From Octopus bimaculoides (taxonomy: Eukaryota), in the NCBI RefSeq assembly GCF_001194135.2, contig NC_069005.1, positions 1,343,246 through 1,406,588 on the forward strand: a stretch of 63,343 nucleotides of DNA, written 5' to 3'. The notes beneath the pieces were generated by a model. The model had not been told where the DNA came from. It was given only the letters and a program-made list of their open reading frames with translations, and ran no database searches. Position numbers and translations under genes: made by a program. The first letter of the stretch is position 1, and each line of letters begins with the position of its first letter. This document shows positions 1-63,343 of the stretch, piece after piece.

Positions 1-1007
1 CAAAAACAGCAAAACAAGTGTACAAAATTGTGTATTAAATAAAAATTTGCACCCACGAACTGGGGGTGAGGAGAGGACTTTCGGAAAATTCACACGATCC
101 GATTTTTTTCCTCATAACTTTCGGGAAAATGGATATCTTTTAATGAAACTTTAAACTAGAGATCAACCTTGTCTTTGAGCGTTTCTTTTTCATCGACCCC
201 TCCCACTCCGCAAAAAAAAAAAAAAAAGGATAGACTCTCAGCCATACATTGAACCCGCAGCGCTGATAACGAAGACTTCATCTTTATGGAATATAACTTT
301 GCAGACACACAGGTCATCTGATCAAGCAGACATATAAATCAAAGCACATTCCCTCCATGACATTCCGTCGCGAATATGATTTGAGGGATAGAGACCCTCC
401 GTCCCACGTGTCTCAGCATTTGAGGGACTGTTAGTTTCTATTTCTATTCGAGTCATCCACCTAGAGGCTTCTTCGTTGACTCGGGGCTAGACATTTCTAC
501 ACAGAACCTGAATAAACAAACTGATATATGACTTAAAACATTCCAGCCATGACCATCCCATATTTTTATCATTATTTCATGAGTCTCACATTATCTGAAG
601 ATTGTAATTACTTTTATTACGAATTTATGAATGCCATTTTCGTCACCAGCATGTAAAAATACATCAAAACTACATTAAAAAACAATAATAATAATAATCA
701 GGTGAAAATTGAAAACCTTCAAATGGTTGGAAGAAATTAACAAGATCCCCCGTTTTTCCTTCTTTTAGATTCGGCTGTAATTCGAGGACGATTTGGCTGC
801 TATTTCTAGCATGCCCAGCAACTGCGGATCTCCCCTCACCATCGCCCGAAATAGTTGTGTATATAGTAAATAAGATTATTTTGGGAAAGTCATTTTCGTA
901 GGAATTAGGGTTAATTAGTTTATTGTCCTGTAGTTGGTAATTAAATACTACAATTTATATTTGTTGCGTACGTGACCAGCACACACATATAATGTGTGTA
1001 TACTGCG

Positions 1008-1046
<39 letters not shown>

Positions 1047-1492
1047 GTATGTATAATGTTACTTTTTCTGGGACTTTTCCGCCCTCAATGATTTGTTTAT
1101 TCAACCAATGAAGTTTAGTCTCCCACCATAAGTAAATGTTTTTTTCTTCTGCTTCCTACAAGTTGATAAACAATACCACATATGTGTGTGTGTGTGTGTA
1201 ATTCTTGAGGAAGAATATTATTGATAACGACTTGGAAATTTCGGTTGATGGCTTCGAAGTCACTGTCAATAATATCCGTGTTTAAAAATAATAAATTTGT
1301 ACTCTACACAAAAATATAGAGCAACCCAGCAGATTATNNNNNNNNNNNNNNNNNNNNNNNNNNNNNNNNNNNNNNNNNNNNNNNNNNNNNNNNNNNNNNN
1401 NNNNNNNNNNNNNNNNNNNNNNNNNNNNNNNNNNNNNNNNNNNNNNNNNNNNNNNNNNNNNNNNNNNNNNNNNNNNNNNNNNNNNNNNNNNN

Positions 1493-1544
<52 letters not shown>

Positions 1545-4500
1545 CACACACATACATACATACACATGTGTGTGCGTGTGTAGTTTCTCACGATTTTCCT
1601 GTGAATTTTTGGCTGCAATTAGTTTTGCTGCTGGTGCTGCTGCTACTACTACTACAACTTACCAACAGAGGAGCCTCTAGGTGGTATCTCAACCTGCTAG
1701 GAATAACAGCTAAATAATCCTAAAATCATGCTATACCGTCTTAAAAAAATAAGGAATACATATTGGACGACGTAATCGGTTACTCTTAGATACACTATGC
1801 TTAAGAAAATAATAATGTTAATAAAGTGTGTGTGTTGTGGGGAGATGGTATGGCCGGAAGGTTTATTGATCGAAAGGTCTGACCTAGGGCTATATAACCA
1901 CCATCGTTGGTGAACAGAGAAAGATTGCTTTCAAATCTTAATTTAACCATTAATTAATTACCACTATTTTAATGAAGTTTATAATTTATCTGGATGTGAA
2001 ATGTTGAATGTATTTTATTTGACTCTGAAAAAAAAAGTTTGTCCTTGTTTATAATTATAAGGTGGCCATCACAACATGATACCCCCTCCCCTTTTTAAAC
2101 AGAAATAACTGGCATTCGAGAAAGGAATGGCACACACCTCAGAGCGTTGAACAAAATATTTTGCAGTTATTTACGTACGGCGCTTTAAAGCTCCGAGTTC
2201 AAATCCCGCCGAAACCAACTTTGTTTTTCATCTTTTCGGATTCGAATAAATATAGGGTAAAGACCTTATTTTTGGTACAAAACAGAAGGGACCACATTCT
2301 AAACGATATGCAACATTCATCTAGTTTATAAAAATAAATCACCATTTTATATAAGTGATTGCTATGATTAATTAAACCGAGTTAATTAGCGTTTTATTGT
2401 ATATTTTATATTCATAAAAACAGCTCACTCAAGAATTTTTGCAGACATTTGGGGATTCCATATGTATTGAATAAATAATAATTTCTGACCCGACGAGGGA
2501 ACCTGTTATTAAATAACACTAATTAAACGGACGTAATTACCATTTTATCGTATATTTTATAAATAATCAAACACCATATTTTCGGCTTTTTGTTGACATT
2601 TTATAGATTCCATCATGTTTCAATGTTGTCCTTTCTGTTTTGGAAGGAGATCGTTCTTTTCGTACAAATTGGGTATTTTAACTCGTTAAGTTCCCGTCAA
2701 GTACTGGGGTGAATGACATCGGTTAACGCCTTCTACTTAAATCAGAAACTATAATTTGAATTTTATATAATTTCATTTGTTTTTGGTCACATTTCGCCCG
2801 GAGATCTTTGATAGGGAGCTGGGTGGTGATGCTAGAGTAAATAGTATCTTAATTCTAGTTTCTTTAGCACTAAAATAGATGAGACATAATTCTCGGCATA
2901 AAATATGTAAGATGCCAGCCAGCCTGTCTTAAGAAGCATTTCCCATGCTTGTTTGTTTATTCCCTTACTTGAACGTTTCTTATTTAGGTGTCGCGCCCAG
3001 AAGGAAAGACTTACTGGCACATCCGCAAAGGATTTTGAAATACTTTATCCACTTGGCTTTATTATTCTTACATCAGATTTACTGGAGGGAGGTGCGGAGA
3101 AGAGATGTGACGTTAATGTCTTTCCCAAAAGCATCAACAATGTAGATGAAATGGTTTTCGGGATGGGCTGGCATCCCTCTCTTGAAGTACATCCAGTTTA
3201 GGCTCAGTAGTTCAGGTACTTAAATGGAGGACGCCTGTTGGTTTTACCAGAAATATTTGATAATATTGTTAATAATATTTATTATTAATACAACAAACTG
3301 CATACTATAATAAATGATTATATTTTATTTTTGCATCAATTATTATTATTATTATTATTTTTCCCTTAATCAAACTGGTTTTAACTTTTGTAAATATGGT
3401 TTTAGTGCTAATATTTTTTTTTTGTTAAATTTTTTATTTAACCACTTGTGGTTCTAGTTTTGGGTTCAGTCCCACTACATGGCACTTTGGGCAAATGTCT
3501 TCTAGTATTGCTCAGGGCCGGCCAAAGCCCGTGAATGGATCTGCTTGCTAGAAAATTAAAGAAGTTTGTCGTGTGTGTGTGTCTCCTTGTCTTGACATCA
3601 TAAAATGATTTTAAAGAGCAACATCATTATGATAACAATGTCATTTGTTTCCAGTGTTTTGTGAAAAACGTATCTGGTCATGGGGAAACCTTGTTCAGGA
3701 GGAGGTGAGGGTTAGTGACAGGAAGGACTTTGGCCATAAAAAAATCTGCCTCAACAAAATCCATCAGAACCATGCCATATGAAGCTTATCCAGGACAGAT
3801 AAGCCACTGATGTTTGCCCAACACAAGGTGTTAACCCAGTCTCATGAAAGATGGTAGCACCTTGAGTGCTGATCACATAAATCAAGAGAAGTGCTGCTGG
3901 CCACATCTGTTGTATTTGCATTAATTTTTGTAAAACACAAAATTTATCATTATGATTCTTATTATTGTAGTTAGTTATTTATTTCAATTTTTTTTTTTTT
4001 TTCGTAAGATATACTTGACTATACTTGTGATATACTTAGAGACATCATTAGCATGGTTTCCTCGGGTTATAGGGCGTTTTGGATCTTTCATCAATCACAC
4101 ACCATCACCCTGATGTCTGTCAGAAATGGCTAACGTCCAGTTTGTGTCCAGACAGCACCACTACTCCGAGGGCTCACACCTCCTGCAGTACAACCATCGT
4201 GAAGCAACCTCTGCAGAAGGACTGGTGCTGAAGACCCCGCATTCCACCTTCATGGGATCATACCGTGTTTCCTCCCTGGTACCTACCCTCGGTTCTATTA
4301 TACAAATTTCCTGTTTTTAAAGCAATATGAATGAAAATCTTCCTTCAAAATTCCATGTTAATTTATGCTTCATGTAGCAGCTTAATAATAAGAAAATTAT
4401 TTTTCTAAATTCTTTATTATTTTCTACGTTGAGACAAGGCAGAGTATTTCAAGAGAAATATGGTAAGAAAAGGGTTTGATATTTCAGGGCTGTGTTTGGC

Positions 4501-6290
4501 AAAATTTTTAATTCTCATATTGTCTGTCTCTTGTCTTACCCCATTCCTGTATGGAAGACATTAAATGATTATGGTGATGATGATGATGTTTCAATACTAT
4601 GAATAGGTAAAGCTTATCACTAATCATTAGATAGAAGCAGGGTGGGGTGGGGTGGGGGGAAAACTATAAGGAATGTGTTTTGTTGGCTTGTTTGTGCCAA
4701 GTTGAAAATCTTCCAACAGACTTGGATTTGATCCTGACACCTGCACACCGACACACATCCACCAGTTCTCTATCATATCGCTTGAAGGATTAGTAATCTA
4801 TGCATAGGTTTTAGTCAGTATGGTATGAATTACGATAGGGTGTTTCATCATCATCATCATCATCATCATCAGCTGGTAAAAATGAGTTGTACCTGTAATT
4901 CAAAGGGTGGGGCAGCCATGTCACATTCTGTGTCATGCTGAATCTCCCTGAGAATTATGTTAAGGGTATGTGTGTGGCTGTGGAGTACTCAGCCACTTGC
5001 ATGTTAAGTTCACGTGCAAGCTGTTCCATTGATTGGATCAACTTGGACCCTCTTCACTGTAACTGACAGACACCCAGGCCTACATAAGTTTGTAGGTGAA
5101 CCCTCCTATATTTCTTGGAAGGTGAGGGCACCAGCAGTGGTCCCTCTTGACCCTCTTACAATTCAGCAGAGAGAAAGAGATAGGAGTTGACCCCAGTATT
5201 TTTTTTTTAATCTTTTAATCAGACTGGAAGGCAATGCCCATGACCCTATTCCCATTACAAGCTTTTGAGACTGGTGGGAGTGAAAGAGGAAGGGATCCCC
5301 AAACAGAAAACTTGACCTTAATGCTTGTAACACAGTAGTGCCCTTTAAAGGCATCTAAAGCGCCAGGTGATGATGTTAAGCCGGGTGATGCCTTAAGTAT
5401 ATCATAAAAGGAAGCCACTGTGGGATTTGAACTCAGAACACAAAGAACTGGAACAAATACCACAAGGCATCTGCTCTGACATTCTTACAGTTCCACTAAT
5501 CCATTACCTTGGATTGGTGCTTATCACCACCTCCACCTCCCATCAACAGTGAAAGGCAATGATGATCTCAGCAGGATTTGAACTCAGAACATAGAGACAC
5601 AATGAATAGTGCAAAGCGTTCTGCCCAATGTGCCAACGACCGCTACTTTATTTATCAATGCTTGAGGAATGACAGGCAAAATTGATCCTGGCAGGAACTG
5701 AGCTCAGTGCCACTCCAGTCACTGAGTCACTGCAATGCACTCACTGCTCTACCAATTCTGTCAATCACCTAACCTAAGTGGTTATATGGTAGAAGTTTCC
5801 CTAAATTCTTAGTAATAAAGTTGTGCTTAATTCCTCGTCTAGACTACTTATTAGGAAGTTTCTGAAGCAAATAGGCATAAGTATAAACTACTTTTCATAA
5901 TTAAAGTATAATATATGCATATGTAAATTTGTTAACATGTGACTTATGGGTAAATATAATTACTGACATTAAAATATGCTGATTGGTTTCGTTATTAGCA
6001 GACTTATGTAATTAGAGTTTTACGTACAGTGAGATTTTGTTTTTCAAATTTGGAGAAAAACCATTTTTTAAAAACTTTAACAGTCGAGATTTCAATCCTT
6101 GGATTATATTTAATGTGTCTTAACTGTTTTGTTTCTGTATTTCTAATAATATGTGCTACCTGTATTTAAATTAATTTTAAAAATCTTTTATCTTTTACCT
6201 GTTTCACTCATTAGATGGTGGCTAGCCTTGGAGAATATTAGTCGAATATCTTGACTCCACTGCTTGGTTTTTTTCTTTTTTAGCTAATAA

Positions 6291-6510
6291 GACGGCGAGC
6301 AGGCAGAATCGTTAGCATGCTGGGCAAACTGCTTAGCGGTAATTTGTCTGAGTTCTGAGTTCAAATTCCGCCTAGGTTGACTTTGCCTTTCATCCTTTCA
6401 GGGTCTATAAATTAAGTACCAGTTGAGCACTGGGGTAAATATTATTGACTATACCCCTCCCCCAAATTTCAGGCCTTGTGCCTATAGTAAAAAGGATTAT
6501 TATTATTAGT
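6291..6510 (+). mobile_element. tRNA-derived SINE family 1, (ATT)n-tailed
   Basis: A-box-like ggcagaatcg, B-box-like gagttcaaattcc, central gttgactttgcctttcatcctttcagggtctataaattaagtaccag, (ATT)n tail. The central block resembles the Sauria/MetaSINE-type core (from memory, unverified). Confidence 0.75.
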
Positions 6511-7282
6511 AGTAGTAGTACAGCTGTATTACTGCTAAGAACCTTCATTTAATAGCAGTTATCTGTTATGGGGTTAAAACATTTTTTTTTACCCCTATTA
6601 GAATATAAAGGAATTATTGTGGGAGGTGCCAACCATTTGTTGCTAAGGAAGAGAATAAATTTTTTATCCAAGATTATATCTAAGACAATTCTGAGACGTA
6701 AATTAGTAAATTATTTGTCACCCACAAACTCATTTAGTTCAAATATTTTGCGACTGACATTTTAAATAATTAAAAAAGANNNNNNNNNNACAAAAAAGCA
6801 TTTGAAAATCAACAATAAAAAAAAACCATGAACAAAAATAAAAGATCATGTTTTGTTTTTGTTTTTGTTTTGGAAGATTGTTGTTGGATTTTTCGTTTTT
6901 TCCTTTTCTCTGGAATTTGATACTTGCAGGAGTGTTTGGAGATGTTCTGGGCCAAATTCCATTGTCTGAACACTTGTGCTTTTTTCTGCTGTTGTCATAA
7001 ATAGGCCGGTGGAGCTGAGAACTAGCGCCGTTGGTATCAGACTTGCCTGTGGGAACCAAACTGCTTCTGATGGTTACATTTCTGCTGGAAGAACAGGAAA
7101 TAATTCTACGACACATTTATATCGGCATCATTGCTTCTCTTCCTTATTATTCCACCAGATTTCCAATTGGTTTAACTTAAACAGAGATGAATATATTTTG
7201 TTGTATCTTGGGTGGGTCATTATGGCAATAATAAACACATGTACTGGTTCCATTTCATTTATTATTATTATTATTATTATGA

Positions 7283-7700
7283 AGTTGGCGAACTTGCAGA
7301 AATGTTAGCATGCCGGGTGAAATACTTAGCGGTATTTTGTCTGTCTTTATATTCTGAGTTCAAATTCTGTCGAGGTTGACTTTGCCTTTTATCCTTTCGG
7401 GGTCAATAAATTAAGTACCAGTTGCATACTGAGGTCAATGTAATCAACTGGCCCCCCTCCCCAAAAATTTTGGGCCTTGTGCCTAGAGTAGAAAAGAAGC
7501 TGTTAGCATGGCGGGTAAAATGCTTAGCAACATTTCATTTCTCTTTGCGTTCTGAGTTCAAATACTGCTAGGGTCAACTTTGCCTTTCGTCCTTTCAGGG
7601 TCAATGAAATAAAGACTAGTTGAGAGCACTGGAGTTGATGTAATTGTCTTGCCCACTCTCCTGAAATTGCTGGCCTTGTGCCAAGATTTGAAATCATAAT
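7283..7700 (+). mobile_element. Two tandem SINE family 1 copies
   Basis: Head-core-tail at 7283-7497 repeated at about 7500-7700, preceded by (ATT)n. Confidence 0.7.
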
Positions 7701-9890
7701 TATCAGTATTGTTTGACAGCCCGTGGTGGCAAGGTGGCAGAATCACCACTGCTGTTTCTAGCATGTCGGGCAACTTCTTATAACCTGCCTCTTTGGCTCA
7801 TACCACTATCACTACCGATATATAAATATAGTGACAGAGGCATGAATGCCTTTCCATTACATAATAAAAGAAATTATATTGACTAAAGTTTATAAATGTT
7901 AAAGTTTTGTGGTGGAGTAGCCATGATTAGACCTGTCTACATGAACCTGTGATACAAATATAATTGAAGTATTTTAATTAGCGTTAACATATTTAATGAA
8001 GTAAGCATCAAAGATCTAATTTATACATTAGGTCAATGATTAATGCTATTTTAATTAATTTTGGCAGCAAGTACCTAAGACGGTATTTTTTTTAAATGTG
8101 GAACAGACCTTGTTAAACTCAATGTAATGTCGATAGATTTAAAAGTAAATTTAATTCAGTGGAACTGTCTTAATGAAAATCATCCTTATTGGGATTAATT
8201 TGATTAAGATAGATCTTATTGGGTCTATCTTACTGAAGACAATCTTTATTAATGAAGATAGTCTTTATTCACAGTATCAATGAGGTTATTGGATGTTGTC
8301 ATACACCACTGGTCACAGTGCACTTCCTCATATTGTTGTAGCTTTCAAATGATACCTCTGCACTGGTTAGGCATGCAGAGCAACGTTCTCCCTGAATGGG
8401 ACACCAGTCCCTTAGAAGGGTGGCCCGTTTGTAGTTGAGTGGACTGGACCAATGTGTAGTGAAGTGTTTTGCTTGAGAACACAATGCACTGCCGTTCTGG
8501 GAATTGAAACCATGATCTTGCAATAAGGGATGCAACACTCTAACCACAATGCCATACTCCTTCACAGTCCTTATTACACCTACCTTAATGAGGGTAGATC
8601 TGTTGGACCTAACTTTCTTGGAGCTCCAGAGCTTGTCTGAGACAATGTGAAGGAAGAAACTTGATTCAGGGGGAAAGAAACATGGATGCTGCACTGTTGC
8701 ATTATGACAAGACAATGGCTCATGCACCATTCCTTGTCCAAGACTTTTTGGCAAAGCATGAAATGACTCTCATCTCCCAGTTGCCTCACTTTCTGGATTT
8801 GGTTTCCAAAACTGAAATCCACATTGATTTCAGATCATAGAAGAGATTGAAGAATATTCATAACAAGAACTGTGTACCAAACCCTGGAAGTGTTTCAGCT
8901 GATGCTTATAAACCATTTTAAAGGAGGCAAGTCTGATTAAATTGTAGGTAAAGCAATAAAGTACGTTTTTTCTGAAAAAAAATTTTTTTTTTGTAAAACT
9001 GACATGTAGGTGGTATTGCTGAGTGAGCAAGGATTCAGAAGCTGTTTTGGTAAAAATTCTAACCGAAGCCTGCTTCTCTCAGTTGTTGGAGATTCTCTTG
9101 TAAAATTCAGGAATTAAAACATGTTGAAGGAGATTTGGCTGTCATACTGAGGAGATTAAATGATTATAAAGAAATTCGCTGATTGGTTTCAGAAGCTGTT
9201 TGTTGACTTGTTTAAAAATGTTATCTTTAAATGTATTTTTGTGTTTGTTCCATGAAGGATTAAAAAGTAAGTTTAGCTTAAGACAAATACATTTGTTAGA
9301 AAAGCAGCCAGATTTCACTTAATGCACATCCTATCATCTTAAAATGCCAGGAGGAAAAAGGACATGTTGTTAACATTATAGTTCCATATTTCCAAAAAGA
9401 CAGTTTGCATAGTTTGAGCTTACTTTGTGAAGAGTGAAAAGAATTCAATATGTTTTGAGGTTTTAGAACAATAGAATAAATGTATTAAATACATAGAGAG
9501 AGAGAGAGAGAGAGAGAGAGTAAACATAAGACATGCAAGATAAGTGCACATACTAGGTTTGGTGGCAGTTAATGGGTAAAGGAATGTTACACAACACATA
9601 CGCACTCAGGTCCTGGGGTGCTGCCAGGGGAGTCTACTCTGATGCAAGCGTCCAGACCAGATCTGTGTATAAGCCTTGATAAAGCCTAATCTTATTGCTT
9701 CTACAACATTGACCTTTCCTTTCTTCATTTCCTCCTATACATCAGTCCTTGAGCTCCTATAAAAGGCTATGGGCCTTCCCCTTCCTTACCTGACTAAATC
9801 ATATTGTATTTTCCAGTATATTTCGAGTCAATGTAGTACATAGTGCAAACATGTAGTGAAAATATTCACATCCCCAAAAAGAACCCAAAC

Positions 9891-10129
9891 TTAAGCCCTT
9901 TAGCATTTAAACTGGCCACATCCGGCCCAAATATTCTACCTTGTTTTGTTTTCAAATTGGCCTGAGATCCAGCCTCTCATACTGACCTTGCAATGTCATA
10001 AAAATAAACAATCTCATCATCAAAATCTGGAAGCTACACAGTAATTAATGCATGATTAATTAAAAAAAAAAGAAATGTGAATAAGTAAGCATTAGATTTG
10101 ACAGAATAACCTGAAAGTTAAAGGGTTAA
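9891..10129. mobile_element. TTAA-flanked MITE family A (piggyBac-like ends)
   Basis: TTAA(g)CCCTTTAGCATTT...AGTTAAAGGG-TTAA terminal inverted repeats. Confidence 0.65.
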
Positions 10130-11279
10130 GATATGGGGCCCCTATTTTGTGAGTCATAGGAATTTCAGGGGATGACTAGGGCCTGTGAAGACCATTCCTA
10201 TCTGTATTCGTAAGCCACTATATGTGACTGGTGGTAGGTCATCCTTGTGTTATGTCTCCTCACCACAGGATGCTCGTAGACATGGTCCAACGCTACCAAG
10301 AAGCCATCAGATTCTGGAGCAGACACCACCAGGAATTCCCTGTTGCCCTCCAGTTAGCCAGGTTGCGGCCCTAGTACTACCAGTGTCAGACCTGTGTGCC
10401 TTGGGTGGCCCTACTAGGGACTCTGAAATCCCCGATGGCATAGCTCTGACACTCGCTTGTTTAACCTTCCCACCGTAATGCGGTCAAGGGTCAGGTTTTG
10501 AAACGAGGTTCTCATAGTGAAAGAGAGATGACTAGAATTTTTATCCTGTATTTTCTGACATTACAAGTGGACGTAGTAAATAATGCAAACATGTAGTGTA
10601 AACATTCAAACATCATTCACTGTCTTTCCAAACCCTGCTACATTTCACATGGAATTTTTGCTCCCTCCAAAGTCATCTTCTTGTATAAGTCGAGATCTAC
10701 CTTTTCTTTTTTGTTTTTTTTGTGTGTAAATTTGGGTCTAAAAAATTCCATTTGTTTGCTGGAAAGTATGGTAACAAAAATAAGAACACAATTTGGTGGA
10801 AATTTGCTCTGGTTAACCAAGTATACTTCGCCTGCTATAGAGACAACATTAACAAGAAAAGAATTTAAAACTCCAAATGCCCCCCCACCCCACGCACCCA
10901 AAAAATAAAAATCATACAAACAAAACTAAAACAGTTTATTTAGAGTGAAGGTATTATGTAGTGTAAAGGTTGGGTGTTTTGTTTGTCTGTTTTTTTTTTG
11001 TTTTTTTTTAGCCTCATTCCCTGACACTTTAAACTAGGAGCAATAGTAAATTTAGTTGCCCCCCCTCTCTGTCTCACACACACACACTCTCTCTTTTCCT
11101 ACTCTGCCTTCTCCCCCTCCTGTCATTCCTTTAGTCACTTTATTGCAGTGCTTGTGTTTTTCTTTTTCTTTTTTGAGTGGACTTGCTCTTAGCTGTATTA
11201 TTTGAAATTACATACCATTGTCTGTGTGTGTGTGTGTGTGTACAAGTATATACTTGCACACAAAACATTTTGATTAACT

Positions 11280-11324
<45 letters not shown>

Positions 11325-11929
11325 CTATGTATCTATGTATATGGTTACATCATTTAATGTCCAGTTTCTTATGCTTAACATGGGTCAGATAGAATTTGTT
11401 GAGATAGCTTTCCTACAGCTGGATGCCTTTCCTGTCACCAACCTTCACCTGCTTCCAGGCAAGGTAATATCTCCCTATGGCCAGACATGGTTTTCATGGA
11501 AAACTGGAAACAATATCACGTGTATGACAGTGATGCATGCTTATACAACGATCATGTAATGCCAAGACAAGAGTACACACACACACAAGAGGCTTCTTTC
11601 AGTTTCCATCTGCCAAATCCACTCACAAGGCTTTGGTTGATAATATAATAGAAGACACTTGTTTCAGGTTCCATATTGCGGGACTGAACCCAAGGCTACA
11701 TATGGCCTCATCTGTGCTGATCATCTTGTATAGTAAATCAGGTTGTATAAGAAGGTGTCATTCCTAAAGACTGAAACAGCAGCATCATTGTCCACTGCTT
11801 ACAAGGGCAAAAGGGACACATTGAAGAGGGAGGTAACTGCAGCAGCACTGACGCCTCTGTAGCTGCTTTCAATACCCAAGCAACTCTCAAGAATTAGTAG
11901 ATAGCTACACCTGGAAATCAAAGCAAGCT

Positions 11930-12260
11930 GCGTGGCACCTTGGGCAAGTGTCTTCTCCTATAGCCTCGAGGCAACCAAAGCCTTGTGAGTGGATTTGGTT
12001 GACAGAAACTAAAAGAAGCCCGTCGTATATACATATGTGTGTGTGTGTGTGTATGTTTGTGTGTCTGTGTTTATTCATCCACTATCGCTTGACAACCGAT
12101 GCTGGTGTGTTTATGTCCCCATAACTTAGCAGATTTGCAAAAGAGACCTATACAATAAGTACTAGGCTTACGAGGAATAATTCCTGGGGTTGATTTGTTT
12201 GACTAAAGGCAGTGCTCCAGCATGGCCACAGTCAAATGACTGAAACTAATAAAAGAATAC
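11930..12260 (+). mobile_element. SINE family 2, 5'-truncated
   Basis: ggcaccttgggcaagtgtcttc...aaagccttgtgagtggatttgg...gcagtgctccagcatggcc. Other copies or fragments near 3440, 11560(-), 15050(-), 21180, 30490(-), 34770(-), 37320(-), 42245, 54310, 60680 and 61175(-). Confidence 0.7.
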
Positions 12261-12659
12261 AAATATATGTATATATATATATATACATATATAAATATAT
12301 ATGTGTGTGTATGTGTGTGTGTGTATATATATATGCATCTACATAGCTCTGCATAAACACACCAGATGATAGAATAGAGTGACGAAAGAGAAAGAACCCA
12401 TGAACAGGAGATGGAACAATGCAAAGAAACCAATATTTCCTTTGTATTTCTCTTATTAAAAAAAAAAGAATTGCTTTCCAGGAACTTTATGAAACCTTAA
12501 AATATCTTTATGGAAATATATAGATTTAAAAGTATTGATGGATATTTTGGTGGGGGAACGGAGTGGTGTTAATGTAAAAATTATATTAAAATAGCTTAAA
12601 ATTATTTATTAATTTATTTTGTTTTTAGTTTCAATTTCTCGTTTTGATAAAAAAAAAAA

Positions 12660-13573
12660 NNNNNNNNNNNNNNNNNNNNNNNNNNNNNNNNNNNNNNNNN
12701 NNNNNNNNNNNNNNNNNNNNNNNNNNNNNNNNNNNNNNNNNNNNNNNNNNNNNNNNNNNNNNNNNNNNNNNNNNNNNNNNNNNNNNNNNNNNNNNNNNNN
12801 NNNNNNNNNNNNNNNNNNNNNNNNNNNNNNNNNNNNNNNNNNNNNNNNNNNNNNNNNNNNNNNNNNNNNNNNNNNNNNNNNNNNNNNNNNNNNNNNNNNN
12901 NNNNNNNNNNNNNNNNNNNNNNNNNNNNNNNNNNNNNNNNNNNNNNNNNNNNNNNNNNNNNNNNNNNNNNNNNNNNNNNNNNNNNNNNNNNNNNNNNNNN
13001 NNNNNNNNNNNNNNNNNNNNNNNNNNNNNNNNNNNNNNNNNNNNNNNNNNNNNNNNNNNNNNNNNNNNNNNNNNNNNNNNNNNNNNNNNNNNNNNNNNNN
13101 NNNNNNNNNNNNNNNNNNNNNNNNNNNNNNNNNNNNNNNNNNNNNNNNNNNNNNNNNNNNNNNNNNNNNNNNNNNNNNNNNNNNNNNNNNNNNNNNNNNN
13201 NNNNNNNNNNNNNNNNNNNNNNNNNNNNNNNNNNNNNNNNNNNNNNNNNNNNNNNNNNNNNNNNNNNNNNNNNNNNNNNNNNNNNNNNNNNNNNNNNNNN
13301 NNNNNNNNNNNNNNNNNNNNNNNNNNNNNNNNNNNNNNNNNNNNNNNNNNNNNNNNNNNNNNNNNNNNNNNNNNNNNNNNNNNNNNNNNNNNNNNNNNNN
13401 NNNNNNNNNNNNNNNNNNNNNNNNNNNNNNNNNNNNNNNNNNNNNNNNNNNNNNNNNNNNNNNNNNNNNNNNNNNNNNNNNNNNNNNNNNNNNNNNNNNN
13501 NNNNNNNNNNNNNNNNNNNNNNNNNNNNNNNNNNNNNNNNNNNNNNNNNNNNNNNNNNNNNNNNNNNNNNNNN
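12660..13573. other. Largest assembly gap. Others: 1338-1492, 6780-6789, 16222-16871, 21866-21993, 27309-27700, 28033-28042, 36878-37261, 43761-44390, 45136-45145, 52423-52774
   Basis: N runs, most bordered by microsatellites or homopolymers. Small exons could be hidden in them. Confidence 1.
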
Positions 13574-14499
13574 CCCCCCCTCCACACCACCGATGTTATC
13601 CAAGCAGAAGACAAAGGTCGATGAATTGGAACAACATGAATTAACGCGTCTTCCTCAAGAAAACAACACACCACCTAGTCTGGGAATCGAACTCACTACC
13701 TCATGATTGTGAGCCCACTGCTCTAACCTACGAGCCAGGCAGTCACCAGTTTTTAAGCCCTCTTGCAGTAGTAGTTGGTGACTGGAAGAGCGTCCAGCTG
13801 TAAAAAAATCTGCCTCAGCAAATTTCATGTAACTCATCTATCAGCATGTGGAGGCACATGGCTTAGTGGTTAGGGTGTTGGACTCATGATCATAATAAGA
13901 TTGTGGTTTTGATTCCTGGACTGGGCGACATGTTGTGTTCTTGAGCAAAACACTTTATTTCACGTTGCTTCAGTCCACTCAGCTGGCAAAAATAAATAAA
14001 CCTGCAATGGACCGGTGTCCCATCCAGGTGCAGAATGTATATACTATGAAACCAGGAAACCGGCCCTTGTGAGTCGGCAGTGTTGCTCAAGAAGGCCACT
14101 TTACTGCATGGAGAAACATGTAAAAACAACAATTGATGGTAAATTGAAGTCGAAATCAAATGCAATGGTTTTCGGAAGTTTTATAATAGAATTAATGTTA
14201 AATTCATTAAAGTGCTTGCAATAGAATTAATGAATTTCAGTTTCATTGCTGAGAGGTCACTGAATTCATTAACTGGATGTTTACAAGTATGTGCATGCGT
14301 ATGTGTGAGAAAAGTATCTTTCTCTCACTCTCTTCTTCCCCCCTTTCTCTTTCTCTCTTCCTCTCCTCTTTCTCTCTCTCTCTCTCATGTATGCTTACGT
14401 GTTCATGTCCCTTTTCTTTAACTCTTAAAATAGTTTTATTTTCAAATTAAATGTTATATTTAAGTGTTTTTGAATAATAATCCTTTCTACCTTAAGCAT

Positions 14500-15005
14500 G
14501 AGGCTTGAAATTCTTTTTGGTGGAGGGGGGGGCTAGTCAATTACATCGACCTCAGTACTCAACTGGTACCTATTTCATTGACCCAGAAAGGACGAATAGC
14601 AAAGTTGACACAAGCAGAGTTTGAACTCCACACGTGATGATGGACAAAATGTTGCTTAAGCATTTTTGGCTGACGTGCTCATAATTCTGCCAGTTCACCA
14701 CCTTATTTGCATTGCATAATAATGATGATAGGTTTACTGAAACATGTGTATGTTTTATAAAGCTTTAAATACCATATATGTTCCCTGGCAGTGAGCTGGT
14801 AGAATCGTTAGTGCATCAGGCAAAATGCTTAGCAGAATTTCATCTGTCTTTATGTTCTGAGTTCAAATTCCACCAAGTTCAACTTTACGATTCATCCCTT
14901 TCAGAGTTGGTTAAAGAAGTACCAGTCATATACTGGGGTTGTTATAATCAACTTACCCTTTCCTCCGAAATTGCAGGCCTTGTGTCAAAGCTTAAAACCA
15001 TTATT
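14500..15005. mobile_element. Divergent pair of SINE family 1 copies (minus about 14500-14705, plus about 14795-15005)
   Basis: Core motif is present in opposite orientations. Confidence 0.6.
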
Positions 15006-15289
15006 ACTATTTCTGTGTCTATGTGTGTGTGTATGTGTATGGTGATTTTCTTCCAGTTTCTGTGTACCAAATTCACTCACATATGTTGGTCAGCCTGGAG
15101 CCATAGTAGAAGATATTTGCCCAAGGTACCATACAGTGGAACTGTACCCTAAACCATATAGTAGGAAGCAAAACACGAAAAGTTAAATTCAACTTCAGCA
15201 GAATTTGAACTTAAAACCATAAGACTAGCAGATAACTGGACATCATTGCTAGCAATGAAGCTAGCATCTTCTGCTGGATGGATAATGTC

Positions 15290-15875
15290 AGTGTGCATGT
15301 GCGACAGAGTGTAAATGATTTAAGAGGAAAACTGGGAATAAGAGGCATCAGAAGTTGTGTGCAAGAGGGAAGAAGGCTGCGCTGCTTTGGTCATGTGATG
15401 TGTATGGCTGAAGGCAGCTGCATGAAGAAGTGCTGAGCTCTAGTTGTGGAAGGAACCTGTGGAAGGGGTAGACCCAGGAAGACGTGGGACGAAATAGTGA
15501 GAAAGGATCTTTGGACACTGGGCCTCGCTGAGAAAATGACAAGGGACCAGGATAAGTGGTGATTTGCTGTACTTGATAAGACGCGTCAAACTAAGTAAAA
15601 CTGCTGTCTTCCACACATACAGGCTGGTCCTTTACAGGTGCCGGTGCCACTTAAAAAGCACCCATGTCGGTACTGCATAGACACACCCATGCCAGTGGCA
15701 TGTAAGAAGCACTCAGTACGCTCTGCTAAGTGGTTGGCATTAGGAAGGGCATCGAGCTATAGAAACCATGTTACATCAGACAGTTGGGGGTCTGGACAGC
15801 TCCCTGCTAGCCAGCCCCATGTCAAACTGTCCAATCCATGCCAGCATGGAGAGTGGACATCAAACGATGATGATG
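15290..15875 (+). mobile_element. RTE-clade LINE 3' fragment with 3'UTR and (GAT)n tail
   Basis: LRGKLGIRGIRSCVQE..RRLRCFGHVMCM...VEGTCGRGRPRKTWDEIVRKDL with stops, followed by ggcattaggaagggcatc...ccatgccagcatgga...aaacgatgatgatg. Confidence 0.75.
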
Positions 15876-16871
15876 CTACTGTATCTAAGTTTAGGTCATT
15901 TCGTTAATATTTTGCTGCGTTTCTTTTTTTCCCCAGCTTCCCTTCCATTGAGTTCTTCATCTTTTACAGATGATTCCTGTAAAAATGTTAAGTGCCAGCC
16001 CCCCTCCCCTCCACCCCATCTCCAAGTTTGGAGAATATTGTTCTACAGGGTGACTCCCACATTTCCGTTTTTCAACTAAGTAGCTAAAAGACAAAAAAAC
16101 AAGTCGGTTGCCACCACCATAACCAGCACCACCGCCACCAACAGCAACAACACCACCAGTACTATTACATTACCACCACCACCACCACCACTACCACCAC
16201 CACCACCACCACTACCACCACNNNNNNNNNNNNNNNNNNNNNNNNNNNNNNNNNNNNNNNNNNNNNNNNNNNNNNNNNNNNNNNNNNNNNNNNNNNNNNN
16301 NNNNNNNNNNNNNNNNNNNNNNNNNNNNNNNNNNNNNNNNNNNNNNNNNNNNNNNNNNNNNNNNNNNNNNNNNNNNNNNNNNNNNNNNNNNNNNNNNNNN
16401 NNNNNNNNNNNNNNNNNNNNNNNNNNNNNNNNNNNNNNNNNNNNNNNNNNNNNNNNNNNNNNNNNNNNNNNNNNNNNNNNNNNNNNNNNNNNNNNNNNNN
16501 NNNNNNNNNNNNNNNNNNNNNNNNNNNNNNNNNNNNNNNNNNNNNNNNNNNNNNNNNNNNNNNNNNNNNNNNNNNNNNNNNNNNNNNNNNNNNNNNNNNN
16601 NNNNNNNNNNNNNNNNNNNNNNNNNNNNNNNNNNNNNNNNNNNNNNNNNNNNNNNNNNNNNNNNNNNNNNNNNNNNNNNNNNNNNNNNNNNNNNNNNNNN
16701 NNNNNNNNNNNNNNNNNNNNNNNNNNNNNNNNNNNNNNNNNNNNNNNNNNNNNNNNNNNNNNNNNNNNNNNNNNNNNNNNNNNNNNNNNNNNNNNNNNNN
16801 NNNNNNNNNNNNNNNNNNNNNNNNNNNNNNNNNNNNNNNNNNNNNNNNNNNNNNNNNNNNNNNNNNNNNNN

Positions 16872-16926
<55 letters not shown>

Positions 16927-18359
16927 TATATATATCAGAGGCGACTCGAGGTCATCAGCGTCACTCGGGCTCATCATAGATTTCGCCTCAGGCATGCCTA
17001 CTTGAAGAATTTCATGTTTTCCCACAATATATTTAGCTGCAAATGGCTTATTTCTTTTTATACTTAGCACTATGTTTTTCTCCATTTCTAACTTAAGGGT
17101 AAAAATAAATCAACCCTCCAAAAACGCAACTGATCCAAAACGCACAGAATAACACCAATCAAATAACGACAGTGGAGTGCACAACACACATCAGCAATCT
17201 GACTGTCACCTGTACTCTAGGTTTAATGTTAAAGTGTTGGCATCTAGATTAGGAAGAGTTTAGATGTTATTTCTATTGTAATTGTGTTGTTTAGCCCATG
17301 GTCAACTGTGATCCAGCAGATGTTGGATCAAAGCTGTTTCAGTTTTTGTCCATCCCATCCAACATTTGGATACATTGTATCCGAGGACCGATGTCTTCAT
17401 TCCTTACATAACATGTAAATATGTGATTTGTGGGGAAAGGATTTGGCTGCTATCTCTAGTAAGTCTAGTGACATCATTGTGGCTCCTCCATTGGCTTGGC
17501 AGTAAATGGTCTTGCGACTCTGGGCATGGCAGATTGCTAAGATTACATCAGTCATCAGCCTCAGAACTCATTCCGCTGCTATTTCACAGTTGAGTGGATG
17601 GCGCTTATTGGAAAGATACATCAAAACTTATGAAGACAACTGCTCCAATAGAAGCCATCTCGACCATGCAAGCAGCAAATAGAAAGAAGACACACTGCAT
17701 GCACTTATATATATATACATATATATATGTATAAATATACATATACATACACTGACATATTTAATAATTTATAAGTTATCAGTCAACAGCTTCCTTGCTA
17801 CATGGTTCACCCCTCCCTTCTACTGCTCATTGATAGCTAGTTGTCTCTTCTTTCTTTTCTTCTTTTTTTTTTTCCATCTGGAAAGAAAAAAAAGAAGTCT
17901 GCTGTGATTATTGTGTTGCCTTAGTTCCCACAGACTGAAGTGTGTCACAAGTCTTGCAGCTTCATCTCACTCCTTCACTGTCAACTTTCAGAACAATGGC
18001 CTACTGTGCCAATTTCAGTTCCGAGTCTGCTATTGTCTGCAGACATTTTCCCTATTATTTTACTCATGTCATTACGAAAACCTTAATGAAAACTTACTAT
18101 GTTTGACTAGTTCCGTCATAGTTTTTGAATAATTAGTGCCATAAACGACAAGTCTTGATTGTTTGTCTTGCGTGCCGTTGAAATTCTTTCCAACCATCAT
18201 TTGTCTTCGTTATTAGAAACGAAACAAACGAATACAAGTCGAGATTACTTTCACCGTCGAATATCAAATTCTCTGATTACGACTGAAGTTTGTAATGAAA
18301 AATAAAAACAATCTTGTCATATTTCATGATAATGATAATAATAATAATAATAATAATAA

Positions 18360-18570
18360 TTTCAAATTTTGGCACAAGGCCAGCAATTTGGGGGTAAGCG
18401 GGGAGAAAGTTGATTACATTGACCCTAGTGCTCAACTGGTGCTTATTTTATCAACCCCAAAAGGATGAAAGGCAAAGCCGGCCTCGATGGAATTTGAACT
18501 CAGAACGTAAAAATGTAAGATCATGAAGCATTTTGTCTGGTATGCTAATGATTTTGGCAGCTCACCATAT
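18360..18570 (-). mobile_element. SINE family 1, flanked by (TAA)n on both sides
   Basis: ggatgaaaggcaaag...gaatttgaactcagaac (reverse of core and B box), with (ATA)n at 18335-18360 and 18578-18612. Confidence 0.7.
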
Positions 18571-18580
18571 TTTGATGATG

Positions 18581-18612
<32 letters not shown>

Positions 18613-18949
18613 CCTTTCTATTATAGGCACAAGGCCTGAAATTTGGGGGAGGGGGATAATGTCTTCTACTATTATAACTCTGGGCTGACTGATGCCATGT
18701 GAGTGAATTTGGTAGATGGAAACTGAAAGAAGCCTGTTCATGCGTATTTGAGTGTGTGTCTTTGTATTTGTCCCTCACCACATCATAACTGGTGTTTGTT
18801 TGTTTACATTCCTGTAACTTGGTGGTTTGTCAAAATGAAACCAACAATGAAGACCAAGCTCAGAGTAATAAATCGATTCATTCAATGAGTGCCCCAGCAT
18901 GGCCACAATCCAATGGCTGAAATAAGTTAATGAATTCCTGTACATGTGA

Positions 18950-19160
18950 AGGCAGTGAGCTGGCAGGGTCGTTAGCACCCCGGGTGAAATGCTTACCAGT
19001 ATTTTGTCTGTCTTTATATTCAGAGTTCAAATTCCACCAAGGTCGACTTCGCCTTTCATCCTTTTGGGGTTGATAAATTAAGAACCAGTTGCGTACTGGG
19101 GTCGATCTAATTGGCTGGGCCCCTCCCCAATAATTTCAAGCCTTGTGCCTAGGGTAGGAA
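18950..19160 (+). mobile_element. SINE family 1
   Basis: gagctggcagggtcgttagc...gagttcaaattcc...cgcctttcatccttttggggttgataaattaagaaccag. Confidence 0.7.
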
Positions 19161-19230
19161 AAAATATTTGAACATGTGGTTACATGTAATTGTTTAGTTT
19201 CTACAGACACTTCTTTAGCAGATGCTACAC

Positions 19231-19270
<40 letters not shown>

Positions 19271-21806
19271 TCTAATTGATTGGTCAGTCTTTGTTGTTGG
19301 TAAATAAGATTTAAGTCTTAATTTCTAAGTCAAAACATGTGTTCTCCATTCTGAAGTAGGCAGCAAGGTGTTTATTGGTAGACATAAAAATATTAAAAAA
19401 ATGGTTAAGAGGATAATCTATTGGATTATTTACTCAAGGGATTGTAAATTCAAATCCTTACTGTTGGGAGTTTGGTCGTATTTTTGGAGAAGCTTCTTAA
19501 TTTTGTAAGAGAATTATTTTTCATAATATGTTTGTGTTTTCCTTATCCTGGTATCATATGATAGCTGTAAATGAGTGTCACTGTCATACATGCAGTGTCA
19601 TTCATTTATAATATTCTGCAGAGTTATGTCTGGCCATGGGGAAATGTTTCCTTGTTTGGAAACAGGTGAGAGTTGTCTGCAAGAAGGGCATCCAACTGTA
19701 GAAAATCTGCCTCGTTAAAACTCTATTTGACCTTTGCAAGCAAGGACAACTGGATGTCACAATGAGGAGGATGATGATGATGATGTTACTGTTTGAGCCA
19801 GTTTGCAGCAACCACATTATAGAAGCCTTCTCTGCCTCCTTGTTCTTCCTCCGCTTTCTTCTCAACATCAATATGCTATTCCCACTTGCCCTTATGTTCT
19901 AATCTATTAGGATCTGGAAAAGTTATGGGCTCTGTCCCTTAACCTCTTCTTCAGACTTCAAGTATTCAAACAACAACTTCCACTAACGAGGATTCAACAA
20001 TTATTTAATTGCTGTGTTTGGCTTTATCATGTTTTATTGGAGAATGTTGTTTTGAAAATAAACTCGAGAATCTGTGCTTCTTTCAAAGTGGGTGGTAACT
20101 CACCACTGTGGGGTGGGGTGGAAAAGTAGAGCATGTTATATGGGTACCGGAGACAACAGATGCATCTGTACGGCTTCTTCAGTTTATGTCTCATATTTAA
20201 ATATTGACTTAAAAAATAATTTAGATGTAATACTATTATAATAGATGTAATAATATTATTGCTTGTTAGCTACAATCACAACAACAACAAGAAAAATAAT
20301 AGGCTCTGAAATGTGAGAAAGTAAATAAACAAAACCGAATATATATGTTGGAATAGATTTTAGCATGGCAACAATTGACTGCACATGTCTTTACAAACTG
20401 CTTGGCCATTTGACCTGCTAGAAATAGCAACCAGATTACTAAATTATACCCTGCTATTGTAAAACTGGATGCTGGACAATGTAACCTTGACCCCTTTTGT
20501 TAGCATATTTTTGTTGAAGTGCTTTTGTTTCAGTTAATTTTGAAAGTAATGAAGAAATTAATAAGATGACGTTTTCAATATTAAACTGGTGTTTGAAAGG
20601 TAAATTAACAGGAAAATTCGATGGAAGGTTTTAATTTAGATTGCTTTTAAACAAGAAATTGATATTAGAGAACCAGGGACAGTCTCAGATACCAGGTTGA
20701 TTAAATACAGTAACAAGCTTTTTATTTTCCACTTAAGGTTTCATACTTGTTAAATATATTTTCAAAGTTTACATAAAAATAATTTTATCTTACGGTTCAA
20801 GAACTGTTATGGAAATTGTTTGTCTTGGAGTATTTTTGAGTAATACCTGAGTATTTTAGTTAGTTTGTGTGTATCTGTCTATTTGAATAAATAAATAAAA
20901 TAAGCAAAAAAAGGAGCTGTGTTATTGAAAACTTTGTAGGACATACACTTGTTTCAGTAAAAGTCCAAAATGATTACATAACAGTAGTAGAAACGTGAAA
21001 TCATGCATTTTACCTCATCAGTGTCCTGCAATAAATATTACAGCCAATGTCAGTGCTCCAAGTATATACACTTTTCCCCATTATGCAAATAATCGACAAC
21101 CTTGCTTAAGGTCACATAAAATAGCGAGCTGTTGCATTTTACTCTGTCCCATTTTAGTTATATCTATATATATATATATACAAACTTACGTGTGTGTGTG
21201 TGCTTTTGTGTCTGTGCTTGTCCCCTCACCATCGCTTGACAACTGATGTTGGTGTGTTTATGTCCCTGTAATGTAGGGGTTCAGTAAAAGAGACCGTTCA
21301 GCAAAGAATAAGCCCTGGGGTCGATTTCTTCGACTAAAACCCTTTAAGGCAGTGCTCCAGTATGGCCGCTGTCAAATGACTGAAACAAGTAAAAAAATAA
21401 AAGAAAATAATTATTGCATACCGTTTCTTTGATACAATACTCAGTACCTGGGTACATTTGGTCATATAAAATGTGTGTGTGCGTGTGATATCTTGTATGT
21501 GTGCACACACACACACACATATACCATTAAGACACCTGTTAGTATTGTGGAGCATATTAGCAAACAATTCAATTATCTTGAGTAAAAATCAATGACATAT
21601 ACACATCTAAATAATATATATATATATATATTTTATATATATATACACACTGTGTGCTACCTACACACATAGACACCCATAAAGCATTTATATATATTTT
21701 ATGTATACATATTTTTCAATATATATGTACAGACATATATATGTATTTGAAGATGTGTGAACAGCTGTTACATACATACATGTATACATACATGTATACA
21801 TACATT

Positions 21807-21865
<59 letters not shown>

Positions 21866-23044
21866 NNNNNNNNNNNNNNNNNNNNNNNNNNNNNNNNNNN
21901 NNNNNNNNNNNNNNNNNNNNNNNNNNNNNNNNNNNNNNNNNNNNNNNNNNNNNNNNNNNNNNNNNNNNNNNNNNNNNNNNNNNNNNNNNNNNNTTTTTTT
22001 TTTTTTTTTTTGTCAATTTTTGATGCTGTAAAGTTTATGTTAGAGAACAGCTGTCTGATGTCTTTGAAATTGGTCTGCTTGGAGACGTTAATGTACTTTG
22101 TTTTCAATGGAACCTGACAGTAAGTTCAAAGATAGAAAAGAAAATAGATTCATAAATCTTTCTTCTTCAATCTAACAATGAACGAGAACTTAAAAGTTGC
22201 AGATTTTGCATAATTTATGTTCTTTATTTTGGTTGCATAATATCCAAACAGAAAACAAGAAAAGGTAAAAACATTACTTGCAGAATTCAAAGTATAATGG
22301 GTGTTGGCATGGTCATGTGATTAAGAGGTGTTGCGTTGCAATCACATCATCCCTGGCTCAATCCCGCTGTTCGGTACTTAGAGAAAGCATTTTTGGCCAT
22401 AGACTTTTGTTGACCAATGCTTTATGATTGAAATTTCGTAGATGGAAATGTGTGTCAAATCTGTTATTTATTATTGGTATAAAACGTCAAACAAAAATAC
22501 CTTATGGTATTTACTGTATTTGATGGCCTATAAGACGCATGAGTGCATAGGATGCACCCTAGCCTAGGCTATACTTTTGTAAAATAAATTACCAATAAAA
22601 TAATGTTTTAATTCCTCCACTTTCCTGTATAACTTTATGTTATTACCATCGGTGAAACCTGCAGGAGATTGTGGTGGAAAGAAAAGGGAGACTTGCAAGT
22701 CATATTTTCCAACTGCCAGAATAACATGTGTACCGAAGACAGTTATTGAGTGGATACTACCTGAGGAATGAAGGTTGGATCCCTCAAGGTTGAAGTGAGG
22801 AGTGGAGGGTAGTTTGTGTTGATTTTTTTCTGTTGTTGTATGATTTGTGAAGTGACGTTTTCTAAACACGACCAGCTAACCTTAATATTATGGATATCAA
22901 AAAGTTTCTTGTATATATGGGTATTTGGGGAATGCTGTCTAATTAAGAATTGAATGCTTCTAGCTGTGTTTATAGAAATATCTAGAATGCATGAAGGATT
23001 GAACCAACTTATGTTTGTCCTTCTGATATTTTCCATTTCAGTAA

Positions 23045-23260
23045 GGTGGCATGCCAACAGAAATATTAGCATGATAGGCGAAATGCTTAGTAGTATTTCA
23101 TCCATTTTTATGTTCTGAGTTTAAATTCCTCCCAAGTCGACTTTGCCTTTCATCTTTTCGGGGTCAATCAAATAAGTACCAGATGCGCAATTGGGTCACT
23201 GCAATCAACTTACCAACCACCTCCAAAATTGCTGGCCTTGTGCCAAAATTTGAAACCAGT
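23045..23260 (+). mobile_element. SINE family 1
   Basis: Same head and core motifs. Confidence 0.65.
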
Positions 23261-24719
23261 ATTTCATGTTTCAGTGTACACTGGATTCTCACTAAAGCAT
23301 CTCCTCATTAGCAATTCATTACAATGGGATGTGACCCAGTTGAAGATTATCATTATGCCTTATTAAATTAGAGATTCTTCTGTAGTTACCTGTTACTTAA
23401 TTTCTAACTTCTTACTTCAAAGCCATATTTTTTCCCTCTTTATCGAGACATCTGATGTATTAGTATTAGACGTACAAATTTACACCAATGAAACTTCAAG
23501 TAATGTCGTACTGAGTCAAAATATTAATGCATACATACACCCCGTCCCCGATTGCACATATAGAAGATAAATAATTGTTTTTGAACAAGAAACTGCTGGG
23601 ATACGTGTTCTTAGCGGAGTTGAAAAGCCACTTCCTTATCACACTGCCACCATTGTAACTGCAGCAAATCAGTGATTGGTCCATTTTGAACTAACCAATG
23701 ATGCTTTGTTCACCAAATATGGTATACAAATGAATAAATAAATAAACGAGTAAATATTAGAAATACAAAGAAATAAGTTTTCCATTTGCGTCTTTCTTCC
23801 TCTGTCCGTCATAAATTGCCAATATTGATCGATGGAGAGGATTAAACATCTACCAGTAATGGATGTATTTGAAGTAACAGGACACACAGACGCACGCACA
23901 CACAGACGCACGCACACACAGACGCACGCACACACACACACTCGATTGATTGATGGATGGGTAGCTGGATATGACTTGAGTGTCATTGTTTGTCAACTGG
24001 TTGTATTGCATTTGAACAGGTGGAGATCATCTGGAATCTAGAGTAGAAGCAGGTCACATGACTCTCTCTGTAGCCATGTTGCTTTGTTTTCAACTCCCTC
24101 TCTTTCTTTCTTTCTTTCTTTCTCCTTGGCTTTGTCCGTTCCTTTCTCCTTATCTCTCTCTTTCTCCCTCAAGCTGACAGGAGAAACTAAGACAAACATT
24201 ATCAGGGGTCCCTTTGTTTAACTATCTATCTGAAAGGAGGGAGCAAGATCGGAGGTGGGTGGAGGGTGGGGGAATAGATGCCCAGAGTAGGGTGTGGGTG
24301 GGTGAGTGGGTGGGCAGGTAATGTCGACATCAATTGATATATCAGCTGTAGAAATATATTCAATTCTTTCAGTTGCAAGTAATTTTTTTTTTCTTACTAG
24401 AGTGTAAATTATAATAATACGAGGCATCTTCACTGGCACCATGTCTTCTGTAATAACTTTATGACATGCATTGCATTAAAATAATGATCTCTGTCTCCTG
24501 AATGTGATGAAGTCTTATAAATCTGATTAAATGTTTCAAGACAAATGTGTTTCTGTGGCGGCAAAGTGGAACATTTGTTTCTGTGATTTCCTCATTGCAT
24601 ATTCCCATGTTTGCTTGAGTTAATCCTCAAGTGTAGTTTTCCTTTGTATTGTTACAAAGACTACTGTTCTGTTAATATCTGTTTGCTGACTGTTTTACGT
24701 GGATCTGGTGTTCTCTCCT

Positions 24720-24825
24720 TACCTACCAGATACCTACCTACCTACCTACCTACCTACCCACCCACCTACCCACGCACCTACCTACCCATCCACCTACCCA
24801 CCCACCTACCTACCTACCCACCCCT
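24720..24825. repeat. Degenerate (CCTA)n/(CCCA)n tetranucleotide array
   Basis: acctacctacctacc...acccacctacc. Confidence 0.85.
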
Positions 24826-25854
24826 CTGTCTCCTCCATCAGTGTGTAGATCAAGAGCAACGACCTGCTAATGACATGGTATGAATAGACACATTATCAAT
24901 CACTTCTGATGTGTGTGTGTGTGTGTGTGTGTGTGTTGGCAACTCAATGTTGTTGTCATTAACATTATTGATCACACAGTCATGAGTTGAAACTTTAACC
25001 CGTCAGCATTCAAACTGGCCATATCCAGCCGAAATATTCTTCCTGTCTTATTTGATCACACAGTTGGATCCAGCCACTCATACCCACCCTACAATGTCCT
25101 TATAAAGATAAGAAATCACATCACCAAAATCTCAAACTTACAAGATAATGCATGATTAAATGAAAACAATGTGAACAAGAACACTCGGAGAGTGCAAACT
25201 TCCGCCATGGCAACACTAATGTCCTGTCAAGGATTAGCCAGAGATGATTTTTTAAAATGAGAATATCTGAAATAAACTCGACTGCTTTCATGAACGAGAA
25301 TACTAAAAATGAACCCGACTGCCCTCAAAAATTAAGTAAAAAAAAAACAGGAAAAATAATCTAGAATCCGTGTCCGGTTCCAGATCAATCCCAAAATCTA
25401 ATCAGTTCATGTCTGCCATGAGGCCAAGCATCCCTGAAAGTGTCATCCGAATCCATCCAGCGGTTCTTAGAGTGGTTCACATTAGGAAGGGCATCCAGCT
25501 GTAGAAACCATGCTAAAGCAGACACTGGAGCCTGATGCAGTCCTTGGAGCCACCACTTTTTGCCAAACCATCTGATGCATGTCAGCATGGAACATGGATG
25601 GTAAATGATGATGATACACGCATGCGCGCACATGCACCGTATTCATTTAATGGCATAAACACCACATGAGCATATTAGATGTACCCTAATTTCAGCAGTG
25701 CAGATTCAGGTGAAAAATTGTTTTTAGTCCCTTGAAACATATAATATGGGTCCAACTTGCATATGTGACCCCTAGGGGATGTATTGAGATGTGTTTTTGG
25801 GGAAAAAAGTGCATCTTATACACCGTGAAATACAGTATGTAATATATGAGATAG

Positions 25855-26049
25855 GTGCAGGCATGGCTGTGTGGTAAGGAGCTTACTTCCCAACCACATG
25901 GTTCCAGGTTCAGTCCCACTGCGTGACACCTTGAACAAGCATCTTCTACTATAACCTCAGGCCGACCAAAGCCTTGTGAGTGGATTTGGTAGACAGAAAC
26001 TGAAAGAAACCTGTGATATATATATATATATAAAGATATATCTATTTGG

Positions 26050-26080
<31 letters not shown>

Positions 26081-26250
26081 ATATATATATGTTTGTGCGT
26101 CTGTGTTTGTTCCTCTGACCATTGCTTGACAATCAATGTTGGTGTGTTTAGCAGTTCGGCAAAAGGGACCGATAGAATAAGCACCAGGCTTACAAAAAGT
26201 AAGTCCTGGGGTTGATTTTTTCGACTAAACAAGAATAAGAATAAAAGAAT
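25855..26250 (+). mobile_element. tRNA-derived CORE-type SINE family 2, near full length, with internal (TA)n/(TG)n
   Basis: ggcatggctgtgtggtaag...ggttcagtccc (A/B boxes), CORE-like accttg(g/a)(g/a)caag, ccaaagccttgtgagtggatttggtagac, 3' part cctggggttgatttttcgactaaa. Octopus tRNA-derived SINEs (OK/OR families) are known; subfamily not verified. Confidence 0.7.
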
Positions 26251-26258
26251 GTGTGTAT

Positions 26259-26292
<34 letters not shown>

Positions 26293-26729
26293 GTTATATT
26301 ATATTATTTTTTATTATGAAAATTGTAATTTATATTTTAATTTAAAACGAAAAATTAATGCCTTGGTTAAAAAATAGCGAATTGTATGGAATAATGAAGC
26401 AACACTGATCTGTGATGGGTTGATGTTGGCGTAAGGTCAGAAGTCCTGTAGCTTCTGATCTGGTTGTCTGACATTGTTCTGAAATGCTGTGTTTTTTTGC
26501 TAATTATTCGTTACTGTCAGTATTTTAAAGGTCAGCTAGCATCTAATATTGCTGAATAGGTAGGGTGAGTGTTTGGCTTTCACTCTCGGCTTCTTCTGTT
26601 TTATGGGTTATTTTGTGTTGTTTTTCAACTAGGCACCTATTAGCAGCCATCTTCGTTCTCTTGCCAGTTTCTGCGTGTGCACTTAAAACCAGACATTTTT
26701 ACTAAACCTTCTCTGTTTTACTTTTCCTT

Positions 26730-26763
26730 TTTTCCTCTGATAAATTTGTTTTAGAAGGTAAGT
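26730..26763 (+). other. Strong splice-signal cluster: pyrimidine tract, TAG, AAG, then GTAAGT (microexon, recursive site, or 5'UTR exon donor)
   Basis: cttttcctttttttcctctgataaatttgttttag AAG gtaagt, with a consensus donor at 26757/26758. Confidence 0.4.
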
Positions 26764-27103
26764 GTGTGCCTTTTTGCCAGTTGCTTTATCCATTTTCTTT
26801 GGGTATTTCGGAACAACAACTCCACTTCAAAAAAGGGAGAGAAAACAAAAAAAAGAAAAAGAAAAAAAAAGAACAGAATGAATGAAAGAAAGAAAGAAAA
26901 GAAAAGTCCCCTGCTAAAACTGTGGAATTATGGAATTATCGTTAAGATATTGCTAAACTATTATTGGTATTATTAAATCATTTAATTTTGGAGAAAATAA
27001 AATTTAAAAAATGAAAGAAAAGCAAAGAGGTTTGGGGAGTGTTTTTTGCTTGCGTATGATCTCTGTGTGGGTGGAAGAAACATTTAATGAAATATATAAA
27101 TCA

Positions 27104-27155
<52 letters not shown>

Positions 27156-27701
27156 TATACATATTCTCATACATGTATATTAATATATATATATATGTGT
27201 GTGTGTATAATGTAAATGTTTGCTTTTATGTCAAGTTACATGTGTATAAAAACATTTTAACATTAAACTTGAAGGATTACATATTTATTAACTTTGACAA
27301 GTGAAAAGNNNNNNNNNNNNNNNNNNNNNNNNNNNNNNNNNNNNNNNNNNNNNNNNNNNNNNNNNNNNNNNNNNNNNNNNNNNNNNNNNNNNNNNNNNNN
27401 NNNNNNNNNNNNNNNNNNNNNNNNNNNNNNNNNNNNNNNNNNNNNNNNNNNNNNNNNNNNNNNNNNNNNNNNNNNNNNNNNNNNNNNNNNNNNNNNNNNN
27501 NNNNNNNNNNNNNNNNNNNNNNNNNNNNNNNNNNNNNNNNNNNNNNNNNNNNNNNNNNNNNNNNNNNNNNNNNNNNNNNNNNNNNNNNNNNNNNNNNNNN
27601 NNNNNNNNNNNNNNNNNNNNNNNNNNNNNNNNNNNNNNNNNNNNNNNNNNNNNNNNNNNNNNNNNNNNNNNNNNNNNNNNNNNNNNNNNNNNNNNNNNNN
27701 N

Positions 27702-27746
<45 letters not shown>

Positions 27747-28499
27747 TATATATATATACGTATATATTTATGTGTGTATCTGTGTGTGTGTGTGTGTGTG
27801 TAGCCCTAAATTTTTCCCAAGCAAATAAATTTGTGCTCCACCCCTGCATCCCAGCATTTATTATTGTGTTTATCAGAGAACACACTACCACCTTTATATT
27901 TAATATTATTAATTTATTCACACGTGTCATTAATCAGATTTGTCGTTAATCACATGTTGATTTAGAATTAATTATTATGGATTTTAGTTGATCAATTTTT
28001 CAGTTTTCTACCATTTTTTTTTTTTTTTTTTTNNNNNNNNNNTTTTTTTTTTTTTTTGTTTCCATAATTCTTCTCTTGAAGACAACACTCTGTGAAATAT
28101 ATTCTTGGTGCCATGAAACAGCAACACTGCATTTACATTGTCTCTTGACCTGCTAGAAATAGCAGCCAAAAGTCTTTCATATCACATGCCACTTTTTTTT
28201 GTGTTTTTAGAAACTCTGGGAGATCCTATTGGATGTAAGCATAGGGTAGGGGTGGGGGATACAAATAGATAAAAAAAGGAGTGCCATGGTTGGAATGTCT
28301 TTGTTCATAGTTCCCCTGTCTGTCAGGGTTGGTTTGGAACTACCGTATTTTCTGGCCTACAAGTCAACATACTGTATGGGGTAGACATCTAGTGAAAACA
28401 TTCAAACGCCATTCCTCATATTTTCAATTCCTTCTGCATTTCACATGGAATTTCCAATCCTCTTTTAGGAATGAGAACCCAGTTTCGAAATTTCCCCAA

Positions 28500-28545
28500 G
28501 ACACCTGATGAAGGCTGGAGGGTATATCAGCTGAAACATTGTGTT
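28500..28545 (+). ncRNA. Degenerate type I hammerhead ribozyme motif, Penelope-like element type
   Basis: gacac-CTGATGA-a-ggctg(gagggtatat)cagct-GAAAC-att-gtgtt. Stems I and II pair; two apparent CpG-decay changes. Confidence 0.55.
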
Positions 28546-31500
28546 AACAACAAACAAGATGAGGACAAGATGTTAACAAACAAGATGAGGACAAGTCAAT
28601 TGTAAATAATGTAAATAATCTAAATGTTTTTGGCTATAAATTTTGGTCTGGAGAATTTGACTTGTATGCCAGAAAATGTGGTGGGCAGCAGCAATTTCTA
28701 GCGCTGAAACTTAGCCAATAACATTTAGTCTTTGATTGTCAAGTTGTAACATTTTATTTGTCATGGCTTAATCATTAGAATTATCAGAAAAAATAACTTT
28801 CACCAATATTTTTGTTCCACTTCTTTCCATTCAGTGTGATTATTCCTTCATAAATTCCACTTATTCTGTAGATTTTTGCATTCTGATTCATTTTCATATA
28901 TTTAATAATTTCTGGTAGGATGACTTTGGTTTTGTCATCAAAAATTCTTTGATTTTGGTTTTAAATTCTTCACTTCTCAGTCAGTTCTGAGAATTTCCTT
29001 TGTTTATTCCTCTTTTCCATTCCTCTGGTTCTTCAGACTCTTTCCTACAAGTTCTTCTGCTTCTCTTGTTGTTGGTGCTGCAGTCATTTTACCAAATTCT
29101 TGATGAAAAAAAAACCTTTTTGAGTTCAACTGTTTGTTTTGCTCAAAAAATTATCCCTTTTCAAATAAGGATTCTTCTTGTTTCGGTCAGTCTTTGCTCT
29201 CAAGAACTTTCATATTTTTGTTACATAACTGTAGTATTTGTCTCTCCTTTTTGTTTCATTCATGTCTTTTATATTTCCACTTAAGAGATTTTTTTTCCTG
29301 TAATTTTCTATATTTTTTCTATTTGTTTCCCACATTGTTTGGGTTTTGATATTCTAGTATAAATGGTTCTGAGGGAATATCTAATTTCATTTGTAATTAC
29401 TATGACTGCTATATATATATATATATATATATATCCCAGTGATATTGTTGCTAGCATCCATTATCATTGTTTCACAATGACCAAGTTTACAATTTTTATT
29501 GTTGTTTATTCCTACAATATTTCTTTTGAAAGATGCAACTTTTGCTTCAATAAACTTTGGAAGTAAAGAAGAATTTCATGGAATAACTTTGCCGTTATTA
29601 AACCTGGTGATTAGAACATAAATTAATGTTGAATTTTGACGGGAAGTTTTAAGTTTGATTACTTTAACCTTTCATTATTTAAACTGGCCCTGTCCAGCCC
29701 AAATATGCTCCCTGTTTTATGATCTAGTCTGCCAGATTCAGCCTATCACACCTACCCTTCAATGCCATTATAAAATATACAATCACATCAACAAAATTTC
29801 AAAGATACAAAATAATGCAAGATTAATTTTTAAAAAAGGTGAATAAAAAAAGTATTACAGAATAATCTGAATGTAAAAGGGTTAAAACAGAAAGTTTGCA
29901 CCAGAGGACCAAGGACGGTCACAGCTGGGTTGCTACCAAAAGTGTTAACCATTTCTTCCGTTAGAATTTCCTCCTCAGACTTTTCTACTCTTAAATCCTT
30001 CTCGTATTCCTTTTACTCTTACGACTGTTTGTGTTGTCTTTGTTCAGCTTTTGTCGGTCAGTGTTGTTGTACAAATACGTTAAAGATTGATTTCATTTGT
30101 GGGGTTCTGTTTATTCTGCTTGTTTTACATCTGTGAAGTGGTTTACACTTTCAGTCTCTTAAACTTTGTTTATTGTCATTATTACACTTTTTTCCTTGTT
30201 TATTTTTATCATTATATATTCCTTCTTTTAAGTGTTCTGCGTCTGTTTTTGATATCTTTTTCGTTTTGATGTCAGTCATCACTGTTGTCATTGGCGTTGT
30301 CATCACCATTTTAACATCCACTTTTTCATGCTAGCATGGGTCAGATGGAATTCATTGCAGTGGATTTTTCTGCAGCCAGATGCCTTTCCCCTCTCTAGCC
30401 CAAACTTGTTTCCAAGCAAGGTAACATTTCCCCATGGCCAGACATGTCTTTCTGGAAGATTGGAAACAAATGACACCACTTGTTTGATACAACCTGAAAC
30501 CCCATGGCTGGGAGTGAGGCTTCTTAACCACACAGCCATGCCTGTGCCCGCAGCCACAACCTAAAATATGAGCACAGCTCAAAATGATTCAAAGCAGATT
30601 GAAGTATAAAGCATAAGGGACAATTTGGAGAGATGTGCATTTTGAAATTAGAGAAATTAGAAGAATTGTAAGCCATAGATTTCACTTTGTCTTCATTATC
30701 AACACCTTATGACAGTTTGAAATCATCAGACATCATATCAGTTGTCATTGTCATCATTACTGTCATTAGCTTCGTCGTCATCGTTGTCGTTATCATTATC
30801 ATCTTAGTCGTCATCATTGTTATATGGGTCAAACCAACTTCCATCATTATCAGGAATATAGCCACAAATAACTGAGCTGATAACAAAAAAAAAAAAAAGA
30901 GGATTGCCTGACGGAAGGGACAAAGCACACAAAGGGGTTAGGCTATTTAGGTCAATCTGTGCTGCTTGTGTGGTATTTACTTCATTGACCCCTACCAGAA
31001 GGATGAAAGGCAGAGTTGACCTCAGCAACATTTGAACTTAGAATGTGTTAAAATGTAACTGGATGATGAATGACGAAAGCATTGGAAAATTGCTTAAGAA
31101 AAAATTTGCTTTTAAGAAAAAAAGGTCACAAAACGTTGATTTACCCAATTGATACCAATCTGTCTGAGACCCATCTCTGGTTGCAGGATTCCAACTTCCG
31201 GTTTTAAAGGGAACCAAATCAAAACCTTCCATGAAAATTTCCTATTAATTTATTTTCCAAACACTTGCTTTACTAAATTCTTCATTATATTTTCCATCTT
31301 AGTTGAAACGAAGGCAGTGTTATTTCAAGAGAAATGTGGTAATAAAACGGTTAAGAACGACAAAGTTATCATCCAACCCATGCCAGCATGGAAAATGGAC
31401 ATTAAATGGTGATGATGATGATTATTTTACTAAATTCTTCATTATTTTCAAAATTAATTCATTAGAAATATGGTAACAAAGGAATTAATTATTAATTTTT

Positions 31501-31764
31501 AACACTTACTTAATGTGTCGTTTAGTTTATGGGAAAAACAGGAATTCCCCCGCTTCTTCTGCTTGGTTAAACAATGAAGCTATATTGGAGTTAATTATTT
31601 AAAACAATTAAAAGAAAACAACAGCATAATAAATATATTGCCTCATTACACTTTGGCTTGGTAGACCTGGAGCTTATACCACTCTACATGAAGAGGATGG
31701 CTGGGAATTTGATTCGAGATGATGATGAATATATAATATTATAAACACTGCTGATGTATAAATA

Positions 31765-31980
31765 TTCTTTTCTATTCTTGGCACAAGGCCTGAAATTTTT
31801 GGGAAGCGGGGGGGGCAGTCGATTAGATCGACCCAGTATGCAACTGGTACTTAATTTATCGATCCTGAGAGGATGAAAGGCAAAGTCAACCTCGGCAGAA
31901 TTTGAACTCAGAACTTAAAGACAGGCGAAATACTGCCAAGCATTTCGCCCGGTGCCTAACGTTTCTGCCAGCTTGGCATC
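31765..31980 (-). mobile_element. SINE family 1
   Basis: Reverse-complement core ggtacttaatttatcgatcctgagaggatgaaaggcaaagtcaacc. Confidence 0.7.
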
Positions 31981-33420
31981 TTGCTGACATACAAATGTTA
32001 TAAACACATAAAGTATGGATAAATGCAGGGGTGGCTGTGTGGTTGAGCACTTGTTGTTGTCCATGGACAACGGACGTTAAATGATGATGATGATTTCTTC
32101 ATGTTTCGAAGTCCATTGTTGTTGTTGTTGTTGTGATTGTGGCTAAGAAGCAGTTTATTCTAATATCACAAATGAAAAATGTTTCTGTATGTTAAAATTC
32201 AAATGGGAGAAAAAAACTTAAAAAAACAAAACAAACTATACAGGTGTATGTATCAACCCCCCTCCACTAACCCATATGAAATTGTTTCCTCCCCCGCCGC
32301 CAGGGCTAAGTACTGCTCACATTGAGAAGCAGAGCAAAGCTGTTGAGGATTTGTTCTTTAGTCGTGAGACTGATATGATTGATGCGTATCTTGAAGCTTT
32401 GTAGACAAAATAACTGGGGGGGGGGAGATGTAAGCAGGGGGAGGGATTCCTCATGAGTTTTGGGGATAGGGGAAACTTTACTGAATTGTTTTAGTATAAA
32501 GTCTGTAGTGAAAGACACCCTGAGGATGGTGGTGGTGGTGGTGGGTTAGATAGAGATGTATGAAGGGAGTGAGGGTGGGGGGATATTACATTGTTTATAA
32601 AACAGAAAGTGTTTACAACAGCAGCAGCAGATGAGACAAGAATGGAACACAGTATTTTGGTGGTCAAAGTAGAGAGTTGGTGGAAAGAAAAGTGGGGCAG
32701 GGTTCACAAGTGAGTTGGAGAGCCTTTTGGGATGTGATCTAGAAAGTATGTGTGTGGTAATTGTTATTCTATTCCAGATGCATGAAGCCGTAATCTAGGT
32801 CAATAACTGTTGAGGTAGAACTTTCTAACAACAATCGTTACTAAAGCCTTTTGCTCCTTAACGAACTTTACCCATCAACAACTTTTCTCAGTTCCGGGAT
32901 GGCTTTTCTGCGTTTTCAGCTCTGCTTCAGAATCTCACCTCCAGTTATTTTTTAAAGTTATTTTTTGGCCTCCCTGTAGCTTCAGATATTTCCCTAAAGG
33001 AAGGCCTTCCTCTCCCAGCTCATCTTGGTTTTGTATTGTCATTGATGCTTCTTCAACTTGGCTTTTGTCTCGGCATGAGTGTTACCTCTGTGCCAACCCA
33101 TTTTTACCTCAGGGAATAGGTGTCCATATTAGCCTGGCCTCTATTCTTTGACCTGTCCAGCATGCACCCCGTTGGCATAGTTTTAAGGCCATTGAGGTAT
33201 ACAAGTCCTCACACTGCACCACAACTGGACCTTGTGGTTTCTGACTCCAGAAGGGTCATCTTTTAAAGGGTGTTGTTTTGTTTGTTATTGATGTTGTTGA
33301 TCAAGAAGGCCATTTGAGACTATTAGCAGGGCTGTCTTAGTGGGGTTATAACCCCATCCCTTGGGCTATCCAGTGCACTGGACCCTCTAGTATTTATTTA
33401 TTGAGGAGCAAACCATAGCA

Positions 33421-33770
33421 TTCATCATCATCATCATCGTCGTCGTTTAACGTCCACTTTCCATGCTGGCATGGGTTGGACGATTTGACTGAGGACTGGT
33501 GAAACCAGATGGCTACACCAGGCTCCAATCTGATTTGGCAGAGTTTCTACAGCTGGATGCCCTTCCTAATGCCAACCACTCAGAGAGTGTAGTGGGTGCT
33601 TTTACGTGCCACCGGCACGAAGGCCAGTCAGGTGGTACTGGCAATGGCCACGCTCAAAATGGTGTATTTTATGTGCCACCCACACAAGAGCCAGTCCAGG
33701 GGCACTGGCAACGATCTCGCTCGAAAGTCCTTACACATGCCGCGGGCACAAGTGCCAGAAAGGCATCGCT
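33421..33770 (-). mobile_element. Young RTE 3'-end repeat (truncated LINE or RTE-partnered SINE)
   Basis: (CAT)n-gtttaacgtccactttccatgctggcatgggttggacg...ttctacagctggatgcccttcctaatgccaacc. Nearly identical to 55393-55625. Confidence 0.75.
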
Positions 33771-34344
33771 GGGTACAGATGCCATCACAATTTCGTTTTC
33801 GCTTGATAAATTAAAATTGGATCCCTAGACTTGTGAGGTGTCTGGGTAAACTGCTCGTTGTGTCCATGCTATAAAACAACCCTGATTAGGAGGTTTGACA
33901 CTTCTGTAAAGTGGGGTCGGTGGGTGGATAGGTCTGCAGTGCTGTAATAAGTATATTAATTTGGTTGAATCAATTAACTTCACAGTGAAGTAGCTATAGG
34001 AGGTGGGGGGTGCCTTCATCTCTAAAAACAATTACTTTAACAAAACAATAACCACCATTGCCTCCCCCCTCCCCTCATAACCAAACATTGAACAATGAAC
34101 GTATTAAAACAAACAGAATTATTTTTCCAGACTTTCATAAGGAAATTACTATTCTAATAAGTTTCATTCATTCATTATCTTGTGTTATAAGGATTGATAA
34201 TGTTTTGTGTTTTTTAAAAGGGTGAATGAAGTATTATTTTTTTGTTTGTTTTATTTTTCCTAAGTAGTTCTACTTGAATGTAGAATGATAGACTTGCCTC
34301 ACACAAGTGACAGCAACAGTCTGTCTGTTGCTGTGTGTGTTTAT

Positions 34345-34663
34345 AGAGAGAGAGAGAGGGAGAGACAGAGACTGAGAGAGAGAGAGAGAGAGAGGTGTAA
34401 GGAGGGAGGAGGGAGAAGTTAAGGAGAGACAGGAAATAACGCTGAGAGAGAGAGGAGAGAGAGAGAGAGTGTATGTGTGTGTGTGAGAGAGAGAAAGAGA
34501 GATAGTGAAAGAGTGTGACAGAGACTGAAAGAGAAAGAGAGAGATGGAAGAGAAGAGTAAGAAGAGGGGAGGGGGAATTTAAGGAGAGAAAGGAAACAAC
34601 ACAAATAGAGAGTGTGTGTGAGAGAGAGAGAAAGTGTGTGTGTATGTGAAAGAGAGGGAGAGT

Positions 34664-34730
<67 letters not shown>
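34345..34730. repeat. (AG)n/(TG)n compound low-complexity tract upstream of exon A
   Basis: Direct reading. Confidence 0.9.
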
Positions 34731-34734
<4 letters not shown>

Positions 34735-34964
34735 TTTATCTATTTTAGTTGCTTCTCTTTTTCTGATTTTTTTTTCATCTTGTTCCAGTCACTGGACTGT
34801 GGCCATGCTGGGGCACTGCCTCAGAGGGCTTTAGTCAGACAAATCAAACTCAGTATTTATCTTAATCTATTGGTCTCATTTTGTGGAACTGTAAAGTTAG
34901 GGGGACATAAACAAACCAACACCAGTTGTCGTGTGTGTGTGGCAGGGACAAACACAACACACCT

Positions 34965-35050
34965 CTCCAGCTTCCCAGACACCAGTCAAACCGTCCAACC
35001 CATGCCAGCATGGAAAGTGGACGCTAAATGATGATGATGATGATGATGAT
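34965..35050 (+). mobile_element. RTE 3'-end tail, about 170 nt upstream of the exon A acceptor
   Basis: cagtcaaaccgtccaacccatgccagcatggaaagtggacgctaaa(tga)n. Further copies near 3660, 11400, 19640, 25480, 30310, 31370, 40330, 40760, 43700, 47560, 49050, 62420, 62500 and 63275. Confidence 0.7.
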
Positions 35051-35217
35051 TTGTGTGCAGGATGGAGGTGGGGAAGAAAATACTGTTGGGGTAACATTGT
35101 GAAAGTTGCTTAGCAACCGTTCAACCACCTGTCTATTTTATTTTTAATTTTTTTAAGAAATTTTCTTTCTTTTATAATCACTTGCATTGATTTCTGTTGT
35201 TTTTTTCTCCATTTCAG

Positions 35218-35635
35218 AACAGCTTCTTGTATGCTTTTGGGAACAGTACCGAAACTGGAGCTCAGTTGATGTATACGAGTTCCAATCATGGACTGCCGGG
35301 GTCTGTTTGTACATCAGAGGCTGGATACATTGTATATACCACTGCGGCGCCAGGGATGGAGTCTGTCACAGACTCCTCTGGATTGCTGCCACAACCTCAC
35401 TTACAGGAAGTAATCACAGAACACCTTGACAATCACTTGGTACATCCAAGGACGACTTTAATAAATGGACGTATGGCTCAAAACGGATTTGATAATCCGA
35501 TGGACTTATCGAATGGTAAAGTAGTTCAAGTTATTGACATGAAAAAAGAGGATTCTCGACAATACGATCACAATCAAGCAGCTACGAATTACCATCACAA
35601 TGGTGTGACGGTTGGCATACCAGAATCTCAACATG
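35218..35635 (+). CDS. Su(H): Su(H)/RBPJ (CSL) N-terminal coding exon A, containing CtBP-type motif PMDLS; first in-frame ATG at 35269
   Basis: Pyrimidine tract + ttcag| acceptor at 35217. 139 open codons (NSFLYAFG...MYTSSNHG...DNPMDLSNGK...GIPESQH). Donor G|gtaag at 35635/35636, phase 1, joins exon B in frame. The gene name rests on recalled motif conservation, not a database search. Confidence 0.85.
35497..35511 (+). other. Encoded CtBP-binding short linear motif PMDLS (PxDLS class)
   Basis: ccg atg gac tta tcg, in frame within exon A. Confidence 0.8.
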
Positions 35636-35773
35636 GTAAGGCAACAAACAATTCCTTTTCCTGATTTTCTCCATCGAAACTTTATCAGGCATTTTCTTTG
35701 TTTTCTAATCATGTTTTTCTTATAAGCATCTACCCTGTTCATATGCTTCAGTTAATCAAAAACTTAGAAATGT

Positions 35774-36110
35774 TTAACCCTTTCCGTATCCTATTTCTCT
35801 TGAAATGCACTTTCTTTTGTTTGTTTCAATTAATTTTGGAAGTAATGAAGAATTAAGTAAAATACATTTGTTATTATTAAGATGTTATTTGGAACATATC
35901 AGTCAACCTGAAATTCTGATGGCATTAATTTAGATCACTTTAACCCTTTTGTTACCATATTTATATTAAATATACTGCCTTTTATTTGTTTCAATTCATT
36001 TTGAAAATAATGAAGAATTAAGTAAAATATCCTTGTTGTTATTTAGCTGGTGTTTAGAATACAAAGACTAGTATGGATTTTTGATGGAAGATTTTCATTT
36101 AGATCATAAA
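35774..36110. mobile_element. Two head-to-tail partial TTAA-MITE family B copies just downstream of exon A
   Basis: ttaacccttt...gtttcaattaattttg(g/a)aa(g/a)taatgaagaattaagtaaaata...tagatca starting at 35774 and 35940. Other copies near 4300(-), 20490, 29550, 31215(-), 42583, 51995(-), 58335(-) and 63087. Confidence 0.65.
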
Positions 36111-37261
36111 GTTGTATTTTTGTTCTAGCCAAATAAACACACACACACTAGATATTTAGTCTTTACTCATTTATTACTGTTCTTATTTTATAACTCATAT
36201 CCATTTATTATTCACTTAAGAATTTGATTAAAATTTTAATCATGGCATAATTACTTTAATATAAGATAAAACTGCTTATAGTTTTGGTCTCTCTGTTTTT
36301 CTTCTTCTTCTTTACACTAAAATGTTTTTCCTTGTTGGTTTATCACATGAATCGGTTAATATTTTCATATTTTCAACACTGATTTTTTAATATGTGACTG
36401 TTATCAGTTTGATAATAGATTTGACATTTGTTTGGCCGAACTCTTAATCTGGTTCCAACCCTCACACTAAACTACCATTAACATGACAGAAATGTCTTTC
36501 AGTGTAGCCTCCAAACCAGGTGTTGGTAACCTGTTTTGAGAAGTGGACCACATGAGATATGACTCCACACAGGGTCAGTTTTCACTTGGTCATTCAGAAA
36601 GTCCTGTTGGCTACAGTTTGCCCATGACTGCTTAAAACTATATGTTTACAATGACCATCTAAATAAGTCATATTTCTATATAAAATGGAATATTGTTTTT
36701 TGAGATACCAAATGAGGAAAATTTGTTTTATTTGTTTCTTACTGAAGAATTTAACACTTTCATTATTAATGTTAGAAATGGAGATATATTTTGTATAAAA
36801 AATGGTGAAACAACAGGATTAAACGAACTGTGACTTCTTGTGTGATTTTGAAGGAGTTTTCTACTCCCAGAACCCCCNNNNNNNNNNNNNNNNNNNNNNN
36901 NNNNNNNNNNNNNNNNNNNNNNNNNNNNNNNNNNNNNNNNNNNNNNNNNNNNNNNNNNNNNNNNNNNNNNNNNNNNNNNNNNNNNNNNNNNNNNNNNNNN
37001 NNNNNNNNNNNNNNNNNNNNNNNNNNNNNNNNNNNNNNNNNNNNNNNNNNNNNNNNNNNNNNNNNNNNNNNNNNNNNNNNNNNNNNNNNNNNNNNNNNNN
37101 NNNNNNNNNNNNNNNNNNNNNNNNNNNNNNNNNNNNNNNNNNNNNNNNNNNNNNNNNNNNNNNNNNNNNNNNNNNNNNNNNNNNNNNNNNNNNNNNNNNN
37201 NNNNNNNNNNNNNNNNNNNNNNNNNNNNNNNNNNNNNNNNNNNNNNNNNNNNNNNNNNNNN

Positions 37262-37315
<54 letters not shown>

Positions 37316-38832
37316 TATATGAGGAATTTCTTTGAGTTTCCATCGACCAAATCATCTCTCAAAGCATTGGTCAGCCCTTTGGATTTATAGTTGAGCTGCT
37401 GGTTTCGAAGTACGTAGTTATTCATAAATATTTTCCTTTCCTTTGAATTTGGAAAAGACATTGACATCTCAGCTGGGTAGCGAAACTCTTTTTAATGTAT
37501 ATTTTGCTTTGGAATTTTTTCCAAGTTTCTTTTCTTTTTTATCCTTTACAGATTTCAAGCTGATCACAAACAAAATATCACAGCTCTTTTGTTTAATCCA
37601 AGACAATTTGTTAGAGTTTGTGGTTATCTAAATTGGTTGATGTGTGGATAAACTTGCTCTTCAGTAGTGGGTGTGCATGTGACTTTAATACTCAAGTCTG
37701 TGTGTGTGTGTGTGTGTGTGTTCTTATGTGTATGTGATTGTCTGCTTGTAGTTCAGCCCAGGAACCTCAAATGGAGAATCCCTGGAATTTTCACAGTATC
37801 ACCATATTTCTAATTGATTGTATCTCGAGAATCTGAGTTAGTCTGATTCTTTTTTTGGGGACAACCCCATCATTTTTTAGGTTTTTATGCAGATTTCGTT
37901 ACATAAACCACTGCACTTTGTGTGTGTGTGGGGGAGGGGGATGGTCAAGGACAATGTAAGACGTCCTGACTTTGAAGCCATTTTGTCATTTTTACCTCTG
38001 TTAATTACCAACAACAAGACTTTAAAAAATAATCGAAAAACAACTTCAAAAATTATTCATACATAACAAACGGTTAAAGTTAAAAAAAAACAACGCATAT
38101 ATTTCGCTAACATTCACTTTATTATTAATAAATTTTCAAAAACGTTTTGTCAAGAAAAAAAAATGCAAATGACTCAAGGGACACAACTCTTGAATTCCTT
38201 TAGGAATTTTTTTTTTATCCTTTCTGTTTTCTGTTTTAGTTAATATGTTTAATTGTATATTTGAATAAACATTGATTAGATTGAGACAGTCATTTAAATA
38301 TGTAGCATGACCTAATTATTTTCATGTGATTTTCACTATTTTTGATTCTAGAATTAAAAAAAAAATGCTTGAGTACCTTAGGAGAAATTTTTTTCTTATT
38401 TCTTTGGCAATATCATTATTGCACCCACCCCATGTTTTTTTTTTGTCATTAATGATTATTCTAAGAATAATTATTCTATGTTTTTTTTTTAATATTTTTA
38501 GTTTGAGAATTGACTATCTCTGACAAAATACCTGGTGGTATTTACTTATGGACATTTGTCTGTATTGAGTTTAAATTCAACTGAGTTGAACTTAGCTTTT
38601 TGTCCTCCTGGGTGGGGCCTTGATTAAATAATGCAGCTGCCAAGTCCTGGATCAGTTTCTATTTCTGTAATGTGTCCTGCATATGGATGAAGTTAAAAGA
38701 GAGGACAGCATAGGATGCTTGGTTTTGCATTTATTTAGTGTATAAAAATTATTCATGTATAATGAGTCCATTTTGGCTGTAAGCAGCAGGAGCACTACAT
38801 AATTAAAGAGTGTTTTGTGTGTGTGTACAAGT

Positions 38833-38867
38833 GCAGGCATGGCTGTGTAGTTAAGTTTGCTTTAGAA

Positions 38868-38920
<53 letters not shown>

Positions 38921-39035
38921 TTTGGTCGGCCCGATGATATAGTAGAAGACAGTTGCCCAAGGTGCCACGCAGTGGGATTGAACCTGGAACCATGTCGTTG
39001 GTAAGCAAGCTTCTGACCACACAGCCACTCCTGTG
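38833..39035. mobile_element. Inverted pair of SINE family 2 heads around a (TA)n array
   Basis: Plus head gcaggcatggctgtgtagttaag at 38833, (TA)n at 38869-38916, minus copy ending aagcaagcttctgaccacacagccactcctgtgcc at about 39035. Confidence 0.65.
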
Positions 39036-40023
39036 CCTATGTTGTTTTGAATTTGAAAGTGATCTGAATGAAATATTTTCATAAATTGAAGTTTCTTGTT
39101 CTTTGAGTTATTAAATTTGAATAAGAAGTGGAATTCCTTTTAAAAATATTCAAACTCGGGTTTTGAAAATCTCTTTATAAACCAGATTATTTGATGTCCT
39201 GGATAATTGTGGGTCACAATGTGTGTTTGTTCTTCCCTTGGTTGTGCTTGTCTCTTCCACTGGGGCCTAAATTTTTTGACAATGTTATCATCCTGTCACC
39301 TTGGAGATCTTTTGATTAGCGCCTTCCAATCTCTTGGATGCAAGTTGATATCTTCATGGGTCCACCTATTGTCTGTGAGCCTTGTGACATGTGCAGTCCA
39401 GTATTTCTTCTGGTCTTCTTTGTTGTGAGTTCAAATCTCATCAAAATCCAATTTTGCCTTCCATCCATTCAAGGTTGATAAAATAAAGTACCAGTCTAAG
39501 AACTGGGACTGATGGCCATCTTCCTAAATTATAAACCATTATTAAAGATATTTATAAACAGCAATTATTTTTCATTGTTTTTTGTTTCTCTCTCTTTCTC
39601 TGTCTCTCTTTGTCTCTACCTGTCTGTCTTTCTCCCACAAACAATTTATTAAATACCTTTTCATTTCTGTGATTTTGGGAGTCTTTTGTGTTTTTCTTCA
39701 TGTTTTTTTTTTTACCATCTCATTATATATCTGGCGGGATATTGGCAGCTCTTCTTGGCAATAAGTGAAAACTCTAACACCAATCATTGTATTTGAAAAG
39801 TCTTTCAAAAGAAAGGAAGATTTTGTTTGCGTACTTTTATTGAAGCCCATTTGGTTATTAATTGTTTTTTTACTCTTTATGAAACAGGGGGGAAAACGAA
39901 AATGTTGCCAAGCTTTATGTCTTTGGTTCCTGCTGCTGTAGCGAGTGGGGGGTACTGGGTGTGTCTGGCTCCTGTTTGTGGTGGGAGTGAGCTTGTGTCT
40001 TGAGTCTTTACCAGTGTTAGTAT

Positions 40024-40640
40024 TTAACCCTTTAACTATGAAATCATATTCCATGGTTATTCCACTAACGATGTTAAATATCTACCAAGAAACAAAACAA
40101 AAGGTATTTTCTGCAAGTCACACTGCCTCAATAAACTCGACATATCTCAATGAATAATAGTTTCAAACATAACCATTCCTTAACAAAAGATAGAATGGGA
40201 TATAAAACTGCTTTCCGTAGCTAAGAATTATTAAATTTTGAATAGATATATATCTGATTTCAGCAGTAAAGGGGTTAAGCAATGATAGCAACAATTATGA
40301 GAATAATTACACTAATGACATTCCTTATTCTCTCATCATCATCATTAAGCATCTGTTTTCCTTGTTGGCATGTATTATAATTAACTAATTTTAACCCTTT
40401 AACTGTGAAATTAAATTTCATGGTTATTCCAGTAAATGATGTTAAACGTCTGCCAAAAATAGAATTGGTATTTTCTGCAAGTCCACATTGCATCAATAAA
40501 ATTGACATATCTCAATGAAAAATGGTTTCAAACATGACATTCCTCAACAAAAGATAGAATGGTGTATAAGACTGCTTTCTGCAGTTAAGGGTAAGGAAAT
40601 TTTGAGAGAATATGTCTGATTTTGAAAGTAAAAAGAGTCA
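40024..40640. mobile_element. Two tandem copies of TTAA-MITE family C (40024-40278 and 40391-about 40640)
   Basis: TTAA-CCCTTTAACT...CAGTAAAGGGG-TTAA. The second copy aligns along its length (ggtattttctgcaagtc, gacatatctcaatgaa, aacaaaagatagaatgg). Confidence 0.65.
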
Positions 40641-41112
40641 CTTCATTTTCTGGTCAAAATCCTTCTTCTTTGCCATTCTTCCATGGGTTTCTCTGATGGT
40701 CTTGAAACCATGGCAACTTGAACCACTTAAGTTACATCACTCCTCCTCCTCCTTCTCCTCATCATCATCATGAGTGTTTTAACATCCACTTTTCCATGCT
40801 TGATGGAGTTAGTGAGGCAGATATTAGTTGAACGCTCAGGAAAAATGGAAAAGTCTTTTACATTTCTAGCCTATGCTCTTAAACAGAAAGGATTAAATGA
40901 GGGAAAAATGGAGAAAGAATGAAAAAAAAACAGAGAGAGAAAAAAATGTGCAGAGTTCAACAGTCCAACATGGCAAGACGACTGGAAAAAAAAAAAGAGG
41001 CTGAATGAAAGAGAGATAATAATAATAATAACAGTAAAAGTGACCCCAATGAACTAAGCATATATATATATATATATATATACATATATCTTATACACAT
41101 ATACATGCATGG

Positions 41113-41143
<31 letters not shown>

Positions 41144-43480
41144 TGCACATATATGATCATAAAATTAGATGCTGGCTCATCAACTGCCAGTTTTCTGCCC
41201 CTAGTGTTGTTAGAATGTATCTTCTTCAAGCTCCTCATTTCTTCACTATTATTTCTAATCGTTCAACAGACGTGTTTGTATGATCTATTTTAATCGCAAC
41301 TCCTCTCAACCACCACACATCATCCATAGATTTCTGAGATCTTAAACAATAGCACATTTATAGAAACTTAATAGAAACAGTCGCTTATCGCTTATTCACA
41401 AACTTATCTCTCTTTGTCTACCTGCTACTCACCTAAGCTAACGACATGGACACAGCACTGTTTTCTAATCTTTTCTCCCTGTCTTTGTGTTTATCATTTC
41501 TTTTTGTGATAGTGCCAATTAGATAACCGAGGCAGGTGAAGCTTAGGAAACTATCTGTCTACAAAGAAATAGGACTTTTATTTAAATAAAAATGAGTTAT
41601 TTGAAATTTATTCAAATATCGAAATAGTTCCATCCATTATTGAGTCATTACTTGTTTAATGTTTGTTTTTTTCCTTTAGAAACACATCCCAGAAAGAGTT
41701 TCTTGTGTGCTGTTCTTGCAAAGACTTTTCCTTTTAATCGTTTGGCATTCAGATTCCTCTGTCAAATGTGATGCTTATTGATTCAAAAGATATTTTGAAT
41801 CAATCATGTGTTATCTTATAACTTCAAGATTCTAATGATGTGAGTGTTTATTTGTAGAATGGCATTGCAGGGTATGCATGAGTGGTTGGATCTGGTCAGT
41901 CTCAACATAAAACAAGTAGAATTTTGGGGCTGGATTTGACTGGATTTAATGCTTGACTGATTGTGACTCAGTTCTCCTTTCATTTGTTTTTTCTGAAAAT
42001 GCAGCACAGATTCTACAGTAAATGATGCATCTTCAATTTTTTTGCTTTTAAAATTTTGTGGCATTGAATTTCACAGATGCCTACTTCTTTGGAAACTTCT
42101 TAGACACAGTCAGGTAACAATTTTCACAGATCACACCATGGACATTCACAATGTAACTGTCGTCTGTTGTTGTGGCGGCTCATCCGTCTGATATATGGCG
42201 TAAAAATAAAACAAATTTTTCTCAAAATGAAGGCGAATTTCATGAAAGCCTGGTTGTGTGGTTAAGAAGTTCACTTCACAACCACATGGTTTCAGGTTCA
42301 GTCCCAATGAGTGGCACCTCGGGCAAGTGTTTTCTACTATAGTCCCAGGCTGATCAATGCCTTGTGAGTGAACTTGGTAGATGGAAACTGTGTGGAAGCC
42401 CAGTGTGTGTGTGTATATATGAGTATGTGTGTTTTTGCTTATGTATGTACCCACCCACTACTTGACAATTGATGCTGGTTTGTTTATGTCCCTGTAACTT
42501 GGCAGTTCAGCAAAAGAGACTGATATAATAAGTACTAGACTTTAAAAAAAAGTACCGAGCTCAATATGGTCAACAAAACTATTTAACCCTTTTTTTTTTA
42601 CACCAAATTCCTGTAGAAATACCATTGTTTCAATTGATTTTCAAAATAATGAAGAATTTGATAAAATAATTTTGTCAGTATTAAACTGGTGTTTGGAATG
42701 TAAATAAACAATGGATTTTAATGAAGCATTTTAATTTAGACCCCTTCTAATCAGGAAGTTTTTGTCATAGAACCAAGGACAATTTCAGGCAGGTTGGTAT
42801 TGGAAATGTCAAGGTGGTGCTCCAGTATGGCCACAGTCCAATGACTGAAACAAGTTGAGGATAAACACTTGGTTCTTGCAAATCCATTCCTGTGTCCAAT
42901 TCACAATAAATGGCCAGACATATAAAACAGACATTCACACTAACTTGTCTTGATGGACGACTTACTGATGTTGTTTGTTTTTTTTTCCTTCTTTCTACAA
43001 CCCCTTTTGATCGAATCTCTACCCCTCCCCCCTTTTTTCTCTTCCCCAAAAAGAAAAGCTCTTCTTTGTATTTTGTCCCCTCTGTGTTCAGCCCTGTGTG
43101 GCCAATAAAGAAACATATTAGAACCAAGATTCAAAGTCACTTGCACACAAACCTGAAATTACAAGCTCACTGGTGCCACATGGTGGTTTCGCCGTTTTTT
43201 AAAAATCCCGTTTGAATATTTCCTGCGATGCTTCGCATTTTCTCTTTCTCTTCTCTTCCTTGTTCTGAGTTCAAACACTGTGCACGATTGATTTTTACTT
43301 TTGCATTCTTCTGGGGCTGTCATGAACTAAACAGCAGTCAATACAACCAGTGTTGCTTCATTACTGGCCTTTAAACAATTAATTTTGTGCCTCATCAAAG
43401 CAAATCAATATATGGGATGATCAGTTCGCTTTTACTCTCTATTTCAGTTAAGTTACAATTCTTATTGTAACGTATATACA

Positions 43481-43590
43481 TCACACACACACACACACAC
43501 GTGCATGAATGCTTGTGTGCATGTACTTGCTTTCATGCTCCACTTTGATTTTCACTATATATATTTTATGTATATGTATGTGTGTGTGTG

Positions 43591-43654
<64 letters not shown>

Positions 43655-43690
43655 CACACACACGCACACACACACACACACACACACACG
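43481..43690. repeat. (CA)n/(TG)n compound microsatellite, representative of dozens of (TA)n, (CA)n, (AG)n, (TAA)n and (CAT)n arrays in the window
   Basis: Direct reading. Confidence 0.95.
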
Positions 43691-45365
43691 GTGGCTGTGT
43701 GACATCGTCATCTTTTAACTGGTGTGGGTTGGATGGTTTGACAGGGTCTGGTGAGCCACANNNNNNNNNNNNNNNNNNNNNNNNNNNNNNNNNNNNNNNN
43801 NNNNNNNNNNNNNNNNNNNNNNNNNNNNNNNNNNNNNNNNNNNNNNNNNNNNNNNNNNNNNNNNNNNNNNNNNNNNNNNNNNNNNNNNNNNNNNNNNNNN
43901 NNNNNNNNNNNNNNNNNNNNNNNNNNNNNNNNNNNNNNNNNNNNNNNNNNNNNNNNNNNNNNNNNNNNNNNNNNNNNNNNNNNNNNNNNNNNNNNNNNNN
44001 NNNNNNNNNNNNNNNNNNNNNNNNNNNNNNNNNNNNNNNNNNNNNNNNNNNNNNNNNNNNNNNNNNNNNNNNNNNNNNNNNNNNNNNNNNNNNNNNNNNN
44101 NNNNNNNNNNNNNNNNNNNNNNNNNNNNNNNNNNNNNNNNNNNNNNNNNNNNNNNNNNNNNNNNNNNNNNNNNNNNNNNNNNNNNNNNNNNNNNNNNNNN
44201 NNNNNNNNNNNNNNNNNNNNNNNNNNNNNNNNNNNNNNNNNNNNNNNNNNNNNNNNNNNNNNNNNNNNNNNNNNNNNNNNNNNNNNNNNNNNNNNNNNNN
44301 NNNNNNNNNNNNNNNNNNNNNNNNNNNNNNNNNNNNNNNNNNNNNNNNNNNNNNNNNNNNNNNNNNNNNNNNNNNNNNNNNNNNNNNNNNTTATGGAAAA
44401 ACTAAGCACCTATCATAATTCTGCTCTCGTTATCACACCACGCATTATGTTTCATATTTAGGAATCAATAACCAAACTGTTTAGAATTGGTTGCAGTTTT
44501 CATTTATTATTAGTATTAATATCATTATCATCATTATCATTATTATTGTTACGGCTTGTAAAGTAAAGTTTGGAAGCAATCCTTCCCTCTATGTTGGATT
44601 TCAATTAGAAATATATATATAGAAATGTGTATATATATAGATAGATATGTATATATAGATAGATATGTATATATAGATATATATATATATATATAGAGAG
44701 AGAGATAAGAAAGAAATATTGAAGAGGAAAAAGTAGTGAAATTGCTAAAAGCTAGTGTTTGGGGTCGTTAATGATTCGATGTTGTTTTGCAATGGCTGCA
44801 GGGCTAGATGTGTTTTGTGGGTTATCAGTCCCAGCACTCTCTCTGTGTGCATTATCTTTGTCTGGTCTTATCAGCTGTGGGAAAATGCTGGAGTTGTCCA
44901 GATGTGTAGAACTCACGTATTGACAGCTAGTAAATCGAGCCTGCCTGTATGCCTTTTTCTCATAGAGAAGACAGAAAAATCAAAATCTTTAGGAAAATCT
45001 TTAGAGAAAGGTTGGTGGGGAAAGAGCAGCAGCAGCAGTAGTAGTAGCAGTGTGTATATTAACATTAACTAAGACTGCTAAAGAAAGACAAACAAAAAAA
45101 AAAAAAATTAGAGAGCAAAAAAAAAAAAAAAAAAANNNNNNNNNNAAAAAAGGTAAAAATGATGATGGAACCAGCTTCAGATTGTGTATTTGAAGAGTTT
45201 TCACAGTATATGATTGAAGGTAAATAATGTTCTTTGCATGGCAGTTCTCTACTCTCTCTACTTCTCTTCTCCTCTGAGCTTGATTTATTTGTCTGTTAGT
45301 AACCAGTTGCAATTTATAAACAAAACTCATATAAAACTTATGTATTTCATTCTCTTTCATATGTT

Positions 45366-45398
<33 letters not shown>

Positions 45399-48300
45399 CT
45401 TCCTTCCCTCTGTACATCTGTGTGCGAGTTTGTGTTTCACAGTGCACCGAATTATTGCGCATACTATTTACACATACACACATATGTATATCGACATACA
45501 CACACACATTTGGTGCATGCGCACACTCATTGATCGACGTAAAACATTTAACACTCACCACAAACAACAACAAAAATATCGAAAATAAAATAAAATAATT
45601 CAAAGTTGCTTTCTGTGGACATGCTTTTGCTAATGATAATATCTGTAAGTTATCAATATTAACCCTGATGTTGTGATTCCATTGAGTCGAATTTGATGTG
45701 AAAAACCAGGCACTTCTAAAGAACTTCGAGTGAGATGACTGCACTTGCTGCAATAGTGGACATCTGGCTGGGGTTCCCGAGAGAACATTTCCCACTGTGA
45801 CATTGTCGTGCTCACATCTATCTTGTATGTTTTCATCTATAAATTGATCTCCAGTGTCACCTTCCTCAGCTGCAAAATTTCTCAGTTTAACCAGTCGAAT
45901 AACGTGTAAATGCTATAATCGACCCGAGATGTAATATAAGGAGAAAGTGCTTATGGCCAGCTTGAAACAGGTTCACCACATTTCAATTTTTCCATGATCT
46001 CTTTCTGCTCTCTCTAACCTTTCTCGGTTTCCACAGCCATGTTGAATTTCTAGCATTAGAAGATATATTTATCTTTCACCATTACATATTGACTAGATCT
46101 TGTGTTTTTCTTTAATTTATTCCTTTCAGATCACTTCTAATCAATCATAATAATTATTTTGTTTTTAATTAGCTCTTATCATTTAATGATTTTATACAAA
46201 AAAAATAACAAAACTTTTTATTCACATCCTCCTCCTTCATATGCTAACCATTATAGGAACCATAGAAGAACTGTTGTGCATGATTTACTGAGTATCAAAT
46301 GTCATGTTTGTTATTCTTATATATATACCTGTATATACACTCTTTGTTTCCATGAATTTATCAATACTTGTACACCTTATTACTCATCTATTATTCACAT
46401 AGTGTGTGTGTATATGTATGCGTATATGTGTGTGTATATGAATATATATATATATGTGTGTTTATACACACACTCACAATATTTGTATGTATGTATATGT
46501 TTATAGCAACCTTATATTTGTGTAAAGCTCTTATATAACACTTCTATCACATTAAACATTTTTCTTAGGTTAGTTTCTTATTGAAAGGCAAACACTTTCT
46601 TATATTACAAATCTTGTAATATATTCCTGATGTAGATTCAGTCAAAGACAACCTTATTGTTTTGTTCCATTCCTTGATAAATTATAGTTCTGTGCAGAAA
46701 TTCAGGCAAATTTTAGTTTTTATTCTTTGTATAAATTTCCAATTAAAAAAAAAAAAATTACATTCATAACATAATCTTAATGATAACAGCACTGCCCCAG
46801 CATGGTCTCAGCCAACAGACTTAAACAAGTTAAAACAGTAAACAGTGCAATGTTGTTGGAAAGACAATGTGCGTGTATATATATATACATATATATATTT
46901 ATAAAAGGCGTAACACCCATGTTCTTTGTTATTATTTTGAAAATTCGTTAGTTTTGTTCCTCGTGTGATCAAAGACAGATGAGTATGTGTAGAATAATAC
47001 AAGAGAAAACGTCGATGTATTACTGGTTAGATGACCACATGCTATATATATACCCAGGTTTTCGCCACTCACTCACCCCCCCCCCTCTCTGCACTCTTTA
47101 ATCACACTTCCTTCGCAATATCCTGCTACTTATATTGGCGTTCAAACCTCAAGGGTATACCCTGGCACTTACCACCATCGATATCTCTCTCTTCCTTTAC
47201 TCAACCATCCCATTTATATTCTCATCCCCATCCCTTGTGAGTATGCCCAGCATCTCTATCCTGATGTCTCCTGTTCTCTCTCTTCTTCTCCTGCACTTCC
47301 CTCTGGTTGGGTAACCATGTATTTCCTTTGCGGTAGCACACCTGTTTGTTTTCATTCCTGATCTCTCTCTCTCTCTCTCTCTGGCTGGGTCACCTTGTAC
47401 TTCCTCTACAACAAGACACCTGTTTCTGTCTCACTGTAACCTTTCATCCGACACAAGATCACCTCCTCCAATGTCCCCTCCCCTCTTGGAAAGTTTTTTC
47501 GTCTTGCAAGTACTCGGTGACCTTGTCATTGCAGGTGCCATGCAAAAAGCATTCCAGTCCACTCTGTAAAATGGTTGGTGTTAGGAATGGCATCCAGCTG
47601 TAAAAACCTTGCCAAAACTGACCTCACCTGTGTTTGTGCCATGTAAAAAACACTAAGTCCACTCTGCTGATTGGTTGGTGTTAAGAAGGGCATCCAACTG
47701 TAAAAATCCTGCCAAAACAGTCACAGAAGTCTGGTGCAGGCTTCTGCCTGGCCGGCTCTTGTGAAATTGTCCCACCCATGCTAGCATGGAAGGCCGATGT
47801 TAAACGATGATGATGATGATAATGTTTATATTTAGAATAATACTTTTTAATAATAATAACTGCCATAGTCTATGTTTCATTTTTGTGATCTCTTTTTTTC
47901 AGGGGAAAGGGCATGATTTCTATGGTTGGACACCCTTCCTGTCATCAACCACTTTATAGTATAGATTTGGGATATTTTATCAAGTCAATGCTTCTAGAAA
48001 GATTTCCTACAGTTGGTCTGAAGAACCTCCTACTTCAGTTTTTACCCAGATTTATAGCCTTTCCCAGACAATCTGTAATGTAGCTTGCATACTCCTCACA
48101 TCTCATTCATACATTTCATAAAGTTACATTTTCTAATATGTAATATCATCATCCAGTAATGTTCTCAGCAGTGTCTGTTTTTCCATACTGGTCTGTTTTT
48201 CCTCCTGACATGGACATCTTCTTTGGGTACCATTACTCCTCTCCTTAGATAATTAAAGTCATTTTTGTTTCAGCGTAACAAGCATTAATTTTTTCCTGTT

Positions 48301-50397
48301 TACCATAATTGTCAGACTAATGCTGATGTGACTACTATCACAGTCATCATCCTCTACCTCATCCTCATCATCATCTTCCTCATCCTTATCATCATCTCAT
48401 CACCATCACTGTTATTATACAACTTTAATTGGAAAATTTTACAAATGAATCTACTCATCATGGTTTTGATTCTTGCTGTTTTACATGCTCATGATAATTT
48501 ATCATCGACTTGGCAGACATCAGCAAATGATTTGTTCACTGAATTCTATAAACAAGAAGGGTCAGTCTTGTTTAGATTCAGTGATTTGGGAGTAGCTTTC
48601 ACTAAAGAGACATTATCAGCTTGAATCAGCCCTCCATCACTGAATCGAGTGTATTGTCAACATTGTCTGAAGTGAGATGTTCTCCAAAGGTAAAGCACAA
48701 CATACTCTCTTGCAATCTAGATCCATCCCCACCCCTGTTCTGTCTGTCTGTCCCATTCATTTCTACCCACCTTCTATACAATGAGGGTTTACCCTGACAT
48801 CTCATCATTGTTATTTTTATCACTTTCCAGCTCCACCTGATTACTCTTACCTTTTCTTCTAAAAAGTGTGCATGGAGCCATGTAACCCCTCTCCAGCAAT
48901 AAACCTGTTCTGCTCTGCCGCCGTCTCAGACTTTAACCTCTCATCTCCTAGTGTAAAGCTGTCCCCTTGGAGTTCATAGTCTTGCTAACTCCATAGTGCC
49001 CTCATTAGTGCTAGTGTCACTGTAAAGTGATTGGATTTGGGAAGGACATTCGGCCATAGAAATTGGATTTGAGAAGGAAATTCAGCCAAGGCAGATATTG
49101 GAGCCCATAACGTCCTGTCAAACTGTCCAACCCATTCCAGCATGGAACATGAACTTTGACTGATGACAATGAGGATCACTGATGTTTAGGGTCCCACAGT
49201 TCTGTGTCACTGGCCAGGAAGGGTGTTTAGCTGTAATCTGTTAATATCTACTGAAGCAAGGGTTTCATAACGATCTGTACACATCCTCTCATACGGAAAT
49301 GGTTTAGGACACACTAATGTATTTCAATATTTCAATAATTTAACTTACCCAAGTATTTTTGAGCAAAATTAAGTGTTTAACCACAGAAGGCTCATTAATC
49401 TTGTTGTGCTCAGTTCAAACTCTCTCAAATGTAACACAACCTTTTATTTTATCATCAAATCCAATGAGCTTGTATCTCGTAGTCTTCCCCTCTCTCTCTC
49501 TCTCTCTCTCTCTCCAGTCTTATTGTAAAGTTAAATTGTTACCCTTTTGTTATCAATTATATTGCTTGAATTTTCTTTAGTAAATATATCCATTGGTAGC
49601 TAATTAACTTGAATGAGTTCAAATTTTACTGTTTCTTTGTAAGATCTGAGCTCATCGTAAGATGTCGGTCACTAACACTATACAATGGACAAGGTGTACC
49701 TCCTCATGGTACCTATCTACAATGATATGGATTTTACCCACCAATAATTAAGTCCTCTTGCAGTGCTGGTGCCAGGATATGAAACTATGACACTTTAGCT
49801 TGTTTGTTTGGTCTTTTATCTGGTTCCATATTTTTATACTAAAAGAAACTTTGGAGGAATGATGCATTGGTTTAAAACCCATCTTTTAAGACTGAGGGAC
49901 ATTTTGCTTTTAAAAATGGGAATTATTCTTCCAAAGGTAATTCACTGTTTGATATCTTTTACTTGATTGTGTTCTTATAAGTCGACCGATACAGGTGTAA
50001 CTGTTTAAAGTAACTGAAGTGGAACTAATTTTATGATAACTATAACAACTATGTAACTATAGCAACCATGTTACTATGGTACCCAACTTACTAAATGTAG
50101 TCCTGTAATTGGGTCCACTCAGTTATGCTCCTCTACAAATATATAGTTGTTCTTTGTTAATGTAAAAAACAAAACAAAACAAAACATTATTATTATTATT
50201 ATTATTATTTTACTTCTCGGAGTCCTCAGTTTTATTTGCTCTGGTTGATTCTGTGAGAGCGGACAGCAACCTGTTGTCAGAGGTCTCCTAGGATCGCTTT
50301 CTGCAAACTATAAGTTTTGGTACTTGGATGTTAACTCATCGTGGAAGATACTGAACTCCCAAGCACCAACCTCAAAATCCTAGCTGCCCCCAACAGA

Positions 50398-50497
50398 GAA
50401 ATCCCAATAATTGTAGGGGCACTTGGAGTACTAACAACCAAGTTCGAGAGATATGTCAGAGAAATTGGAATTGACATGAGGGCAGAGCAGGCCCCCA
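50398..50497 (+). mobile_element. Short R4/Dong-type LINE fragment
   Basis: IPIIVGALGVLTTKFERYVREIGIDMRAEQ is homologous to PIIVGTLGTVSKNLEKYMEQTGAAIRVEH in the 56.6-kb copy. Confidence 0.6.
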
Positions 50498-50503
50498 AAA
50501 TTA

Positions 50504-50539
<36 letters not shown>

Positions 50540-50540
<1 letters not shown>

Positions 50541-50760
50541 GGTGGTGAGCTGGGAGAATCGTTAGCACACCAGGTAAAATGCTTAATGGTATTTCATCTG
50601 CCACTACATTCTGAGTTCAAATTCTGCTGAGGTCAACTTTGCCTTTCATCCTTTTGGGGCCGATGAATTAAGTACCAGTTAAACACTGGGGTTGATGTAA
50701 TTGACTCATCCCCTCTCCCAAAATGGCTGCTCTTGTGGCAAAAATTTGAAGCCATTATTA
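50540..50760 (+). mobile_element. SINE family 1 inside an (ATT)n array
   Basis: (ATT)n-aaggtggtgagctgggagaatcgttagc...aaatttgaagcc-(ATT)n. Confidence 0.72.
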
Positions 50761-50769
50761 TTATTATTA

Positions 50770-51250
50770 TTATTATTGAGTGAGAGGGCAACACACATTA
50801 TGAGAGTGATGCTGAGGTGCAAATACGTGAAGCCCAATATACTCATCACACCCACCCATCTGATAAGGGTGCACTAGGCAGATGGGGCTCAGTTAGAATT
50901 TTCTTCAGGTTGAGTAGCCCATTCTGCTCAAAAGGTCCCTTAATAAGCTTTGTTTGAGGATGATAAATAAAACATGTTTCCAGAGATGAATTATTGAAAC
51001 CCCAAAGAATTCCTCTCAACACATGGCTATGCTGCTCTCCCACTAGTTCTGCTCATGATCAGAGATGCACATATCATCAGCCATTAAGGGACATGCTCAA
51101 CTGGTTAAGGTCAATCAAGTGACAAGCAGATCTGTGGTATTGAGCAGAATATTTGGTGTAACACATCTCTTATACCAAGACAAAACATGTACATGATAAC
51201 ACTTCCAATCAGTTAAGATCAGAAGCCATGAGAAGCCATTGTCTAATACT
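50770..51250. repeat. Probable interspersed repeat, unclassified
   Basis: GC-richer non-coding block next to an (ATT)n array. It resembles an abundant octopus repeat from memory only; no second copy in the window. Confidence 0.3.
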
Positions 51251-51264
51251 TCATCCACTGCCTG

Positions 51265-51565
51265 GTGTTGCATCTCAGCTTTATTTTAGTGAGTATGCTG
51301 GAAAGTGCCAGCAGACTAAGGTGGCATTTGTTTACTGATCATGCCTCAAGGACCCTGTGGAGAACTCTTGCAGTTCCAAGCAATGATGACTTTCAGAGCC
51401 ATGTTGACGCATTCATTCCAATCTTTTCAAGCCACGTTGTTAGATGAGTGCTGGTTCTTCCAAATGTACCAATCACTGTTGGTGCATTTGTCTACTCCCT
51501 TCATTGGCCAAAACTGGTGCATTTCCCACTTCAATTCTTCTTCCTCTTCAATCCTTTTCTCACCA
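51265..51565 (-). mobile_element. Degraded R4/Dong-type LINE 3' fragment
   Basis: Minus-strand pieces LKWEMHQFWPMKGV / VIGTFG / WLEKIGM / LLGTARVLHRVLEA* parallel the C-terminus of the 56504-57137 copy. Confidence 0.65.
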
Positions 51566-52288
51566 GGACATGCTATGTTGATTACCGTGCATGGCCCAGT
51601 GTAGTACTCATGGTCACTGGATTGTGGGTTCAATTCCCTGACTGGGTGCATGTGTGTTCTTGAGCAAAACACTTCATTTCACATTGCTCCTGTTCCCCTT
51701 CGATCGGAGAGGATCGCTGACCTACTAGCCTAGCCAGCAGGGTGGCATCATTTGAAGGCAAAAACGGTGCAAAAGTGCATTGTGACCAGCGATGTGTAAC
51801 AGTATCTGATAGCCTGGTCAGTCACATGATGTACACACACACACACACACACACATACACACACACACACACACTCACAGAGTGAAGGTGGGCAGTATGG
51901 CCATGGAGGAATTCCTTAGATGATCATCATAGGTCAGCTCAATCAACACTAACCCAGTGTTAAACACCTCTAACACTGACAACTCCATGTGTTAACCCTA
52001 TTCACCCATTTGTTAACCCACCTGCGATTACCCCCCTGGTTCCATGATGCAAACTTTATACTTAAAGTGATTTAAATTTAAACCATCCAACAAAATTCTG
52101 TATAATTTTATGTCCTGAACATCATCTTGATAAAGTTATTTTTATTAAATTCTTTGTTGTTTCCAAAATTAATTGCAACAAAATCAGATTCTTTCAACAG
52201 AAATCTGCAAACAAAAGGGTCAAAAGTTTGTTATTCAAGGGGTTGCTTTTATATCTTTATCACATTAAGACTAAGTAAACTCATCGTA

Positions 52289-52331
<43 letters not shown>

Positions 52332-52381
52332 CTATCTGTACACACACACACATACAATAATATATATATACACACACACAC

Positions 52382-52422
<41 letters not shown>

Positions 52423-52929
52423 NNNNNNNNNNNNNNNNNNNNNNNNNNNNNNNNNNNNNNNNNNNNNNNNNNNNNNNNNNNNNNNNNNNNNNNNNNNNNN
52501 NNNNNNNNNNNNNNNNNNNNNNNNNNNNNNNNNNNNNNNNNNNNNNNNNNNNNNNNNNNNNNNNNNNNNNNNNNNNNNNNNNNNNNNNNNNNNNNNNNNN
52601 NNNNNNNNNNNNNNNNNNNNNNNNNNNNNNNNNNNNNNNNNNNNNNNNNNNNNNNNNNNNNNNNNNNNNNNNNNNNNNNNNNNNNNNNNNNNNNNNNNNN
52701 NNNNNNNNNNNNNNNNNNNNNNNNNNNNNNNNNNNNNNNNNNNNNNNNNNNNNNNNNNNNNNNNNNNNNNNNNNCACTAGATCAACGCTTGTGTATGCGT
52801 GTGTGTGTGTGTGTGTGTGTGCGTGTGCGTGCGTGTGTTTGCTTGCTATACTCACAGCCACTCACTCCCTCTTTTACTTCATAAACCAGGCTCTCTCTCA
52901 ATCAATATAATTGCTGCACCATCCCTCAT

Positions 52930-52979
<50 letters not shown>

Positions 52980-53237
52980 GCACATGCATGTGCACACATA
53001 TATATTGTTGATATACCTTGAAGTATCTGCTTTATATGATTCTCTTTCCCTCTCCTCTCTCCTCACCCCACACTCTATCTCTTTATATATCTAATTCATT
53101 GTCTCTTCCCCCCTCCGTCTGTTTGCCTGTCTGTCTATCTATCCATTTATCAGACCTTCCCCCCCCTCGCCCCACGACACTCACTCTCTCCCAGTCATTC
53201 ATAGAGAAGCAGCATTTTTTTTTTTGTTTTTACTCAG

Positions 53238-53310
53238 AGGGAACATTATTTGTTTTCACAAACAATAATCTAGTTTCATCTACTTCCTCCTCAATTACCC
53301 GGATTTACAG
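53238..53310 (+). other. Candidate 73-nt alternative exon (unverified)
   Basis: Poly-T tract + actcag| acceptor and CAG|gtaatc donor. Open in the phase-1-in / phase-2-out frame (EGTLFVFTNNNLVSSTSSSITRIY). Confidence 0.3.
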
Positions 53311-53382
53311 GTAATCAGATGTTCTGTTTATCTTTTATTGCACTTCTCGTCTTGGCTGTTTTACTTTCATTTCTCGCATAAA

Positions 53383-53384
<2 letters not shown>

Positions 53385-53421
<37 letters not shown>

Positions 53422-53504
53422 ACGTGTGTTTTAGTTATTGTTGTTCAGTTAGTTATTTGTATCCTTGTATAATATTCCCCCTATCTTCCTATCAATCTAG
53501 CTCT

Positions 53505-53542
<38 letters not shown>

Positions 53543-53840
53543 ATGTATATATGTATGTATGTATATATGCATGCATGTATGTATGTATCTATCTCTCTCT
53601 CTATGTATGTACATATCTATCTCTCTCTCTCTCTATGTATGTATATATGTATGTATGCATGTATGTGTATGTATGTATGTATATATCTATCTATCCATCC
53701 ATCCATTCATCCCATCCGTCCGTCCATCCATCCATCCATCTATCTATCTGTCTATCTATGTATCCATCTATCTGTCTACCTGTCTTATTCTATCTATCTA
53801 TCCTATCTCTCTGTCTATCTAATCTATTCTATCTACCTAA
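53385..53840. repeat. Compound (TG)n/(CT)n/(TATG)n/(CCAT)n/(CTAT)n tract
   Basis: Direct reading. Confidence 0.9.
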
Positions 53841-54469
53841 TCTCTCTGTTCACATGGATTAACTGTTAGTACCTTTAAAAAAATAAACATATCCACTAAT
53901 TTTTGTAACACCAATAGATAAACATTAACTTTAGCATCATAACATATCTGGTCCTTAATTCTAACACATCCTTCAGTATCACATGGAAAACCCTTATCAT
54001 CTCCACAATTCACCCACAATTAAAAAACAAAAAAAAAAAATCCACACTTTGCACTTTTGAATCTTATGAAATCTGTCACTCCCAAACTAAAATTACATAA
54101 CAGAATCTCTGAACCCATCTCTTTTTGTAGATATAGGACTTTTAGAACTTTAAAATATTCTAAACCTATTGTGTTCTCAAATAAACAAGCTCTTCTTCCC
54201 CCAGTACTGATATATATTTCCCATACCCTGCCAGTGAAAATCCTCATGCTGTAAATTTTGCATTGGTTCACCCTTTATCCTTGTTCTATTTAGGATATTA
54301 AGGTTGGGAAGTTTTGCTTCCCAACCATGTGATCTAAGGTTCAGTTTCATTGTGTGGCACCTTGGGCTGGTGACTTCTATGATGGACCTGGGCCAACCAA
54401 CACCTTGAGAATGGATTTGGTGGATGGAAACTGAAAGAAGCCCATCTTGTGTATGTATGTATGTATGTA

Positions 54470-55380
54470 CATCATCATCATTATCATCATTTAACATCTG
54501 TTTTCCATGCTGGTATGGGTTGGACAGCTTGGTAGGAACTGGCAAAGCTGGCAGCCACACCAGCTTCCATTGTCTGTTTCCGCTTGGTTTCTACAGCTGG
54601 ATGCTCTTCCTGATACCAACCATTCTATAGAGTTCAATTTTCATATGGCACCAGCAATCAATGCTTTTCACATGGTGCCAGCACCAACATCAAATCTTTT
54701 CATGTCATGCCTCAGTTTTAGGATATCAATTCTGTTGTGGTGGGCAGGTCTTTTTGAGTACAGAAATGCCCCACACATCTGGGTTCTCTATCATCTCTTT
54801 CGTAAGGCTCAGCATCTTGAGATCAGCCTCCATGACTTTATCCCATGTCTTCCTGGGTATCCCTCTTTCCCTCCACTTTCAGTGATCGGCACTTGTTTAT
54901 GCAACTGTCCTCATCAATTCTGTATCATGTGACCAGACCAGTGCAGTCTCCTCTCTTGCACACTGCACGTAATTCCTCTTATGCCTAACTTTTCTCTCAA
55001 TGTACCAGTGCTCTATCACTCATGCACACTGACATTGCACATCTAGTAGAGCATACCAGCTTCATTCCTCTCTAGTCTTTGTATATCTTCTGCATCCAGG
55101 GCCCATTTCTCACTACCATGTAGCATTGTAGTTTGTACACATGTATCATACAATCTTCCTTTTACTCAGAGAGAGAGAGACCTTTGGTTGCCAACAGAGG
55201 TCAAAGCTGTCTGAACTTTCTCCATCCTGTTCTTATTCTAGCAATTACATTTTCTGTACAACCTCCTCCACTGCTAATTAGGTCACCTAGGTAGCAAAAA
55301 TTATCTACAACTTCTAGAGAGCCTCCAGGACATTTGAAGAAATCAGTTCTCCATGTATCTGTGGTCTTTATGGCTCCTGT
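54470..55380 (-). mobile_element. RTE-clade LINE 3' fragment (RT C-terminal region + 3'UTR)
   Basis: Minus-strand LEVVDNFCYLGDLISSGGGC...IARIRTGWRKFRQL...KGRLYDTCV...MLHGSEKWA...LREKLGIRG...RRLHWSGH...GIPRKTWDKV, with stops and frameshifts. Same 3'UTR and (GAT)n tail family as 15290-15875. Confidence 0.8.
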
Positions 55381-55392
55381 ACATCTTCCACA

Positions 55393-55770
55393 TCATCATC
55401 ATCATCATCATTTAACGTCCGCTTTCCATGCTAGCATGGGTTGGACGATTTGACTGAGGACTGGTGAAACTAGATGGCTACACCAGGCTCCAATCTGATC
55501 TGGCAGAGTTTCTACAGCTGGATGCCCTTCCTAACACCAACCACTCCGAGAGTGTAGTGGGTGCTTTTACGTGCCACCGGCACAAAGGCCAGTCAGGTGG
55601 TACTGGCAACGACCACGCTCAAAATGGTCTCACTTGGTTTGACAGGTCTACACAAGCACAGTATATCACCAAAAGTCTTGGTCACCCATCACTGCCTCCA
55701 TGAGGCCCAACACTTGAATGGTGCTTTTTACTTGCCACTGGCACAGGTGCCAGTCAGATGGCACTGACGA
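55393..55770 (-). mobile_element. Young RTE 3'-end repeat
   Basis: Same sequence as 33421-33660. The ORF track gives near-identical spurious peptides at 33499 and 55464. Confidence 0.75.
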
Positions 55771-55854
55771 TGATGATAACGGTGATGACTGAAGGTTAAG
55801 CAATTGAGTATTGATTAGACTAGTATTTTGGAATAGACATTTATTAACGACCAC

Positions 55855-55945
55855 AACCAGCAGCAGCAGCAGTAGTAGTAGTAGTGGTAGTAGTGGTAGT
55901 GGTAGTAGTGGTAGTGGTAGTAGTAGTAGTGGTAGTAGTGGCAGT
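55855..55945. repeat. (CAG)n/(TAG/TGG)n trinucleotide tract
   Basis: Direct reading. A similar (CCA/CTA)n tract lies at 16110-16221. Confidence 0.9.
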
Positions 55946-56354
55946 GACTGTGGTACATAAAGTCTCTTGTTTCTGTAATAACATTTATATCAGCAACTGA
56001 CTTCGTTCGTTTCTGCCCTTCTCCAGGAAACATGAAATGTATCAGTTGCTATGGTTACTGTTAAAACAAACAACAATAAATAAATACATAGAACAACAGA
56101 TTGTTATTGGATTTCTAAAGTCGTTTGCGTTCCTTATCTTTGTTTATGTCCATCTTGTAATTTCTCACATCTTTTCTCCCTGATTGATCATTTCCACAGT
56201 TCAAGCATCAATGCTGGTCGTGACGGCTGCACTCTCTGCTCCAGTTGTTGGTGCAGCAACTCGGTGTTATTATACAGGAGACTAAGTTCCACTCGATTCT
56301 TCCCCGTTCATTAAGTCTTGGGGTCGATTTGTTCAACTAAAACCAACATTTAGC

Positions 56355-56503
56355 TTCAGTCCACCGAGGTTGACTTTGCCTTTCATCCCTTTGGAGTCGA
56401 TTGAATAAGTACCAGTTATGCACTGGGGTCGATATAATTGACTTAATCCCTTCCCCCAAATTTGATGCCTTATGCTTCTAGTAGAAAGAATTATTATTAT
56501 TAT
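56355..56503 (+). mobile_element. SINE family 1 3' half; its (ATT)n tail abuts the Dong-type LINE 3' end
   Basis: gttgactttgcctttcatccc...gtagaaagaattattattattatt. Confidence 0.65.
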
Positions 56504-57137
56504 TTATTGCCTTTGCACAGCTTCTAACGCTGGAGATGTACTACAGTGAACTAAGGTAACGCCCCTTATTTTTCGAGCACCTTCCTGAGTATTTGAGCGG
56601 TTCCAAGCAGTGCTGTTTTCTGCAAGTGCTCCACCCTTATTGCAGCCCCTGTTTGTTCCATGTACTTTTCAAGATTTTTGCTCACTGTTCCCAGGGTTCC
56701 AACAATTATTGGTACTACTACCACCTTTTCTATCGACTCCAACTGCTTAACTCCCCAAGCTAACCTGTCATATCTCTCGACTTTTCTTTCTTCCTTATCG
56801 CATACCTTGTTGTCAGTTGGGCATGTTATATCTATGATCCAGCATAGTTTGTTTTCTTTCTCAATTAAGACTATGTCTAGTTTCCTATTCTCTATCTCAT
56901 GGTCACACTGAATCATAAAATCCCATAGGATCTTTGCATTATCCTTTTCGGTGATGCATCCAGGTTTATGTTTGTACCACTTTTTGCTCTGTCAAGTCCA
57001 TACTTGTTGCAAAGTGTCCAATGGACAATCCTTGCTGTGTTGTCATGACGTCTCTTATATTCTTTCTGGACTAGTGACGTACATTGACTGGTAATATGCC
57101 ATACGTTTTCACCATTTTGTCCACAAATTCTGCATTG
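56504..57137 (-). mobile_element. 5'-truncated R4/Dong-type non-LTR retrotransposon (CCHC knuckle + restriction-like endonuclease)
   Basis: Minus-strand translation CRICGQNGENVWHITSQC (C-x2-C-x8-H-x4-C), then ILWDFMIQCDHEIENRKLDIVLIEKENKLCWIIDITCP...KVERYDRL...PIIVGTLG...LQKTALLGTAQILRKVLEK* (ORF 56566-56916). One frameshift. (TAA)n on both flanks. Confidence 0.85.
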
Positions 57138-57240
57138 TTATTATTATTATTATTATTATACAAGAATCTTGCAAACCAAATACAAAAGTGAAAGATGAAT
57201 TTTATAAATTTCCATTTCTACAATATTTTAATATTTTTTT

Positions 57241-57314
57241 CTTCTTCTTATTGAATCCAATTTCTGATGTTTGTTTTCTTCTTCTTATTGAATCCAATTT
57301 CTGATGTTTATTTT
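57241..57314 (+). repeat. 37-bp tandem duplication (one mismatch) in the 3' splice region of exon B
   Basis: cttcttcttattgaatccaatttctgatgttt(g/a)tttt at 57241-57277 and 57278-57314. Confidence 0.9.
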
Positions 57315-57328
57315 CTTCTTCGTTGCAG

Positions 57329-57551
57329 GGGCTTCAGAGCACTTAATGCCAGCTGGGTCCCTAACACCACCTGACAAAATAAGTGGCGACTCGATTTCTA
57401 TGGCAAACATCCGTCCACTTGGCATCAGTACGCTAACCAATACAATCAAGACCCCACCAAGTCCAATGCCTACTCCATCTCCACCAATCAATAGGATTAC
57501 AGGTGATATTGATCATTCAGACTCAAGGATTACTCACCCGTTTTCTCGCAG
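57329..57551 (+). CDS. Su(H): Su(H)/RBPJ coding exon B, containing Groucho-type motif GSLTPPDKI and a PPSPMPTPSPP tract
   Basis: Acceptor ttcttcttcgttgcag| at 57328. G from exon A plus GG gives Gly in frame: (G)ASEHLMPAGSLTPPDKISGDSISMANIRPLGISTLTNTIKTPPSPMPTPSPPINRITGDIDHSDSRITHPFSR. Donor AG|gtaag at 57551/57552, phase 2. I found no next exon in the window. Confidence 0.88.
57355..57381 (+). other. Encoded Groucho/TLE-binding motif GSLTPPDKI (GSLTPPDKV class of protostome Su(H))
   Basis: ggg tcc cta aca cca cct gac aaa ata, in frame within exon B. Motif class recalled from literature on protostome Su(H). Confidence 0.75.
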
Positions 57552-57735
57552 GTAAGAAATGTTACTTCTTAGTGACACAATCGGTTCAGAATACCAAATT
57601 ATAAACTGGTTACAACTGTGACCGACTCTATTTTAGTTCATTGAGCTTGCAAAATGGCTAAGTCCATCTTGGTGTAAAAGATTTTTTATGACCAGTTGTG
57701 ATATGTGTTACATATTTTCTCAATTTGCAGTGTGA

Positions 57736-58060
57736 AGACACATGGCTTAGTGGTTAGAGTATTTATCTCAGGATCATGAGGTTGAGAGTTCGATTCCTGG
57801 AGGCACATTGTGTCCTCGAGCAAGTCACTTTATTTCATGTTTCTCCAGTCCACTCAGCTGGCAAAAAAAGAGCTGTACCAGTAATCCACAAGGGCCAGCC
57901 TTGTCACATTCTGTGCCGTGCTGAATATCCCTGACAACTACGTTAAGGGTACACGTGTCTGTGGAGTACTCGGCCACTTGCACGTTAATTTCACGACCAG
58001 GCTGTTCCGTTGATTGGATCAACTGGAACACTTGTCATTGAAACCGATGGAGTGCCAATT
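57736..58060 (+). mobile_element. tRNA-derived SINE family 3, near full length
   Basis: catggcttagtggttagag...gagttcgattcctgg (tRNA A/B boxes), tgtgtcctcgagcaagtcactttatttc, body gtggagtactcggccacttgcacgttaatttcacg. Fragments near 4870, 8440(-), 13630(-), 13845 and 51590. Confidence 0.7.
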
Positions 58061-58458
58061 AGTGTAGAGTTCAAATCACAGTAACTGGTTGATGTGCCCT
58101 TGATGTAGCATTTAAAAAATGGTTTTGAAGTTGCCTTTACCACCCCCCAAGGATTATGACATTTGTTACCACTGTTGTTGTTGTTGTTTAACCCCAGGTC
58201 AGCCCTGATCAGAACCATGACCAAAGATGTTCCAACCCTAATCACCCCCATTCTGTTTTTATACCAAGCATTGCATTAGTCAGCATTTTCTCTATTGAGC
58301 CCTTTTGAAATCACTCTCCTTGGGACCACCCCTGGTCCTTTGATAAAGCCTTCCTATTTTAAAGTGATCTAAATTAAAACTTTACATCAAAATTTTGTGT
58401 TAAGTTCCAAACAGTAACTGACCCTTTTCCTTTCAATATTTCTGTTGAAAAATACCCT

Positions 58459-58687
58459 TTAACCCTTTAGCATTTAAACTGGTCATATCCGGCCAAAAGT
58501 ATTCTGCCTGTTTTATGTTCAAACTGGCCAGATCTGGTCTCTCATACCAACCCTACAATATTGTTTTAAAAATTAACAACTACCTCATCAAAATCTCATA
58601 GCTACAAGATAATGTATGATTAGTTCAAAACAATGTAGATGAAAAAGCATTAATTTTGGCAGAATAATGCGAACACTACAGGGTTAA
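58459..58687. mobile_element. TTAA-flanked MITE family A
   Basis: TTAA-CCCTTTAGCATTTAAACTGG...ACTACAGGG-TTAA. Also 29664-29885 and partial 24995-25180. Confidence 0.7.
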
Positions 58688-60972
58688 TTTTAATTTATTT
58701 CATTAAAAAATACTAAAGCAGCCAAGATCTTTGGAGATCGGCCATTCTTGATAAGACCCGTCAAGTCAAATGAGATTGCATTCGTGGCAGATGCCAGTGT
58801 CATGTAAATGGCCCATTAAAAGCACCCTTCAATCGTTGGCCGATATGCTGTGCTTGTGAAGACCCGTCGAACTGAGTGATATTGTAGCATTTGTAGAGAG
58901 CCCCTTCAAATGTGGTCGCTGCACCACCGTCAGCAGCTGACACGATTCCTTCAGGGTGCAGGTCCATGGCCTCTCGAGACCGACAGATGCTGACTTGGGA
59001 CATATCAGCATCAAACAGGACAAAATTTGCTAACTACATGGGACACTAGCACAGACCCTTGAAACTGGGACATAGGAAGCCCATGCGCGTGCGTGCGTGT
59101 GTGTGTGTTGATTTGATGAATTAATCAGGAGACCTCCACTAATTGCTTGGACTCATCTTTTCTGCCTTCCAATCCTTTTATTTTTTTACTATCCTAGAGG
59201 CTGGTTTTTTTTTTTTTTTCAAAGAGATTAATTTTTATGATTTTAGAATTAGATTAATTTTAGTTTTCAATATTTTTAAGCAAATATCTGTTAGTTCTTC
59301 CTTTCTGCCAGATTTTTCACAAGAGAGAATCTAAATTGTCAATGCCAATCAAGAGGTTCACAAACTATTTAATATTTCATTTTATTTAAAAATTATTCTA
59401 GAAATCGAATGAGCTCAACAATTGTAATCATTTATTCAGACATATTTCTGAAAGATGAACTTACAAGGAAGCAAAAAGAAAAAAAAAGAGAGAGAAAAAA
59501 AAGAAAAAAGCACCGAAAATTTAATTTGAAGTAAAAAAGAAAAAAAGCAATTAATTCCTTGATATTATTTTTGTACGTCAAGAGTTATTCCCCTTAGACT
59601 TTAAAGCACTTTTAACCTCGCCAGTTATTGTTAGTTTTTTTCTTCTGTTTTTCACTTTCGTTTGTTGAAATTTTTTGTTAAAACGAACGTGGTAACTTTC
59701 CACTTGAAATAAGTGAAGCAATCGTTTCACCTTTGTACTAAATTAATTAAGTCATTATTAAGGTAGTTACTGTAACAAATAATTTAGTTACGGTGGCGAA
59801 TGTGTGTTTGTACATTGTAGTCAAGCTACTCCAGTTAGTTTTGCATGAGCAGACACACATTTTATTTGTTAAGCATTTCATAAAGAAGATGGAAAATTAA
59901 ATTGTAACACAGCATAGAGTCTTTTTTTTTAAGTATCAAGCAGCGCTGAGGGCAAGCCGGTGGAGTTTCTAGTAGTTATTTGACCTGTTTTGTGTTAGAA
60001 AGCAGAGCTTTTCAGAAATATTTCATGCGTAAAATAGAAAATGTTAACTTTTCAGATTTATTACAGATCTATATATTGAGCTAACTTGTTGAATGAATTA
60101 TTTATTCAGTTAATACTTTTAAATTAGGTTTATCATAGGATATGTTATGGGTTGGATTTAGAAAGACCTAGTGGGGCCCCTGGGCCAACAGTATTTGGGG
60201 GCTCCTATGATTTTGCTAATTGAATGCATAATAAGACAATAAAGAGGGTTCAGTTCAATCTAGGGGCCCTAAACAGTTTGAAATGGTTCCGAAACTTAAA
60301 AACGCCTGTGTAAATTCAGAGGGATTCAGTTAAATTTTATGGTCCTTAAAATCTAAAAAAGCCCAATAAATCAAAAGAAGGCTTGATAAATTTTTTTGTG
60401 TGGCCCATAATTGAATCTTGTTAAGGGGTTCATTACAATGAACTTGCTGTTATTTTGAGCCAGTTATTTTGAGTTAAGTAGAAGCTTTTCAACTTTTCAG
60501 AATTTTGTAATTTGATTAATTTTATTGTCTGCTAAAAACAGCAAAAATATGAAATATAAAATAAAATAACAAAAAAATATAGTAACATATATATATGTAA
60601 CCTATATCAATTACAAAAGCATGATAACAGTGTACATACATGTGCACGTGTGTGTGCATGTATATTCCCCTTATGTGCACCTTGGGTAAACATCTATTAT
60701 AACCTCAGGCCAATCAATGCTTTGTGAGTGAATTTAGTAGACTGAAATTTAAACAAGGCTATGTTTGTGCGTGTGTGTGTGTGCGTGCGTGTGCGTGCGT
60801 GCATCTGTATGTCTGTGTGCGCACACATGTGTATATGTATCTATCTATGTATTTATATATCTTTCTACCTGTGTCCATCTGCATATATGTGTGTGTGTGT
60901 GTATAAAAGAGGCATAAATGATGGGAGTGTTGGAGAGATGAGAGGATATCAGAGACAGAAGATAAGTTTGAC

Positions 60973-61015
<43 letters not shown>

Positions 61016-61315
61016 TAGATCATATTTTGTCTCCCAGACTCCATCACCACCAGTTTTAACATCTATTTCCCCCATGCTTGTACAGGTGGAAGGGTCTTCT
61101 CCTGCTGCACTGCTTCATGCCATCTCCTCTTCCAACAACTTCAGATGCATCTTCACCATTTCGTCCCAAGTCTAGTTTCTGTCTACCAAACCCACTCACA
61201 AAGCTTTGGTTGCTCAAGGTGCCATGCAGCTGGACTGAACCCAGAACCATGTGGTTGGGAAGTAAGCTTCTTATTACACAGCTACTCCTGCAGCTGTGTG
61301 TACACACACACGCAC

Positions 61316-61350
<35 letters not shown>

Positions 61351-62053
61351 CACAGAGGAAGATAGGTGATGTGGTTATTAAGATTGATCTTAAATGCTTG
61401 AAGCTCACAAAGATGGTCCCAAAGAATTGTGGCAAACGTAACGCTGTGCTGGAGACCAGATTCCTTCTGACCGTCTGTTGTGGATCTGTGCAGAAATTTC
61501 TATTTTGTGTTGTTTTTTTTTTTGCGTTTGTTTGCAAAGTGTGTTGTGTGCATCGATGCAGGGAAGCATCTCTTGAATTTCTTCGTTAAAAAGAATCTGA
61601 TCTGATCTCGAAAATCTTGTGTGTACAGAGTTTCTTTCTTTGTTCCTTTTTTCAACCTTCCCTCATTGCAGAATATGTGATAAATGGAATCAAGCAGGTA
61701 ACAACACATCGTAGGCTTGAGAGCAGGGTACAGGGGGTGTATGTGGACCTCCTAAAATTTTGGTGGTGGGGCAATGAAAATACTCTTGGGTTGGACCCGG
61801 ATTCCCCCCTCCCACTTAAATCTCATCCTTGCACTTATGCAATGCAAGACCTGAAATGACCCCCTTCACTAATTATCAATATCCACCACTGACCTCATCA
61901 CTGACCTTTTCACTATTAGCTGTCAGTCACCCCCTCCCATCAATCTCTTCCCCTCTCCCTATCTCTCTCCACCACCATTACTCCTCCTGCCACTCTTCTT
62001 CTTTCCTTCCCCCCCTCTTCCCAACCACCCTGTTTCTCCCTTCCACTCCTTGC

Positions 62054-62091
<38 letters not shown>

Positions 62092-62694
62092 TTCTTCTTC
62101 CCTTTTACTGTGGTTCAGTTTTTGACAATTGCTCTCCCTCCCTACCCACCTCCCTCTCTCCTCTTTCTTTCTCCCCCCCCCTCTGTCCTATCAGTTGCAT
62201 TGCCCAGCACAAACAGAGACCCGACACCCTATTACATCCAGTAAGAAGCCCCCTTCACCTCGCAACACAGAAGCTGACTTTTACAATTGTCCTGGCAAAA
62301 TAACAGCCATTCCATTCTGTGAGAAAGGTGAACCAAATGCAAGGCAGATACGGCGCTGCCACTGACTTCTCTTGGAAGGCAAGAAACTCTAAATAAGATC
62401 TCTCTCAGATGTGGTGACGTGGCCCAACCCATTCCATCAAGAAGACTGGATGTAAAAGCAATGGATGATGACGATGATATATCATCATCATTTAGCATCC
62501 ACTTTCCCTGCTGGCATGGGTTGGACGGTTTGATTGAAAACTGGAAAAGCTGGAGAGCTGCACCAGGCTCCAGTCTGATTTGGTTTGATTTCTACGGCTG
62601 GATGCCCTTCCTAACACCAAACACTCCAAGAGTGTAGTGTGGGTACCTTTTACATGTGTGTGTGTGTGTGGACAAGTGCATGCACACGCATACA

Positions 62695-62734
<40 letters not shown>

Positions 62735-63343
62735 AAACTTGTTTCAGTATTGTTTCAGTTTCTTTTTACATTGGCAACAGTTTCAGCTTTACGATAATAC
62801 TTTGTTGGGTGCATAAAATTGTAACTCCATGCATGGATGATATTTTCAGTCAGAAATATTTTTGCAAAACTGTCATTTCTGGGACTTACTACACTTTTGT
62901 AAAATGCTAAACCGTTCTACTACACTTCGACACTTTTCATCTGAAGCAGCTGGAGATAAGATAGTTTGACCAAAAGAACCAGCTACTGCAAGCAAAATTA
63001 AATATTGAAAAAACAAAAAGACATTTGGCCAAATTTGGACACACGACAGTGCTCTATATATAAAGAGCACTTAATACTGGATTCATTGACCCTTTTGTTA
63101 CTGTATTTATTTTGAGATGCTCTATGTTTCTTTCAATTAATCTTAAATATAACAAAGAATTTAGTAAAATAACTTAGTTATCATTCAGCTAGTGTTAGGA
63201 ACATAAATTGTGACTAAGGTTTGGTCGAAGATTTTAATTCAAAACTTATGAAAACAAGACATTTGTACTCAGATGCTAGCATGGAAGGTGGACGTTAAAT
63301 GATGATGATGATGATGATGATGATGTATATGTATATATATATA

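Follow-up and report, generated by a model that had tools for sequence, protein, structure and literature searches.

The window, a 63,343-nucleotide stretch of contig NC_069005.1 of Octopus bimaculoides, contains the 5′ portion of the RBPJ/Su(H) gene, which in the newer assembly extends over ~115 kb of a single 35 Mb contig. Part of intron 1, exon 2 (exon A), the A-B intron, exon 3 (exon B) and 5.8 kb of the intron that follows lie in the window, and their features are listed in Table 1. Exon structure, reading frames and identity were directly observed. Exon A is flanked by the acceptor ...ccatttcag and the donor gtaagg and encodes NSFLYAF...GIPESQH, and exon B is flanked by the acceptor ...cgttgcag and the donor gtaaga and encodes (G)ASEHLMPAGSLTPPDKI...HPFSR. 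Splicing of A to B is in frame, a Gly codon being divided between the two exons after its first base. Coding begins upstream of exon A, whose reading frame is already open at its acceptor; the first 11 residues of the annotated protein (MNEKDHMNTSQ) come from an earlier exon beyond the window. The spliced A+B peptide is 100% identical to residues 12-224 both of XP_014779917.1 and of the protein that Miller et al. 2019 give in their Supplementary file 3; exon A alone is 100% identical to residues 12-150 and exon B to residues 151-224 (XP_014779917.1 and the Miller 2019 sequence, exon B being compared with the published protein).

The full protein containing these exons has the domains LAG1-DNAbind, BTD and TIG_SUH (PF09271, PF09270 and PF20144; E values of 1e-33 to 1e-64), which are encoded outside the window and are present in all three isoform classes described below. 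The window exons thus belong to a gene for a CSL (CBF1/RBPJ, Su(H), LAG-1) transcription factor, and both the gene and its motifs are already known. The initial annotation had proposed an in-frame splice of exon A to exon B at the N-terminus of a Su(H)/CSL protein; both splice sites are present, the peptide is that of the known protein, and the contrary case, in which the downstream exons encode a non-CSL product, is contradicted by the annotated protein.

Table 1. Coordinates of features in the window (numbered from its first nucleotide).
Feature	Position	Strand	Remarks
Exon A, Su(H)/RBPJ coding exon 2	35218..35635	+	418 nt; phase 0 in, phase 1 out
Internal ATG (MYTSS...), isoform X3 start	35269..35271	+	P0127 begins MYTSSNHG; both motifs kept
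PMDLS, CtBP-recruitment motif	35497..35511	+	P-phi-D-phi-S type; Table 1 of PMC6777938
A-B intron	35636..57328	+	nominally 21,693 nt (21.7 kb); four assembly gaps inside
Assembly gaps	36878-37261, 43761-44390, 45136-45145, 52423-52774		all intronic; no exon touched
Conserved non-coding block	44844..44927	+	alternative first exon follows ~230 nt downstream
TGTGGGAA	44876-44883		match to CSL-site consensus, in the conserved block
Alternative first exon, coding part	45159..45219	+	MMMEPASDCVFEEFSQYMIE + Gly codon base 1; GT donor at 45220
Exon B, Su(H)/RBPJ coding exon 3	57329..57551	+	223 nt; phase 1 in, phase 2 out
ATG (MPAGSLTPPDK...), isoform X7 start	57346..57348	+	P0129, P0126, P0135; Groucho motif only
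GSLTPPDKI, Groucho-recruitment motif	57355..57381	+	Table 1 of PMC6777938
TPPSPMPTPSPP, third motif, on exon B	57451..57486	+	almost invariant in protostome alignment

The CtBP-recruitment motif of exon A is conserved as NP[MV]DLS across protostomes (octopus context, NGRMAQNGFDNPMDLSNGK), and the Groucho-recruitment motif of exon B is placed 57 residues past PMDLS and 75 residues ahead of LTREAM. Both O. bimaculoides strings, NGFDNPMDLSNGKVV and HLMPAGSLTPPDKISGDSISMA, appear in Table 1 of the 2019 paper, where they were taken from scaffold NW_014678436.1, and the full O. bimaculoides Su(H) protein is printed in its Supplementary file 3 (Miller et al. 2019, eLife 8:e48115; PMC6777938), in agreement with the statement of the initial annotation that the motifs are not new. 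Among openly licensed and preprint papers, that paper was the sole occurrence of the string GSLTPPDK; its main text lacks the strings 'PPSP' and 'TPSPP', which bear on the third, protostome-conserved motif of exon B (TPPSPMPTPSPP). The Groucho motif form tested there was GSLTPPDKV, and direct binding was shown in vitro for the Strigamia motifs only, with Drosophila CtBP and Groucho (PMC6777938). The initial annotation also had mollusc Su(H) binding these co-repressors directly, which overstates the published result, as the binding itself was shown for Strigamia and not for mollusc proteins. We infer that the octopus motifs bind octopus CtBP and Groucho. The P-phi-D-phi-S pattern is short and degenerate, so that the motifs might be chance matches in a low-complexity N-terminus with no co-repressor recruitment in octopus. 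We regard this as very improbable, given that GSLTPPDK is exact over 8 residues with its flanks (H-L/M-x-x-GSLTPPDK-V/I-x-G-D/E) kept across phyla, that NP[MV]DLS is embedded within a conserved NG(H/R)MAQxGxxNP, and that binding of CtBP and Groucho by the Strigamia motifs is lost in alanine mutants (PMC6777938).

Because four assembly gaps lie inside the A-B intron, its length in O. bimaculoides is only an estimate. These gaps, together with an extra 13-residue cassette found between A and B in cuttlefish-group transcripts, could be taken to mean that the A-B join is artefactual, with an exon hidden in a gap or two genes joined by scaffolding. Such an artefact is extremely improbable and is already contradicted by several observations. 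Proteins from the annotation of the later chromosome-scale assembly also have the A-B junction, and so do the models of Argonauta, O. sinensis and O. vulgaris. At the gap-free Argonauta hians locus, the equivalent intron is 20,644 nt (20.6 kb) long, lies in the same place and has the same exon phases, and exon 1, A, B, exon 4 and the body exons follow in this order on one strand. Furthermore, mollusc, annelid, nemertean and arthropod orthologues align across the junction without a missing segment. No convincing homologue of the 13-residue cassette was found at the gap-free Argonauta locus. Exon A has the same boundaries in Argonauta (L009, 43142-43586) and in genomic contig L001 from the cuttlefish group, and the position of the A-B intron is also kept in a chiton-like contig (L006).

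The initial annotation had further suggested that the distribution of the two motifs over separate exons makes repressor content switchable by splicing or by promoter choice. Exon lengths are 1 mod 3 for both exons (A, 418 nt in Octopus and 445 nt in Argonauta; B, 223 nt in each), so that skipping of A, B or both shifts the frame, and cassette skipping as a switch is excluded by the exon phases in both animals. Promoter choice, on the other hand, fits the public gene models, which include Groucho-only and no-motif forms; a CtBP-only form is present in none of them. The NCBI models for O. bimaculoides comprise seven isoforms, of which X6 and X7 have the Groucho motif only and X4 and X5 have neither motif. 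A matching isoform set is modelled in O. vulgaris and in O. sinensis, where it numbers eight. In O. vulgaris, three models (682, 551 and 525 aa) represent the both-motif and Groucho-only classes, and the alternative forms there came from PASA updates on Iso-Seq and RNA-seq alignments. Transcription of the alternative isoforms is taken from this public annotation.

The existence of the alternative first exon in the A-B intron, its phase compatibility and its conservation are direct observations. Its donor is in phase 1, matching exon B, and its product is a 100% match to the N-terminus of XP_014779924.1 (isoform X6, P0139); O. sinensis X7 has the identical sequence, and O. vulgaris CAI9741086 departs from it at a single residue. 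Argonauta has a syntenic homologue (L009, 50557-50611; E=0.001 in a tblastn search of the 110 kb locus) that shares the phase and the GT donor and has an ATG, the first one to follow a stop in that frame. A search of the 10 kb preceding exon B in cuttlefish gave no homologue. Note that the 10-N gap lies only 13 nt upstream of the octopus ATG, so that the coordinates cover the coding part and not the 5′ UTR or transcription start. Transcript-contig searches gave no junction of the alternative exon to exon B, support for which comes from gene models, by Gnomon in two species and by PASA in O. vulgaris. The non-coding block upstream of the exon is 82% identical to Argonauta over 84 nt and is one of only three single-copy syntenic blastn blocks common to the two loci. 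It may represent an internal promoter or an autoregulatory element, and the CSL-site match in it is only a lead because such sites occur at chance density across the window (10 observed, 8.5 expected).

Beyond the window there is a third start, where a proline- and tyrosine-rich (P/Y-rich) N-terminus substitutes for both motif exons. In both Argonauta and cuttlefish the P/Y-rich exon follows exon B and precedes exon 4, and its phase-2 donor fits exon 4, to which it is joined in a real 2.2 kb cuttlefish-group transcript contig (L011). This N-terminus is conserved and carries a PPxY motif; the C-terminal half of the exon is nearly identical between octopus and cuttlefish, and a more distant relative is P0155.

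Taken as a whole, the evidence is best explained by a canonical two-motif Su(H) whose co-repressor content is varied only through alternative transcription starts, a reading towards which we lean without strong conviction. The canonical transcript runs from the far-upstream exon 1 through A and B to the conserved CSL body exons, giving a DNA-binding CSL protein with an unstructured N-terminus that bears PMDLS and GSLTPPDKI. Following the model of Miller et al. 2019 (PMC6777938), when activated Notch is absent these motifs would bring CtBP and Groucho straight to Notch targets occupied by Su(H), and a Hairless adaptor would be unnecessary for this recruitment. The upstream promoter or promoters would yield protein with both motifs, an internal start, either at the alternative first exon of the A-B intron or with the exon B ATG as initiator, would yield the Groucho motif only, and a first exon downstream of B, spliced to exon 4, would exchange both motifs for the P/Y-rich PPxY N-terminus. 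The ratio of isoforms may then tune repression. In a more far-reaching version, which we offer tentatively and regard as doubtful, coleoid cephalopods would set the number of motifs (two, one or none) on a single CSL protein through at least three promoters, one of them in the A-B intron beside the conserved CSL-site block, with the isoform ratio, perhaps under feedback from Notch/Su(H) itself, tuning default repression between tissues and the no-motif PPxY form having a function of its own.

Alternatively, there may be a single functional isoform, with the motif split reflecting an ancient intron and the short isoforms representing transcriptional noise, non-productive splicing or over-prediction without regulatory meaning. 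The exon boundary is indeed ancient, as judged from the cuttlefish-group, Argonauta and chiton-like sequences, and the two-exon architecture therefore needs no special explanation. The out-of-frame skipping, the lack of an independent transcript contig for the Groucho-only form in our searches and the presence of both motifs in most non-cephalopod lophotrochozoan models point in the same direction. In addition, a cuttlefish-group Groucho-only protein (P0147) was rejected as an ORF-calling artefact from a frame-shifted splice variant, indicating that short forms can be spurious. However, noise or over-prediction does not readily account for the retention of the alternative exon in Argonauta, where its ATG, phase, donor and EFSQY core persist although the flanking intron cannot be aligned, or for its modelling in three octopus annotations by two independent pipelines. 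Similarly, the P/Y-rich exon has near-identity between octopus and cuttlefish in its C-terminal half, a more distant relative in P0155 and a real transcript. We therefore consider a single functional isoform unlikely, though by no means negligible, and retain variation through alternative starts as the preferred reading.

The core finding repeats the published 2019 result and adds nothing on its own. What goes beyond that paper is that public gene models also start Su(H) from a small intronic exon, a start that drops the CtBP motif. The added value is modest and consists of a concrete testable lead, namely that octopus gene models include promoter-dependent versions of Su(H) with both motifs, Groucho only or neither. 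In animals without Hairless, Su(H) bears its own co-repressor motifs, and if it is true that the isoforms differ in use between tissues, this would provide a simple means of grading Notch default repression.

Among known systems, the protostome Su(H) described by Miller, Posakony and colleagues (eLife 2019; PMC6777938) is the very same gene with the same motif strings. That study considers a single protein for each species; it nowhere uses the word 'isoform' and discusses neither the alternative first exon nor the no-motif N-terminus. Drosophila Hairless achieves the same outcome, bringing CtBP and Groucho to Su(H) on DNA so that Notch targets are repressed by default, and its CtBP motif is also on its own small exon (PMC6777938). 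Hairless is, however, a separate protein restricted to Pancrustacea, whereas the octopus motifs are part of Su(H) itself. The Hairless motifs also differ, being YSIxxLLG-type and PLNLS. In vertebrate RBPJ, alternative first exons likewise give varied short N-termini upstream of the LTREAM body (MDHTEGSPAEE... and MAPVVTGKFGERP... among the matches listed), but unlike those of octopus they have no CtBP or Groucho motif. Vertebrate RBPJ co-repressors are recruited via partners such as SHARP/MINT and KyoT2, as a review also describes. In the TCF/LEF family, internal promoters yield N-terminally truncated isoforms without the cofactor-binding segment, and output is changed. By analogy, the same logic would apply to the proposed octopus Su(H) isoforms, in which an internal promoter would strip an N-terminal cofactor-binding segment, although TCF/LEF proteins belong to the Wnt pathway and another protein family, and the segment that they lose binds the activator beta-catenin and not a co-repressor.

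As summarized in the table, exon A, which carries the CtBP motif PMDLS, and exon B, which carries the Groucho motif GSLTPPDKI, have clean splice sites. The exon A donor lies one base into a Gly codon whose remainder comes from exon B, indicating that the two exons join in frame and confirming the in-frame splice that the initial annotation had claimed. The spliced translation reads ...NGFDNPMDLSNGK...GIPESQH^GASEHLMPAGSLTPPDKISGD...TPPSPMPTPSPP...HPFSR (the caret marks the junction). Of the 11 assembly gaps in the window, four are within the A-B intron (36878-37261, 43761-44390, 45136-45145 and 52423-52774); none of the 11 interrupts an exon, the reading frame is independent of every gap, and the only quantity they make uncertain is the length of this intron, nominally 21,693 nt. 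(TA)n or (CA)n microsatellites flank several of the longer gaps and were probably the cause of the assembly breaks. The frame of exon A is open from its acceptor; neither exon 1 (MNEKDHMNTSQ) nor exon 4 (SHWTTDVLENRHVGQYQDQRLTREAM) was found in the window by degenerate pattern, six-frame words or tblastn, and since exon 1 lies outside the window, exon A is coding exon 2 and not the start of the protein.

Coordinates of Su(H) exons and motifs in the O. bimaculoides window and in the Argonauta hians locus (L009)
Feature	Position	Strand	Remarks
Exon A (coding exon 2)	35218-35635	+	418 nt; acceptor ...ccatttcag, donor gtaagg
PMDLS codons	35497-35511	+	in exon A
X6 first exon, coding part	45159-45219	+	inside A-B intron; phase-1 GT donor
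Exon B	57329-57551	+	223 nt; acceptor ...cgttgcag, donor gtaaga
GSLTPPDKI codons	57355-57381	+	in exon B
Argonauta exon 1	L009 10001	same as other exons	
Argonauta exon A	L009 43142-43586	same as other exons	
Argonauta exon B	L009 64231-64453	same as other exons	
Argonauta exon 4	L009 near 87035	same as other exons	
Argonauta body exons	L009, up to 99927	same as other exons	

Miller et al. 2019 (eLife 8:e48115; PMC6777938) give the O. bimaculoides Su(H) protein in their Supplementary file 3, and the A-B spliced peptide matches its residues 12-224 with 100% identity. When the full published protein was used as the query, we obtained XP_014779917.1 (694 aa, 100% identical), which is titled 'recombining binding protein suppressor of hairless isoform X1 [Octopus bimaculoides]' and has LAG1-DNAbind, BTD and TIG_SUH domains, indicating that the window is part of the octopus CSL gene, as had been proposed. 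The gene spans about 115 kb in the newer O. bimaculoides assembly and 207 kb in O. vulgaris. Note that a homology query with only the N-terminus yielded a pair of short genomic ORFs and failed to recover the full-length protein of identical sequence, which reflects a word-index limit and is not evidence of novelty. Table 1 of PMC6777938 gives exactly both motif strings for O. bimaculoides (source scaffold NW_014678436.1), in agreement with the earlier statement that the motifs are not new, and among the openly licensed and preprint papers searched, the GSLTPPDK string was found in that paper alone. Given that the gene, the protein and both motifs are published and annotated, the core finding is already known. 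The word 'isoform' is not used in PMC6777938, and the isoform reading appears undiscussed there; its basis is public gene models and not a new feature of the sequence. Exon B also encodes TPPSPMPTPSPP (57451-57486), which is near-invariant in molluscs, annelids, nemerteans, arthropods and velvet worm and unmentioned in the main text of PMC6777938; a phosphorylation role for it is plausible because Ser/Thr-Pro sites are abundant.

The orthologous Argonauta locus used for comparison (110 kb, 0 N) has an A-B intron of 20,644 nt, and its exons A and B are both 1 mod 3, as in octopus. In addition, exon A boundaries in a genomic contig of the cuttlefish/squid group (L001) match those of octopus, and the exon B acceptor in a chiton-like contig (L006) is at the same position as in octopus. 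This acceptor codon position, common to the chiton-like contigs and octopus, indicates that the motif-separating intron is old within molluscs. The N-terminus alignment, covering molluscs, nemertean, annelid, centipede and velvet worm, was continuous across the A-B junction with nothing missing (...GIPDQSH D/E/G ^ A..H-L/M-x-x-GSLTPPDK). The exon B homologue in contigs L006-L008 (SRR26493808, SRR26493809 and SRR26493816) closely matches a protein of the chiton Liolophura sinensis. In the cuttlefish/squid group, transcripts can include a 39-nt cassette encoding 13 residues (VQMLYLGPIKRDH) after exon A and before exon B; it is present in most of them and missing from P0146, a protein of that group. 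Comparison of transcript contigs L010 and L012 showed two cassette acceptors 5 nt apart, the downstream one leading to a frameshift and an early stop. No convincing homologue of the cassette was found in the octopus window or the gap-free Argonauta intron, and neither the alternative exon 1 of the cuttlefish group (MEEVFPKRLKLMKVCLE) nor that of O. sinensis (MQSNTDLMEESFH) had a convincing match in the window or Argonauta.

The initial annotation had held that this layout makes repressor content switchable by promoter choice or splicing. Exon A is entered in phase 0 and left in phase 1, and exon B is entered in phase 1 and left in phase 2; if either exon or the pair is lost, the frame is broken in Octopus and Argonauta alike. 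As skipping is out of frame, the motifs are not removable as cassettes, and a CtBP-only protein is impossible via exon B skipping. On the other hand, promoter choice is supported by the gene models X6, X7, X4 and X5. The earlier interpretation is thus partly supported: identity and promoter choice hold, splicing fails, and the functional part is a prediction.

Specifically, the NCBI listing for O. bimaculoides (n = 7) contains three classes, all with the complete DNA-binding and Notch-binding body. X1, X2 and X3, with exon 1 plus exons A and B or with an ATG start within exon A, have the CtBP and Groucho motifs; X6 (564 aa), in which MMMEPASDCVFEEFSQYMIE is spliced in frame to exon B, and X7 (538 aa), whose initiator is the Met of HLMPAGSLTPPDK within exon B, have the Groucho motif only; X4 and X5, in which a 108-residue proline- and tyrosine-rich (P/Y-rich) N-terminus (MTCTYPADF...PPPSY...CSNFP) is joined to exon 4, have neither motif. 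O. sinensis has a matching set (X1-X8), and the O. vulgaris models of 682, 551 and 525 aa represent the both-motif and Groucho-only classes, the alternative forms having been added with PASA on the basis of aligned Iso-Seq and RNA-seq data, in a pipeline that does not depend on NCBI Gnomon. Looking up the Groucho-only proteins by exact match gave no transcript contigs, and a homology search with the alternative-exon/exon-B junction peptide returned only a genomic exon-B ORF and no transcript contig. We considered P0147 (533 aa, MMLYLGPIKRDH...) as a Groucho-only isoform of the cuttlefish/squid group and rejected it as an artefact; its contig, L010, is an ordinary transcript with the acceptor 5 nt downstream, hence the frameshift and early stop. 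The X1/X2 and X4/X5 pairs differ by 13 residues (HWTTDVLENRHVG) directly before QYQDQRLTREAM, at the start of exon 4 outside the window, and the short form without HWTTDVLENRHVG is the only one in Argonauta and cuttlefish-group proteins.

The alternative first exon of X6 lies 9.5 kb past exon A and 12.1 kb ahead of exon B. Its syntenic homologue in Argonauta (L009 50557-50611), also between exons A and B, encodes MEQGPCFIFQEFSQYVLQ, with the ATG first in frame after a stop and the same phase as in octopus. Its splice donor is gtaaac, and the intron around it cannot be aligned to octopus. A long poly-A run (45081-45151) directly 5' of the octopus ATG holds the 10-N gap at 45136-45145, 13 nt upstream of that ATG. 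The stretch 44844-44927, some 230 nt 5' of the alternative exon, is the only single-copy syntenic block besides exons A and B common to the Argonauta locus (L009 48200-48282; 82% over 84 nt). The block carries TGTGGGAA (44876-44883), which fits the CSL-site consensus and whose GTGGGAA core is kept in Argonauta. Possible roles of the block are those of an internal promoter or autoregulatory element. Over the whole window, the CSL site YGTGRGAA was found 10 times against 8.5 expected, a density at chance with no enrichment.

The P/Y-rich exon, a third alternative first exon that takes the place of both co-repressor exons, is absent from the window; its position is 3' of exon B and 5' of exon 4 in Argonauta (L009 73135-73557) and in a cuttlefish contig (L015 39935-40258), and a 2.2-kb transcript contig (L011, SRR1386223) joins it to exon 4. 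An exhaustive profile search identified P0155 as a more distant relative of this exon, with the same ...CSNFP^gt junction at its end. The P/Y-rich N-terminus has a PPxY motif (MTCT[YF]PADF...MSPPP[SNT]YTTM..YQSYLGDLYCS.DMGYYDPYYPK..CSNFP), and its C-terminal half is near-identical between octopus and cuttlefish.

An Rfam scan gave no matches, nor did a Pfam scan of six intronic ORFs. A short repeat, about 50-95 nt long, is interspersed in both orientations (11585-11640, 11929-12025, 18678-18738, 25943-26018, 42315-42388 and 54350-54446), with many copies in the Argonauta locus too (80-93% identity), and matches no tRNA or Rfam family. A 116-codon ORF (MIQCDHEIENRKLDIVLIEKENKLCWIIDITCP...) on the minus strand (56566-56916), some 400 nt ahead of exon B and without a Pfam match, looked like a retroelement remnant.

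On the best-supported reading, PMDLS and GSLTPPDKI in canonical octopus Su(H) would bring CtBP and Groucho straight to the DNA to which Su(H) is bound, a mechanism proposed for protostomes without Hairless, and intragenic transcription starts would lower co-repressor content stepwise. Co-repressor binding by the octopus motifs is predicted from in vitro binding assays of Strigamia motifs and Drosophila proteins (PMC6777938). Isoform use may be tissue-specific and may affect repression. Three systems offer the closest parallels to the octopus Su(H) isoforms: Hairless, vertebrate RBPJ and TCF/LEF. The outcome with Hairless is the same as with octopus Su(H), although Hairless is a separate adaptor protein. 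The 5'-exon isoforms of vertebrate RBPJ follow the same gene logic, whereas vertebrate N-termini are without co-repressor motifs. In TCF/LEF, isoforms made from internal promoters lose an N-terminal cofactor-binding segment.
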